DNA of 50,613 nt from an uncultured Sangeribacter sp. GTDB taxonomy: Bacteria; Bacteroidota; Bacteroidia; Bacteroidales; Muribaculaceae. Of the stretch, positions 1 through 50,613 are shown one piece after another (positions within the stretch are counted from its first letter, which is position 1; every line of letters starts with the position of its first letter). A program made the position numbers and the translations under genes. The notes beneath the pieces were generated by a model. The model was given only the letters and a program-made list of their open reading frames with translations. It ran no database searches and was not told the origin of the DNA. The DNA lies in assembly GCA_964531005.1 (NCBI GenBank), contig CAZHCM010000001.1, positions 1-50,613 of the forward strand, given 5' to 3'.

Positions 1-574
1 GGGCGCCGTAGGCCTTGATCTCTATGCGGCTGAGCTGATGGGCGAAGGGGAGCAGTATGCCCGAGAAGAGGTTGTCGGCCATGCTTCCGGTGGTGTATGC
101 GGTGATGAAATCCTCCTGCCGGGCGATGTCGTCGGCCACCCGAAACCCTTTCAGCTTATAGTCGAGGGTGCCGGCGGTGGAGGCGTTGACCAGTTTCGTG
201 GCCGCCACTTCCGGGTAGAAGCCGAAGAACGAAACGGTATGGCTCTCCTTGGTCAGTTCGGGCCAGTAACAGTAGGGGGAGGTATATGTGCTGGCACCGC
301 TGACGATGTCAATTTTCTGGTTGGCGAAGAGGGGTTGCATCACGCCATCCTTCATCAAGCTTGTGTCTTCGAAGTCAAAGGCGGTCACATAGAAACGGGG
401 GAGGTTACTCTCCGTGACGATGTCGGCACGTGTTGTGGCCTCCGGGAGCGATGTCCGGAAATGTATCTGCCTGGCATTCCCGTCTCCGCCCTGGGGCATG
501 TCCTCCTGCGAGCAGGCTGCGAGCGCCATGGCGGCTCCGAGGACGGCATATGCTGGTTTCATTGATAGATTCAT
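1..574 (-). CDS. Fimbrillin-family (Mfa/FimA-like type V pilin) lipoprotein, runs off the left edge
   Basis: Not in the ORF track; my translation: MNLSMKPAYAVLGAAMALAAC-SQEDM...IHFRTSLPEATTRADIVT...FYVTAF...YCYWP...FFGFYP...LPFAHQLSRIEI. Lipobox LAAC, 'TRA' maturation site and Y-WP / F-H-LS motifs are typical of Bacteroidales fimbrillins. Alternative start at 562. Confidence 0.8.
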   Translation of the reverse strand, partial: MNLSMKPAYAVLGAAMALAACSQEDMPQGGDGNARQIHFRTSLPEATTRADIVTESNLPRFYVTAFDFEDTSLMKDGVMQPLFANQKIDIVSGASTYTSPYCYWPELTKESHTVSFFGFYPEVAATKLVNASTAGTLDYKLKGFRVADDIARQEDFITAYTTGSMADNLFSGILLPFAHQLSRIEIKAYGA

Positions 575-640
575 GAAGCGAGTCAGTTAGTAAAATCGAG
601 GCATATAATCCTTCTGAACTTTAACCTTAAAAATTCCCTG

Positions 641-648
641 CAAAGTTA
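641..648 (-). promoter_or_regulatory. Bacteroidetes -7 promoter element (TAACTTTG) for the fimbrillin gene
   Basis: caaagtta on + reads TAACTTTG on -, about 65 bp upstream of the start codon. Confidence 0.65.
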
Positions 649-675
649 CAAAAAACCATGCAATTTCGCAAGCCC

Positions 676-704
676 AACCCGATTTTGTAGCCGAAAATCG
701 GGTT
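676..704 (-). terminator. Stem-loop downstream of the AAA-ATPase gene
   Basis: aacccgatttt (676-686) / aaaatcgggtt (694-704), 12 bp past the stop at 717; weak U-tract. Confidence 0.5.
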
Positions 705-716
705 CGCACTGGCAAA

Positions 717-2324
717 TCACGCCATATCGCCAGAGCATCCGGTCTGGTCAACGCCCCCTATCTCCTCTATCTGCCATCCGGTGAGGCGTCCGGTGGAGGT
801 GCTGAAGTTGGCTCCGATGAGGAAAATCCCCTTTCCTGCGAATCTGTATGGCAACCAATACTCCTTTTCGTGGATCTGCCGTATGGCCTCTTCCGGACTC
901 CGGTCTATCTTGAACTCGAATATGTACAGATATTCCCCCGTCTCCACGCTCAAATCTATTCGCCCGTCTGAAGTGCGCTGCTCGGTATGGGCGACCATCC
1001 CCAACAGCGGGAAAAGGATAAATATGAGATTCTGGAAATGGTCTTCCTTGGAGCCTCGCTCCGAGTAGGGTATAGAGGCCAGGACACTCTGGAGGCGTTT
1101 CATCATGTCTTCAGCCCTACCTTCCATGACGCAGTCCACAAAATCGGCAAGGGTGTAGCCTGTCGTGCTGAACACTGTGGGGAAAAATGTGGTCAGCAAG
1201 TCTTGCAGGAAACCGTGGCGCACCTCTTCGTTGGGGAAATCAAGGGTGAAGTAACGGGTACGCCTGTCGTAGGCCTTTATCGTCAGGTAGCCTGACTGGT
1301 AAAGGGCGGGTATCGGGTCGTTGCCGATGAGGGAGGCACGCTCCAACGCGTCTTGCGAGATTCGGCAGGGAATCAAAGTCTTTAACGGTCGCCCCATCTT
1401 GCGCAGATGGTGCAGGAGATAGGTGGGGGTCCCGGTGGCAAACCAATACAATCCGGTATCGCGCTTCGCGAATACGTTCATAAGGCTGAAGGGATTGTAG
1501 ATATCCACCATGTTTTTGGCGAAATGATATCCGTCATAGAGCTTTTTCAACTCCTCGAGGGTAGCCTCCTGGGTGAGTTGGAGGCTTTTGGCCAAATCCA
1601 TGACCCCTGCCGCGAAATAGCGTGCCAGCTCCTCCGATGTGACTCCGCATATGGCTGCGAAATCATCCTCATATGAAATGTCGCGCAGATTGTTGAGGTC
1701 TGAGAAGATGGAGACCTTGCCGAAGCGGGCCACGCCTGTCAGCATGGCCATCTCAATGTGCTCGTCCATGGTCTTGAGATTGCCGTAGAAACCCTTAAGC
1801 GTCTCCACGAAGCGGTCATAGAGCGCATGGTCGTGCAAGGCGGCGAGCAATGGCTTATCATATTCGTCTATGAGAATGACCACCTTCTTTCCCGTAAGTG
1901 CATGTATCCGCTCGATGGCATGTCCGAAGCGACCCTCCGGTGAGGTGTCGGTGGGATGGAGGCCGTATTCCTGTTCCCACGTCTCAAGGGCCGAGGTGAG
2001 CTTTCCCACCAGAGCCTCCATGTCGTTGTAGACACGGTTGTTGAGGTCCAGATGAAGCACAGGGTGCGGCTCCCAGTCATCGGTCAGCGCATCCAGGGCC
2101 AAACCCTTGAAGAGATCTCGCCGACCGCGATAATATGCCTCAACGGTGGAGAGGAACAGGCTTTTGCCAAACCTGCGTGGCCGCGACAGGAAATAGAATC
2201 CTGGCTTGCGTGTCAGCAGATGCACGTACTCCGTCTTATCGACATACAGAAAGCCGTTTTCCCGGAGTTTGGGAAAAGACTGGATGCCGATTGGATAGCT
2301 TATAGGAGCGGAAGAGACTTTCAT
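717..2324 (-). CDS. AAA-ATPase-like protein with C-terminal PD-(D/E)XK nuclease domain (AAA-ATPase_like + PDDEXK_9 architecture)
   Basis: YPIGIQSF...YVDKT, Walker A RPRRFGKS, Walker B ILIDEYDKP, C-terminal GRID...IFEFK...AIRQI..KEY. Confidence 0.9.
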   Translation of the reverse strand: MKVSSAPISYPIGIQSFPKLRENGFLYVDKTEYVHLLTRKPGFYFLSRPRRFGKSLFLSTVEAYYRGRRDLFKGLALDALTDDWEPHPVLHLDLNNRVYNDMEALVGKLTSALETWEQEYGLHPTDTSPEGRFGHAIERIHALTGKKVVILIDEYDKPLLAALHDHALYDRFVETLKGFYGNLKTMDEHIEMAMLTGVARFGKVSIFSDLNNLRDISYEDDFAAICGVTSEELARYFAAGVMDLAKSLQLTQEATLEELKKLYDGYHFAKNMVDIYNPFSLMNVFAKRDTGLYWFATGTPTYLLHHLRKMGRPLKTLIPCRISQDALERASLIGNDPIPALYQSGYLTIKAYDRRTRYFTLDFPNEEVRHGFLQDLLTTFFPTVFSTTGYTLADFVDCVMEGRAEDMMKRLQSVLASIPYSERGSKEDHFQNLIFILFPLLGMVAHTEQRTSDGRIDLSVETGEYLYIFEFKIDRSPEEAIRQIHEKEYWLPYRFAGKGIFLIGANFSTSTGRLTGWQIEEIGGVDQTGCSGDMA

Positions 2325-2333
2325 ATGGCAAAT

Positions 2334-3104
2334 TTAGCGATTTTCCTCCATTTGGCCAAATTCCCCAGCAAGGGGGAAGTCGAAGGTGAGGCCGGGGGCG
2401 CGGAAAAGGCGCTGGATGTGGCCGCTGCGCATCATCTCGCCGGAGGGGAGGTTGTGAAGGCGCCCGTCGTCGACGAGGGCTATGCAGTCGCAGGTGCGCA
2501 GGGCGACATCAAGCTCGTGGGTGGAGAAGATGATGCACTTCCCCTCATCATGGGCCAGGCGGCGCAGCAGCGCGGCCAATTCGTAGCGGTTGGGCATGTC
2601 GAGGAAGGAGGTGGGCTCGTCAAGCAGCATCACAGGCGTGGACTGCGCCAACGCCCTCGCTATCATGATGCGCTGGCACTCGCCGTCGCTCATCTTGTCC
2701 ATCGTGCGCCGGGCATACGCCCCCATCCCCACCGATTCCAAGGAGCGGGCCACCACCTCGCGGTCTTGCGGCTGAAGCCGCCCTATCCAGTTGGTGTAGG
2801 GGGCGCGCCCTATGGACACCACGTCCTCGCACGTCATGTTGCGGATGCGCGTGCGCTCCGTGGTCACGAAAGCCAGCGTCCGGGCCAGCTCGGGCTGCGA
2901 GAACGACCTCAACGGTTTGCCGTCAAATAGTATCTCACCCCCGTAATGCGGGTTGAGCCCCGCAAGGGCACGCAGGAGCGTGGACTTGCCTGCGCCATTG
3001 CGCCCTATCAGGGCGGTCAGGGTGCCTTGGCGAAACTCCGTGTCTACATGGTCCAGAAGTTTGCGCGTGCCGTAGCCTATCGAGAAATCCTTGAGGGTGA
3101 TCAT
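2334..3104 (-). CDS. ABC transporter ATP-binding subunit (cobalamin/iron-chelate, BtuD/FecE-like)
   Basis: GRNGAGKST, MSDGECQR, LLDEPT, H-switch STHE. Start set at MITLKDF (3104), overlapping the permease stop. Confidence 0.9.
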   Translation of the reverse strand: MITLKDFSIGYGTRKLLDHVDTEFRQGTLTALIGRNGAGKSTLLRALAGLNPHYGGEILFDGKPLRSFSQPELARTLAFVTTERTRIRNMTCEDVVSIGRAPYTNWIGRLQPQDREVVARSLESVGMGAYARRTMDKMSDGECQRIMIARALAQSTPVMLLDEPTSFLDMPNRYELAALLRRLAHDEGKCIIFSTHELDVALRTCDCIALVDDGRLHNLPSGEMMRSGHIQRLFRAPGLTFDFPLAGEFGQMEENR

Positions 3105-4102
3105 ACGGTCATGGATTTGTTGCGCAGCACCACCCACACCACCACCGGTATGCCCAGCAGGGCGGTGATTGCGTTGATGGGGAGCGTGAAGAGTTTGGAG
3201 ATCAGGTCGCAGACGAGCAGTATGGCTGCGCCGGTGAGGATGGTGCCGGGCACGAGCACGCGGTTGTCGCTGTCGTTGAAGAGCATACGCGTGACGTGCG
3301 GCATGGCCATGCCGATAAACCCTATGGGGCCGCAGAAGGCGGTGACGGTGCCTGCAAGCAGGGTCGTGGAGAGGAAAAGCAGGGAGCGGGAGCGGCGCAG
3401 GTCGAGGCCCATCGTGACGGCGTATTCCTCACCGAAGAGTAGGAGGTTGAGGGGCTTGATGGTCACGACGGCCAGAAGCAGCCCGACCACCACCGCTGGC
3501 ACAAGCACCCATAGCTGCGTGGTCGTGACGTCGCCCAGCGATCCCATCGTCCATATGACGAAGGCCTTCAGGGAGTCTTCCCGGCTGAGATATTGCAGGA
3601 TCTGCACCACCGCGCTCACCCCCGACGAGAACATCATGCCCAGGATGAGGATCACCATGATGTCCTTGATGCGGTGTCCGGCCACGGCGATGATGGCCAG
3701 CACAAGGGCCGACCCTATCCAGGCGGCTCCCGCGATGCCTACGGAGGTAAGCGCGGCGGGGAGCCCGAAGAGGGGCGCTCCGAGTATGAACAAGGCCACG
3801 CCCAGCCCGGCTCCGGAACTGATGCCAAGCACATAAGGGCCGGCAAGGGGATTGCGGAAGAGGGTCTGCATTTGCAGGCCGCTGACCGAAAGGGCAGCGC
3901 CGGCCATGACGGCCACTATCGCCTTGGTCAGGCGGATGTTGAGGACGATGCGCGCCGTTGCCCTCGGGCAGTCACCTCCAGTGAGGGCCGCCCAGACATC
4001 GCGCAGGGGTATGGAGATGCTCCCCACCGCCAGGTCAAGCAAGAAGAGCAGCGCCGTGAGGGCCGCCAGGACCAGGAATAGTAGCGAGGTGCGTGTGCGC
4101 AT
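3101..4102 (-). CDS. FecCD-family ABC permease (BtuC-like)
   Basis: GLQMQTLFRNPLAGPYVLGISSGA, GEEYAVTMG (EAA-like loop), GPIGFIG; multiple TM segments. Confidence 0.9.
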   Translation of the reverse strand: MRTRTSLLFLVLAALTALLFLLDLAVGSISIPLRDVWAALTGGDCPRATARIVLNIRLTKAIVAVMAGAALSVSGLQMQTLFRNPLAGPYVLGISSGAGLGVALFILGAPLFGLPAALTSVGIAGAAWIGSALVLAIIAVAGHRIKDIMVILILGMMFSSGVSAVVQILQYLSREDSLKAFVIWTMGSLGDVTTTQLWVLVPAVVVGLLLAVVTIKPLNLLLFGEEYAVTMGLDLRRSRSLLFLSTTLLAGTVTAFCGPIGFIGMAMPHVTRMLFNDSDNRVLVPGTILTGAAILLVCDLISKLFTLPINAITALLGIPVVVWVVLRNKSMTV

Positions 4103-4103
4103 G

Positions 4104-5252
4104 TCATTTCAGGCGTTGATAGTATGTGAACTCCTCCTCCACCAGCTCGGGATGGAAGATCTTGACCAGGTCGCGAAGCACCAGGTCGGGATTGACGATG
4201 CCCGACTCGTAGAAGTCGTTACCACCCCCGGGGGTGGAGCGCAGGTTGTTGTTGTAGACCTGGCCGTCGCGGTAGCATCGGGTGTCTGTCATTTTCGGAC
4301 ACATCCGCCCGACCTCGTCGAGCGAGGCGGCGGTGCCGACGTTGAGCCACATGTCGGCCTCGGCGGTGAGCTTGTATGCCTCCTCCATGTCGATGGGCAC
4401 GGAGGAGTTGCCGGTGTTCTTGCCGTAGATGTATGCGCCGCCGGCATCTTCGATCAGCTGCACCAGATAGTTGCCGGTCGAGGGCATGAACCAGGAGTCG
4501 CCGTAAGGGGCGTTGAGCATCACCGAGGGGGCGTCGAGTGCCGAGTCGGCCACGCGTTGCTTCAGTGCGTTGTACCTTTCCGGTATCCCTTCGTATGCCT
4601 TCTCCCCTTCGGCGCGTTTGCCTGTGATTTCGGCAAGGGCCACCATCCATTCGGCCTTCCCAAGGGGGGACTGCTCCACATAGTCGCCTATGTAGACGTA
4701 GGGGATTCCCAATTCCTTGAGTTTTCCCTCCATCTGGCTGGCGCCGTTGACGCCATAGAGGAGCACGATGTCGGGGTCGAGGGAAACGAGGCGTTCGTAG
4801 TCTATGTTGCCGTCATACCCCACGTCGCCCACGCTGTCGCCCCGGGCAAGAATGCCGGGGTTGGATATGAACTGACGGCCGGAGACGCCCGCCACGCTGC
4901 GTCCCTCCCCGAAGGCGTCGAGCATGGCCAGGTGTGTCGAAGACATGGCGACGATGCGCTTGGCGTCGCCGTCGAGCACCTGCCCGTCAAACCCCTCCGG
5001 GACCTTCTCGCCATCGCGGGCGATGAAGAGGCGTGTCACGACCTCTTCCCCACCCTGCCAGGGATTGCAGATAGTCAGCAGGGTGCTACTGCGCCCATCG
5101 GCCCCCTTGATTTCGAAGCCCGAGGCGTATTGGGGCTTATACAGCTCCACGTTGAAGTCTTCAAGGCGGCTCCCCCCACCTCCCGAGCAGGCGGCAAGAG
5201 CGAGCAGCAGGGTCGCCAGCAGCACCAGTATTGGCAAGTGTCTATTCTTCAT
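4104..5252 (-). CDS. ABC transporter substrate-binding lipoprotein (BtuF/iron-chelate class III)
   Basis: Start MKNRHLPILV with lipobox LAAC; RIVAMSSTH, DYERLVSLDPD, EQSPLGKAEW, FYESG...PDLVLRDL. Confidence 0.85.
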   Translation of the reverse strand: MKNRHLPILVLLATLLLALAACSGGGGSRLEDFNVELYKPQYASGFEIKGADGRSSTLLTICNPWQGGEEVVTRLFIARDGEKVPEGFDGQVLDGDAKRIVAMSSTHLAMLDAFGEGRSVAGVSGRQFISNPGILARGDSVGDVGYDGNIDYERLVSLDPDIVLLYGVNGASQMEGKLKELGIPYVYIGDYVEQSPLGKAEWMVALAEITGKRAEGEKAYEGIPERYNALKQRVADSALDAPSVMLNAPYGDSWFMPSTGNYLVQLIEDAGGAYIYGKNTGNSSVPIDMEEAYKLTAEADMWLNVGTAASLDEVGRMCPKMTDTRCYRDGQVYNNNLRSTPGGGNDFYESGIVNPDLVLRDLVKIFHPELVEEEFTYYQRLK

Positions 5253-5454
5253 GGGATGGGTTATTGCGGCGTCTGTAAATCCGGTTTGATATCGGTATGA
5301 AAATAAGGGAGAACACCAGTCCCTGCACCAGTATGGTCCAGTCAAAGCTCCGGGTGCCATCCGCAAGCAATCCCATGAGCCAGTAGAGGAAGCTGAACAT
5401 CAGTGTCAGCGCCAACACCTGCAAGCAAAATACCAGTATCTTTTTGCTCATCAT
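5242..5454 (-). CDS. Small two-TM membrane protein
   Basis: Two hydrophobic helices with a basic C-terminus; stop overlaps the next gene's start region. Confidence 0.6.
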   Translation of the reverse strand: MMSKKILVFCLQVLALTLMFSFLYWLMGLLADGTRSFDWTILVQGLVFSLIFIPISNRIYRRRNNPSHEE

Positions 5455-5473
5455 CTTTACTTCAGTATGCTGA

Positions 5474-5737
5474 TTAAATCTTTACGAGCTTGATGCCCAA
5501 AGCATCCGAAATCTTTGCGATTGTGCGCAGAGTGAAGTTATGAGTGCCACCAAGCCATCTGGAGACCTCAGCTTCAGTCTTCCCCATACGTTTGGCCAAT
5601 TCCCTTTGAGAGATGTTCTTGCTCTTAAGAATGGCGTCAATCTTATCTGCCAAGGCAAAGGACATGTCAAGCTCCAGCTTAACATCGTTTGGCACCTGTG
5701 CCAAACATTCATCAAAAAATGTAGCCGTAGATCTCAT
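5474..5737 (-). CDS. XRE-family HTH antitoxin (HigA-like)
   Basis: ISQRELAKRMGKTEAEVSRWLGGTHNFTLRTIAKI HTH; ATGA overlap with the upstream toxin. Confidence 0.85.
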   Translation of the reverse strand: MRSTATFFDECLAQVPNDVKLELDMSFALADKIDAILKSKNISQRELAKRMGKTEAEVSRWLGGTHNFTLRTIAKISDALGIKLVKI

Positions 5738-6216
5738 AGTTCAAAAATTTTATCTTCTGCTCCTGTAATCGCTGTTTCCTCGACATGGATGCTTCCATCT
5801 TTTTCAGCTTCTTTCAGGAGCGCATCAAACTTTTGTAAATCCATCACATAGCCATTCAATTCAGAATCTTCATTATACGTTCTGGTTCTCTTGATACCCC
5901 CATTTCCAAGTACCAGAATCTTGTCAGAAAGACGCAAACAGTACAAACGCAATTTTCCTGAATCTACTGGTAAGGCACAAACTCTGTCTGTGTACTTTCC
6001 CTCTCTTCGGAAATATCGTTCCAGCACACCATTTTCCAAGATTTTCTTCAACGCATACAAGATAATCTGATAATCCCGTTGCAATTTACCGTTATCCTTG
6101 AAGCGTGAAAGAAACTTTGAAAATTCCGACATGTCGTCATTTTCAAAAACAATAGTGTAAAGACTGGCTCTATCACTGCTTTGGACCGCTTCTAACTTTA
6201 CTGCTCTATTAGTCAT
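5734..6216 (-). CDS. RelE/HigB-like toxin (toxin-first order)
   Basis: C-terminal KLRLYCLRLSDKILVLGNGGIK is RelE-fold-like; coupled to an XRE HTH; AT-rich relative to its flanks. Confidence 0.65.
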   Translation of the reverse strand: MTNRAVKLEAVQSSDRASLYTIVFENDDMSEFSKFLSRFKDNGKLQRDYQIILYALKKILENGVLERYFRREGKYTDRVCALPVDSGKLRLYCLRLSDKILVLGNGGIKRTRTYNEDSELNGYVMDLQKFDALLKEAEKDGSIHVEETAITGAEDKIFEL

Positions 6217-6265
6217 GTCGGAGGGTTGTTATAATGGTAGCTACCATTATAACAACCCTCCGACA
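6216..6265. repeat. Perfect 50-bp palindrome upstream of the TA operon
   Basis: tgtcggagggttgttataatggtag|ctaccattataacaaccctccgaca, zero spacer. Confidence 0.95.
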
Positions 6266-6302
6266 AAATTTACTTTAAAGGTAAGCCGTTTTTTTCTAAG
6301 AA

Positions 6303-6977
6303 TCAGTTTTCGGAGGGTTTGAAGGCATCCGGGACAGGATTGGAGTTATTCTTCAAGCTGCGGATCTCGTCCTTGAAATATTCCTTGGCGCGGAAGAAGG
6401 AGAGGAGCATCGAGCGGACATACTCCTCGCTGTCAGGGTAGTCGGCAGGCAACAGAATGTCACGTCGGCTGCAGAAACACACCTGTCCCTCCTCGTTGGG
6501 ATCATAGAGCATGACTGAGGGGAGACCCTGGCGGAAGTTGGTCACGTTCATGGCCTGGCGCAGCAACGGCAGGTCCGGCTCATCCTCGCGTACATAGAGC
6601 CAGCCAAGATCCCATATCGACACAAAGCGCCCCCAGAACCGCATGTTGAATGTCTCCCCCTGATACTCCACCGTGAGGCCGTCCTCGCCATCCAGCTCCG
6701 GCTGGCATCGGAGAGCCACCAGCGTGTCATACATATGGCGCCGGGTGACGGCCATCAACTCCTCGGCCGAAAGAGGACTGTCCTCCGAGGTACGGGCGTG
6801 ACCCTCACCGAAGTCGGAAGGACGACCAGCGAACGACCCTCCCAGCGCCTCCTCAGAGTCGGAAGGAGCCTGACAAGCCATGGCAGGGACACTCCCTTCG
6901 GCAGGACGATGATTAACGTAATAGATGCCATAGACGATGGCGGCTGCAAGACAGATGAAAAAAAATGTTGCGAACAT
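6303..6977 (-). CDS. Membrane-anchored protein with a possible YbjN/T3SS-chaperone-like C-terminal domain
   Basis: N-terminal TM, low-complexity linker, then LTVEYQGETF...AMNVTN...RDILL...MLLSFFRAK pattern; own promoter at 7000-7007. Confidence 0.6.
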   Translation of the reverse strand: MFATFFFICLAAAIVYGIYYVNHRPAEGSVPAMACQAPSDSEEALGGSFAGRPSDFGEGHARTSEDSPLSAEELMAVTRRHMYDTLVALRCQPELDGEDGLTVEYQGETFNMRFWGRFVSIWDLGWLYVREDEPDLPLLRQAMNVTNFRQGLPSVMLYDPNEEGQVCFCSRRDILLPADYPDSEEYVRSMLLSFFRAKEYFKDEIRSLKNNSNPVPDAFKPSEN

Positions 6978-7083
6978 AGCGTTAGAAAGTTTAGAGTGAC
7001 AAAGTTACAAAAAATTCCCCAACCTTGCAAGAAAATTCCCCCTTCGCCCCCCGAAAAAGAATTGCTAAGCCTCTTTTTTAGCC

Positions 7084-7869
7084 CTAAGACTTCATTTCTC
7101 GGGGGACGCTCCTACGCTTCAAGGCCCGTGTGATAGAAACGCAATCCTTGACGCCAAAGCAAGTGGCAAGACCTCCGTATAGGAAATACATGCTTGCCAC
7201 CGATCCGGCCATAACGGAGGAGTCTGACAAAAAGAGTCCAATGGCACCAATCAGATTCAGGAGACCGAGCACTATGGCCAGGCAGGCCATGACGAGAGAG
7301 AATATCTGAAAGGCTTTGAAGTGCCGGGGACGCGGAGGAAGCATCTCTTGCCAGGAGGTGCATAGGCATCGTTGGTTATAGTAGAGTTCATAGGGGAATT
7401 GATACGTGTCATCGGCAATCTCCCGACATTGCTCCTGCGTGGGATTGCGACGGAGTGAGAGACGGGCCTTGTTGAAGCGTATGGCCCGGGTTATGCTGCC
7501 GTAAGTAAACACCGCAAACACTGCAAGTGCAATCACGTCGGCTGAGCCATATCTCAGGCATGCCATCCCGATCACGAATGTCGTGACGAGAAAATATATG
7601 GAAGTCACGGTCTCGATGATGGTGTCGCGTAGGAGTCGCTTGCCAAAGGAGGCCACATTGCCAGTGTAGACGTCCTCAAGGATGGCTTCATTCTCCAACC
7701 CCCATTCATAGTTCAGTGTCTCCGGCATTGCCTGCTTGAGTATCCATGAGATGCCCCATACGATGCCCAAGGCCACGATGAACGAGTAATTGTCGATAAA
7801 ACTGTTGTGGATGAGTCCCAGGACCGGATATATCAGAATCCACAGGACGAAATAGAAACTTGTCTTCAT
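7084..7869 (-). CDS. Hypothetical multi-pass membrane protein
   Basis: About six hydrophobic segments, 261 aa. Confidence 0.75.
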   Translation of the reverse strand: MKTSFYFVLWILIYPVLGLIHNSFIDNYSFIVALGIVWGISWILKQAMPETLNYEWGLENEAILEDVYTGNVASFGKRLLRDTIIETVTSIYFLVTTFVIGMACLRYGSADVIALAVFAVFTYGSITRAIRFNKARLSLRRNPTQEQCREIADDTYQFPYELYYNQRCLCTSWQEMLPPRPRHFKAFQIFSLVMACLAIVLGLLNLIGAIGLFLSDSSVMAGSVASMYFLYGGLATCFGVKDCVSITRALKRRSVPREMKS

Positions 7870-7921
7870 AATGCTATTGCTGTGTCTTTTAGTGGTGAAT
7901 TGATCTTGATAGCGACATGGG

Positions 7922-8422
7922 TCAGTCGTGTGCCAGGGAGCATAGGATGAGATAGGTGGGGGTTTGTGTGAATTGGGCGAGATTTTCGGTGGCTTTCACG
8001 TCGTCTGGATAGAGAGCCACTATCGCCTGCGTCACCTTCGGGTATATGCTCCGCACCTCATCCTCCGAGAAGCCATCGGCTATGAGCAGGTGGGCGAAGC
8101 AATCGACGTAGATCAGGAGGTCGCCGAAGATGAGGCGCCCGCAGCGTGCGAGATGCTCCATCACCACGGCCATCAGGCCTCCGACATGCCTGTCGAGCTT
8201 CGTGGTGCCTTCTCCTGTCTCCCCCATGACTATTACCTGCTTCTGGCAGTCAGCCACAAACTCCTCGACGCTTTCGCCGTTGATGGCTTTCAGGAACGTC
8301 AGGCCTCCGGTGAGCAACTCTTGAGGGCAGTACCGGTTGGTGATGGCCGCCCCATTCTCGACAGGGACTGTGACTGTCAGGCGCACATCCTTATGCGTGA
8401 AGAAAAAGGTCTCTTTCTCCAT
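7922..8422 (-). CDS. Hypothetical protein
   Basis: Likely start MEKETFFF at 8422, 13 bp after the upstream stop; the ORF-track extension overlaps the previous gene. Confidence 0.6.
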   Translation of the reverse strand: MEKETFFFTHKDVRLTVTVPVENGAAITNRYCPQELLTGGLTFLKAINGESVEEFVADCQKQVIVMGETGEGTTKLDRHVGGLMAVVMEHLARCGRLIFGDLLIYVDCFAHLLIADGFSEDEVRSIYPKVTQAIVALYPDDVKATENLAQFTQTPTYLILCSLAHD

Positions 8423-8435
8423 GATGCATCCTGGC

Positions 8436-8780
8436 TTAGGCGGTCTGGATACGGTTGGCCATCTGCCATAGGCCGTCGCCGACGAGATAGTGCGTGCCCC
8501 AATCGTACTCCTTGACGATGGTGGCCACGGCCATGGCGGCACAGTAGAGCGATACGGCGTCGCCCGAGCAGGCCCATTCATCCTTGGCAAGCTCACAAAG
8601 CTTGTCGATTACCCCTTCGTTGATGCGGCAGTCGCACACGTCCGCCAATTCCTTCTCGCCCAGATAGGGGAGGATTGCCCGCTGCACTCTGGTCTTGTAG
8701 CTGATCATCTTCGGGAGCGCACTCGCGAAGTCCGAACGGACTTTCTGGGCTGCCTGGTTGAATTCTTGTGTCGTTATCAT
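8436..8780 (-). CDS. Hypothetical protein
   Basis: 114-aa ORF with an AT-rich initiation region, co-oriented with its neighbours. Confidence 0.6.
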   Translation of the reverse strand: MITTQEFNQAAQKVRSDFASALPKMISYKTRVQRAILPYLGEKELADVCDCRINEGVIDKLCELAKDEWACSGDAVSLYCAAMAVATIVKEYDWGTHYLVGDGLWQMANRIQTA

Positions 8781-8889
8781 TTTGTCGTGTCTTTGATGTT
8801 ACAACTAATGATACCGACAGACGGAATAGGTAAACGGGCAATCTCAGCCTTTCCCCATTAAATTAGTGCGCATAAATACACAGAAGACG

Positions 8890-9795
8890 TCAATACACCT
8901 TTACGACCGGGTGCTGGGTGGGACGCAATATCTTGAGGGCGCCATGCTTGCCCTGGGCGAAATAGTCGCCCCATGTGGACATCGCCACATTTGAATCCAG
9001 CAACTTCCCGATGCAAAAGCTGAGCGAGCCATATCTGCGCCCGGAATGTGGCTCCTTACATTCGTAGTTCGACTCTTCGCTCCCGCAGGCGGAGATTACC
9101 GTCAACGTGCCTCCCGAGGAAGGATAGGTGCCCGGTCGCTTGAGACTTCTCAGATATGTCTTGCTTGATTCATTCATCGGGAATTCATCGTCCGTGCCTC
9201 GCACAGTGTCTGACCATTCCACCTCACTGTCGGGATCCGGATCGTCTTCCACATTTCCCCGCTCCGCCCCACCGCTGTAGCAGGCGTCAAACACCACCAT
9301 AACGCTCCCTGTCTTTCCCACCTTGCGTTTAAGCTCGGAAAGATAGGGAAACAGTTCATCGTCCACAAGATGGTTCTGCCCCCTATACCACTTCCCATTA
9401 GTTTTATAGTTTGGAGAGAAACAGGCATCGAAGCATACGAAGGTCTGGTCGTAGCCGTTCGCCTCGTCCCCATTCATATCCTGGACCAGTTGGCCATGGC
9501 CCGAGAAATGAAGATACACGTTGTCGCCTGTCGCGACATTGGCCACAAGCCGCGACAAGGCCGAGGTAACACCTGCCTTGGTGGCCTTGGCATCAGTGAG
9601 ACTTACGACATCATAGTGCCTGGCTCGCTGTTTCTTTTCAAGCAAAGCCACATCGTTGTCACCATGCAACGGGGTCCAGCCAGTGGCCTTACGGTCATAG
9701 GCTCCTATGCCTATCAGCAGGGTCCTGTTCTTGGCATGGGCCGCGCCTATGCCAAGCATGGCAACAAAGGCCAACAGTATGCTTAGCCTCCTCAT
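8890..9795 (-). CDS. Exported metacaspase (peptidase C14)
   Basis: Signal peptide ...GAAHA|K; LLIGI, catalytic HFSGHG and DACYSG, acidic DMNGDEANGYD loop, ISAC...E, GSLSF. Confidence 0.9.
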   Translation of the reverse strand: MRRLSILLAFVAMLGIGAAHAKNRTLLIGIGAYDRKATGWTPLHGDNDVALLEKKQRARHYDVVSLTDAKATKAGVTSALSRLVANVATGDNVYLHFSGHGQLVQDMNGDEANGYDQTFVCFDACFSPNYKTNGKWYRGQNHLVDDELFPYLSELKRKVGKTGSVMVVFDACYSGGAERGNVEDDPDPDSEVEWSDTVRGTDDEFPMNESSKTYLRSLKRPGTYPSSGGTLTVISACGSEESNYECKEPHSGRRYGSLSFCIGKLLDSNVAMSTWGDYFAQGKHGALKILRPTQHPVVKVY

Positions 9796-10478
9796 TTGAT
9801 CAGCGCAAGTATCGATTTCCAGGTCTTGACATCGGCTTCAAAATCGGGGTTGCCCTCGAACCTATCGACGAGCGATTCGAGCACCCTCTGTGCATTGTCC
9901 CTGTCATGCAGGCGCAGGTAGGCGAGAGCCAGTATATAGCCGTTGTCAGCCATTTCCAGCTCGTCAGAGGAGGCTTCATACCTGCTGACCAGTGCGGGGA
10001 GTTCCGCCTTCAGCTCGGCGACCGTGAGATTGTCAATGTTCACGGGTGCCCCCTGGCCGGAGCGCACGTCCATCATGTCCTTGTCAGCACAGGCATAGAT
10101 GGCATCATAGACGTCATATCGCGATTGCCGGTACATCCAAGCACCCACTGCCACGAGAATGGCGATCTCCGCGGCCACCAAAGCCACCTGACGCATCCAG
10201 GGCTTGAAGCGGAATCGTTTGGGTGCGTAGGGCAAGGGCGCAGCCTTGGGGGCGCCGATGATGGCGCGCAACTGCTCCTTGGTCAGGCGTTTCATCGCCA
10301 TGCCAAACTCCAGGTTGTCTTGCTCAGCCTCTTTGCATATGCCGATGACAGCCGCCACATAGACGTTGAACTCACTGGCCAGCTCCTTGTCGGAGTCCAG
10401 ACGCGACTCGAAGGCTTTCCGCTCAGCCTGGGAAAGCTCACCCTTAAGGTATCTGTCGAAAATGTCAATGTCTGCCAT
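9792..10478 (-). CDS. Putative anti-sigma factor (cytoplasmic helical domain, one TM, periplasmic TPR-like helix pair)
   Basis: IDIFDRYLKGELSQAERKAFESRL..DKEL N-terminus typical of Bacteroidetes anti-sigmas; TM at about 97-114; YILALAYLRL...AQRVL; overlaps the sigma gene. Confidence 0.75.
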   Translation of the reverse strand: MADIDIFDRYLKGELSQAERKAFESRLDSDKELASEFNVYVAAVIGICKEAEQDNLEFGMAMKRLTKEQLRAIIGAPKAAPLPYAPKRFRFKPWMRQVALVAAEIAILVAVGAWMYRQSRYDVYDAIYACADKDMMDVRSGQGAPVNIDNLTVAELKAELPALVSRYEASSDELEMADNGYILALAYLRLHDRDNAQRVLESLVDRFEGNPDFEADVKTWKSILALIK

Positions 10479-11097
10479 CTTTCCTCCATTTTTTTGGTGT
10501 GACGTCGTAGCCGATTCTTCTAAGGGCGGCCGTGAGGCGGGAGATGAGTTCGTTCATGCAACTGTTCTTCTTGGCCTTGGCGGTGGCGGCATTCTTATAT
10601 CCGTTCTCCTCCGCTATCTCCTCCATTGACCAGTCGCTGTAGTAGTAGGCCTGGATTATCCCTTTGCATGGCTCGGGGGTATGCTCCAGCTCGTCGCCGA
10701 GCACCCTGAGCACTTCGGGATCCCGGCTGAGGGCCACCCCCTCGGAGTCTTCCGGCAAGGTCTTCAACACATCCTCCACCTTTCTGGCGGTGGTGGCTGA
10801 GGGTGCATCCGGCTCGTCATCGCTGGTAAAGGCGTCAGCCGAGTCAGTGATGCCGGCTTTCCTCCACTCCTTGCTCGCAAGGTTCATGCCGATGGTCATG
10901 ATATAGCTGCTCCAGGAGGTATCCTCCTTGATGCGCCCCAGCAGAAGGTTCTCCTGCACGGCCACAAACGTGTCCTGATACAGGTTTTCAGCCTCATAGA
11001 GCGAAAGCCCGGAATACTTCGCCGTAAGCCGGCGAAGGAAATCCGGGCGCAGCCTATTGTACCACCGGCGCACTATCTCCTCATAATCCTGTGCCAT
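10465..11097 (-). CDS. ECF-type RNA polymerase sigma factor
   Basis: Region 2 AENLYQDTF...SSYIMTIGMN; region 4 CKGIIQAYYYSDWSMEEIAEENGYKNAATAKAKKNSCM. Confidence 0.85.
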   Translation of the reverse strand: MAQDYEEIVRRWYNRLRPDFLRRLTAKYSGLSLYEAENLYQDTFVAVQENLLLGRIKEDTSWSSYIMTIGMNLASKEWRKAGITDSADAFTSDDEPDAPSATTARKVEDVLKTLPEDSEGVALSRDPEVLRVLGDELEHTPEPCKGIIQAYYYSDWSMEEIAEENGYKNAATAKAKKNSCMNELISRLTAALRRIGYDVTPKKWRKDGRH

Positions 11098-11116
11098 AGT
11101 CTCCCTTTTCGAGATG

Positions 11117-11124
11117 CAAAGTTA
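11117..11124 (-). promoter_or_regulatory. -7 promoter element for the ECF sigma/anti-sigma/caspase unit
   Basis: TAACTTTG on -, 19 bp upstream of the ATG. Confidence 0.6.
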
Positions 11125-11201
11125 ATAAAAGTATTCGTTCCAGCATTTATTTATGGGTATAGATTTCAAGTAGATTAAGAATAGTACGATTTTTTGCTCA
11201 A

Positions 11202-12110
11202 TTAGACTCCTCGCTCTGATTTTTCGACGACTACGTTTTGTTTGCGTAGTTTTCGATTGCTCCCCATACCTGCTCGTATCGCCTCGACCCAGATGTCGGA
11301 GCCCACTTCAACATTCTCCTTCATTGCTTGGGCAATATAGTAGGAAAGGGAGCCATACCAGGTGTTAGTCTCTACATCTCGCACTTCCTTGTTAACCTGA
11401 TAGGAGCGACAGGCTTCGATAATCAAAATGGGGGCCTGCCCTTCCTTGGAGGGAATGATGAAGTAGTCGTTAGTCTCTCGTGTGCGATCAGGCACATACT
11501 CTTTGCCAGACCGGGTGAACCCTTCACGTATGCCACGAACATGTTCCTCGTCCCCTCTTGATGCGGTGCCGCTGTGACAGGCATCCAAAACCACGACCAG
11601 CTTGCCTTCCGTCCCAAGGGCGGAACGCATGGCCTCGAAGTATGATTCTAACTCGTCATCGAGAAGGTGATTTGCACCCTCATACACTCCTTCGGCATAA
11701 TGCATTTCTGCATCGACAGGGATAAGGGCTTCGTCCCACCCATCTTCTTCATCGCCATTCAAGTCCTCAAATGGCTGACCGTGCATGGAAAAATGCAGGT
11801 ATATCATCTCTCCTTGATGGCACACTCGTGCCATCGAATCCAAAGCCGCCACGATGGCTTCATGCGTAGCTTTGCCATCAACCAGACGCGTAACAGTGAA
11901 ACCCTGCGCATCCAGGAGGGGAGCAAGAAGAGAGACATCGTTGGCGCCACTGATATTAGCCCACATATGTGGGTCTTCCATAGCGTTGCCATAGTCGGAT
12001 ATGCCGACAAGAAGCGCACGCTTTGTCTCGGCATTCATCACCTGACAGCCAACGAATAACGCCAATATCCCACATACTAAGAATTCGTATAAATTTTTCA
12101 TAAACAGCAC
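11202..12110 (-). CDS. Exported metacaspase (peptidase C14), paralog of 8890-9795
   Basis: Signal peptide ...QVMNA|ETKRALLVGIS; HFSMHG, DLNGDEEDGWDE, DACHSG, EACRSYQ, GSLSY. Confidence 0.9.
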   Translation of the reverse strand: MLFMKNLYEFLVCGILALFVGCQVMNAETKRALLVGISDYGNAMEDPHMWANISGANDVSLLAPLLDAQGFTVTRLVDGKATHEAIVAALDSMARVCHQGEMIYLHFSMHGQPFEDLNGDEEDGWDEALIPVDAEMHYAEGVYEGANHLLDDELESYFEAMRSALGTEGKLVVVLDACHSGTASRGDEEHVRGIREGFTRSGKEYVPDRTRETNDYFIIPSKEGQAPILIIEACRSYQVNKEVRDVETNTWYGSLSYYIAQAMKENVEVGSDIWVEAIRAGMGSNRKLRKQNVVVEKSERGV

Positions 12111-12123
12111 ATTGATTGATGAT

Positions 12124-15100
12124 TCAGTTCAACCCATCCAACAATACGAACGCTGCCCAGTATTCAGGGTCCGAAAACTCTGGATGGTCACGTAAGGACT
12201 TCTGTGCAAGCTTGAGGCTTTCATTTTTTGACTTGCCTGAGAGATAATGGCGGTAAAACTCAGTCATCAGGAGTTGGGTGGCTTCATCATCGACTTTCCA
12301 CAAGGACATCAAGAGGGTTTTTGCCCCTGCGAGTTTGAAGCCTCGTTGGAGGCCAAAGACTCCTTCGCCTGAAGTCTCGCCAAGACCACTTTCGCAGGCT
12401 GACATGACGACCATGTCTACGTTTCCAAGATTCATGTTTGAGAGTTCTAAGGCGGTGAGGACACCATCTTCCACATCGTCGGGCAACGTCTCCCCCTTCA
12501 ACGCAAGATTTGCTCCACTGAATAACAAGCCTGAACGAGTCATTGCATTATCCTCAAAGTTTGAGGATTGAAGTTGAGCAGCTTTAATAAAATTTACGTA
12601 CTTTCGATTTTCCGCCTCTCTTTCTGACCAAAAAAAGCCATGAGTTGCAAGATGGATGATATCGAATTTAGAATATGTGAGTCTTTTGAATGATTCTTCT
12701 GTACCAGATGCACTCATAATCATTTTGGGTTTATAGGAAGAAGGAAAGAGCTTGAAAATTTTATCCACTTCTTTTATAGTTCCAGGTAAATCTCTTACTC
12801 CATATCGTAGATTATTGGACATCACTGCTCTATGAGTTGATGTCGGATGATAATCACCTGAACGGCTTTCAGCTATCATCTCTTCTCTTTCCAGATCATA
12901 TTTTAAACCACCAAATAAAACAGCGTTTAGAGATAAAGGAGAATTATACCTATCAATTATTTCCCTCGTAGATGATAAACGGAAAAGATTCCATTGGTCA
13001 CATACACGTTTATTATTCACCATGGACGCATATTCAATTGCAATTGAATTCAGCTCTTCGCATGGAGAAAAGTAAATATTTTTAATATCTGATACGTACT
13101 GTTGTATTGGTTTCCATAAAGTTTCAAAGATATTCGTATTATTCCTGTGTAATAATTCATCGTTATTGAATCCATCTATAAGAGCCGCAGGTCCCAAAAC
13201 TACAGTTTGAGGTTGATCATACTCTCTTCTAATAACTAAAGCAATATAATAAGGATTTGAAGTGATATCGGTAAAATTATAAAAATTATAGCACTTAACA
13301 AATTCGATAGCCGCTTCATCATCCCTCAATGCATTTCTTACATCATACCACCTGTAAGATAACTTCTTAAAATATGAAGTCGTCTGTGAAGCATATTTGA
13401 TTAGTTCTCGTTTAATTATCTCATCTTGAAGTGCAAATGAGGCAGAACTTTTTTGCAATGAAGACCAGTTAGCTATTAAAGCACTATCAGGACAATTTCT
13501 TATGGCATCCCTGAACTCATTTTGACTCGTAAGTAATACGCCTTTGCTTAATAAGGCATAATCATAGGCTTCTTGGGATGCAGACCAATCTATTGTGTTA
13601 TTATTAATCCCGATTAAGAGATCATAAAAAGGGATATGTGAATACCGAGGATTAGTACGCAAAAAATGTGTTTGTTCCTTCTCACTCATTAGGGGCAACT
13701 CATTTATAATCATTGCTCGATGAAAACCAACAAATTCTTCGGCATATTTTGTTACTATATCCTTCTTTCGGTTATCACGGGCAGAAAGCATAAGCCAAGA
13801 CAATACTAATTCGCGTAACTCCGGACTTAAATTATTGAATTTTATTAGCTTCTCCGCAACAGGAAATAGTTCTTTTATGTCACCTTGCTTGATAAATGCG
13901 CTTGCCTTTGAATATAGAACATCAAAATCATCGGGACTACCCATATTTGAAAAATAATAATTTGCCCTATCTTTGTCACCTAACTTCAAATACGAATGAG
14001 CGAGTGACTCATTCACATATTTTAGTACTTCTTGGTCGTCATCATGACGATGGTCCATAAGAATTTCCTCCGCCAGTGAAATAATATATTGAGTAGCGCC
14101 AGCAATAGAAGACGCAGCCACTAAGACCCACATATCAGATAAACCGATATCTAATCTATGTTTCAAACGCCATTCATAATTCAATTTAGCAATATTGTAA
14201 TAATTCAAATCTGGGCCAGTTTCGCTATAGTAATAAGTTAATGCGCCTAAAAGTGCAGTAATATCTTCATTAGAGAACAAATTTGGTAATTCATTATTTA
14301 TAGCGTGAGAATATAAAGCTGCAGGATATTCTGAAGCATGAACATCATTGCTAAAATTATTTCCTTCAGCCACTAGATTTATAAAATTCTCAAATTTCTC
14401 TTGAATACTCCCGTTGAGGATCCTTTCTTTATACACAGCTATACATCCTTCCAAGAAATCATTATCTCTACTCATTGCCCAAATAGTATTTAGGGTATGT
14501 CTCCTGTTATCTATATCGATTACATCATTTTGCTCATGCAGGCATTTTAGGAGATAATTTATTCCTTCAATTGGATCCTCACAATCCTGAATTATGAGTC
14601 GAAGCCAACCGAAACTATCTTCAAATGATATTACATCGCCAGAAACACTATTCTCAGACCTTATTAAATACGCCAGGTGTTCTTCTCTCTTAGCATACTC
14701 AACCGCGTTCTTTTTATCATCCATATCTCTACAATAGCAAGATAAGATTCGATATTCACTAAGTAGTTGAGGGGTATTCACTCCATATCGATCTATAATA
14801 ATCCTTACAATTTCCTTGCGATGGTCCACGGCTTGTTGGTATAATCCCGCACGATGTAAGTGATGAGACAGGTTGCGTAATATATCTGAATAATCAACCC
14901 TATCAACTTTCTTAGACAAATCAATCGTCAGTTGCGCATATTTTTGACAACTATCGGACTGAGTTTTATAAGAATAATATTTACAAAGTGCATTATAATC
15001 CAATAACAAGTTGTATTTATCCGAACTATTGCAATCTATTTGTACACTTTGATAAGTAAGGCCAATAGCCTCATCATAATTACCTTCCTCAGCATAGTTT

Positions 15101-15189
15101 TTTCCAAGATTATAAAATGCACTTTGTGAGTTACTTATTAAAGAATAGCACATCGTAAGAAACAATAAAAAATATCTTGCCAACTTCAT
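12124..15189 (-). CDS. Exported TPR/helical-repeat CHAT-domain protease
   Basis: Start MKLARYFLLFLTMCYS (signal-like); CHAT motifs HLATHGFF, SGLLFSGAN, LTALE, SACESGLG, GLQRGFKLAG, MSLWKVDD, YWAAF. Confidence 0.9.
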   Translation of the reverse strand: MKLARYFLLFLTMCYSLISNSQSAFYNLGKNYAEEGNYDEAIGLTYQSVQIDCNSSDKYNLLLDYNALCKYYSYKTQSDSCQKYAQLTIDLSKKVDRVDYSDILRNLSHHLHRAGLYQQAVDHRKEIVRIIIDRYGVNTPQLLSEYRILSCYCRDMDDKKNAVEYAKREEHLAYLIRSENSVSGDVISFEDSFGWLRLIIQDCEDPIEGINYLLKCLHEQNDVIDIDNRRHTLNTIWAMSRDNDFLEGCIAVYKERILNGSIQEKFENFINLVAEGNNFSNDVHASEYPAALYSHAINNELPNLFSNEDITALLGALTYYYSETGPDLNYYNIAKLNYEWRLKHRLDIGLSDMWVLVAASSIAGATQYIISLAEEILMDHRHDDDQEVLKYVNESLAHSYLKLGDKDRANYYFSNMGSPDDFDVLYSKASAFIKQGDIKELFPVAEKLIKFNNLSPELRELVLSWLMLSARDNRKKDIVTKYAEEFVGFHRAMIINELPLMSEKEQTHFLRTNPRYSHIPFYDLLIGINNNTIDWSASQEAYDYALLSKGVLLTSQNEFRDAIRNCPDSALIANWSSLQKSSASFALQDEIIKRELIKYASQTTSYFKKLSYRWYDVRNALRDDEAAIEFVKCYNFYNFTDITSNPYYIALVIRREYDQPQTVVLGPAALIDGFNNDELLHRNNTNIFETLWKPIQQYVSDIKNIYFSPCEELNSIAIEYASMVNNKRVCDQWNLFRLSSTREIIDRYNSPLSLNAVLFGGLKYDLEREEMIAESRSGDYHPTSTHRAVMSNNLRYGVRDLPGTIKEVDKIFKLFPSSYKPKMIMSASGTEESFKRLTYSKFDIIHLATHGFFWSEREAENRKYVNFIKAAQLQSSNFEDNAMTRSGLLFSGANLALKGETLPDDVEDGVLTALELSNMNLGNVDMVVMSACESGLGETSGEGVFGLQRGFKLAGAKTLLMSLWKVDDEATQLLMTEFYRHYLSGKSKNESLKLAQKSLRDHPEFSDPEYWAAFVLLDGLN

Positions 15190-15526
15190 TTCCACTTTTT
15201 CTATTGATAAAATTGTATATACATCTAAATAACACATTGAAATACCCGTTTTTTGAGTGGTAATACTCAATAACAGACTGATATAATTTTAATGTTTTCT
15301 CATTTCTTGAATAAAATGAAGCCAATCGCGAAAGAAAAATTTCATGATTAGCGTAGTAGATTTAAAGAGGTTAATATCTATCGTCTCTAATACATAATTA
15401 AGGCGGTCAGAGATGGTTGTTCGAGCTACTCCTAATGAACCACAGAAGACAGATAGCAGTAAAACTGCCATCTCCTTTATTCTGCTTATGATCGTTGTCA
15501 TTCCCATTGTAGCCATTCGTGATATG

Positions 15527-15913
15527 TTAATAATTCTCCATTGATTCCATTAGTGGGTAAGGATCACGAAGCAGTTGTAGACTGGGCCTTGATTGACGAC
15601 AGGGATGTTGTATCGTGCCCTTCCCTTCGCGTACTCCCTGGCGGTAGGTCCCTTCATATTTGGACTCAAACTGACCGTTGACGTATTTCGTGGCTACTCC
15701 GTGTCCGTGCGCCTTGCCATCCTTGACAGGACCATCCCACGTGAAAGTCTCTCCAGGAGCATAGTAAGGGTCCAGAAGCTGGACATCCTTGCCACAGCTT
15801 ACCCACTTTTCTTCCAATGCATATGTCTTGCCACTCCCCTGTGCGGTATAGGAAAGTGTCACTGACAGAAAGATCAATATCTTTCTTATGTTCATCATAT
15901 GAAGCATAGTCAC
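15527..15913 (-). pseudogene. Truncated MORN-repeat secreted protein
   Basis: Signal peptide, then WDGPVKDGKAHGHG and YEGTYRQGVREGKG (MORN-like); sequence becomes non-MORN after GKGTI. Confidence 0.6.
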
Positions 15914-15933
15914 TCAGTTAAGTATCACTGTAC

Positions 15934-16190
15934 GAAAGAAGCGTGAACCTCATCACTATGTCACCATGCTGAGGCTCTGGACTGCCATCTACGAGTAACA
16001 AGTAAAAAGCTCACGCTTATGGCATATATAGCAGTCTATAGAAACTGAGATATACACTTCAGCGTGAGCGCCATTGCTTGTTATCTGCGTAGATTGAAAA
16101 TTGTCCAGATTTTCAGCATCAGATAACCGAGTGTTTGACGCTCATCTTCGATATGTATTCTGGCATACCCTCAACGGGGGTCTGCCACGA
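15934..16190 (-). promoter_or_regulatory. Long structured 5' leader (attenuator-like) downstream of the promoter at 16194-16201
   Basis: Nested complementary blocks: atgctga/tcagcat, tctggac/gtccaga, atctacg/cgtagat, taacaag/cttgtta, gctcacgct/agcgtgagc; a competing aagcgtgaac block at 15939-15948. Confidence 0.65.
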
Positions 16191-16348
16191 ATGCAAAGTT
16201 ACAAAGATTTTCTCAAACACGCCACAGCAATGGCCATTTTTTTATCAATACTGCCTATCGTCATCGCATGAGTCCCCTTAGACTCCGTTGCATGCAGTCC
16301 TTCACATAGCTTGAATGTGATCAGGAGGGTGAATGATTAAGAGGGGAA

Positions 16349-17509
16349 TCATTGCTCAAGGAACCTCAGAATCTGATTCTCGGGAATGCCAAAGTTGAAT
16401 GAGTCGGTGCCTCTGAGTTTTGCAAAGTTGACAGCCCTTACATACCCCTCACGGTCTATGACGGGGGAGCCACTTGATCCTTGAAGGGTGGGGATGGTGT
16501 AAAGGATCTTATGGCCGTCAGGATGCTGCGAGATCTTTCCTGAAGTCATCTGAGCCTGGATGCCTTGCTTGGTATTGCCAAGCACCAGCCCGGCATTGAA
16601 CCCGATCATGATCAAGTCTTGGTCCACCTGGAGCGCGTCATCGTCTTGCCCACCGAACACGGCCAACACCTTCTCCACGAATCCTTCCTCCTCGACATCC
16701 CTACCCTTGATTTTGAAGATGTGTTTGCCATCCGGAGTGACCTTGTTCTTCAACTGTATCAAAGCCAGGTCCACTTCGTCCTTGTCTGACAACTTGGTGA
16801 CGACACAAGGATTGCTTTCAAGGAAATCTTCCAGTCGAGTGACGTAGGTGTCGTTGTAGGCTATGCCAATCTCGTTGATGGGGCGCACCTTTATTTGGGA
16901 GAAGTCCATGCGAGACACTTCATTGACGATCCGCTGAGCCTGGTCATACTCGGAGGCGAGCTGTTGCTGGGCCGCTTCGATCTGATAATACCTGTTGGAG
17001 TCTACGTTGTAATCCCCCCAAAAGTCCACATAGTAGCATTGCGACTTCTCGGCTTCAAGCCTGTCGTACTGCTGCGCATACTCAAATTGGGTGTACTGGG
17101 CATACTCCTTCAATTCTTTCAGAAAAGAAGATGCAGCCTTCCTGATAGTTTCGTCCGACACCTCAGGGCTGACCACGTGACGGTTGGTCATCAGGGTGCC
17201 CTTGTCATCGATGAAGAAGGCGGTGCCCGTAGCCATCGACTTCTTCTCTTCCGCCTCCTTGCGCTCCAAGGTCAGATTAGCAAGATCACCGTCATCATCG
17301 ATGCCGGAGCAATACAATGTCGAGCCATTGGGAAGCTCAATCTCATAGTAGTACGAATTGAGGACCATGCAGACTCCTGACTGCTGCTGGTCAAACAACT
17401 CCTTAGGCTCCCTGGTCTTGCTGCAGGCACAGAAAAGGAGGCAGAGGAGAGGGAGGATTAACGATGTGGAATTCAGGGTCATGTGTATCGAGGTTTTGTT
17501 GGTTTTCAC
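16349..17509 (-). CDS. Trypsin-like (S1) serine protease lipoprotein
   Basis: Lipobox-like LFCAC; GTAFFI, TNRHV (His), DLAL (Asp), GSSGSP (Ser); coiled-coil insertion. The start may be the ATG at 17482. Confidence 0.85.
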   Translation of the reverse strand: MKTNKTSIHMTLNSTSLILPLLCLLFCACSKTREPKELFDQQQSGVCMVLNSYYYEIELPNGSTLYCSGIDDDGDLANLTLERKEAEEKKSMATGTAFFIDDKGTLMTNRHVVSPEVSDETIRKAASSFLKELKEYAQYTQFEYAQQYDRLEAEKSQCYYVDFWGDYNVDSNRYYQIEAAQQQLASEYDQAQRIVNEVSRMDFSQIKVRPINEIGIAYNDTYVTRLEDFLESNPCVVTKLSDKDEVDLALIQLKNKVTPDGKHIFKIKGRDVEEEGFVEKVLAVFGGQDDDALQVDQDLIMIGFNAGLVLGNTKQGIQAQMTSGKISQHPDGHKILYTIPTLQGSSGSPVIDREGYVRAVNFAKLRGTDSFNFGIPENQILRFLEQ

Positions 17510-17618
17510 ATATAGATACCTGGAACGTCAAAAGGTAAACGGTTTCCCTACCCGAGTAAGTTCAAGGTCGCGAACGCATACTTATCGGATGTCTGGGATT
17601 CAGACGCCTCTGCCAGGT

Positions 17619-20600
17619 TTATTCGATCAGGACGTAGGATGACCAGGCCCGGGGTTCGTCTGGATAGGCTGCCATCAGCGCCTTGCGGGCCTGCCGGAAA
17701 GCGTCATAGACTGTCATGCCGTCGGCCAACCCTGCGTAGAGCGCCTCCATGAAGAGGCTCGTCTCCCGGTCGCCGACCTTGGCGAGCGTGCAAAGCACGC
17801 TTCGGCTCCCGGCCATGCGGAAAGCACGCTGCAAACCCCAGACACCTTCGCTGTCGACGTTGCCCAGGGCGGTCTCGCAGGCCGACAACACGGTGAGTTG
17901 CAGATCCGGGAACACCAGGCCTTCTATTTCCTCCGCTGTCAGGATATCGTCTTCGTCGTCGAGAATCCTTTCAGCCCTCCACGAGAGGTTGCCTCGCCGG
18001 AGCACAAGGCCGGAAAGTGAGTTCCGGCCCGACGACAATGTGCGCCGGGCAATGTTGTAGTCAAAACTGGATGGGTCGCCGGCAGCCTCTTCCAAAGCCT
18101 TTTCACTCCGGAAAAAGCCGTGGGTGGAGAAGTGCAAAACATTGATAGGGTTGCCGTCCAAGGACTTTACGTTCTCCTCCAAGGCTTCATCATCGAAAAG
18201 GATGCCACTGGCGAAGGGAAGGTGGCTGGCAATGTCCTCTAACTCGTATTTGACATTAGGCAGATCCACCCACCTTCCCCTGGAAATAGTGTCCCCCTCC
18301 CCTACTGGCGAGTTGTGGTCTGCGACCCCCACGGCCACCACTCGCCCGTCAATTTTTCGGGATGGCATGATGTCGGCCAAATGAAAGGCCCTGTGGAGCC
18401 TGTACCCCTCCATCATTTCGGCACCTTCGGCTGCCAGGAACTCCAGGCCCAGGCCGCTCAGCGCCCCATCAGGACAGAAGTAGACGTCACCCGCTTTATT
18501 GAGATGCGGGATGAGGGGACTCCACACTTTTACAGGCTCTCTGAGCAGCTCTGTCTCCGACCCTAACGACACCAGGATCGGATTGCCAGTAGGGGTGATG
18601 ACAAAGGCTCCGTAAGAGGGTGCCGTCCCGTCGTGGTAGCGCACGAAGTCGATAGCCACGTCATCCGGCCCCAGGGCCTGCACGACTTGCGAGAGGTTCC
18701 TGTCGATCTCGGCACGGAGCTTCTTGTCATGAGAAATCCTGGCGCACAGATCGCGCTCCAATTTGGAGATGGAGGTGCGCAACTTGGGTATGTTGGCCGT
18801 GTCGCTATAGGCCACCGCATGATTCAGGTCCTTGCGCAGCCACTTCAATTGCCGGTATGACTTTCGCGTGGACCGCCTGGACGCGAACTCCTTTTCAAGG
18901 CTTTGACGTGTGGCGAGCAGCAGACCCTTGCGAAAGAGATTCAGGGCGAGCGCACTCTCTACCTCTCCCCCCGCGACGAAGCCGTCCATCAGCGTCTGCA
19001 CGGGTCTCTGCAAAGCCTTCCTCTCAGCGTCTGTCAGCAGCAGGAGAGTCTCCACGACCTGACGCTTCAAGGGGGTGATGATTTCCTGGCACAGAGCCGA
19101 ATACTCCGCGCCGTCCAGGGTTTGACGTCCTATGGATTCGAGCCGGCAGGACAAGTCAATGCGTTCGAGCGCCGTCAAGTGTCCTTGCATTCCTTCTTTT
19201 AGTATGGCAAGCGCTCTGTGTGGTTCTCCGGCGGCGATGTGGTAGGCAGTCTTCGTGATAAGGTCATCGTAGGCCGAGACTGCGCCTGACTGCGTCTCTG
19301 AGATTAGGAGATAACGCTGATAAAGGTCGGCTAACCCCTTAAAGTCACCTGCCCCTGCCTTAGCCGATATCAACGCGCCCAATGTCCTGACACTCTCCAG
19401 ATTCGATTTTCCAAAGACGGAATCCTGCACTGCCAGTTGCCGGGAGAGAATCCCGGCTGCCTCATCATGTCTGCCCAAGGCGCAGAGATTGCGCGAGCGA
19501 TAGAGATTCAAGCGATACATGCGCGTGTCTTCTGGCGCCAGCCATTCGTAGCAGGCGGCAGCCATCTGGAAGTTGCTTTCCGCCTCCTCGTGATTGAAGG
19601 CGTCATGGTTGAAAATTCCCAGCTCAACGTACCCCATCCCTTTGGCCACCTTGTTGCCCATCCTCACTCTGCCGTAGTCGAGCGCACGCTCTATGGCCTG
19701 GCGGCGCAGATAGGCATTGGAGGACAGCATCTGGGCCTTCCGGCAGAAGTGACGAGTCTTGCGTTCGTCAAATAGAGTCCCCTGGTCAAGGTATCTCTCA
19801 GCCTCTTCGTAGTGTTCGAGAGCCTTGGCTGGGTCAGTGAAACTGTAGACATACCCTAAGTTGTCGTGCCATACAAACTTCTCAAAGGGTGTCTTTTGAT
19901 TCTGCCACTCCCTGCGAAAGATCTCCACGGCCTCCTCCGTACGACCCATTTCCCCGAGTGTTGCAGCCTTGTTGAGGCTCACCGTGGAGCGGGTGGCTGC
20001 CAGGTCCGTCATGGCAAGGGCGAAGTCATAGTGTCGAACCGCTTCCTCATAGTCCCCTAAGCGGGAGCAGGCCAATGCCCAGTAGTCATGGAAAGTCACC
20101 TTAGCTTTCTTCCCTTTTATGTAGGGAGCATACGTCATGCCGTAGTCCACAAGTTGACGATACCTGTTCTGGTGATAGCAAAGCCGCAACAAGGATAGGA
20201 CATGGGGGGAGGGATCCTGGTTTATCGCTATCAGAGAGTCTGCCTTGGCCTCGTTATATCCTATGTCCAGAGACTTCAATAACTCGTGGAGGCCTTCAAG
20301 AGTCCTGGAATCGATAGAAATAGGACGATAAGTAAAGTTCATGCCTTCCTTTTCCTTGACCTCGAAGTCCTTTTCCGACACATTCCAAATCCTGTATATG
20401 AGATGCAACACGTCCTCCCTTCCTGCTTCCTTGCATCGCTGGAAAAATGAGGGGCGTCCATAGGTGTTCAGCCATTCCAGTTTCCCTCCATTGGCATGAT
20501 AGAAAGCCAGAAGGCGATGATAAGAGGAATAGGCCAAGTCCATGGGAATTTCATCGAGAAGGGCATCCACAAACTGTGCAGGCGACCGTGTGTTCCAGAC

Positions 20601-21077
20601 GGCAGTGTCTGTTGTCACAGGTAGGGGAATGCTCCAGCTATTCTTGTCTTTCTTCGACTTGATCTTCCCCTTTTTGGTGAGCGTAATGGAGGTGGTGCCG
20701 GTCACCGCAGGGTATTTGGTGAGCGAGCTCAAAAAATCATATGACAGGTCCTCGTCAAACTCCTTGCACAGTGCCAATCCTTTCTTGTAGTTCTTCTTGC
20801 AGAATTCATAGTAGGCCATGGCGTAGGCAGTCTCGAAAAAATAGGTGACGGTGTCTCGTCTTACGATGCGGTGAGGAAACGCCTTGATCCTCCCCTCCGC
20901 CCTGCGTTTCTGCGCCCTTGCAACACGAGTCTCGGGCTGGATGAACTCCACCATCTCCATGACCATGGAGTCGACCCTTGACAGTGATGGCGTAGGGCAT
21001 GAAAAACCCAAGCCACACCACCCCATCAAGAGTGTCATGGCCAAAAGCAATCCCCTAAAGCCTTGTCTATACCTCAT
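17619..21077 (-). CDS. Exported TPR-CHAT protease no. 2
   Basis: Start MRYRQGFRGLLLAMTLLMGW (signal-like); TPR-like repeats (LGDYEEAVRHY, DNLGYVY); HFSTHGFF, SACETALG, GLQRAFRMAG, AWSSYVLIE. Confidence 0.88.
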   Translation of the reverse strand: MRYRQGFRGLLLAMTLLMGWCGLGFSCPTPSLSRVDSMVMEMVEFIQPETRVARAQKRRAEGRIKAFPHRIVRRDTVTYFFETAYAMAYYEFCKKNYKKGLALCKEFDEDLSYDFLSSLTKYPAVTGTTSITLTKKGKIKSKKDKNSWSIPLPVTTDTAVWNTRSPAQFVDALLDEIPMDLAYSSYHRLLAFYHANGGKLEWLNTYGRPSFFQRCKEAGREDVLHLIYRIWNVSEKDFEVKEKEGMNFTYRPISIDSRTLEGLHELLKSLDIGYNEAKADSLIAINQDPSPHVLSLLRLCYHQNRYRQLVDYGMTYAPYIKGKKAKVTFHDYWALACSRLGDYEEAVRHYDFALAMTDLAATRSTVSLNKAATLGEMGRTEEAVEIFRREWQNQKTPFEKFVWHDNLGYVYSFTDPAKALEHYEEAERYLDQGTLFDERKTRHFCRKAQMLSSNAYLRRQAIERALDYGRVRMGNKVAKGMGYVELGIFNHDAFNHEEAESNFQMAAACYEWLAPEDTRMYRLNLYRSRNLCALGRHDEAAGILSRQLAVQDSVFGKSNLESVRTLGALISAKAGAGDFKGLADLYQRYLLISETQSGAVSAYDDLITKTAYHIAAGEPHRALAILKEGMQGHLTALERIDLSCRLESIGRQTLDGAEYSALCQEIITPLKRQVVETLLLLTDAERKALQRPVQTLMDGFVAGGEVESALALNLFRKGLLLATRQSLEKEFASRRSTRKSYRQLKWLRKDLNHAVAYSDTANIPKLRTSISKLERDLCARISHDKKLRAEIDRNLSQVVQALGPDDVAIDFVRYHDGTAPSYGAFVITPTGNPILVSLGSETELLREPVKVWSPLIPHLNKAGDVYFCPDGALSGLGLEFLAAEGAEMMEGYRLHRAFHLADIMPSRKIDGRVVAVGVADHNSPVGEGDTISRGRWVDLPNVKYELEDIASHLPFASGILFDDEALEENVKSLDGNPINVLHFSTHGFFRSEKALEEAAGDPSSFDYNIARRTLSSGRNSLSGLVLRRGNLSWRAERILDDEDDILTAEEIEGLVFPDLQLTVLSACETALGNVDSEGVWGLQRAFRMAGSRSVLCTLAKVGDRETSLFMEALYAGLADGMTVYDAFRQARKALMAAYPDEPRAWSSYVLIE

Positions 21078-21195
21078 TCTGCCCTCCTTCGCAGTGCATT
21101 CCTGTGCCACTGCAACGCGGGCAGTCTGGCTCCACTGCCACGGCTGAGGATGTGACACAGAGCAGGAACACAGGAAGCGTCAGGTATCGTTTCAT
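21067..21195 (-). CDS. 42-aa secreted peptide with a CxxCxGxG (DnaJ-type Zn-finger) motif, or a remnant of one
   Basis: My translation: MKRYLTLPVFLLCVTSSAVA-VEPDCPRCSGTGMHCEGGQNEV*. Promoter TAATTTTG at 21226-21233; the stop overlaps the CHAT start region. Confidence 0.55.
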   Translation of the reverse strand: MKRYLTLPVFLLCVTSSAVAVEPDCPRCSGTGMHCEGGQNEV

Positions 21196-21322
21196 AAGCA
21201 TATTATCCCAGATTAGATTGTTGCACAAAATTAGGGATTTTCGGGCACATCTGCAAATTCCCCAATACCGGATTTTGCCTATGCCTGAATGTGGTTGACT
21301 GTTGCCCCGGGCACACCCATAG

Positions 21323-21364
21323 ACGTGACAGACGCCCCGCTTCGCAGTGGGGCGTCTGTCACGT
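21323..21364. terminator. Strong stem-loop closing the kinase operon / candidate sRNA
   Basis: acgtgacagacgccccgct-tcgc-agtggggcgtctgtcacgt (19-bp arms, one mismatch). Confidence 0.75.
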
Positions 21365-21450
21365 GTTTTCCATAATACTTAACTAACTAACCTAACATCA
21401 TGAAACAAATTTCTCTTGCTTTCGATAGGTAAACACCCCTCCTCCTCCGA
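21323..21450 (-). ncRNA. Candidate small RNA
   Basis: Near-consensus promoter TAACTTTC at about 21449-21456, U-rich body (UUUGUUUCAUGAUGUUAGGUUAGUUAGUUAAG), terminal hairpin, no ORF. Confidence 0.35.
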
Positions 21451-21553
21451 AAGTTAAAATCAGGAGGAAAGTTTAATCTTTCTGTAACAATCCACTACCC
21501 GAACACTTGACCTGTCCCCAGGTTATTCCAATGGGAGCACAAGTAGAGGCCAC

Positions 21554-22090
21554 TTATGCCTCATCCCACTGCAACTGCTCGTGGTAGGGCTGGACGGGGT
21601 TGGAACCATGTGCGTTTACACCGTCCTCTCCTGCATCCTTGAATAGATAGATGCATCCGGCTCCGAAAATGACTATGGTGAAGATGTTGAGAAAGAAGAT
21701 GGGTATCAGGGGCACCAGGGAATACCAGTGGGACACACCTGTGTCATGGGTTCTCTTCACGCCTGCGGCTATCGCAATGTATGCCGAAGGGATCATACAT
21801 ACAATGGCAAAGACATATTTCTCACCTTCCGTAAGTACCTCCACTCCCAATGCTCCCAAGACAAATCCTCCAAGCAGCGCCATATAGAAATACAGCACCA
21901 CGCAACCTACTAACGTAAGCACATATTCCAGCCTACCGATACGCCCGGAAAACTTGTACCAGCGTGAGAACATCTTTGAGTTGTCAATAGGCGCCTGGAA
22001 GTGTCGGCATAGGGTCTCGTCTTGGACCTCGTAGTGGGCACACTCGTGGAAGTCACGGCCACAGCGCGCACATTGGTTGATATTACACAT
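21554..22090 (-). CDS. DUF805-family membrane protein with a Cys-rich N-terminus
   Basis: FSGRIGRLEY...AGVKRTHDTG.S.W...G..GVNAHG.NP; N-terminal CARC...C...C. Confidence 0.85.
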   Translation of the reverse strand: MCNINQCARCGRDFHECAHYEVQDETLCRHFQAPIDNSKMFSRWYKFSGRIGRLEYVLTLVGCVVLYFYMALLGGFVLGALGVEVLTEGEKYVFAIVCMIPSAYIAIAAGVKRTHDTGVSHWYSLVPLIPIFFLNIFTIVIFGAGCIYLFKDAGEDGVNAHGSNPVQPYHEQLQWDEA

Positions 22091-22126
22091 GTCAATAGTG
22101 ATTTGAAATGTTGTTGGCTGCTCAAG

Positions 22127-22933
22127 TTATTTCTCCACGAATTGGAAAAGCTCGTCGGGAGTGAAATCAATATCCACGCAATCCTTTGATTTGTTGCCAT
22201 AATATCTATACAGCATCCCGATTCCTTCTGAGGTAAAGAGTTTCATATCTTTCTGCATGGCGTGATCTTGCCAGGAATTCGCGAAATCAGCTGTCATGTC
22301 ATCTTTTAGTTGACTGGCGTTTTTCTTAAGAAAATTAAAATCCAGCAATTCCTCATCCACTTCTACATACACCACTGCCCTATCATCCACAAGGGCATAT
22401 TTAGTGATAGTCATACCTTCCATTATCTTTTGAGGACAAGTGTTATTCTGAATTGCCATCTTATTCTCAATCAACATCATTCTTCTTTCATGCTCCGACA
22501 TGGGATTGTCCTTGATGGCTTTCAAGTCCTCGTAAGTGAGCTCCAAGCGTGTTGTCTTTCCTGTAGAAGGGAGTTTAAATGTCATTACCAGCCCAGCCCC
22601 TGCATTGATCATTTCCTTAAGAATCTCTTCACTTGCCCCAGCCTGTAAGAGGAGTCTGATATTGTTCAGCATGGCTTCACGATTCTTCTTAAGAAAGAGG
22701 GCGTTTCCATACTCCTCATTGCATGCATAGTACATAAAGACCATCCTGGCCTTCTCATTATACTCGATGCTTAAGAGATCCCCGGCGGAGCCCTGGTTGA
22801 TGGGACACATCGCATTAGCCATTGCAATGTCCTTTTTCAGCTTTTTCACATTCTCATCCTGGCATCCAGCCAGTGTCAGCACTGCAATCACCAGCACTGA
22901 GAACACGTATATCAGACGTTTCATATTTTCCAT
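22127..22933 (-). CDS. Lipoprotein with an internally duplicated domain
   Basis: Lipobox LAGC; two repeats starting NAMCP / NNTCP and ending LELTYEDL / IDFTPDEL. Confidence 0.8.
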   Translation of the reverse strand: MENMKRLIYVFSVLVIAVLTLAGCQDENVKKLKKDIAMANAMCPINQGSAGDLLSIEYNEKARMVFMYYACNEEYGNALFLKKNREAMLNNIRLLLQAGASEEILKEMINAGAGLVMTFKLPSTGKTTRLELTYEDLKAIKDNPMSEHERRMMLIENKMAIQNNTCPQKIMEGMTITKYALVDDRAVVYVEVDEELLDFNFLKKNASQLKDDMTADFANSWQDHAMQKDMKLFTSEGIGMLYRYYGNKSKDCVDIDFTPDELFQFVEK

Positions 22934-22954
22934 TTTTATTCTGTCGTTAGTTTC

Positions 22955-24202
22955 TTATCGAATTTTTAGTCTCTTTACATAGTATTGGGTGCCTGAAGAT
23001 ATGTTGATATACTTCACATGAGAAGGGAGAACAGGATAGACCTCATAAAACGTAATTGGGTTGGTGTCATATGAAACCTGAGGAGTATCCTCAAGACCGA
23101 GGCTGCTGCTCTGCAAGTAAAATCTCAATCCGGTCTCCGCATCTTCGATAAATTCTTTTTTGGTGCTGTACATGTAAGTACCTCTCTCCTTTGGTATTAC
23201 ACTTTTGTAGAGGATTGTTTGACCATCTTGGATGTCTATTCCAGAGATACTCCATCTGTAGTACTCCGTCTCAAGATTTGCATCTTGCACTTCCAATCCC
23301 ATGCCTTCTTTATGGTTGCCACCCTCTTTCAGCTCTATGCCTTTGACCCACCAGCCGTCGGGCCCCTCTGAGAAGTCAAAGGAAGTGGTGCCTGCGGGCA
23401 ATGGAGGGAAGTAGAGCTTGAAACTGAGGGATACATTATTGCCGGTGAACCATCTCGGGTAATTCGTATGCTCGGGAGCTAACGCGATACCTTCGGCATT
23501 GGTGAGATAGAGACGCTTTCCGTTTGCGGTGATGTAGCTGTTCTTGTCTATGCTGCACCATTGGTACATCCCCCCATTGTAGGATTTCATATCAAGGATA
23601 GTGGCTTCCGGAGTCAGGGTGACTTTCTCCACCGATAACTCACGATCAACCTTTGAGGCAATCTGCGGATGGTCAAACACTCTGACATCGCCCGGAAGGA
23701 GCCCAGTGTTGGCGGACACCTGCTCGCTTTCCAACTTGTGATATTCATCCAAGAAGCTGTCGGCCGAACTGCTAAGGGCCTCCAGCATCTCCGGGATTAC
23801 GGCAATGAAACTCTTTACATCCTTGGTGTACATCTCACAAGAGAACGCTGCAATTTTTCCAGTCGAGTAGGTGCATACCGGCTTGCCGCCTCCGGCCTGG
23901 TAGGCAGCCTCGTTGGCCAACACTGGGTCAAAGCCTTCCGGCAAGGAGAACAGTCCCGTCAGCGACAGATAGAGCGTGGTGGGATTCTGGGCATGGACCG
24001 AGGCAAAATAGGTGGTTCCATCATATTTGAAAGACATGTCCTCGTCTCCAGTATCCTGGATATTGGTGGCATATCGCTTCAGGGCGTTGAAGATCTCGGT
24101 CTTGGCCTTCTTTTGCGCCGGAGTGAGCTGTGTGGCGCTCGCGGCCACACAGCTCGTCAGAACAACTATAATGATTAAGAAAAACTTCTTCATGATTGTC
24201 AT
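22955..24202 (-). CDS. Exported multidomain protein (YbjN-like N-domain plus two Bacteroidales beta-sandwich domains)
   Basis: Signal peptide ...AASA; MSFKYDGTTYF; repeated module VEKVTLT..ATIL...FKLYFPPLP...FDFSEG and ISGIDIQ..QTIL...FYEVYPVLP. Confidence 0.7.
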   Translation of the reverse strand: MTIMKKFFLIIIVVLTSCVAASATQLTPAQKKAKTEIFNALKRYATNIQDTGDEDMSFKYDGTTYFASVHAQNPTTLYLSLTGLFSLPEGFDPVLANEAAYQAGGGKPVCTYSTGKIAAFSCEMYTKDVKSFIAVIPEMLEALSSSADSFLDEYHKLESEQVSANTGLLPGDVRVFDHPQIASKVDRELSVEKVTLTPEATILDMKSYNGGMYQWCSIDKNSYITANGKRLYLTNAEGIALAPEHTNYPRWFTGNNVSLSFKLYFPPLPAGTTSFDFSEGPDGWWVKGIELKEGGNHKEGMGLEVQDANLETEYYRWSISGIDIQDGQTILYKSVIPKERGTYMYSTKKEFIEDAETGLRFYLQSSSLGLEDTPQVSYDTNPITFYEVYPVLPSHVKYINISSGTQYYVKRLKIR

Positions 24203-24232
24203 GCTTGTTCGTTTCCTCAGTTGATTTCAGGT

Positions 24233-25810
24233 TTATCTCCAAATGTTTACTACATTGGCCGATCCAATGTCGCCATATTGGGCGGCAAGCTCCGTGAAAT
24301 ATGAGGCCATGCTGTGGTCCACTTCCGTGCCTCGGCCAAAACGATAGCAAGCCGCCAAATCCCGGAAGATATTGCCAAGCATCTCATCATCAAACACGGC
24401 TATATGGTTGACCGCTTCATTAAGATATTTGAATGCCTTGTCGTAGTTTCTTGACACAAGGTAGTCTCCATCATAGTAGAATAGTCCCAGCAACCCCATT
24501 GAGTAATAGTTGCCGGCATCGCAGGCCTTTTGCAGGTATTCCAACGCCTTTGGCTCATCCTTGGGTACAATCTCTCCCTCACTATATTCGTATCCCAGGG
24601 AGTGAAGAGCCTGTGAATACCCGTCCTCTGCTGCCATTCTCAGGTAGCGAAGAGCCTCAGAGTTATTCTTTGCAACGCCCTCGCCACCTCGATAGAGTCT
24701 ATATAGGCGATATTGCGAATAGTTGTTGCCCCTGTCTGCTGCTTTAAGATAATATGAAATGGCAGTTCCGAGGTTCTTGGCAACCCCTTGGCCATTCTCA
24801 TAGCAGGAACCTAATCTCACCAATCCCTCAGTAATATCTGCATCGGCAGCTTGCTTGACATACTGAAAGCCTTTTGATTCGTTTTTAGGCACTCCAAGGC
24901 CATGTAGATACATCCCTCCTAACATGGCTATGGCTTCCATATCACCAGCATCGGAGGCTTTTCCATACCATTCGGCGGCCTTCTCGTTGTCTTCCTGCAC
25001 TCCGATGCCATAATAATACAGGTCTCCCTGGACCTTCATGGCTTGAGGCTCCTGCTGTGCGAGGGCTGCGTTAAGGTATTTCTGGGCCTCGTTATAATCT
25101 ACATCGACATGATTACCGACCAGGTAGGCTTTTGCCACTTCGCACTGAGCCTTCGCGTTGCCATTGTTGGCAGCCGCATAGTAGAGACCCAAAGCCTCCT
25201 GTTCGTCCTTGAGCACGCCATTGCCCTCTACGTAACATATTCCGAGATAATAGGCGGCAGTGGCATTACCGTGCTCAACACCCTTTTTAAGCCATTTCAC
25301 AGCTGTGTAGGGATCCTTCTTGACATACCCATCCAACCCCTGGAGATAGAGAATACCCATCTGGGTCTCAGCGTCGTCATCTCCAAGATCGGCCGCGCTG
25401 GTAAGATACTTGAGCCAGAGAGAGTAGTTGGTAGATTCATACAGCCCATCCCTATACATCTGTGAAATCAGATAGTGCGCTCCCGGATCATTCTGTTTGA
25501 GGGCCTTCTGGGCCAGGTCCCAGGCCTGCTTATAGTCTCTGAGGACTCCTGTGCCATTGATATAGCAATAGGCCAACGACACCAAGGCGGGGGCATAGTT
25601 CTTTTTGGCCGCTTTCGAGAGCCAGACAACTGCCTCGCTAACATCCTCATCCACTCCACCAGTGCCCTGCCAGTAGCACAGGGCAAGATTATACATTGCT
25701 TCCTTGTCTCCCTTATCGGCATACTTCCGGTAGAGGGAGGCGTTCTGTGCCGAGAAGGCGAATGTCGTGCCGATCAGCAGCACGAGCATCAAGAGTTGTT
25801 TGAATTTCAT
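24233..25810 (-). CDS. Exported Sel1-repeat protein B
   Basis: Signal peptide, then many A..G...A...LG.CY..G.GV.KD...A..WY..A repeats. Confidence 0.93.
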   Translation of the reverse strand: MKFKQLLMLVLLIGTTFAFSAQNASLYRKYADKGDKEAMYNLALCYWQGTGGVDEDVSEAVVWLSKAAKKNYAPALVSLAYCYINGTGVLRDYKQAWDLAQKALKQNDPGAHYLISQMYRDGLYESTNYSLWLKYLTSAADLGDDDAETQMGILYLQGLDGYVKKDPYTAVKWLKKGVEHGNATAAYYLGICYVEGNGVLKDEQEALGLYYAAANNGNAKAQCEVAKAYLVGNHVDVDYNEAQKYLNAALAQQEPQAMKVQGDLYYYGIGVQEDNEKAAEWYGKASDAGDMEAIAMLGGMYLHGLGVPKNESKGFQYVKQAADADITEGLVRLGSCYENGQGVAKNLGTAISYYLKAADRGNNYSQYRLYRLYRGGEGVAKNNSEALRYLRMAAEDGYSQALHSLGYEYSEGEIVPKDEPKALEYLQKACDAGNYYSMGLLGLFYYDGDYLVSRNYDKAFKYLNEAVNHIAVFDDEMLGNIFRDLAACYRFGRGTEVDHSMASYFTELAAQYGDIGSANVVNIWR

Positions 25811-25831
25811 ATCGGTTAATGTTGTTTAGTC

Positions 25832-27301
25832 TTAGTCATAATATCCCATGTCTTGGAGAACCTGAATGACTTGCGCGCCATCCTTGTAGCCGGCATTCTT
25901 GGCCTTCTTGGCGTACGAGTCGGCCGAACTCCAGTCCTTGACATTTAAGAAATGCCACGCCAGGGGGCCGTAGGCGGGAGCATAGCCTTGGTTGGCAAGG
26001 GTCTGCACGGTCACGTAGTCGCCATTGGCGAGGGCACTCTTCAACCTGGCACCCTTGTCATCGACAGGCTTCGCCTCCTGCTTGGAGGCCTCTTTCGTAG
26101 CGGCAGTCGGTGACGCTGTGGACGACGCCCCGGGCTTGGCTTGCGGCTCCGTTTGTTCGACCTGAGGCGCCGGAGCCTCACCCTTTGGCTTGATCTCGGG
26201 GATGTCACCGGGTACTTCCTGCACAGGTTCCTCCTCTTCCAGCGGGGTAATCTGGATAAAGTCTTCCCTGGAGGGCTGGTCCTGCTTTTCGGATGGCCAG
26301 ATCAGGAAGAGAAGGAGGATTAGGGCGGCCAGCCATGCCACCGCAATCCAGATGCGCTTGGTGTTGGAATGAGGTTCGGGAGCCGGGTAGGGCATCCCCT
26401 CGCCTCCGTCCGTCACCTCCGGCTCAATGGGCGGAGGGGGTGGGAGCACCTCCTCGTCGTCGTCCTGCGGCAGGCGCCAGGTCGGGTTCGCAGGGCGGCC
26501 ATCGAGGATGGCTTCGGAAAATTCCATCAACTGCCGGGCCGTGGGGCGGTCCCAGGTCTCCTTGGCCAGGCACGACCGCATCACCATGTTGAGGTCTTTC
26601 GACCATTGATGACCCAACACAGGGAGTTCGGCCCCGTTCTTCTGCATTCCTCCGCCGAAACCCTCGAAGGGGAGCTGGCCGGTGGCGAGCTCATAGATCG
26701 AGGCTCCGAGCGACCAAATGTCGGAAGCCTTGACGGGGGAGGGATTGCTTGAAAAGCGCTCCGGGCCCATGTAGGCGGTGGCCCCTGCGTTGCCGGCAAG
26801 GCGCGACTGCCTGCGCAGCGTGGCGCGTAGCTGCATGCTGATGCCGAAATCGGAGATCAGATAGCGACCCTCCTCGTCCACAAGCACGTTGTCAGGCTTG
26901 ATGTCCTGGTGGATGATCGGGTCCTGGCGCCCGTGTAGATGGCGCAGGCCGGCCGAGACGTCGTGTATGAAATGCCAGATGGCATACTCGTCCATGCTCC
27001 CAGCCTTTGCTGACACCGGGCCATCCATGCAATATTTCATCACAAGGAAGGGACGTCTGCGCCATATCCCGAAATATGTCGCTGTGAGGAGATTGGGATG
27101 GTGGACGTCCCTGGCTATCTCATACTCCCGTTGGAAGTCCGAGACTCCTTTGTCGTCGAGCGAGATGTATATCTTCACGGCCACGTCCGAATCGGTGCTC
27201 TCGTCACGGGCGAGCCACACCTCCCCGAAGCTGCCCCTTCCCTTGAACGTCTTCAGGGTGAAGCGGTCTTCGATCTTCAGGCCTTCTTTTATTTCTTCCA
27301 T
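25832..27301 (-). CDS. Membrane Ser/Thr protein kinase B (non-RD)
   Basis: GRGSFGEV, VAVK, HQDIKPDN, DFG, YMGPE, DIWSLG; TM IWIAVAWLAALILLLFLIW; periplasmic tail. Confidence 0.93.
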   Translation of the reverse strand: MEEIKEGLKIEDRFTLKTFKGRGSFGEVWLARDESTDSDVAVKIYISLDDKGVSDFQREYEIARDVHHPNLLTATYFGIWRRRPFLVMKYCMDGPVSAKAGSMDEYAIWHFIHDVSAGLRHLHGRQDPIIHQDIKPDNVLVDEEGRYLISDFGISMQLRATLRRQSRLAGNAGATAYMGPERFSSNPSPVKASDIWSLGASIYELATGQLPFEGFGGGMQKNGAELPVLGHQWSKDLNMVMRSCLAKETWDRPTARQLMEFSEAILDGRPANPTWRLPQDDDEEVLPPPPPIEPEVTDGGEGMPYPAPEPHSNTKRIWIAVAWLAALILLLFLIWPSEKQDQPSREDFIQITPLEEEEPVQEVPGDIPEIKPKGEAPAPQVEQTEPQAKPGASSTASPTAATKEASKQEAKPVDDKGARLKSALANGDYVTVQTLANQGYAPAYGPLAWHFLNVKDWSSADSYAKKAKNAGYKDGAQVIQVLQDMGYYD

Positions 27302-27370
27302 TTCTTCTGTTTTGGTTAGTGGTTGGATGTCATTGCTTCCTATTGCCGAGGGTTGAACTATTTACCAGGC

Positions 27371-28960
27371 TTACCTATTGTCCGTGGCTTGCCTGGAGCC
27401 CTCGTCGCCTGCCTCGGCAGCCAGCCCGGTGTATTTGTTGGCCAGGTAACGGTCCACCTCGGTGCCACGCCCGAACCGGTAGCATGCGCCAAGGAACTTG
27501 TAGACGGCTGCCAGAGTGGTGGGGTTGGAGATTGCGAGAGGATGTGCGGCCGCCTCGCGCAGGTAGCGAAACGCCTTGGCGTAGTCCTGCGGCAGGAAGG
27601 AATCCCCATGGTAATAGGCCAGTCCCAGGAGGGCCATCGTGGGGTAGCTCTTGGCCTCGCATGCCTTTTCATAATACTCCATCGCCTTGGCCATGTCTTT
27701 GGCGAAGACATAGTCACCCCTGCGATACTCCTCCCCCATGGCATGCAGTGCCTCGGGTGCGTTTGTGCGTTCCCCCCTGAGGAGAAAATCCCTGGCCTCA
27801 GCCTTGTTGGCAGTGGTGCCAATGCCATATTTCTTCATGCGATACAGGTTGGCCAACGCCCTTCCATCCTCCTTTTCCCCGGCACATTTCAAATACCATG
27901 CATATGCCGCGGGCAAATTTTGCGTAGTGCCCAATGCCTTCTCGTAGCAATAGGCCAACTCATACATGGCTTCTGCGTTTCCGGCTTTCGCTTCTTGGTG
28001 ATAGGTAGAGTAAGCTCTCTGAATGTCCTTGGATACCCCCAAGCCTTTCTGATACATCTTGGCCAAGGCCATGGCGCGGTCGTTCAGGCCAAGGCTGATC
28101 GCCTTCTGATAGGCCTCAGCCGCCTTCTTGTAATCCTGCTGGCGGCCGATACCCTCGAAGCACATGTCGCCCAACAACTGGTATGCCTTCGGGTCCTTGC
28201 TTGCGACGGCGGAGTCAATGCATTTCCTGGCCTCCTCCGAGGAGATGTCTGTGTGATTGCCTTCGTAGTAGGCCAACGCCACAATATATTGCGACGTATG
28301 GTCGCCAAGCAGGGCCTCTTTTTTATGGTAAGGCAAGGCGTGTACCCTCTCCTTGGTCGGATCGCCTGTCAGCTCCATGCACTTGGCGAGATACTCCTCG
28401 GCAGTGGGGTTCTGTTGGGCAGCAGCCTTCTTGAACCATTCCATAGCCTTCTCGAGATCATAGGGCTTCTCGAGATCATCCGTGCCGGTGAAATATGCCA
28501 TGCCCAACTCTATCTGCGCCTCTGCCACTCCCTTGTCGGCTGCCGTCTCCAAGTTTTGTCGCCATGCGCCTAAGTTCTTGGGCGTATAGTAGCCGTTCTT
28601 GTACATGCCAGCCAGGATATAGTAGCCTACAGGCTGCCCACGGTCTATCATATCATGGGCCATATCCCAGGCTTTCAGATAATTCTTGGGGGTGCCGATG
28701 GCGTTTACATAGCAGTCGGCCAACTTGATCTGGGCCGGGGCATATTTCTTTGCAGCCGCCTTCTCAAGCCATCCCACCCCCTGGGTCGGGTCCTCGCCTA
28801 CTCCGCCGGTGCCGGTAAAATAACAGTCGGCAAGCTTATACATGGCTTCCTTGTCGCCCTTCTCGGCATACTTCCGGTAGAAAGAGGCGTCCTGTGCGTG
28901 GAGCAGGGTCGCCATGCACAGCATCACCCATAGGAGCAACGAATGTCTATGATTCTTCAT
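27371..28960 (-). CDS. Exported Sel1-repeat protein A
   Basis: Signal peptide ...LLHA|QDAS; Sel1 repeats; paralog of 24233-25810. Confidence 0.93.
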   Translation of the reverse strand: MKNHRHSLLLWVMLCMATLLHAQDASFYRKYAEKGDKEAMYKLADCYFTGTGGVGEDPTQGVGWLEKAAAKKYAPAQIKLADCYVNAIGTPKNYLKAWDMAHDMIDRGQPVGYYILAGMYKNGYYTPKNLGAWRQNLETAADKGVAEAQIELGMAYFTGTDDLEKPYDLEKAMEWFKKAAAQQNPTAEEYLAKCMELTGDPTKERVHALPYHKKEALLGDHTSQYIVALAYYEGNHTDISSEEARKCIDSAVASKDPKAYQLLGDMCFEGIGRQQDYKKAAEAYQKAISLGLNDRAMALAKMYQKGLGVSKDIQRAYSTYHQEAKAGNAEAMYELAYCYEKALGTTQNLPAAYAWYLKCAGEKEDGRALANLYRMKKYGIGTTANKAEARDFLLRGERTNAPEALHAMGEEYRRGDYVFAKDMAKAMEYYEKACEAKSYPTMALLGLAYYHGDSFLPQDYAKAFRYLREAAAHPLAISNPTTLAAVYKFLGACYRFGRGTEVDRYLANKYTGLAAEAGDEGSRQATDNR

Positions 28961-28977
28961 ATTAGATCAGATGTGGG

Positions 28978-30591
28978 TCACCAGCCGAGCTGGCGAAGTT
29001 TTTCCAGCACCCTCTCCCCTTCGCTATTACCTGCATTTGCAGCCTTCTGGGAATAGGATGCGGCCTCGTTATACCGTTCCTTGTTGAAACAATAGGTGGC
29101 ATATGAACCACAGGCGGGGGCATAGCCCTGATCGGCAAGGCTACGTATCGTGGCATAGTCGCCGTTGGCCTTTGCACGCTTGAAGGCAGCCTCCTTGTTG
29201 CCTGCGATTGGCGCCTCTTCCGGCTTTCGCGTCAGTGGAGCCTGGCCCGCCCCTTCCTCTGCAGCCTTGTTCACCTCCTCCTTCTGCCTATCCGATGCTT
29301 TGGAGTCGGGGCGCTCCGGAGCTTGTGTCGCCGATGCCTTGTCATCATTGGAAGAGGCAGTATTGACAGTACTGGGCTCTTCCAAGGGGGCTCCCTGGGA
29401 AGCCTCAACAGCAGAGCCTGTGAGGTGCCCGTCATTCCCATCATTCCCAAGGCTCCTATCACTCCCAGTCTTCCCGACATTCTCAGCCAACATCGGCTCA
29501 GCGTCATCCTTGGCGCCCCAAGGCACAAACACGGCCCCAAGCGCTATCAAGACCCCAATCGAGGCGGCGCCAAGCCAGATCTTCCTGTCAACCTTTGCCA
29601 GGACATGCCCACCTTTTCTCAGCCCCTCGACTCCCTTTCGGGCACCGAATCGCACACCTTCCAGGCTCTTTTGCAACAGTGTCTTGGAACCCTCCACAAA
29701 TGCCTTGCCTCGCAGGATAGCTCCCTGCATCAGAAGTGCGGACTTGGCTGCCTGCGCCGGCGCTTTCCACGCGGCCACGGGTGTCTGGCCTTGAAGCCTG
29801 GCCTCGGCATAGTCTGCCAGTTGCTTGGCTGTGGGACGCTGGGCCGGGTCTTTGGCCAGGCATGACTGCATGACCATGTTTAGGTCGCGCGACCATTTCT
29901 TGTCGAGGATTGGCAGGTCGGCGCCGGCGCGCTGCATGTGCCCTCCCAATCCGGCGAAGGGGAGCTCGCCAGTGGCGAGTTCATAGATGGAGGCGCCAAG
30001 CGCCCATATGTCGGAGGCTATGACGAGGGTGGAATTGCCATCAAAGCGTTCGGGGCCCATGTAGGCGGTGGCTCCCATGCCGGTATTCTGCAAGGATTGC
30101 TTGCGCATTGTGGCGCGCAGCTTCTTGCTAATGCCGAAGTCGGTGATCTTGTAGGCACCGGAGTCATCCTGAAGGATGTTGTCGGGCTTGATGTCCTGGT
30201 GTATGATGGGAGGATTGAGAGTGTGCAGATGAGCAAGCCCGGCAGAGACATCGCGTAGGAATCTCCATATCTCCCTCTCCTCCATCGCGCCGGCCTTAGT
30301 CCCCACGGATCCCTGGCCGCAATAGTCCATGATGAGGTAGGGATGATGCTCCCAGACCGCGAAATAGGTAGCAGTCAGGAGATGGGGATGATGGATATCG
30401 CGGGTGATGAGATATTCGTCCTTAAACTCTTCGATGCCATGTGAATCGAGGGAGACGTAGATCTTGAGGGCAATCTCGATGCGGAGTTCCTCATCGTATG
30501 CCCTCCAGACCTCGCCGAAGCTCCCGCGCCCCTTCAGCTCCTTCAGGACGTACCGGTCATGTATCTTTGTGTCTTGCTTGAGTATCGACAT
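28978..30591 (-). CDS. Membrane Ser/Thr protein kinase A (non-RD)
   Basis: GRGSFGEV, IALK, HQDIKPDN, DFG, YMGPE, DIWALG; TM IWLGAASIGVLIALGAVFV. Confidence 0.93.
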   Translation of the reverse strand: MSILKQDTKIHDRYVLKELKGRGSFGEVWRAYDEELRIEIALKIYVSLDSHGIEEFKDEYLITRDIHHPHLLTATYFAVWEHHPYLIMDYCGQGSVGTKAGAMEEREIWRFLRDVSAGLAHLHTLNPPIIHQDIKPDNILQDDSGAYKITDFGISKKLRATMRKQSLQNTGMGATAYMGPERFDGNSTLVIASDIWALGASIYELATGELPFAGLGGHMQRAGADLPILDKKWSRDLNMVMQSCLAKDPAQRPTAKQLADYAEARLQGQTPVAAWKAPAQAAKSALLMQGAILRGKAFVEGSKTLLQKSLEGVRFGARKGVEGLRKGGHVLAKVDRKIWLGAASIGVLIALGAVFVPWGAKDDAEPMLAENVGKTGSDRSLGNDGNDGHLTGSAVEASQGAPLEEPSTVNTASSNDDKASATQAPERPDSKASDRQKEEVNKAAEEGAGQAPLTRKPEEAPIAGNKEAAFKRAKANGDYATIRSLADQGYAPACGSYATYCFNKERYNEAASYSQKAANAGNSEGERVLEKLRQLGW

Positions 30592-30603
30592 GATGGCTAT
30601 TGT

Positions 30604-32007
30604 TTAGGGCTGAGGTTTGGATATGGAAAAGGTATCTGGTTTAACGACACCTTCACGGTTCTCCCTTTCATGCCTGCGTTGCCTGCTGGAGTTAGTTTCA
30701 TTCAGAGGCCTATGTTGCTGTTCCTCCTGAGAGGCCCTTTTATTACCATTGGTAACAATAGTCGATTCTTTAGACCCTTCAGATGATGCCTTCTCTTTCA
30801 CTTTCTCTTCGATTTTCTGAACAGCCTTCACTTCCTCCGGCTCGGGGAGAGCCTTCGTCTCATCGCTGGACACTTCCTCCTGGGGCACCTCCTTGACCTC
30901 CCCCTCCGGGAGAGCGGACTGGCAGCTAAGGGAATCTGCGGGGGCAGCAACGGGATCAGGCTGCGGCGACGAGGCCGGCCGCCAGAGAAAGAAAGCGCAT
31001 GCCGCCAGGGCCATGATCACCAACAGGCCAAGCCCCACATATAGGGACTTCCTGCTCCCTTTCCTCCCCCGTGAGGGGGTTCGGGATTGGTCCTTTATCT
31101 TTCTCCACTGGCTCTCGGGGCCGTCGGTGATCTGGCAGAGCACGGCGGTGACGTTGTCATACCACCCCCCCTCCTCTGCGGCTTTCCAGAGAGCCTCGCG
31201 GCACTCCTTCATCGACCCGGTATGGGCGCGGATGATATCCTCCAGATTGTTTTCGGGATAGGGTTTGCCGTCAGGGCCGTAGGTCTTGCGGTCGCGTAAG
31301 ACCCCCGTCAACCCGTCGCTGCAAAGGAGAATGATGTCCCCCTTTCCCACGCGGATCGTCTTGCTTTCCGGCATTGCCTTCGACGAGGGGTCGCCAAGGC
31401 TTCGGGTTATGATGTTGTTTTGAGGATGGTCGAAGGTCTGGTCGTAGGTCAGGAGGCCATCGTTGACCAGCTCCTGCACATACGAGTGGTCGCGCGAGAC
31501 GAGCCTTATCCCCGACTCTTCGTTGAAGATGTAGGCCCGGCTGTCGCCACACCAACTGATGGTGAGCTGATCGCCGTAGAGCCACGCCATGATGATGGTG
31601 GTGCCCATGCCCTGATAGTCGGGAGTCTTCTTTGCCTCATTCTTGATCTCCCTGTCGGCGACTTTGATTACCCACTCCAGAAACGCCTGTCTGGTTTGGG
31701 CACAGTCCGTCACTCCTGCGTCCAAGGCATCGGGTTCGAAGCATTTCCTCACCGTGTCTACGGCAATCTGGGAGGCCACCTCTCCGGCATTCATACCTCC
31801 CATGCCATCGGCCACGACCATCAGGAGGCCCAGCTCGCCCAACTTAATCACCTCGTCTTGCACGATCCCCTTGGTGGAGGAGGGCATGAGGAAATCCACA
31901 TAGAAATTATCCTCGTTGCCGTTTCTGGGCGCCAAGGGGGAGCACTTTCCTGCCGGGTCGGTGTAGGCCACCAAGCGATAGGAGATGTCAGGTCTCTTGC
32001 TCATCAC
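30604..32007 (-). CDS. PP2C/PPM-family Ser/Thr phosphatase, membrane-anchored
   Basis: NEDN, VADGMGGMNAGEVAS, GMGTT, GDSRAY, DHS.V, LCSDGL, DNVT; C-terminal TM and low-complexity tail. Confidence 0.93.
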   Translation of the reverse strand: MMSKRPDISYRLVAYTDPAGKCSPLAPRNGNEDNFYVDFLMPSSTKGIVQDEVIKLGELGLLMVVADGMGGMNAGEVASQIAVDTVRKCFEPDALDAGVTDCAQTRQAFLEWVIKVADREIKNEAKKTPDYQGMGTTIIMAWLYGDQLTISWCGDSRAYIFNEESGIRLVSRDHSYVQELVNDGLLTYDQTFDHPQNNIITRSLGDPSSKAMPESKTIRVGKGDIILLCSDGLTGVLRDRKTYGPDGKPYPENNLEDIIRAHTGSMKECREALWKAAEEGGWYDNVTAVLCQITDGPESQWRKIKDQSRTPSRGRKGSRKSLYVGLGLLVIMALAACAFFLWRPASSPQPDPVAAPADSLSCQSALPEGEVKEVPQEEVSSDETKALPEPEEVKAVQKIEEKVKEKASSEGSKESTIVTNGNKRASQEEQQHRPLNETNSSRQRRHERENREGVVKPDTFSISKPQP

Positions 32008-32900
32008 TTCTTGAATTTCTTAGTCTTGTCGGGAGAGTAAACGTGCTTGTCGAGGGGATTGCCCGAAAGTCCCTTCCGGGGCACGATAGGCGTGAGCTCC
32101 TCCACGATAGGGTCCTCATCCACGGCCTCCATCTCGGCGGCAAACGGTGTCACCAGAATCCATTCGTAGCCATCCTTAGCGGCTACGCCAGTAAGGTAGA
32201 AAGAGATTTGTCCGGGGGCAGTCTGCTGCGGAGTGAGGTAGATGCCTCCAAGGACATTCTCGGAGATGTCGGGGGTGTCGAGCGGCACAGTGGCGCCGTC
32301 AGCGGAGACATTGATTTCAGTTTTTATACTGGTCAAAGTGACGTCGTTGGCCGAGGCCAGTTTGCCAGGGGTGGACACCCACACCATCCAGCCGCTCTTG
32401 CTGCCCGGCATGGTGTCAATCATCAGTCCCTCGGCATAGGGGGCACCAGACAAGGCCAATGTGTCAACCACCAGCGACATCCGGCCTCCCAACTCCCGTG
32501 TGACCTTAAGCTGGGCTTCGGTGACGGGGATGGTGTCCAAGCCGGTCAAGGGGCGCATCTCCGCCCCGACGAGACGCGGTGTGTAGCGCCCCTCGTAATC
32601 CTTGAAATCGATGTCATTGGCCCAGGGGGTGAAGGCCTCGTCAGGAAGGATGACCCCTGCCTGGGTCTGCACGCCCAGAAAGGACACGAGGTTGAAATAC
32701 TCTTTTCCCTCCCTGCCGTAGGATTCGTCGGTGTCGGGATTGTAGAGCTCATATCCCTGGTCCACCCTGACGAATACACCCGAGAGGGCGTCTTCGATGA
32801 GCGGGCGGTTGGTGGTGCGGAAGAGATTGTTGAAGAGCTGCGCTGACATCGGCATGGCCATGACAGCGAGCGCGATCAGAACGATGCTTTTTAGTCTCAT
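32004..32900 (-). CDS. Exported hypothetical protein, possible inactive trypsin-like domain
   Basis: Signal peptide ...MPMSA|Q; motif spacing resembles the neighbouring S1 proteases but the catalytic His and Ser motifs are absent. Confidence 0.65.
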   Translation of the reverse strand: MRLKSIVLIALAVMAMPMSAQLFNNLFRTTNRPLIEDALSGVFVRVDQGYELYNPDTDESYGREGKEYFNLVSFLGVQTQAGVILPDEAFTPWANDIDFKDYEGRYTPRLVGAEMRPLTGLDTIPVTEAQLKVTRELGGRMSLVVDTLALSGAPYAEGLMIDTMPGSKSGWMVWVSTPGKLASANDVTLTSIKTEINVSADGATVPLDTPDISENVLGGIYLTPQQTAPGQISFYLTGVAAKDGYEWILVTPFAAEMEAVDEDPIVEELTPIVPRKGLSGNPLDKHVYSPDKTKKFKK

Positions 32901-32910
32901 GTCTTGCTTC

Positions 32911-34443
32911 TTATTTTACGTTGCTGATTGGGACGATAAACCCCGAGCTGCGCCCGGCAATGGCCGAAATGATTCCGACCACCACATACTGGCCGTTCTC
33001 GTCCATCATGAGGGCGGGGGCGCCGGAGCATCCACGGTCGAAGTTGGATTCGGAGGTAAGTATCATGCCGTGGTCGAGACCGTCCACCCCGACGGTGGCG
33101 CTCCCTGAGACGGGCTTGATGGAGGAAGGGGAGTTGGCGCCCAGGCCGAGCGGAAAGCCGAGCACCGTCAGCTTGGTGCCTCGGTCGAGCTGCGTGCTGG
33201 CAGGCTTATTGTATTTCAGGCCTCCAGGCTGCCCGACGCGCACGAAGGCATAGTCGGTGCTGCCCCCTGCGCCATGCGTTATCTTGACGCCGTCCTCATC
33301 TGTGTGAACCTCGTCGGCCGAGCGGTTGACCCTGAATTGGTCACTGTTCAGATAAAGCTTCTGCCCCGAGGAGGATATGGCCACGAAATTGGCCTTCACC
33401 TTGCCGCCGTTGTTCATGACGGCGTTAAGTCCGAGCAGGTCTTCGTCCGCCTTTTCGCCGTTTGCCCAGAAGTTCCAAGCCTCCACGACGTGGCGTGCGG
33501 TCACGAACGTGCCGTCCTCCAGCAGGAAACCGGCTCCCGTCCAGAAAGGTATGTCCTTGTCCGAACAGTCCAGCGTGCCCTTTTCGCCGTTGGGGAGAGT
33601 GACCTCTATCGTGGTGGGATACATGAAGAATACGCTGGGCAGGCATGCGCTCAGAGCATTGTTGTCGACCGCAGCCGAGGCCACGGATATGTTTCTCTGC
33701 TGTTGGCTGCGCTTGCCGAAGTTATTTTTCAGAGTCCTTATCTCCTTGTTTAGCCTGTCACGTTCTATGGCTGCAGCCTTGGTCAGGGAGTCCTGCCTGG
33801 TCTTTGCCGCGGTCACCTCCTTTCTGGTACCGTCGATAAGCTGGGCCTGCTCCTGATTCTCCTTACGAAGCACATCATTCTTCTCGTTGAGGTCGGTCAG
33901 GAAGTATCCCCCTATGCAACATCCCGCCACGAGGCAGGCAGCCAGGATGGCAAGGGCTGTCTTGTAGGGACGAAGTGCCTGCTTGCGGAAGAGGCCGAGA
34001 CGGGCCGTCATACCTATGCTCTTGACCAGGCCCTTGTCGCCAGCCGGAGCTATGAAGCCGAGCTTCGGGCCATTGGTGGAGAGCTGTATCTCGTCGCCGT
34101 TCTGGAGATACCATTCGTTTTCCACCTTATGGCCGTTGAGGTAGGTGGAGTTGGTCTTGGAGAGCTGCACCAGCTTCCAGTTGTCGCCATCCCTGACGAT
34201 GGCGGCGTGGCGTCGGCTTACAGTGTCGAAGCGGTCGTCAAACCGCACCTGGCACCGCGGATCGCGTCCGATCTCTATCTCGTCGACGATGATCTTCTGC
34301 GACTCCCCGGCCTTGTGATACTTTGACGAGACCTTGTGTTCGAGCACGAAATAGCGTCTGCCCTGCTCGCCAAAGACAGACTTCATGCCGGAGCCCAGGG
34401 AGCCCGACAGGGTGCGTTTGTATTTGTTGGAATCCTTTGCCAT
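32911..34443 (-). CDS. FHA domain - TM - coiled coil - trypsin-like serine protease
   Basis: Start MAKDSNK (34443); FHA IGRD...VSRRHA...TNSTY.NG; TM; GAGFLL, TARHV, DYA, GCSGAP. Confidence 0.9.
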   Translation of the reverse strand: MAKDSNKYKRTLSGSLGSGMKSVFGEQGRRYFVLEHKVSSKYHKAGESQKIIVDEIEIGRDPRCQVRFDDRFDTVSRRHAAIVRDGDNWKLVQLSKTNSTYLNGHKVENEWYLQNGDEIQLSTNGPKLGFIAPAGDKGLVKSIGMTARLGLFRKQALRPYKTALAILAACLVAGCCIGGYFLTDLNEKNDVLRKENQEQAQLIDGTRKEVTAAKTRQDSLTKAAAIERDRLNKEIRTLKNNFGKRSQQQRNISVASAAVDNNALSACLPSVFFMYPTTIEVTLPNGEKGTLDCSDKDIPFWTGAGFLLEDGTFVTARHVVEAWNFWANGEKADEDLLGLNAVMNNGGKVKANFVAISSSGQKLYLNSDQFRVNRSADEVHTDEDGVKITHGAGGSTDYAFVRVGQPGGLKYNKPASTQLDRGTKLTVLGFPLGLGANSPSSIKPVSGSATVGVDGLDHGMILTSESNFDRGCSGAPALMMDENGQYVVVGIISAIAGRSSGFIVPISNVK

Positions 34444-34457
34444 GATTGGTTGAGTGG

Positions 34458-35762
34458 TTAGTAGCCTTCCACACGGAGCTTGACATCCCCGATGGAGATG
34501 ATGTCTCCCAGATTTATTCTCACGCCGTTGGTGCCGACCTCCCGGGAGCCGAGATAGGTGCCGTTGGTGGAGGGGCGCCACTGGGCGCAGCTCCCCACGT
34601 CCCACTGTCCGTCACGCAACAGCCAGGCCTCGTGCGCCGGGTCATACTCCAGGGTGCAGTGCTTGCGCGAGACGTATGCGCTCTGCGTTTCCTTGATGGG
34701 GAGGACGTTGGAGATCTCGATGTCGTTGCGCCCGAGAGTCAGGATGCGCCTGCCGTTGGCCTTCGCAAGGTCGTTGAGGCGGTAGACCTTGCCAAACTCC
34801 TCTCCCTGCATGACCCTGAGGGCGATGCCGGCTTTCACCTGCGGCACGGCGGGCGTCGCCCCATCTGCGCCCGGGGCGCCCCCCTTTCCTTTGGGAACGA
34901 GGGCCAAGGCAAGGTCAGCCGTCTGGATGCGGTGATGGAAGTCGGGATTGAGGCAGCCGTTGATCAGGGCGCTCCACTGCTCGCCTCCTTTGGCGGCACG
35001 CAGCTTGCCTTGGTCCCACTGGCCCCCCTTCACCTTGGTGACATACTGATATAGCTCGCTCTGGTCGGTAAGGGACCCGAAGGGGAGTTCACCAGTCAGG
35101 AGCTGGTACATCATCACGCCAAAGGAGAAGATGTCGGTCGTGGGCAGGACGGTGGCCTCGCCACGCCGGGGATTGACCTGCTCGGGGGGCATGTAGGCGT
35201 ATGTGCCCAGCACCTCTTTGGGCACACCGGTGAATCCCCGCTCCGTTAGGCGTTTGTTGCGGTCGCCGGCGATGCCGAAGTCGGTGAGCGCCATCTTGCC
35301 GTCGGTCTTTATCAGGACGTTCTCAGGCTTGAGGTCGCGATGCACCTTGCCGTTGACATGAAGCACCTTCAGCCCCGTCAGGATTTCGGCGGCGGCTTTT
35401 GCAAGGTCCACGCGCCCGGCCTCCACGCCTGCGATGATGTCGCCACCCGGGCAATACTCCATCAGGATATAGGGGTTTCCCTCGACGGAGCCCTTGCCGT
35501 GCGACTGCACGAGGTATTCACTCGGTATGCGTCCCGTCTCGTATTCCTGTTCGAAGCGACGCAGGAGCTTCTCGCGCTCCGACGACTCTACGGCCCAGAG
35601 CTTCAGGAGCTTCAGGGCAAACGTCTTGTCGTCGTCCAGGCGTCTGACACGGTAGACCTTGCCAAACGTTCCCTCGCCCAGGATGGCTTCGACGGCGTAT
35701 TTCTTGTCGATCACCGATCCTGGGTGAAACTCACATCTGTTGCAGCTGATGTAGGCACACAT
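34458..35762 (-). CDS. Cytoplasmic Ser/Thr kinase (RD type) with C-terminal FHA domain
   Basis: GEGTFG, ALK, HRDLKPEN, DFG, GT.AYMPPE, DIFSFG; FHA LGRN...VSRKHC...STNGTY; no TM. Confidence 0.93.
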   Translation of the reverse strand: MCAYISCNRCEFHPGSVIDKKYAVEAILGEGTFGKVYRVRRLDDDKTFALKLLKLWAVESSEREKLLRRFEQEYETGRIPSEYLVQSHGKGSVEGNPYILMEYCPGGDIIAGVEAGRVDLAKAAAEILTGLKVLHVNGKVHRDLKPENVLIKTDGKMALTDFGIAGDRNKRLTERGFTGVPKEVLGTYAYMPPEQVNPRRGEATVLPTTDIFSFGVMMYQLLTGELPFGSLTDQSELYQYVTKVKGGQWDQGKLRAAKGGEQWSALINGCLNPDFHHRIQTADLALALVPKGKGGAPGADGATPAVPQVKAGIALRVMQGEEFGKVYRLNDLAKANGRRILTLGRNDIEISNVLPIKETQSAYVSRKHCTLEYDPAHEAWLLRDGQWDVGSCAQWRPSTNGTYLGSREVGTNGVRINLGDIISIGDVKLRVEGY

Positions 35763-35783
35763 TGGTGTTGAAAAGCTGTGGGG

Positions 35784-36443
35784 TTAATGGCCCTTGAACT
35801 CGAATTCTCTGTTGCCGAGCACGATAATATCGCCGTCGGTGAGCTTCACCTTGCCGTTGACACGGATGAAGGTGGTGCGCAAGTCGCTGCGGTTCTCGAT
35901 GTACCATTCGCCATTCTCGCAGGTGATGACTGCCTGTTCGTGGGAGGTGATGGAGTTGTTGTTGGCGTCCGTGTTGGCACGGTTGAGCACCACCTGGTCA
36001 CCGGAATAGGTGACGGGATTGTAATTGACCTCCTCTCCGGCCCAGGCTATGGGACGCAGAGTGCAGAATATGGTGACTGCCGAAGGACCTACGACAGGCC
36101 CACCGAGCACGGTCCCCTGCGTGTTGCGCTGGATGTGGGGACGGCTCTTCACTTCGGCCGCAGTGGGGGTGGCGATCAGCTCATGGAAGCAGTTGGGGCA
36201 ACTGGTGGAATTGTCACTGACCGGATACCCACACTTCGGGCATGTCTTGGGGCCACCGGGGGCAGGCGCATAGCCCTGCTGCTCGTCGGCGAAGACCACC
36301 TTCTCTGCCACTGTTCCCTTCAGTCCTCCGGTCGCGGAGGGGGCGTGGTTGTAGACGGTTCCTGTATCAACTAAGCTGCTGTGACATTTCTCACACTTGG
36401 TCTGGTTGTCGGGATTCTCCCAACCACAGTTTTTGCAACGCAT
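35784..36443 (-). CDS. Zinc-ribbon plus FHA-like domain protein
   Basis: CKNC/CEKC and CPKC/CPNC ribbons; degenerate FHA (LNR...SITSHEQA...GEWYIEN...LTDGDIIVLGN). Confidence 0.85.
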   Translation of the reverse strand: MRCKNCGWENPDNQTKCEKCHSSLVDTGTVYNHAPSATGGLKGTVAEKVVFADEQQGYAPAPGGPKTCPKCGYPVSDNSTSCPNCFHELIATPTAAEVKSRPHIQRNTQGTVLGGPVVGPSAVTIFCTLRPIAWAGEEVNYNPVTYSGDQVVLNRANTDANNNSITSHEQAVITCENGEWYIENRSDLRTTFIRVNGKVKLTDGDIIVLGNREFEFKGH

Positions 36444-36597
36444 CTGATGTATATGTTTTTTGTTTTGTTATCAATATGGTTATCATCTCCTTGCCTTCAC
36501 GTCCGGGCATGCCTACGGCGTCGTCAGCGACGGGGCGCTGGCGGGACGCGACAGGGTTACTTGCTTCATTCATGGGCGGTTGATGAAGGTTGATAGT

Positions 36598-36806
36598 TCA
36601 CAATCTCTTGGTAAGAGATACTTAACGGGCGTGTAGTACTTTGAGCAATAATTGTTTGCAGACTTTATCTACAGGGTCAAAAAACGTTTCAAAGCTTAGA
36701 CTGCATGGTAGGAGTCTGCAAAAATTCTTGTCTCAACTACTTGACAGCTAAGAGTTTTTTTGCTAACTTTGTCCTAAGTTAAGTATCTCTTACCAAGAGA
36801 TTGTGA
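36598..36806. promoter_or_regulatory. Putative invertible promoter (inverton), OFF orientation relative to the kinase operon
   Basis: Perfect 29-bp IRs tcacaatctcttggtaagagatacttaac (36598-36626) and gttaagtatctcttaccaagagattgtga (36778-36806) flank a 151-bp AT-rich core with CTTG (36740-43), a 20-bp spacer and TAACTTTG (36764-71) on +. Confidence 0.8.
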
Positions 36807-36900
36807 TGGGTGGTTTTGGAGATGGTGACGATTCTCATTTTTTGACGTGGTTTAGGGGTTTTTCATGTATGGATACCAGAAAGGGAAAAAGGTAAACGGT

Positions 36901-36933
36901 GCCCACAGCCGCAGTGGGTTTGCGGCCGTGGGC
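36901..36933. terminator. Stem-loop terminator between the inverton and the 36996-37553 gene
   Basis: gcccacagccgca...tgcggccgtgggc; pyrimidine/U-rich tail on the minus strand. Confidence 0.65.
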
Positions 36934-36995
36934 GTGGCGTTGGTGGGGAATTGGTGGGGAATTAGAGGGCACACCGGTCGTTGGGGGGCTAGGGG

Positions 36996-37553
36996 TCAGA
37001 CGGCAAACTTGACGTCTACGAAGGGGCGGCGCCCCTGCTCTACGGTGGCGCTCACCACGCGGTGGCCGAAGAGGGTGCCGCGCTTGCGGATCAGGGCGCG
37101 GCGGGTGCCGGCCGCTGCGCCGTAGATGGCCACGGAGCCGATGCGTGTCTGGTCATACGCGGCGGTGTAGAGGGCGTAGGTCTCCAGGGGGGATTTGGGG
37201 AGGGTGTCGGCGCCGTCCCCGTCATAGACGCGGATCATGGCCTTGCAGGACGCCTGCTTGGGATACTCGATGCGGATGGTGGCCGTCTTGGGGGAGGCGG
37301 CGCACAAGGCGTGGTAGATGGAGCGGATCTCGCGCTCTATCGCCGGGAGTTTCTGGGTGAAGGGACGGTGGGTGCGCTCGATGACGGCGGTGCGCCCGAC
37401 GGCCTGTGCCTGTCGGCTGGACGCTGCCTCACGGCTGGCCGTGCGCTCTGCTATGGGTGCGGGGTGTGCTGCTGCGAAGGCGGACGCCTTGCGGGCCTTG
37501 GCTTCGATTGCCTTGAAGGAGAGGGAGGTGTTGAGTTTCAGATTGGTGTTCAT
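36996..37553 (-). CDS. Hypothetical basic protein
   Basis: 185 aa, AT-rich start context, own structured leader and promoter (37725-37732), terminator downstream. Confidence 0.7.
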   Translation of the reverse strand: MNTNLKLNTSLSFKAIEAKARKASAFAAAHPAPIAERTASREAASSRQAQAVGRTAVIERTHRPFTQKLPAIEREIRSIYHALCAASPKTATIRIEYPKQASCKAMIRVYDGDGADTLPKSPLETYALYTAAYDQTRIGSVAIYGAAAGTRRALIRKRGTLFGHRVVSATVEQGRRPFVDVKFAV

Positions 37554-37559
37554 ACTTTT

Positions 37560-37732
37560 AAGTGGTTTAGGGTTGTCATTGAATCTCGTTTAAGCCCCCG
37601 TTGCCGTATGGGTACAGCAATGGCTGGCTTAGTCAATTCAGGAGATTCAGATGGCCGGGGTCTTAGCCCGGGAAGTCTCCAAACCAAAAAGTATGTCGCG
37701 TGACCCTGTTCGGGAACCACGGCGCAAAGTTA
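37560..37732 (-). promoter_or_regulatory. Promoter plus structured leader
   Basis: TAACTTTG at 37725-32; nested pairs tggttt/aaacca, tgaatctc/gagattca, taagcc/ggctta, ttgc/gcaa. Confidence 0.5.
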
Positions 37733-37803
37733 GGCACTTTTCCTCAATCCACCAAATCTTTTCCTATAAAAATTTTATTCCTGCGCTTGAAGTCTATCAA
37801 TTA

Positions 37804-38133
37804 CTATTGGTCAAATTGTGTCGCCAGTGGCGACACAATTTGAGAATCAGGGAAAAGAGTGGCCAATTGCATCATGCGACGCAAATTTCTCTCCGAGAAT
37901 TCTTGGCCTCCATACTCCTGCTGTAATTGTGTCGACAGTGTCGACACAATCTGTTTGCCATACTCAGCTCGCTGGTTACCAAGTATTTCACGGTTTATGC
38001 GTTCGCCAATATGCCAGTACATCATGGTGATGCCGGCGTTGATGGCGACTGCGACCTGTTGCCGTGTCCGCTCGATCAGAGTGCGGATATCGGCAAGCAT
38101 ATTGTTGTCCGTGGATTTGCTGATCTGGTCCAT
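37804..38133 (-). pseudogene. Truncated DUF1016 (YhcG-like) N-terminal fragment
   Basis: YWHIGERI...RAEYGKQIV..LS..L..EYG..FSERNLRRM...IVSPLATQ, then stop before the usual LSWSH motif; no nuclease domain. Confidence 0.8.
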
Positions 38134-38250
38134 GACTGCAAAGTTAGTCAAAAAATCCGAGATGGCCACCTCGTCTATGCATGGGATTGCGTCGTGAGTT
38201 TACCAAATCTTTCGCCCGGAAATTTGAGAATTTTGGTTAACTTTGCAGGC

Positions 38251-39546
38251 ATGAAACGAACCGGAGCCTCACCCTGGGGATGGATTCCGACGCTGTATGT
38301 GGCGGAGGGTCTCCCCTATTTCGCCGTCAACACGCTGACGGTGCTGATGTATGTCAACATGGGACTGTCGAAGGCCGAGATGGCTTTCTATACTGGCTGG
38401 CTCTACCTGCCGTGGGTCATCAAACCCTTCTGGAGCCCCTTCATCGACATCTTCTCTACCAAGCGACGCTGGGTGACTGTCATGGAGCTGGCAATGGCCC
38501 TGGCAATGGCGGCGGTGGCCCTCACGCTCCCCACCGGCGGTTGGTTGCCGCTCACCCTGGGGGCCTTCTGGCTCATGGCCTTCTTCTCGGCCACCCACGA
38601 CATCGCGGCTGACGGCTTCTACATGCTGGCCCTCGACCAGAAGCAGCAGGCGGCCTTCGTCGGGGTGCGCAGCACCTTCTACCGTCTGGCGAGCGTGCTC
38701 GGCCAGGGGGGACTGGTAATCATGGCCGGGATGCTGGAGGAGCGCTGGGGAAGCGTGCCCAAGGCATGGGGGGTAACCTTCGGGGCTTTGTCGGCATTCT
38801 TCCTGGCCGTGACGCTCTATCACACGCGGGCGCTGCCTCGCGTCACCTCCGACAAACCCCTTCCAGGGGGAACGGCCAGCTCCATCGTGAGGGAGTTCGG
38901 GATGACTTTCGTCACTTTCTTCCGCAAGCCGGGGGTCTGGTGCGCCATCGCCTTCATGCTGCTATACCGCCTGCCGGAGGCGCTGTGCCTGAAGATGGTG
39001 CAGCCTTTCCTGGTCGACCCGCGCGCCACCGGGGGCCTGGGGTTGAGCACGGCGCAGGTCGGGGTGGTCAACGGCACGGTGGGGGTCATAGCCCTGCTGT
39101 GCGGGGGGATAGTCGGGGGCGTGGCGATAGCGCGGCGGGGACTGGCCAAGTGCCTCTGGCCGATGGCCGCGGCCCTCACCCTACCCTGCGCCTTCTACTG
39201 TCTGCTGGCCATGACGCAGCCTGCCGACCTGCTGAGCATCAGCGCGGCCGTGGCCATCGAACAGTTTGGCTACGGATTCGGTTTCACGGCCTTCATGATG
39301 TATCTGATGTACTTCTCGCAGGGGGAGGCTCAAACCTCGCACTATGCCTTCTGCACGGCCTTCATGGCCATCGGCATGATGGTGCCCGGGATGGCGGCCG
39401 GATGGGTCTACGAGGCCACTGACCGCATGGGGCTCTTCGGGGCGTCGGGCTATGTGGGGTTCTTCTGGCTGGTGATGCTCACCTGCCTTGCCACCTTCCT
39501 CTCCTGCCTGCTGATCCGTCCGCGCCTGGGCGCCTATCAGAAATGA
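38251..39546 (+). CDS. AmpG-like MFS permease (muropeptide-transporter family)
   Basis: Start MKRTGASPWGWIPTLYVAEGLPY; LPWVIKPFWSPFID, SATHDIAADGFY; 12-TM pattern; promoter TAACTTTG at 38238-45. Confidence 0.85.
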   Translation: MKRTGASPWGWIPTLYVAEGLPYFAVNTLTVLMYVNMGLSKAEMAFYTGWLYLPWVIKPFWSPFIDIFSTKRRWVTVMELAMALAMAAVALTLPTGGWLPLTLGAFWLMAFFSATHDIAADGFYMLALDQKQQAAFVGVRSTFYRLASVLGQGGLVIMAGMLEERWGSVPKAWGVTFGALSAFFLAVTLYHTRALPRVTSDKPLPGGTASSIVREFGMTFVTFFRKPGVWCAIAFMLLYRLPEALCLKMVQPFLVDPRATGGLGLSTAQVGVVNGTVGVIALLCGGIVGGVAIARRGLAKCLWPMAAALTLPCAFYCLLAMTQPADLLSISAAVAIEQFGYGFGFTAFMMYLMYFSQGEAQTSHYAFCTAFMAIGMMVPGMAAGWVYEATDRMGLFGASGYVGFFWLVMLTCLATFLSCLLIRPRLGAYQK

Positions 39547-39610
39547 CCCTGGCATAAGCAACCCGCCGCTAAGGATCACGGTAATCGGTGCCACCTGAGG
39601 CCCCGCCGGC

Positions 39611-39817
39611 TCACTGCTGGGCGAGGGCTTCGAGGCATTTCTTCACTTCCTCGTCGGTGGCGAAGAGCTTCTCCTTGCAGTATTTCAGGAGTTCGAGGGC
39701 TCGGGCGGTGTAGCCCGAGAGGCTGTCGATGTCGCAGTCGTCGGCCTGCATGCGGCGCACTATCTGTTCGAGTTCGGAGAGAGCCTCCTTATATGTCTGG
39801 GGGGTGTTGGTATCCAT
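39611..39817 (-). CDS. xseB: Exodeoxyribonuclease VII small subunit
   Basis: YKEALSELEQIV..M...CDIDSL...A.ELLKYCKEKL; next to xseA. Confidence 0.92.
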   Translation of the reverse strand: MDTNTPQTYKEALSELEQIVRRMQADDCDIDSLSGYTARALELLKYCKEKLFATDEEVKKCLEALAQQ

Positions 39818-39824
39818 ATGTAGC

Positions 39825-41162
39825 TTATTTTCTTAATTCTGAGAGTATGCGGCCCCCGGCCAGGGTGGTCTCCAGCACCGTGCCCGGCTCCAGCGCGGAG
39901 GGATCGGTGACGGCATGGCCGTCGACGCGGGTGATGGAGTATCCACGGCGCAGGGTGTTGAGGGGATCGAGCACGCCTACCAGTTCGGCTATCGAGTCGA
40001 GGCGTCGGGAGGCGTCGCGCAGTCGCGAAGAGGCGGCGTTGCGCAGGCTCTCGCCGAGCACGTCGAGCTGGGCTGAAGCCTTGGCGGTGCGTCCCAGGGC
40101 TATGGAGGGAAGGCGGGAGGCTACGTTCTGGAGCAGGCTGTGGGCGCGCGTGATCTGGCGCGAGGCCAAAGCCGGAATCATGGCCTCGGCCGATGCGAGT
40201 CGTTGGCGTTCCCCCGCCATGCGGTCGGCTACGTGGCGGCCTACGAAGGAGGCCATGTCGACAGCCCTGCCCCAGGCCCCGCGCATCGTGTCGAGCAGCC
40301 AGGCGGCCACGGCGGTGGGGGTCTTGCAGCGCACGCAGGCTATCTCGTCGAGGACGGTGCGGTCGCGCTCGTGGCCGATGCCTACGATCACGGGGAGGGG
40401 GCACAGGGCCACGCGGCGAGCCAATTCGTAGTCGTCAAAGCCGTTGAGGTCGGTCGTGGCTCCTCCGCCTCGGATGATGGCCACGCAGTCCCACATCTCA
40501 GGATGGCGCTCTATTCGGTCGAGGGCGGCGCGGACGCTGGCGGAGGTGCGGTCGCCCTGCATGATGCTCTCGAAGAGCACGGGGTAGAATTGGAAACCGT
40601 CGGTGTTGGCCTGGAGCTGGTTGACGAAATCGCCATATCCGGCGGCTCCGGCGGCGGAGATGACGGCCACGCGCTGTGGGGCGACGGGAGGGGTCAGGGA
40701 GCGGTTGCGGTCGATGATTCCTTCGCGGCTCAGGCGCTCCATGATCTCGCGGCGTTGGCGCTCGAGGTCGCCCATGGTGTAGGAGGGGTCGATGTCGCCG
40801 ATATTGAAACTGAACCCGTAGAGGGGGTGGTGGGTGGCGCTGCCGTAGAGCATGACCTTGATGCCTCCGGTGAGGTCGTGGCCTGTGGCGGCGGCAAACT
40901 TGCGGCGCACATGAGCCAGGGAACCGGCCCAGATGTTGGCGCGCATCTTGGCGAGCGTGGCTCCGGCGGCGTTCTTCTCAATGAGCTCCATGTAGCAATG
41001 GCCTCCGCGGAAGCGGAGGTCGCTGAGTTCGGCGGTGATCCAGACGAGCTGGAGCTCGCGGGCGCGGTTGACGGCGTTGCTGAGGGCACCGGCGAATTGC
41101 GACAGCGACATTGCCTGGGGCCCCAGGGGCACCCCTTGCGACGAAAACAGATCCTGGTTCAT
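39825..41162 (-). CDS. xseA: Exodeoxyribonuclease VII large subunit
   Basis: WITAELS...GHCYMEL, AAGYGDF, IIRGGG, GIGHERD, KTPTA, LRRGYSI; promoter TATCTTTG at 41189-96. Confidence 0.95.
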   Translation of the reverse strand: MNQDLFSSQGVPLGPQAMSLSQFAGALSNAVNRARELQLVWITAELSDLRFRGGHCYMELIEKNAAGATLAKMRANIWAGSLAHVRRKFAAATGHDLTGGIKVMLYGSATHHPLYGFSFNIGDIDPSYTMGDLERQRREIMERLSREGIIDRNRSLTPPVAPQRVAVISAAGAAGYGDFVNQLQANTDGFQFYPVLFESIMQGDRTSASVRAALDRIERHPEMWDCVAIIRGGGATTDLNGFDDYELARRVALCPLPVIVGIGHERDRTVLDEIACVRCKTPTAVAAWLLDTMRGAWGRAVDMASFVGRHVADRMAGERQRLASAEAMIPALASRQITRAHSLLQNVASRLPSIALGRTAKASAQLDVLGESLRNAASSRLRDASRRLDSIAELVGVLDPLNTLRRGYSITRVDGHAVTDPSALEPGTVLETTLAGGRILSELRK

Positions 41163-41229
41163 GGCAATCACAAAACGGTTTTCTAACGCAAAGATAAGCA
41201 AAAATCCCCAATCCGCCAAACGTCCCTGG

Positions 41230-42093
41230 CTACTTGTGGGTGATGGAGATGGGGCGGAGCACCACCTGGAGGGAGGGGTCGGCGGCGCGGCGGGTGTCGA
41301 GCCAGCGGCGGAAGGCGGTGGCGGTCAGTTCGCGCAGGCCGGTGTCGGTGGCGGCACGGCTGTCGATGGGTTTCGTGTACTCGTTGGGGGAGAAGATGAA
41401 GTAGAGGGTGTTGCGCTCCAAGGCCTTGTCGGTGCGCAGTTCGTACTGCTCGGCGTCCCCGGCGGTGGAGGAGAAGAGTAGATAGTCCTGACCTCCGTCG
41501 ACCTTCATGCTCCCTTCGCGCTGGTGATAGAATGGAAGCATGCGGTAGACCATCCCGTCGTCGCCCTGCAGGAAGATGGTCAGGTAGCCGTCCACGGCGG
41601 AGGAAAACCGCACCATGATGTGGTCGCCCTCGGCGAAGGTGTTGGCCTCTGTCTGGGGGTCGTTGCGGAGTATGCGCACCGCCACGTCAGCCTTGCCTGC
41701 GGAGATGGGGCGGGCCTTCCCTCGGACTGTGCAGGTGATGACGATGTCGTCGCCGTCGAGACGGATGCCGAAGGAGGGTTTGCCGAGGGTCTCGACCCAT
41801 TCGCTACGGACGGCGAGGGCTGCGGTCGACCAGTAGTCGAGCGATTCGCGGTCGTCGGAGACGTGGGTGTTCATCAGGGTATGTTGGGAGACGAGGGTGC
41901 CAAACTCGTCGGCCATTGCGCTGAGCATGGCTCGTTCGAGGGCTGTCTGCTCCCCTTTGTCGCGGGCCTCGTTGCGCGGGAGGTAGTATTCGTAGGTGCC
42001 CTCTACCTCGTGTAGCTTTTGTTTGGCGATGGAGGCCAGGGGGGCTGGGAGGAGGAGCAGAAAGGTAAGGGTGAGTTTTCGGATTCGGGTCAT
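41230..42093 (-). CDS. Exported DUF4384-domain protein
   Basis: Signal peptide; F.EGD.I.V.F.S..DGYL.IF...DG.VYRMLP pattern. Confidence 0.75.
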   Translation of the reverse strand: MTRIRKLTLTFLLLLPAPLASIAKQKLHEVEGTYEYYLPRNEARDKGEQTALERAMLSAMADEFGTLVSQHTLMNTHVSDDRESLDYWSTAALAVRSEWVETLGKPSFGIRLDGDDIVITCTVRGKARPISAGKADVAVRILRNDPQTEANTFAEGDHIMVRFSSAVDGYLTIFLQGDDGMVYRMLPFYHQREGSMKVDGGQDYLLFSSTAGDAEQYELRTDKALERNTLYFIFSPNEYTKPIDSRAATDTGLRELTATAFRRWLDTRRAADPSLQVVLRPISITHK

Positions 42094-42129
42094 GGGGGTG
42101 TAGGTGGGGCGATTCCTGGTAGGGTTTGA

Positions 42130-42828
42130 TTAGAAACGGTAGCCTATGCGTAGGCCTATGGTGCCCCAGTAAATGCTTTTGTGGCCCGAATGATGGAAAA
42201 TGCCTGGATAATAGGCGTTATAGTATCTACTAATGTTTACTTGGGCATCATAAGTGAGGCCTGCATATAGATGGTTGGTGATATTGAGACCAATGCCTAA
42301 GCTATATACTATGCCGCACTGGTAGTTCCAGTTTGCCTCCAAACATTTGGTCTCACCAGGACGCAAGGGGTTGTACATTTTGTCAATCCAGCGGTCTTCC
42401 CCTTCCACATACCCGAAATCATCTGGATCGCCAAACGGACAGAAGGAGATGCCGAGGTTGGCGTGGGCATAGAGGCTGCTGTTGCGGAAGAGTTCGGTGC
42501 TTGTGTAGCGGAAGCCTATGGGGAAGAACTTGGGGTTGAAGAAGGGGTTGAAGTGGGCGGGGCTTGCTTCGAGGCCTGCACGCCATTCGTAGGCCCAGTG
42601 GTTGGCAAACCGTAGGCGGTAGCCGGCGGATAGGTCGATGGCGCACCCCTTGGCCACGGTGTAGACAAACTGGTCGTCCATGGTGCGGCCTACGCTTGTG
42701 CGGGGGGTCTGCCCGGTGAAAAGGCCTACGCCGGCCTCGACAAACACACCGCTGCGGTTGGCGTTCTGGGCGACGGCGGCTGTAGCGCCGGTCAGTAGCA
42801 GCATAAGGGTTGTCAGCAGTTTTTTCAT
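42130..42828 (-). CDS. Outer-membrane beta-barrel protein A
   Basis: Signal ...AAVA|QNANRSG; alternating beta-strands; C-terminal GLRIGYRF. Confidence 0.8.
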   Translation of the reverse strand: MKKLLTTLMLLLTGATAAVAQNANRSGVFVEAGVGLFTGQTPRTSVGRTMDDQFVYTVAKGCAIDLSAGYRLRFANHWAYEWRAGLEASPAHFNPFFNPKFFPIGFRYTSTELFRNSSLYAHANLGISFCPFGDPDDFGYVEGEDRWIDKMYNPLRPGETKCLEANWNYQCGIVYSLGIGLNITNHLYAGLTYDAQVNISRYYNAYYPGIFHHSGHKSIYWGTIGLRIGYRF

Positions 42829-42934
42829 ATCGGGGATTTTCGAGGGTTGTTTCATGTGGGATGGGTGATGTTAAGTTGGGGTTGGCGGACGATTCCTGGT
42901 GGGGATTACCGGGCATTGCCGGAAGGGCGGTTCG

Positions 42935-43070
42935 TGGTAGGGGCGCGCCCTGCCGCGCCCACAACCGGAGGGTCAAAGCGAGGAGGAATCCGGTTTTTCC
43001 ATAACGGTAAATATTTGATTATCTATTAGTTGTCCTCCGGCTGTGGGCGCGGCAGGCCGCACCCCTACCA
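42935..43070. repeat. REP doublet (REPIN/MITE-like) with GTAG-type ends
   Basis: tggtaggggcgcgccctgccgcgcccacaaccggagg (42935-42971) is inverted at 43034-43070 with 3 mismatches in 37; each arm is internally palindromic; AT-rich spacer. Confidence 0.8.
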
Positions 43071-43085
43071 GGCTTCGCGCGGATG

Positions 43086-44030
43086 CTAATTACTTTCAGG
43101 ATACTCGTATAGCAACGATTTCAAGAGGGTGTTACCTTGCCTTGTCCAGCCAGCTGGTAGGACGTAATTTGCTACGTTTATCTGTGAGGCGAATTTTACA
43201 GTCACCCTGGGGCTAACATTTGATCTAAACATAAAATCCGTAGCTATCACCAAGTTGCCACTCTCATCATAGTAAATTTCTCGGGCCGATTCATCATCTC
43301 CTGCGTCACTGGACCTAAAATTGAACTCCACCCCAGGAAAGTCAACAGTCCTTTCGACGGTGGCGGATAGGGGTCCATAGCTCAATAGCATTGAAGTAAC
43401 CATACCATTGATGTTCTTTGGAATCGTCACTACAAATCTCACCTTACCACTGTCAACGTTTCTAATTACATTGGCCTCAAGGTGGTCTAATAAATCAACA
43501 CCATTAAAGAGCAGGTCGTAACACTGGTTGAGAGTGATGGTTGTGCTTGTATCATTGATGCGAATGCCGTCTTTATCTGTATACCCACCTCTCTCACTAC
43601 CTCCTACCACACTTATGTCATAGCATGGAAAATTTACTCTGATCGTTAGCACAGTGTCTCCTTCGTTTTCATAGTCAATGATTGAAACCAGTTCAGCATC
43701 TTGACTGTCGGTGGTCCATGATTTTTTCCTATCTCGATTTACAGTCATATATTTAGTTATGGAAGTGTCGAATAGAAAAGTTCCCTTTAAGTTCAACCTG
43801 TCCACTGCACTATCACGAGGGATAGTAACCTGGAGAATGACATAACTTGCGGTTGCTTCTACCACCTCTGCGTGACAACCTGTATTAACCTCATAGTCCC
43901 AGTAAGGACTTGACGATTCCTTCACAAAAATTCCAGTATAGTACGGTTCGTTGTCACAGGAGGCGGCAACGAGGATGCTTAGCATTGCTACCAAGCATAG
44001 ACAGAGTCTAGTGATATTCTTGCGTTTCAT
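43086..44030 (-). CDS. Hypothetical lipoprotein (AT-rich)
   Basis: Lipobox AASC; ATGA overlap with the upstream OMP gene. Confidence 0.75.
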   Translation of the reverse strand: MKRKNITRLCLCLVAMLSILVAASCDNEPYYTGIFVKESSSPYWDYEVNTGCHAEVVEATASYVILQVTIPRDSAVDRLNLKGTFLFDTSITKYMTVNRDRKKSWTTDSQDAELVSIIDYENEGDTVLTIRVNFPCYDISVVGGSERGGYTDKDGIRINDTSTTITLNQCYDLLFNGVDLLDHLEANVIRNVDSGKVRFVVTIPKNINGMVTSMLLSYGPLSATVERTVDFPGVEFNFRSSDAGDDESAREIYYDESGNLVIATDFMFRSNVSPRVTVKFASQINVANYVLPAGWTRQGNTLLKSLLYEYPESN

Positions 44031-44647
44031 ATTCTGTATCCGATATTAATTCCAAGTGTGCCCCAAAACGGTCTTCCACGATTTATACGGAAAATTTGGC
44101 CTAAGGTGCCTTGAGCATCAAACATTACACCGACATATAAATGGTTTGTGAAATTCCAGCCAACACCTATGTTTGCTGCCAATCCCATTTTAAGGTCATC
44201 AATTTTGATTTTATCAGTTTCCCCAACATTGGGAATAGTATAAACAAACCCATCCCCACAAATTAACACTCCCAGGTCGAGGTAGGCGTAGAGGCTTTGG
44301 TTGCGGAAGAGCTCGGGGCTGGTGTAGCGGAAGCCTACGGGGAAGACCTTGGGGCTCAGCAGGGGGGTGAAGTACTTGACTGGGGAGTCGAGGGTGGCGC
44401 GACATTCGTAGGCCCAGTGGTTGGCGATGCGGGCGCGGTAGCCGAAGTTGAAGTTGACCCCCAGGCCGTCGGCGAAGTGGAGCACCAGCTCGTGATCCAG
44501 GGTCTGTTCTATAGCCACACGTGGAGCCTTTCCGACATAGCCTCCCGCACCAACCTCGAAGTAGAAGCCGCTGCGGTTGGCATTCTGGGCCATGGCCGCC
44601 GATGCGACGGCGACCATGGTAAGGATGATTGCAAACAGTCTCTTCAT
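44027..44647 (-). CDS. Outer-membrane beta-barrel protein B, paralog of 42130-42828
   Basis: AQNANRSG, ANHWAYE, P.GFRYTS.ELFRN.SLYA, TNHLY.G, WGT.G..IGYR are shared with OMP A. Confidence 0.8.
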   Translation of the reverse strand: MKRLFAIILTMVAVASAAMAQNANRSGFYFEVGAGGYVGKAPRVAIEQTLDHELVLHFADGLGVNFNFGYRARIANHWAYECRATLDSPVKYFTPLLSPKVFPVGFRYTSPELFRNQSLYAYLDLGVLICGDGFVYTIPNVGETDKIKIDDLKMGLAANIGVGWNFTNHLYVGVMFDAQGTLGQIFRINRGRPFWGTLGINIGYRI

Positions 44648-44655
44648 GGCGGGGG

Positions 44656-46143
44656 TCAGTCGTTGAGTTTCCAGGTATCCCAGGTGTTGGCCACGCCGGA
44701 GGAGAAGGTGACGGTCGGGGTCTGCTCCTTGCGGTTGACGATCGAGGAGCTTCGGGCCACGTTCTCCACCAGGTAGTCGCGAAGCTCCAGGAGCGACGAC
44801 TCACCGCGTGTCTCCTTGAGGTGCTTGAGGAGATAATAGGTAAACATGCCGTGACCCTTCTCGTTGTACGGGAGGGCGGCCTGCTCGTTGGTGGTCGCGC
44901 TGAAGACGGCCACCGGGCCCGAAAGCTGCTGCTTCTTGGGTACGCGGGCTATGCCGCGCGCCTCGGCTATCATGGCGCCGTCACGCGTGGCGCCGGAGAA
45001 GCAGGCGTCCAGGAAGACCGTTGCCGAGCGAAGGTTCATCGAGGCGAGGTCGCCATAGAGGGAGTTGAGGGGTATGCACACGTCCTTGTTGACACGCGCC
45101 GCGTCCACAGGTATGAGGTAAGGCTCGAGGGTGGCGTCGTCGGGGGCGCCGTGGCCGGCGTAGTAGACGATGACACGCATCTTGTCGCCCACCACCTGGT
45201 TGATGAGGTGCAGGTCGCTCAACGCCTCGCGGATGGCGCCGTAGGTGGCATCGTTGTATTGCAGGATGTTCTGCTCGGGGATGCCCAACGTGCGATGGCA
45301 ATAGCGGGCGAAGGTGTCGCCGTCGTTGAGGGCGTAGGGCACGTTGGAGAGCTTGGCATAGTTCTCGTTGGCGATGATGACGGCGAAGGTGTTGGGGTTG
45401 GAGATCCCGGTGAAGGGGATGTCGGTGTCCACGTCGGCCGGGGCCGTGGGGCCTGCGAGGGCCGGGGCCGTGGCGTTGTCGTCACGGTTGCCAAACTTGG
45501 CGGCGATGGCCTCCTTCTTGTCCCAGTATTTCTTGACGGCCGCACGGTTGAAGCCGTATTGGTTGAAGGTCGTGGTAGTGACGTAGGGGGGCAGGTCGGA
45601 GAGGTCGGTCAGCGAGAGGCAGTCCTTGAAGGCGTCGCGGCCGAGGTCGTCGAGCGACTGGGTGAGTTTGGCGTAGGTGACGTGTTCGCAGTCGGCGAAG
45701 GCTTCCTGGCCGACGCTCTTCATGCTGACGGGGAGTTCTACCTGGATGAGGCCCTTGCAGCCATAGAAGGCGCGGGGCCCGATGGCCTGCACGCCGTAGG
45801 GGATGTGGATGTCGGTCAGCGTGCGGCTGTTCTCAAAAGCGGAGGGCCCTATCTCCACGAGCGATGAGGGGAGCTCCACCTCGATGAGGTTTTTGGTGCC
45901 TCGGCAGAAGTTGGCTCCCAAGGTGGTGACGCCTTCCTCCACTATGACGGAGCGGACAAGGTCTTCGCGGTAGGGAAGCGACTTGCCGAATGCCTTCATG
46001 GGGCCTGTGCCGGAAAAGCGCAGGACGCCGTCCTTGAGTTCCCATTTCACATTCTTGCCGGCGCTTCCGCTGGCGGCGAGGGCCTGGGCGCAGCAGGCCA
46101 ATATGAGCAAAAGCGGCAGGGCCAATCGTTTCAGTAAGGTCAT
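44656..46143 (-). CDS. Exported BspA-type LRR plus caspase (peptidase C14) fusion
   Basis: Start MTLLKRLAL, signal peptide; LRR_5 repeats (VELPSSLVEIGPSAFEN); DVDTDIP, AVIIANENY, YYAGHG, DACFSG, HGMFTYYLL, EQTP. Confidence 0.9.
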   Translation of the reverse strand: MTLLKRLALPLLLILACCAQALAASGSAGKNVKWELKDGVLRFSGTGPMKAFGKSLPYREDLVRSVIVEEGVTTLGANFCRGTKNLIEVELPSSLVEIGPSAFENSRTLTDIHIPYGVQAIGPRAFYGCKGLIQVELPVSMKSVGQEAFADCEHVTYAKLTQSLDDLGRDAFKDCLSLTDLSDLPPYVTTTTFNQYGFNRAAVKKYWDKKEAIAAKFGNRDDNATAPALAGPTAPADVDTDIPFTGISNPNTFAVIIANENYAKLSNVPYALNDGDTFARYCHRTLGIPEQNILQYNDATYGAIREALSDLHLINQVVGDKMRVIVYYAGHGAPDDATLEPYLIPVDAARVNKDVCIPLNSLYGDLASMNLRSATVFLDACFSGATRDGAMIAEARGIARVPKKQQLSGPVAVFSATTNEQAALPYNEKGHGMFTYYLLKHLKETRGESSLLELRDYLVENVARSSSIVNRKEQTPTVTFSSGVANTWDTWKLND

Positions 46144-46203
46144 GGTCGGTCTCGTCGGCCTGCTGACCCACTGTGCCGGCCTGGAAAGTATGGATGTGGC
46201 TAC

Positions 46204-46570
46204 AAAAAAAGCGGTGAGTCTTTTACTCTTGCTCGTCTCCCACACTCCGAGGCCTTCGCATTGCCCTATGCAGTAAGAAACGAACAACGCAGAAGCCCAC
46301 ACGCTCATATGACCATACCAGTCCAAAGGCTCCAGCGCACGTATGCGCCGAGCCTCGGACATGACAAATCATATCCACGGGCGTCAACCGTTGCTCAATC
46401 CCTGACCGCATATAGAAGTTGCGAAGTTCCGAAGTGTCAAGAACCAAGCGTCAAGTAACGCTTTTCCATATATGTCTCAACGGGGCGCGGCACGCCGCGG
46501 CCCTTGCATCACCCGCCGCTCACACCCCGGACCCGGGGCTTCTGCGAAGGGGTCTGTGGGCGCAAAGTTA
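46204..46570 (-). promoter_or_regulatory. Promoter (46563-46570) plus long structured attenuator-like leader
   Basis: Nested pairs acact/agtgt, cttcgca/tgcgaag, tatgc/gcata, caacg/cgttg, atatga/tcatat, aggctc/gagcct; a competing arm at 46210-46222 followed by a U7 tract on -. Confidence 0.6.
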
Positions 46571-46632
46571 GCATTTATTTCGAAGTATGGCAAACTTTCA
46601 GCCATTTTTTTGCCTGGGAAATGTATAATCCC

Positions 46633-47964
46633 TCATTCCTGCTTCTTGTAAGGAGCGGTGATGTCGGGGAGGGAGAGGCCGACGAAGCGGATGGTCCAGC
46701 CTTTGCGTTTCTGGAGGATGGAGGTGGCTTTTTCGCGCAGGGTGTGCAGGTCGACGCGCGAGGGGTTGCGTTTCACCTCGCCGATGACTATCTCGCGCTC
46801 CACCTCGTTGACGGCCACAAGGTCTATCTCGTTGCGGCCTCCCTTCTCCCAGTAGTTGGTCACCACGTTGTAGTCTCCCGTCTCGCGGAAGGCCTGGCGC
46901 CACCACCGCTCCAGCACCCAACCGGAAAAGGTGTCGTAATCGGCCTGCACCTTTTCCAATACATAGGCCAGATTACCGATCTCCACCGCGCTGCGATAAC
47001 GGTAGATGAAGCGAAACCAGAAGTTGAGGAAGTTGTCCTTGATGCCAAACTTCACGTTCTGGCTTCTCTCCGTGGCCATGAAGGGACGGTAACGGTAGAC
47101 GAGGTCATAGGAGGATTCGAGTTTGTCGAGATATCCTCCCGCCTCAATGCCTGTCAACGACTTGATGGCTCCTCGCTCGTTGACCCCGGAGGCGATGGCC
47201 GACAGGATGGAGAAGTAGTTGCCATAGTCCTTGCCAAACTCGTCGGATATCACCTCGCGGCCCTCTTCCAAAAAGTAGGAGCCATAGGAGAGCAACGCCG
47301 AAAGCATCGCCTGCTTCGTGAAGGCCCGGAGCATTACCAGCTGCTCCACATACTTCGCCACACCGCCGGTGACCATGTAGAAGGCAAGGAGGTCTTCCGC
47401 CGTATAGGCGGGGTTGTGGTCGGCCAGTATCTCGCGCAGGGTGGCCAGGGGGAAGGGGCGCAGACGCATACGCGCCGTGGCGCGTCCGTAGAGGGGCTCC
47501 TTGCGGTCGTCGAAGATCTTGGTCATCATCGAATAGAGAGATCCGCAGAGTACGAGGTTGATACGTACCTCCTCCTTGTTGGCGTCCCAGACGTTTTGCA
47601 GTTCGCTGAAGATGGCCTCGTTGACATACTTGAAGTTTTGAAACTCATCCATCACCAGCGTCACATGCCTTCGCTTGGCCATGTTCATTATGGCCGTGAG
47701 CAGTCGGCTCATGGAAGTGAAGTCCCCAAGGTCTTCCCCCATTTGATCGCGAATCGTCGCCGCCAGTTCCTGGCACAACAGAGCCTCGCTCTTCCGCGTC
47801 ACAAAGAAGTAGACGTAAGGGCGATCGGCATAGGCATGTTTGACCAGCGTGGTCTTGCCTATGCGCCGCCGACCGGTGATGACCGTCATCTGCGCAACCT
47901 CATGCGATCGCTTCTCTATCTCTCGGAGCACTGACGTCTCCATCTCCCTGTCGTAAAATCTCAT
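46633..47964 (-). CDS. Archaeal-type ATPase (ATPase_2) with wHTH and DUF234 / PD-(D/E)XK-like C-terminus
   Basis: FYDRE.E, GRRRIGKT, MDEFQN, PLYGR, TGGVAKY, DNFLNFWFRF, EIDLV...IGEVK. Confidence 0.88.
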   Translation of the reverse strand: MRFYDREMETSVLREIEKRSHEVAQMTVITGRRRIGKTTLVKHAYADRPYVYFFVTRKSEALLCQELAATIRDQMGEDLGDFTSMSRLLTAIMNMAKRRHVTLVMDEFQNFKYVNEAIFSELQNVWDANKEEVRINLVLCGSLYSMMTKIFDDRKEPLYGRATARMRLRPFPLATLREILADHNPAYTAEDLLAFYMVTGGVAKYVEQLVMLRAFTKQAMLSALLSYGSYFLEEGREVISDEFGKDYGNYFSILSAIASGVNERGAIKSLTGIEAGGYLDKLESSYDLVYRYRPFMATERSQNVKFGIKDNFLNFWFRFIYRYRSAVEIGNLAYVLEKVQADYDTFSGWVLERWWRQAFRETGDYNVVTNYWEKGGRNEIDLVAVNEVEREIVIGEVKRNPSRVDLHTLREKATSILQKRKGWTIRFVGLSLPDITAPYKKQE

Positions 47965-47969
47965 ATAAA

Positions 47970-48000
47970 TGCAACGGCTGTTACTGTAACCGCTGTTGCA
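47970..48000. promoter_or_regulatory. Imperfect 31-bp palindrome between promoter and ATPase start (operator or 5' hairpin)
   Basis: tgcaacggctgttac-t-gtaaccgctgttgca, abutting TAACTTTG at 47999-48006. Confidence 0.5.
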
Positions 48001-48138
48001 AAGTTAGCAAAAAAATCGCCAACCTCCAAATATCAGTACATCAGCCATCCTTTTTTAGCTTCAATTCACACCGATATTGTATTTTTGAGATTTTATTCAT
48101 AATTTTGTATCCAGAAGTCACATCAACACTATCCAAAC

Positions 48139-48381
48139 ATGCCCACAGTCTTCGACATATTCGGAATCCGCGCCTTCATAATTCCGGGCGACCATGAACC
48201 AATTCACGTGCACATCGAATCCGAAGGTGGGTTTGCAAAGATACAAGTTGCTCCGGAGGTAAGGGTGATCAAGCAAGAGGGTATCAAACCCGCTAAAATG
48301 AAGAAGGTAATCGCACTCGTGAGCAACTTTAGTGAAGAGATTATCGAGATGTGGAATAAGAATAACTCATTCAATCTTTAA
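48139..48381 (+). CDS. DUF4160-family protein (putative toxin)
   Basis: MPTVF.IFGIR.FI...DHEPIHVHI...AKI...W signature. Confidence 0.88.
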   Translation: MPTVFDIFGIRAFIIPGDHEPIHVHIESEGGFAKIQVAPEVRVIKQEGIKPAKMKKVIALVSNFSEEIIEMWNKNNSFNL

Positions 48382-48384
48382 GAT

Positions 48385-48807
48385 ATGGAGAAGATTCAAG
48401 AAATATGGTTTGATGGGGGACGCATTTTCATGCGGTCCGTGGCTGGAGGTCTGTTCAGCCGGCCCCTTGAAGCATTTCCCGTTTTGAAAGATGCCTCTGA
48501 CGTGCAACGTCAGCAATTCTACATTTGGGGTGGCGGGCAGTATGTGCGTTGGAAAGACCTGGATGAGGACCTGTCTGTAGACTCTTTCCTGGAGACGCAA
48601 GAGCCTAACTATGACAATGCCGTCTCCAGAATATTCCACCGCTGCCCTTGGCTGGACATAGCAGAGGTGGCCAAATTCATAGGTATGCCCAAGGCCGTCC
48701 TCGACAGATTCATCTACGGTATATGGCAACCTAAGGAGTCAACCTTGTCTGCCATCAAAAGTGGTATCCTGTCCATGAGCGCAGAGCTCTCCCGGGCTGT
48801 CAGCTAA
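48385..48807 (+). CDS. DUF2442-family protein with C-terminal HTH (putative antitoxin)
   Basis: PLEAFPVLKDAS..QR......VRWKDLDEDLSVDSF; then IAEVAKFIGM..AVL.RFIYG...PK. Confidence 0.82.
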   Translation: MEKIQEIWFDGGRIFMRSVAGGLFSRPLEAFPVLKDASDVQRQQFYIWGGGQYVRWKDLDEDLSVDSFLETQEPNYDNAVSRIFHRCPWLDIAEVAKFIGMPKAVLDRFIYGIWQPKESTLSAIKSGILSMSAELSRAVS

Positions 48808-49967
48808 CCCTCCAGCCGGTAGTCTCCGACGATGTCGGGGGATAGCAACAGAAGGGCAAAGCCAATCTCCACCTCACGGTTGGGGAAACGGAGGGTGTAC
48901 CTTTGTCGGCGAGGATCGTAGGAGTCGATGGTGAGATATCCAGTCTGGTACATCAACGCCACGGGATTCTGCATCCCCATCCCTACAGCCATCAGATCGC
49001 TGTAGGAGCGTGACTGTCCATTGATCTCCTCCGGATTGATGCCGCTTTTCTTTATCCGCTTGGCAAGAAATGTCGGCGTCCCGGTCTCAAACCAATATGG
49101 CTGGATCGTACGGCTATAGAGGGCCTTCAATACGCTGTAGGGATTGTAAAGCCGGCTTCCACGCTCTGCAAAAAGGTATCCGTCATAATAGCTCCGCAGG
49201 CTGTCAAGGGTAGCCGATGGAGTTTCGCCACGCTCTATGGCCAACTCGTCTATACCCTTCCGGAAACAGGCCGTCAATTCCTCCTCTGTCCATCCGCATA
49301 TCTCCTGATAGCGCACATACATGGAGATGTCGTTGAGATTGTTCAAGTCGCTAAATATGCTTACTTGGCTAAACCGGGCCACTCCCGTCAGTATGGCAAA
49401 CCGGATGTGATCGTCCATGGATTTGAGGTTGGAGAAGAACCCTTTGAGAAGACGCAGGTTGTTTTCATACAGCTCCGGGAAGTCCTCGATGCCGAGGAGC
49501 GGCTTGTCGTATTCATCTACAAGGATGGCGACCTGACGCCCTGTCTTGGCATGCACCTGACGGATGAGGTTTTCAAACCTGCTCACGACGTTGATGCCGC
49601 CTGGAGGCACGACATCATATTGCGCCTCATAAGTCTCAAGCCAACGGACGAGCCTTTCCTGCAGGCCGTCGGGCTGGTCGTACAGGCCTGAGTTCATGTC
49701 AAAATGGAGCACCGGAGAGGGAGTCCAGTCCATCTCCATCCGGTCGATGTCAAGTCCTCTGAAGAGGTCACGACGGCCATCGAAATATGCGTGGAAGGTG
49801 GAGAGCAGCAGGCTCTTGCCGAAGCGTCTGGGACGGCTAAGGAACACGTATTTCGACTCCGTGACCAACTGGGCCACGAAACGGGTCTTGTCGACATAGG
49901 CGTATCCTCCCTCCCTAAGCGAGGGGAAGGACTGTATGCCAATCGGGTATCTGATGCTATCGGCCAT
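48804..49967 (-). pseudogene. C-terminally truncated AAA-ATPase-like paralog of 717-2324, lacking the nuclease domain
   Basis: YPIGIQSF, RPRRFGKS, LVDEYDKP, QTGYLTI...FPNREV; homology stops at VEIGF, followed by a short unrelated tail overlapping the convergent stop. Confidence 0.75.
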
Positions 49968-50109
49968 AAATCCTGGGGTTTTCTACTCAGCGTCAAAGTT
50001 AGTAAAAATCTTCTGTACCGGCAAATATTCCTCGCGGAATAGGGAGTTTTCGAGGGTCGGTTGTTACTTCTTTAAGGGGGGTGACTGAAATTGAAGTACA
50101 CACACGCTT

Positions 50110-50613
50110 ATGGCAAATAGATTAGTAAAGATGATAGCCGCCCAAGGGCAGCACTACGGCCGGCGGGAGGCGTACCGCTTCTGCTGGCGTAAGGACGGGG
50201 AATGGCTCGAGACCTCCTGGGAGGAGTTTGCAGCCCAGGTGGACGTGGCCGCCCGCGCCCTGGCACGGCTCGGGATTCTGGAGAAGGACACGATAGCCAT
50301 CTGCTCGCCTAACACGCCGCAGATCCTCATCACGGAGTTCGGGGCCTTCCGCAACCGTGTGGCCTGCATACCGCTCTATTCCAGCAGTTCGCAGGAGCAG
50401 TTCGACTTCATCGTCACCAACGGCGGCGCCCGCATCATCTTCGTCGGCGACTCACACCAGTACCCCCTGGCCTACAACTACTGGAAGCGGAATCCGAAGC
50501 GCGTGCGGGCCATCGTGGTCTTCAAGAACGACGACGGGATGTCTCTCCACGAGGACGACACCGTCTCCATGCGGTGGGAAGACTTCGTGCGCCTCGGCAT
50601 GGAGGCCGACGAC
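50110..50613 (+). CDS. Long-chain acyl-CoA synthetase (AMP-binding), runs off the right edge
   Basis: My translation: MANRLVKMIAAQGQHYGRREAYRF...WLETSWEEF...A.ALARLGI...IAICSPN...CIPLYSSSS.EQ..FI...GARIIFVGD. Confidence 0.85.
   Translation, partial: MANRLVKMIAAQGQHYGRREAYRFCWRKDGEWLETSWEEFAAQVDVAARALARLGILEKDTIAICSPNTPQILITEFGAFRNRVACIPLYSSSSQEQFDFIVTNGGARIIFVGDSHQYPLAYNYWKRNPKRVRAIVVFKNDDGMSLHEDDTVSMRWEDFVRLGMEADD

What the first reader, a model, noticed from the sequence alone, without database searches (positions are those of the whole stretch)
8890..36443. Eukaryote-like kinase, FHA and protease cascade island ending in an ECF sigma factor
Seen: one co-oriented cluster with 3 Ser/Thr kinases, 1 PP2C, 3 FHA proteins, 2 Sel1 solenoids, 2 active-site-intact trypsins, 2 TPR-CHAT proteases, 2 metacaspases and an ECF sigma/anti-sigma pair. 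The first 12 genes have gaps under 70 bp. No T6SS, vWA/TerY, Cas or NLR/STAND genes are present. Inference: a trans-envelope circuit in which periplasmic Sel1 sensors activate membrane kinases, pThr is read by FHA adaptors, and periplasmic proteases are switched on to cut the anti-sigma. Possibly an envelope-stress or innate-immunity-like system. I do not recognise this combination as a characterised system, but I could not search for it.
Basis: partly seen in the sequence, partly recalled or inferred. Interest (0 to 1): 0.88.

Follow-up and report, generated by a model that had tools for sequence, protein, structure and literature searches.

The report
Caspase-gated sigma switch recruits kinase operon
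In this uncultured Bacteroidales genome, two gene sets that usually occur apart have been joined: a sigma factor likely released when secreted caspase-like proteases cut its membrane inhibitor, and a receptor-kinase operon that carries the sigma factor's predicted promoter plus a predicted flippable on/off promoter, which points to an untested stress or anti-phage alarm circuit.

Summary
The gene inventory is correct, and I found a third, catalytically dead trypsin-fold gene. The island is not one obligate cascade. It joins two separable modules. (A) ECF sigma, single-pass anti-sigma, secreted TPR-CHAT and C14 caspases; this scan noted that trio before on other DNA. (B) A zinc-ribbon-FHA/kinase/FHA-trypsin/PP2C operon; 10 of 17 such operons elsewhere lie in genomes where neither CHAT nor this anti-sigma was found. 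New here: an oriented motif, RTTTACC-N13/14-GGTAT, tracks this ECF clade (held-out test: 21 forward, 0 reverse in 246 kb; 0 in 1.07 Mb of controls). It lies before or inside the kinase operon in all 4 genomes with this sigma clade and in none of 12 without it, and it directly precedes Tiamat TmtA genes in relatives. The anti-sigma has a conserved periplasmic Arg-Gly/Ser site that matches the caspases' predicted Arg specificity. The kinase operon also sits behind a 29-bp inverted-repeat promoter, assembled facing away; three other kinase operons in this genome share that repeat class. Closest known: Myxococcus DdvA/DdvS and Haliangium SAVED-CHAT/PCaspase. No step has been tested by experiment.

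The parts
36872..36897 (-). Predicted ECF promoter (RTTTACC-N13-GGTAT) upstream of the kinase operon and outside the inverted repeat
   Evidence: PWM score 28.0 bits with window sites excluded from training
36598..36806 (.). Predicted invertible promoter: perfect 29-bp inverted repeat (36598-36626 / 36778-36806) around a Bacteroidota housekeeping promoter (TAACTTTG at 36764-36771, + strand) that faces away from the operon, i.e. OFF as assembled
   Evidence: same repeat class in 81 of 301 family genomes
35784..36443 (-). Double zinc ribbon-FHA protein
   Evidence: Pfam
34458..35762 (-). Soluble Ser/Thr kinase-FHA
32911..34443 (-). FHA-TM-trypsin (cytoplasmic FHA, periplasmic protease, triad intact)
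32004..32900 (-). Secreted trypsin-fold pseudo-protease (U298), no His or GxSG motif
   Evidence: AF2 pLDDT 74.5; Foldseek HtrA3 E 9e-5; Z 11.1, rmsd 4.7, 181 aligned; alignment
30604..32004 (-). PP2C phosphatase with a TM helix
28978..30591 (-). Receptor-type Ser/Thr kinase STK2 (TM at about residue 340)
27371..28960 (-). Secreted Sel1 repeat protein b
25832..27301 (-). Receptor-type Ser/Thr kinase STK1; its kinase domain is 61% identical to STK2 (duplicated kinase+Sel1 pair)
24233..25810 (-). Secreted Sel1 repeat protein a (41% identical to Sel1 b)
21554..24202 (-). Two secreted/lipoprotein genes of no known family and a DUF805 membrane protein; end of the kinase operon
17619..21077 (-). Secreted TPR-CHAT b, His-Cys dyad intact, R-G just before the CHAT core; own housekeeping promoter at 21233
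17515..17540 (-). Predicted ECF promoter 33 nt before the trypsin lipoprotein
16349..17482 (-). Trypsin-like lipoprotein, triad intact
15527..15913 (-). Truncated MORN gene, remnant of a MORN-trypsin seen whole in L060
   Evidence: 70% identity over 78 aa
12124..15189 (-). Secreted TPR-CHAT a (36% GC against 59% for the genome), dyad intact
11202..12101 (-). Secreted C14 caspase b (metacaspase-like)
10465..11097 (-). ECF-type sigma factor, with its own housekeeping promoter at 11124
9792..10478 (-). Anti-sigma-like protein: three-helix N-terminus, TM 93-114, flexible loop holding R139-S140, TPR-like periplasmic domain
   Evidence: AF2 pLDDT 91.4; weak RskA_N hit
8890..9795 (-). Secreted C14 caspase a; D48, H100, D170, C172 and R199-G200 invariant in 40 homologues
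8810..8835 (-). Predicted ECF promoter before the conserved downstream genes (114 aa, U166, U261, U224; 6303-8780)

Best explanation
The island joins two modules that mostly occur apart, and they are likely linked by transcription: secreted caspase-family proteases are predicted to cut the membrane anti-sigma at a conserved periplasmic Arg site, which would free an ECF sigma that likely transcribes the kinase operon from a RTTTACC-N13/14-GGTAT promoter. Inferred steps: (1) an envelope or phage cue is sensed by the TPR-CHAT and activates the C14 caspase; (2) the Arg-specific C14 (or the CHAT) makes the site-1 cut at anti-sigma R139; (3) RseP makes the second cut; (4) the sigma drives its regulon, which here is the trypsin lipoprotein, the downstream cassette and the kinase operon, and in relatives includes Tiamat TmtA and other repair or defence genes. 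The kinase operon is a self-contained receptor circuit: Sel1 partner → TM kinases → FHA readers → FHA-TM-trypsin with a dead trypsin partner, reset by PP2C. An invertible housekeeping promoter likely also lets a subpopulation express it without the sigma. Shown here: gene content, topology signals, modularity, the motif and its statistics, the conserved Arg sites, the repeats. Not shown: any cleavage, sigma-promoter binding, inversion or phenotype.
For: Motif: the pattern was fixed and then tested on 23 later-fetched ECF loci: 21 forward, 0 reverse in 246 kb (shuffles 0.1); 0 in 81 control loci (1.07 Mb); 20 of 21 intergenic, 15 lying 25-44 nt before an ATG. Genome-wide: 36 hits in 9 genomes with a close sigma against 10 in 26 genomes without (partly circular). 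Kinase operons: motif upstream in G000, G143 and G179, and internal in G096 and G143; best score 9.6 bits or less in 13 loci from 12 genomes without the sigma. In G179 the sigma lies on another contig. The kinase-FHA of the window groups with G143/G096/G179 (100/99), but the window's sigma sits in a different clade from theirs, so the sigma cassette was swapped while the link was kept. Anti-sigma position 139 is R/K in 137 of 147 aligned representatives and position 140 is G/S in 134 of 146; R-G/S lies 12-42 residues after the TM in 100 of 143, against 25.5 expected. C14 acidic residues and its own R-G are invariant, its closest structures are metacaspases, and non-animal C14 proteases prefer Arg/Lys at P1 (PMC5756287, passages). 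Three anti-sigmas lacking the periplasmic domain are followed by an M48 protease instead; one anti-sigma is fused to trypsin. The motif lies 31-44 nt before TmtA in L051, L088 and L089.
Against: The four motif-bearing kinase operons form one clade, so they count as one recruitment event. G179's close anti-sigma has a stop after 75 codons. The motif is partly palindromic (TACC...GGTA), so it could be a transcription-factor site, and it resembles neither the DdvS promoter (GTAA-n16-CGT, PMC6061681 passages) nor that of ECF54. It is absent or rare near the more distant sigmas (5 hits in 9 genomes; 0 in 20 order-level loci). Of the 50 cluster representatives downstream of the motif, most have no PADLOC hit. 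No copy lies directly before the window's own sigma gene. In the window the motif is 429 nt from the first gene and across the inverted segment.
Confidence: 0.55

Rival explanations
1. One reading: Sel1 sensors activate the kinases, FHA-TM-trypsin is switched on by phosphothreonine, and it activates the caspases or cuts the anti-sigma. With the sigma promoter this would close a positive feedback loop.
For: FHA-TM-trypsin is the only protein that can carry a cytoplasmic phospho-signal to the periplasm. In G143 the kinase genes run into CHAT-ECF-anti-sigma-C14 with gaps of 81 bp or less. An unrelated ECF/CHAT/C14 module in G098 lies next to a different multi-kinase island. Haliangium co-encodes CHAT, caspase, sigma and kinase (bioRxiv 10.1101/2023.06.23.546230).
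Against: Each block works without the other in most genomes. The CHATs and C14s are secreted and so out of the kinases' direct reach.
Confidence: 0.15
2. Island accretion only: mobile signalling and defence cassettes pile up at one hot spot with no functional tie, and the motif before the kinase operon is a leftover or belongs to another regulator.
For: Mosaic GC of 36-62%; a MORN pseudogene; abundant unrelated defence genes near these sigmas; only one clade links the blocks.
Against: The motif is kept before or inside the operon in 4 of 4 sigma carriers, including one where the sigma is on another contig, and in 0 of 12 non-carriers. It survived replacement of the sigma cassette.
Confidence: 0.2
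3. The conserved Arg-Gly of the anti-sigma is a docking or structural motif, or the target of a housekeeping protease, and the caspases are outputs (cell death or protein clearance) rather than the trigger.
For: C14a is translationally coupled downstream of the anti-sigma, as an output could be. Activated PCaspase is a broad-spectrum killer in Haliangium. Some order-level anti-sigmas have no CHAT within four genes (7 of 20).
Against: The Arg lies in a variable, low-confidence loop. The protease class changes when the anti-sigma ectodomain changes (M48 neighbour, trypsin fusion).
Confidence: 0.1

Closest known systems
DdvA/DdvS of Myxococcus xanthus (PMC11506125: abstract, first part of Discussion, passages; PMC6061681: passages)
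   Same: ECF sigma, single-pass anti-sigma with a three-helix cytoplasmic domain, periplasmic TPR-CHAT proposed as site-1 protease, RseP step, defence regulon with several sigma promoters in one island.
   Different: Here TPR-CHAT is a separate secreted protein and C14 caspases are added. The anti-sigma lacks the CHCC zinc site and has a small TPR-like ectodomain. The promoter motif differs. There is no CBASS or CRISPR; the targets include a kinase/FHA/PP2C operon.
SAVED-CHAT / PCaspase / PCc-sigma / PCk of Haliangium ochraceum (bioRxiv 10.1101/2023.06.23.546230, parts 1-2 of 5 read)
   Same: A CHAT protease, a C14 caspase, a sigma factor and a Ser/Thr kinase encoded together; precedent for CHAT activating a caspase.
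   Different: That system is triggered by cA3 through SAVED, is tied to type III CRISPR or CBASS, cleaves the sigma itself and has no membrane anti-sigma. The proteases here carry signal peptides.
ECF54 group (PMC7826278 supplement, passages; file cut when stored)
   Same: ECF sigma encoded beside a TPR-CHAT protein.
   Different: Actinobacteria only, no anti-sigma, subtilase neighbour, promoter GTATCAG/CTCC.
KKP kinase-kinase-phosphatase anti-phage module (PMC11341870, passages)
   Same: PP2C plus two or more Hanks kinases, one fused to FHA.
   Different: KKP is a compact adjacent triplet of short genes with a cold-shock-domain kinase, mostly in prophages. Here the kinases and PP2C are membrane-anchored, with Sel1 and trypsin partners, and no viral relative was found.
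Bacteroidota invertible promoters (PMC11892184, passages; supplement unreadable)
   Same: Inverted repeats around the TAnnTTTG promoter; in relatives this repeat class precedes UpxY, SusC and fimbrial genes.
   Different: Here it precedes Ser/Thr kinase operons (4 in this genome, 1 in G143); 'kinase' does not occur in that paper's main text.

Membership tests
DdvA/DdvS | ECF sigma next to a single-pass anti-sigma | tested here: met
   direct sigma-anti-sigma binding not tested
DdvA/DdvS | TPR-CHAT fused as the anti-sigma ectodomain | tested here: not met
   The 228-aa anti-sigma has only a TPR-like ectodomain; CHATs are separate genes
DdvA/DdvS | CHCC zinc-binding anti-sigma domain | tested here: not met
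   No conserved Cys/His in the N-terminal domain
DdvA/DdvS | Regulon holds CBASS and CRISPR-Cas | tested here: not met
   None in the window; TmtA and AbiP2-like genes follow the motif in relatives
DdvA/DdvS | RseP-dependent second cut | not testable with these tools
   An RseP homologue is present at G000:C91
SAVED-CHAT/PCaspase cascade | CHAT, C14, sigma and kinase co-encoded | tested here: met
SAVED-CHAT/PCaspase cascade | SAVED sensor with Cas10 or a CD-NTase | tested here: not met
   No such family in 44 window ORFs or in the PADLOC scan of 30
SAVED-CHAT/PCaspase cascade | CHAT cleaves and activates the caspase | not testable with these tools
   Only the invariant R-G in the C14 linker is suggestive
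ECF54 | Actinobacterial, no anti-sigma, subtilase neighbour | tested here: not met
   Named relatives are Bacteroidales; anti-sigma present; no subtilase
Described ECF groups (Casas-Pastor 2021) | Assignment by group HMM | not testable with these tools
   No group HMMs available; the held part of the supplement has CHAT only under ECF54, and no 'caspase', TTTACC or GGTAT
KKP | Adjacent PP2C-kinase-kinase triplet with a CSD-fused kinase | tested here: not met
   The order is PP2C-STK-Sel1-STK; no CSD hit
Type III-E craspase (Csx29/Csx30/CASP-sigma) | Cas7-11 and a CRISPR array | tested here: not met
   paper PMC10028731 seen as a search listing only
Bacteroidota invertible promoter | Inverted repeats flanking a TAnnTTTG promoter | tested here: met
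Bacteroidota invertible promoter | Both orientations seen in reads | not testable with these tools
   No run was listed; across genomes the class faces UpxY in 1 of 6 and away in 5 of 6

The most novel reading that the evidence does not exclude
Bacteroidales run a periplasmic, CRISPR-free caspase cascade written in an Arg-Gly cleavage code shared by TPR-CHAT, C14 caspase and anti-sigma. It frees an unclassified sigma factor with its own promoter class, which acts as a master alarm for a defence regulon (Tiamat, abortive-infection and repair genes, and a eukaryote-like receptor-kinase/FHA-trypsin module that feeds back on it), while DNA inversion pre-arms a subpopulation.
Probability: 0.25. Interest if true: 0.88.

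Novelty: new variant of a known kind. Interest (0 to 1): 0.68.

Why it matters
The anti-sigma family is large: 8,915 clusters at 50% identity with E up to 0.001, and 36 of 400 order genomes. I found no paper describing it in my searches. This work gives it three directly testable handles: a predicted cleavage site (R139), a predicted promoter, and a predicted regulon that includes known anti-phage genes. A split, genetically separable version of DdvA could help find the unknown signal for periplasmic CHAT proteases. Phase-variable Ser/Thr kinase operons would extend Bacteroidota promoter inversion from surface structures to signalling.

Tried and rejected
Complex prediction of C14a with the anti-sigma ectodomain gave no answer (score 0.00); it counts neither way. 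No sequencing run was listed for 30000-38000, so inversion and expression were not tested. No viral relative was found of the sigma or of FHA-trypsin. hhalign of U298 against FHA-trypsin was not significant (probability 0.6%); the trypsin call rests on the predicted fold. The ESM Atlas could not read U298. Fold searches of the anti-sigma returned only generic TPR matches and did not test its N-terminal domain. PADLOC kinase hits (mad6, PD-T4-6) are generic kinase matches without partner genes. CHAT genes near the G315 kinase operon were discounted because that genome has 12 CHAT matches. The one-clade test on the sigma tree (p 5e-6) left out close sisters x087 and x105, so I rely on the branch supports instead. 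The idea that this repeat class is kinase-specific was rejected: 0 of 40 sampled pairs in other genomes had kinase or PP2C homologues by BLAST to window proteins. Paper searches found no description of this Bacteroidales sigma/anti-sigma/CHAT/C14 family, its motif or the kinase operon. The library lacks most subscription papers; the ECF supplement was truncated and the inverton supplement unreadable, so the ECF group or the repeat motif may already be catalogued there.
Full report
Observation. The gene list is real. All annotated genes from 8890 to 36443 are on the minus strand, catalytic motifs are intact, and the first 12 genes have gaps of -1 to 69 bp. Topology by hydropathy and N-termini (no dedicated predictor was run): STK1, STK2, PP2C, FHA-trypsin and the anti-sigma are single-pass. 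Both Sel1 proteins, both CHATs, both C14s and U298 look secreted, and one trypsin is a lipoprotein. U298 (32004-32900) has no family hit but folds as a trypsin-like protein without catalytic residues. The host is a 59% GC, 69%-complete genome; named relatives of the sigma at 51-67% identity are Odoribacter, Bacteroides, Prevotella and Muribaculaceae MAGs, so Bacteroidales is inferred.

Two modules. In 300 family genomes the zinc-ribbon-FHA gene matched 15 and the sigma matched 17; only G143, G096 and G179 had both. G143 and G096 carry the two blocks contiguously; G179 has them on separate contigs. At order level, U298 matched 6 of 400 genomes and the anti-sigma profile matched 36 of the same 400, with no overlap at those thresholds. 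Of 17 other genomes with the kinase operon, 10 had neither a CHAT domain nor this anti-sigma. Of 44 other ECF loci, 37 had CHAT and/or C14 and 4 had a kinase nearby (some loci are short or near-duplicates). In 20 of the 36 order-level anti-sigma genomes that I sampled, 13 had a CHAT within four genes. So sigma/anti-sigma/CHAT(/C14) is a widespread unit, and the kinase operon is another. Earlier notes of this scan described the trio on other DNA; I confirmed its spread myself.

The regulatory link. Three copies of GTTTACC-N13-GGTAT lie in the window on the coding strand, at 36897, 17540 and 8835; the exact pattern occurs only twice more in the genome. With the pattern RTTTACCW-N12/13-GGTATH, 9 genomes with a sigma of 45% identity or more had 36 hits (2 for the reversed control). 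Nine genomes with distant sigmas had 5, and 26 without had 10. That pattern was tuned on those loci, so I tested it on 23 loci fetched later (near-duplicate loci left out): 21 forward and 0 reverse hits in 246 kb, 0.1 in shuffles, and 0 in 81 control loci of 1.07 Mb. Twenty of the 21 were intergenic and 15 lay 25-44 nt before an ATG. Orientation, variable spacing and distance fit a sigma promoter; binding is not shown. The motif lies upstream of the kinase operon in G000, G143 and G179 and inside it in G096 and G143 (28-31 bits). The best score in 13 kinase loci from 12 genomes without the sigma was 9.6 (the matrix included G143/G096/G179 sites but not the window's, and the window-derived exact pattern finds those sites unaided). 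These four operons are one clade, hence one recruitment. The window's sigma, however, belongs to a different subclade from that of G143/G096. Together with the low-GC CHATa and the MORN remnant, this suggests the sigma cassette was replaced in place while the link survived.

Regulon. Genes after the motif in relatives include TPR-aspartyl proteases, DUF1810, DUF218, an ADP-ribosylglycohydrolase and many unnamed conserved genes. Tiamat TmtA is the first gene after the motif in L051 (G143, a different contig; E 6e-114), L088 and L089 (E below 1e-250), and an AbiP2-like reverse transcriptase is the second in L031. AbiGi, ShosTA-like and restriction genes lie near other sigma loci. Most of the 50 representatives scanned had no PADLOC hit, and I did not check for complete Tiamat systems, so 'defence' is a partial reading.

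Proteolysis. The anti-sigma model has a three-helix N-terminus, a TM helix, a low-confidence loop and a TPR-like domain. In 150 representatives, position 139 is Arg/Lys in 137 of 147 and position 140 is Gly/Ser in 134 of 146, within an otherwise variable loop. Alignment-free, R-G/S follows the TM in 100 of 143, against 10 in a control window and 25.5 by shuffling. The C14s keep D48, H100, D170, C172 and their own R199-G200 in all 40 aligned and are closest to metacaspases, which prefer Arg/Lys at P1 (PMC5756287); that D48 and D170 form the S1 pocket is recalled, not shown by a call. Many of the CHATs show an Arg-small-residue site just before the catalytic core. Where the anti-sigma lacks its ectodomain, an M48 protease follows instead (L025, L062, L063), and one anti-sigma is fused to trypsin (L075). 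RseP is encoded. The complex prediction gave no answer.

Phase variation. A perfect 29-bp inverted repeat encloses a TAACTTTG housekeeping promoter that faces away from the kinase operon; no forward housekeeping promoter was found there. G143 has a related repeat, also facing away, and the G096 contig begins at such a site. The same site class forms pairs on four other G000 contigs; those on C9, C17 and C22 precede other kinase operons. Pairs occur in 81 of 301 family genomes with 0 control hits. In 40 sampled pairs from other genomes they precede UpxY, SusC, fimbrial and glycan genes, and no kinase homologue was found. A G000 integrase on C29 is 70% identical to integrases beside such repeats. 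Inversion itself could not be tested.

Comparison and verdict. The system works like a split DdvA/DdvS with an added CHAT-caspase pair as in Haliangium, but it fails membership of both, and of ECF54, KKP and craspase. The proposed kinase-to-anti-sigma cascade is not obligate and is probably reversed, though feedback through FHA-TM-trypsin remains possible. New variant of a known kind; interest 0.68.

Noticed in passing
window 5474-6265 (-): A two-gene PADLOC PDC-M64 candidate (160-aa gene E 5e-48; 87-aa HTH gene E 2e-27) with a perfect 25-bp-arm palindrome at 6216-6265 directly upstream; it looks like a toxin-antitoxin pair with an operator.
   Followed up: partly
G000:C9 28311-28502, C17 8473-8664, C22 13656-13870, C34 2973-3165 (L134-L136, L138): Further invertible-type promoters of the same class. 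C9 precedes an operon with an Hsp70-like gene and a kinase-AAA fusion; C17 precedes FHA-Sel1-kinase-Sel1-PP2C; C22 sits between two divergent kinase operons and could act as an either-or switch.
   Followed up: partly
G000:C29 14937-15794: Tyrosine-integrase homologue, 70% identical to integrases next to this repeat class in relatives; candidate invertase.
   Followed up: partly
window 21067-21201 (-): A 44-codon ORF with a signal-like N-terminus and a CxxC motif overlapping the start of CHATb; either a small secreted peptide or a gene remnant.
   Followed up: no
L025, L062, L063; L075: Variants in which a short anti-sigma is followed by an M48 metalloprotease (these three sigmas form one clade), and an anti-sigma fused to a trypsin domain.
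   Followed up: partly
L028/L191 (G098:C3): A distant ECF/anti-sigma/C14/CHAT module divergent from a large island with at least five Ser/Thr kinases, PP2C, FHA and FGE-sulfatase proteins.
   Followed up: partly
L007, L009, L179, L180, L183: Several kinase operons carry an ExbB/MotA-like gene and a partner between kinase-FHA and FHA-trypsin.
   Followed up: no
L003:1957, L003:4312, L001:15912: Full-strength sigma-type motifs inside coding sequence, about 125 nt before the next gene of the kinase operon; absent at the matching places in the window.
   Followed up: partly
window 41230-46362 (-): A separate DUF4384, two OMP barrels and a BspA-LRR/C14 caspase; LRR-caspase and DUF4384 paralogues also occur on C4, C20, C5 and C112.
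   Followed up: no
L179:13078-15620: A reverse transcriptase with two small genes inside a kinase operon, between receptor kinases; possibly a diversity-generating retroelement.
   Followed up: no

Follow-up and report, generated by a model that had tools for sequence, protein, structure and literature searches.

Upstream of a 12-gene Ser/Thr kinase operon of Sangeribacter sp. we found a promoter that lies between perfect inverted repeats and points away from the operon (OFF), and the scenario that we favor, with a probability of roughly 0.6, is that a tyrosine invertase encoded elsewhere in the genome flips this promoter segment, so that only a minority of cells would transcribe the operon. 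It is highly probable that an inverton of the TCTCT/AGAGA site family gates the operon, regardless of whether the switch is active or, as considered below, frozen. The comparative evidence, namely the geometry of the segment, its site family, the class of the enzyme, flips at other loci and both orientations among homologues of the operon, favors the original prediction of an invertible promoter controlling a Ser/Thr kinase operon and captured in the OFF state. Throughout, the window is the entire stretch of DNA analyzed (50,613 nt); C1, C9 and so on denote contigs of its assembly (G000), in which the window is C1, and L and G numbers denote the compared loci and genomes.

The predicted invertible segment and the operon

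The coordinates of the relevant features are given in Table 1. The two arms of the inverted repeat are complementary at 29 of 29 positions, enclose a 151-nt core and each contain the dyad ATCTCTT-nnn-AAGAGAT, exactly as originally described; after local shuffling, perfect inverted repeats reached at most 12-15 nt (20 of 20 shuffled windows) vs 29 nt in the real sequence. The sole promoter consensus in the core is located on the plus strand, in agreement with the claim of a single promoter firing rightward, and its -7 box is separated from the distal dyad by 13 nt, the modal spacing among the sites of this family. In silico inversion puts the end of the -7 box 189 nt before the ATG at 36443, where approximately 190 bp had been predicted, and a minus-strand consensus is absent from 21256-37755, in line with the original remark that no other consensus promoter was seen for the operon. 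The Rfam scan yielded a single match, with an E-value of 0.92, which we take as chance.

Table 1. Location of the switch, the operon and neighboring features in the window, and of the related elements on other contigs
Feature	Coordinates	Strand	Basis or comment
g10-g12: two proteins with N-terminal hydrophobic segments, then DUF805 membrane protein	21554..24202	-	first two without Pfam match
g9: Sel1-repeat protein	24233..25810	-	g7 paralogue
g8: membrane-anchored Ser/Thr kinase	25832..27301	-	g6 paralogue, 61% over kinase domain
g7: Sel1-repeat protein	27371..28960	-	
g6: membrane-anchored Ser/Thr kinase	28978..30591	-	predicted helix
g5: PP2C phosphatase	30604..32007	-	predicted membrane helix
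g4: predicted exported protein	32004..32900	-	trypsin/HtrA-like fold in model; without Pfam match
g3: FHA, predicted membrane helix, trypsin-like protease	32911..34443	-	H/D/S motifs
g2: soluble Ser/Thr kinase with FHA	34458..35762	-	catalytic motifs intact
g1: zinc-ribbon and FHA protein, first gene	35784..36443	-	Pfam
opsX-like element: covarying RNA hairpin and short GCC-GTA-GGC hairpin	36511..36543	-	operon leader
Operon-proximal inverted repeat	36598..36626	+	dyad 36603-36619
Invertible core (predicted), 151 nt, non-coding	36627..36777	.	sequence; 38% GC
-33/-7 Bacteroidetes-type promoter consensus, pointing from the operon (OFF)	36740..36771	+	CTTG 36740-43, 20 nt, TAACTTTG 36764-71
Operon-distal inverted repeat	36778..36806	-	dyad 36785-36801
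Hairpin that likely terminates the 185-aa gene lying upstream, shielding the operon from read-through	36901..36933	-	fold
185-aa gene	36996..37553	-	own consensus promoter at 37755; outside the switch
C9 switch			OFF; Hsp70-like and kinase-AAA operon (Pfam)
C17 switch			OFF; Sel1/kinase/caspase/FHA/PP2C operon (Pfam)
C22 switch	C22:13655-13871		promoter leftward; flanked by divergent kinase-containing operons (Pfam)
C34 switch	C34:2972-3164		ON; one mismatched site; Hsp70-like first gene at 2304-2840 truncated
Cognate invertase gene	C29:~14915-15830	-	sole one found in the assembly

The claimed 12-gene operon of about 15 kb extends over 14.9 kb (21554-36443), with all genes co-directional, gaps of -4 to 69 nt and all 12 frames open. 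Altogether, its products include three kinases, one PP2C phosphatase, three FHA domains and two Sel1 proteins, and the catalytic motifs of the encoded enzymes are intact. The assignment of g4 is based on a structural model (pLDDT 84) with a best Z-score of 11.1 to trypsin/HtrA folds (rmsd 4.2, 174 aligned); a single-sequence fold (pLDDT 30) was rejected, and the g4 profile gave nothing credible when searched against PDB sequences. The regions of the window around the operon (7922-21158 and 41230-46362) encode CHAT-TPR, caspase-like, trypsin-like, sigma-factor-like and LRR-caspase proteins, and a CHAT gene is likewise located 3' of the operon in G020 and G181.

The hairpin at 36901-33 had been considered the end of gene-free DNA read rightward, but it fits the minus strand better, where it forms an unbroken 13-bp stem followed by a U-rich tail (on the plus strand, the stem is interrupted and the tail is G-rich), and it likely terminates the 185-aa gene. 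We take this gene as real because 20 of 150 same-genus genomes have a homologue. Its minus-strand promoter at 37755 is a possible source of read-through into the operon, and the hairpin was absent from the output of a terminator scan of either strand; read-through between such loci has been suggested in P. vulgatus in the accessible part of one report (PMC12940148). Conceivably, then, the operon is on in either orientation, through read-through or from a non-consensus promoter, even if the segment inverts. We consider this improbable: the stem and the U-rich tail separate the promoter at 37755 from the operon, and homologues of the operon that lack the switch often have a fixed promoter near g1 instead.

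Several other repeats are present in the window: a 29-nt inverted repeat (86%) with internal palindromes (37812-37840 and 37925-37953), upstream of the promoter region of the 185-aa gene; a perfect palindrome with 25-bp arms (6216-6265); and a 66-nt repeat (73%; 17489-17554 vs 36846-36911), the second copy of which adjoins the switch. This copy, perhaps a remnant, is similar to the trypsin-like gene at 17509 in its leader and first part.

A family of probable tyrosine recombinase sites

The TCTCT-N5-AGAGA site belongs to the promoters inverted by Bacteroidales tyrosine invertases (IP-ARG/pMMCAT-like) and probably not to the Mpi type; of the serine or tyrosine recombinase originally proposed, the tyrosine enzyme is favored over the Mpi-like serine enzyme by the tie between the site and that family. 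The paired site pattern occurs in 41 of the 401 family genomes and its reversed-pattern control in none, and a GTDB scan for the same pattern gave at least 106 stretches with mostly Bacteroidales titles. Among 138 distinct pairs, the central triplet falls into 25 classes and is matched in the inverted register in 136, the other two being direct. When each core cluster is represented by one pair, the triplet is matched in 97 of 98, across 24 classes and with a chance expectation of 0.04. Such matching in the inverted register is expected of a crossover overlap that requires homology. A 7-nt overlap suits tyrosine recombinases, and serine enzymes have a 2-bp crossover; on the strength of triplet covariation, the overlap of the proximal arm is predicted at 36608-36614. 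Across the 138 pairs, there are 109 exact -7 boxes at a distance of 13-15 nt from a site.

Both arms are palindromic, like protein-binding operators, and one could envisage dyads that serve as repressor or activator operators, or as ends of a small mobile element, without any recombination. This possibility appears very remote given that operators leave the match of a variable triplet in inverted register unexplained, and that cores are inverted between fixed flanks and sites follow tyrosine recombinase genes. When loci sharing a homologous core were compared (87 pairs), the orientation was the same in 77, which counts against the preferred scenario; three pairs were flagged as flipped, one is ambiguous and six are without a flank match. 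In the cleanly flipped orthologous locus L110/L155, the flanks align on the same strand (145/150 and 138/150) and the core matches at 139/157 positions when inverted vs 87/177 in direct orientation. L084/L160, detected through the flanks, is a flip of the same kind, and the flips of L078/L105 and L079/L100 are each backed by a single flank. L123/L132 was dropped as a flip, its immediate flanks being without clean inversion; here an identical core lies between paired SusC genes in a rearranged neighborhood, which suggests shufflon-like use of the sites. An automatic ON/OFF tally over the loci was discarded because shadow ORFs mislabel loci, including the window.

The cargoes of the family are diverse. 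In Phocaeicola and Bacteroides (L055-L058, L062, L074, L098, L113-L115, L119, L128), a family site, mostly OFF, precedes a gene for a protein of ~165 aa and one for a lipoprotein of 850-1000 aa; P. massiliensis alone has at least six loci of this type. The cargoes of L069, L071, L124 and L200 are tubulin-like, P-loop GTPase-like and SPFH operons, akin to described conflict systems.

The candidate invertase and the five switches of the genome

The candidate invertase is a protein of ~400 aa with Arm, SAM and integrase domains (Pfam). A gene of this architecture is located within 800 nt of 19 of the 138 site pairs, for 26 loci of which only 300-nt flanks were available. Conversely, when loci were picked by similarity to the recombinase, a matching site pair followed within 750 nt in 14 of 21 (10 of 17 once the already known loci are set aside), the background density being 0.018 sites per 750 nt. 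Because the recombinase family is present in 257 of 401 genomes, its co-occurrence with the sites at the level of whole genomes is uninformative. The invertase of L017 is 51% identical over 407 aa to the pMMCAT invertase.

The assembly that contains the window (2.2 Mb, 68.7% complete) has 10 perfect copies of the dyad and 17 with at most two mismatches, vs 0-8 in five shuffles. The dyads pair up five times, 176-200 nt apart, on C1, C9, C17, C22 and C34, and C8 has a lone site. The original note had suggested a search for further copies of the 29-mer and for a nearby recombinase; copies of the dyad exist, and the only cognate invertase gene found is located elsewhere, on C29. This gene is 70% identical to that of L017, lacks the N-terminal Arm domain of ~100 aa, is interrupted in frame by a TAG (codon 66 of 301) and has no site pair downstream. 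TAG recoding was dismissed as a rescue, as TAG ends 270 of the 1549 long ORFs here and is an ordinary stop; the XerC/D-like genes of C59 and C74 were likewise discounted as candidates for the invertase, and the resolvase family PF00239 had no match in this incomplete assembly. The comparative evidence favors flipping in trans, as predicted; the invertase would act on the window's switch from another locus, and its activity may have been lost in this strain.

Every core of the five pairs contains one promoter-like sequence, and kinase-containing operons lie behind four of the five switches, the fifth (C34) preceding a broken Hsp70-like gene. The left operon at C22 encodes Lcl-domain proteins and a kinase and the right one LytTR, a kinase and PP2C, so this switch could be a selector between two operons instead of an ON/OFF device. 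The C34 switch is the sole one of this genome to point one-way at its own cargo and, given the mismatched overlap, is likely locked ON.

These observations bear on a possible, if unlikely, alternative, under which the segment is a genuine inverton of this family that has been locked OFF by an invertase pseudogene, leaving the operon silent or nearly so. The closest same-genus relatives of the C29 gene are full-length, the sister sites on C34 (overlap and cargo gene alike) and C8 have decayed, and the five site pairs are each assembled intact within contigs, all of which fits a frozen switch. However, a second invertase copy may be missing from an assembly of this completeness, a single stop may equally reflect a sequence error or a strain variant, and short Arm-less frames that are open exist elsewhere (L058, L114, L117); moreover, the arms in the window are perfect and no operon gene is interrupted. 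We retain active inversion by an invertase encoded elsewhere as the preferred reading.

The switch among homologues of the operon

Homologues of g1 were detected in 23 of the 401 family genomes, and 80 of 191 metagenome matches were kept for comparison; in most of the adequately long loci among these 80, the g1-g5 core is kept. Within this set, 69 have at least 300 nt visible, and a family site is located within 400 nt upstream of g1 in five of the 80. The site is found just upstream of the operon in G181, G135 (where the contig starts at the site), G285 (where it is degenerate), L017, L234, L235, L236, L263 and L292; it is absent upstream of the operon in L016, G217, G120, G205, G110, G377 and G341, and the close relatives L016, L237 and L240 are without it. 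Where the orientation is readable, it is OFF in the window, G181, L017, L235, L292 and L263 and ON in L234 alone. The L234 core aligns with those of L235 and L292 only when inverted (scores of 132 and 110 vs 38 and 40), with the promoter toward the operon, and its distal site is lost.

The invertase, one or more site pairs and the operon are adjacent in L017, L235 and L292, and also in L263, where the site is a variant. A near-identical cassette of invertase plus sites is common to L235 and L265, with divergent operons behind; in L265, this cassette is interrupted by two probable IS genes. In a kinase tree built by a quick method from 61 of 69 rows (identical rows left out), the site label requires seven changes (minimum five; 25 of 500 shuffles equally low), a patchy distribution, and the site is present in six of the nine rows of the window's clade. 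Given this patchiness and the near-identity of the L235 and L265 cassettes, the switch, judging from sequence comparison, appears to be a mobile module repeatedly joined to, or lost from, the operon.

An opsX-like element in the operon leader

Within the genome, the 21-nt motif at 36511-36531 is common only to the leaders of the window's operon and those on C17 and C34, with at most one mismatch, and that these three leaders have kept it although their flanks diverge favors function. A variant of the motif directly precedes the sole member of the NusG family found in the genome, a C6 gene that has a fixed promoter and comes first in a polysaccharide locus. In six other loci (L198, L205, L083, L340, L341, L343), the motif adjoins NusG/upxY-like frames (NusG by Pfam in all four frames scanned), and in three of the six it lies 83-90 nt past a dyad, the distance in the window being 87. 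Across 18 sequences, the upstream hairpin is ~87-88.5% paired vs 24-54% for slid controls, with three pairs showing two-sided changes, a lenient comparison in that the structure was drawn from the same 18 sequences; the GCC/GGC stem that follows is invariant. In L341, the motif is accompanied by upxY and ClpV and in L201 (G390:C1:1-8000) by the T6SS ClpV without upxY; in both, a type VI secretion operon lies behind a family switch and the motif.

The arrangement, in which a hairpin precedes a short GTAG-centred one, is shared with opsX/UpxY as described in the accessible text of Saba et al. (2024, PMC11685472), and so is the position of the element, in related loci, just 5' of genes for NusG paralogues. 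Unlike the B. fragilis opsX of that account, the short hairpin is CGCCGTAGGC and not YGCGNAGCR, the operon has no upxY, whether as its first gene or further on, and the cargo is not a capsule locus. The likeness is one of presumed mode of action, with pausing and UpxY loading predicted by analogy. The leaders of other inverton-bearing homologues lack the element, which is therefore optional, the operon not being generally dependent on it. It may be a relic of a captured capsule-locus control region, an origin proposed for IP-ARG, or possibly still recruits UpxY in trans.

Proposed mechanism and function

Under the preferred scenario, in which we infer inversion of the window's own copy, ON/OFF transcription, antitermination and the role of the cargo, the invertase would bind the TCTCT/AGAGA arms and exchange strands over the central 7 nt, with a match between the two sites being needed. 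In the ON state, RNA polymerase would start ~180 nt before g1 and likely pause at the opsX-like element, where an UpxY-type NusG paralogue could be loaded and take the polymerase through 15 kb; the C6 gene is the sole candidate detected for this role. The two membrane kinases, together with the Sel1 partners and the protease pair, would sense conditions outside the inner membrane, the FHA proteins and the soluble kinase would constitute the relay, and PP2C would provide the reset.

The products of the operon likely form a trans-envelope phosphorylation circuit. That this circuit is a costly response to envelope attack or conflict is a guess, offered tentatively; the bias toward OFF (6/7), the broken cargo of the ON-facing C34 switch and the T6SS and tubulin-like cargoes of related cassettes are compatible with it. 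PADLOC searches (PD-T4-6, MADS, Stk2) gave matches to the kinase domains only, the partners being unmatched except for a repeat-level PtuA match and a weak protease match, and NCBIfam likewise gave kinase-domain matches only, below the cut-off (including MAD6). A more extended proposal, which we regard as doubtful, is that one invertase and one constitutive UpxY act in trans on a regulon comprising the C1, C9, C17, C22 and C34 switches and their Ser/Thr kinase, FHA, protease and Hsp70-like operons, in which C22 would select between two kinase operons; this would amount to a combinatorial phase-variable phosphorylation network that senses envelope attack and derives from captured capsule-locus control regions.

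Relation to known systems and implications

The Bacteroidales invertons described so far mainly control capsules, surface proteins and resistance genes. The closest counterpart of the present switch is IP-ARG (Yan, Hall, Jiang 2022, PMC8748976), for which the accessible text describes similar repeats and invertases, inversion supported by reads, ON-dominance in 4 of 96 and a proposed origin from upxY/glycan loci. The shared features are TCTC-N7-GAGA-type repeats with a -33/-7 promoter within, a mostly OFF state, tandem copies, variable cargo including T6SS, the upxY/glycan origin and, judged by eye, the invertase family; unlike IP-ARG in that description, the window has a kinase/phosphatase operon as cargo in place of resistance genes and no invertase immediately upstream, shows no obvious sign of an ICE and falls outside the strict classes 1-3. 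With the pMMCAT eps switch, as far as presented in the accessible preprint text (bioRxiv 10.1101/2024.04.29.590671), the family shares the order invertase, tandem invertible promoters, cargo; that switch drives upxY and exopolysaccharide genes, and its sites conform to the dyad more loosely.

The cargo had been called unusual for an inverton, and we indeed found no invertible Ser/Thr kinase operon, nor Hanks-kinase/FHA/PP2C cargo, in the literature searched; however, inversion of a whole phosphosignalling operon is known from C. difficile cmrRST (10.1101/690230, accessible text), a precedent that lowers the surprise. The latter, from a Firmicute, combines response regulators with a histidine kinase, whereas the operon of the window encodes Hanks kinases with FHA and PP2C. 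The word 'kinase' is absent from the main text of two inverton surveys, one of which includes an enrichment of 'signal transduction', and the text of the DeepInverton supplement gave no match; Jiang 2019 or the supplement of Jin 2025 may list the motif or cargo. KKP, in the available portion of its description (PMC11341870), shares kinase-FHA, PP2C and further kinases and offers a model for a defence role of the cargo, but the operon of the window lacks kinase-CSD (PfkA) and the compact PP2C-kinase-kinase triplet, adds membrane anchors, proteases and Sel1 proteins, comprises 12 genes and lies outside any recognisable prophage. Related domain themes, without this operon, are covered by Kaur et al. 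(PMC7159879) in the part available.

The switch is accordingly of a known kind, and what appears new, within the literature searched, is the Hanks-kinase/FHA/PP2C cargo, the presence of several such switches per genome and the orphan opsX-like site. If functional, this orphan site would mean that UpxY antitermination in trans reaches non-capsule operons. A known type of cassette thus probably gates, and does so several times in this one genome, a widespread operon that encodes proteases and PP2C alongside Hanks kinases and FHA proteins and that is undescribed in the literature searched, and strains locked ON or OFF would provide a direct handle on the role of these kinases through phosphoproteomics and challenge with phages or competitors.
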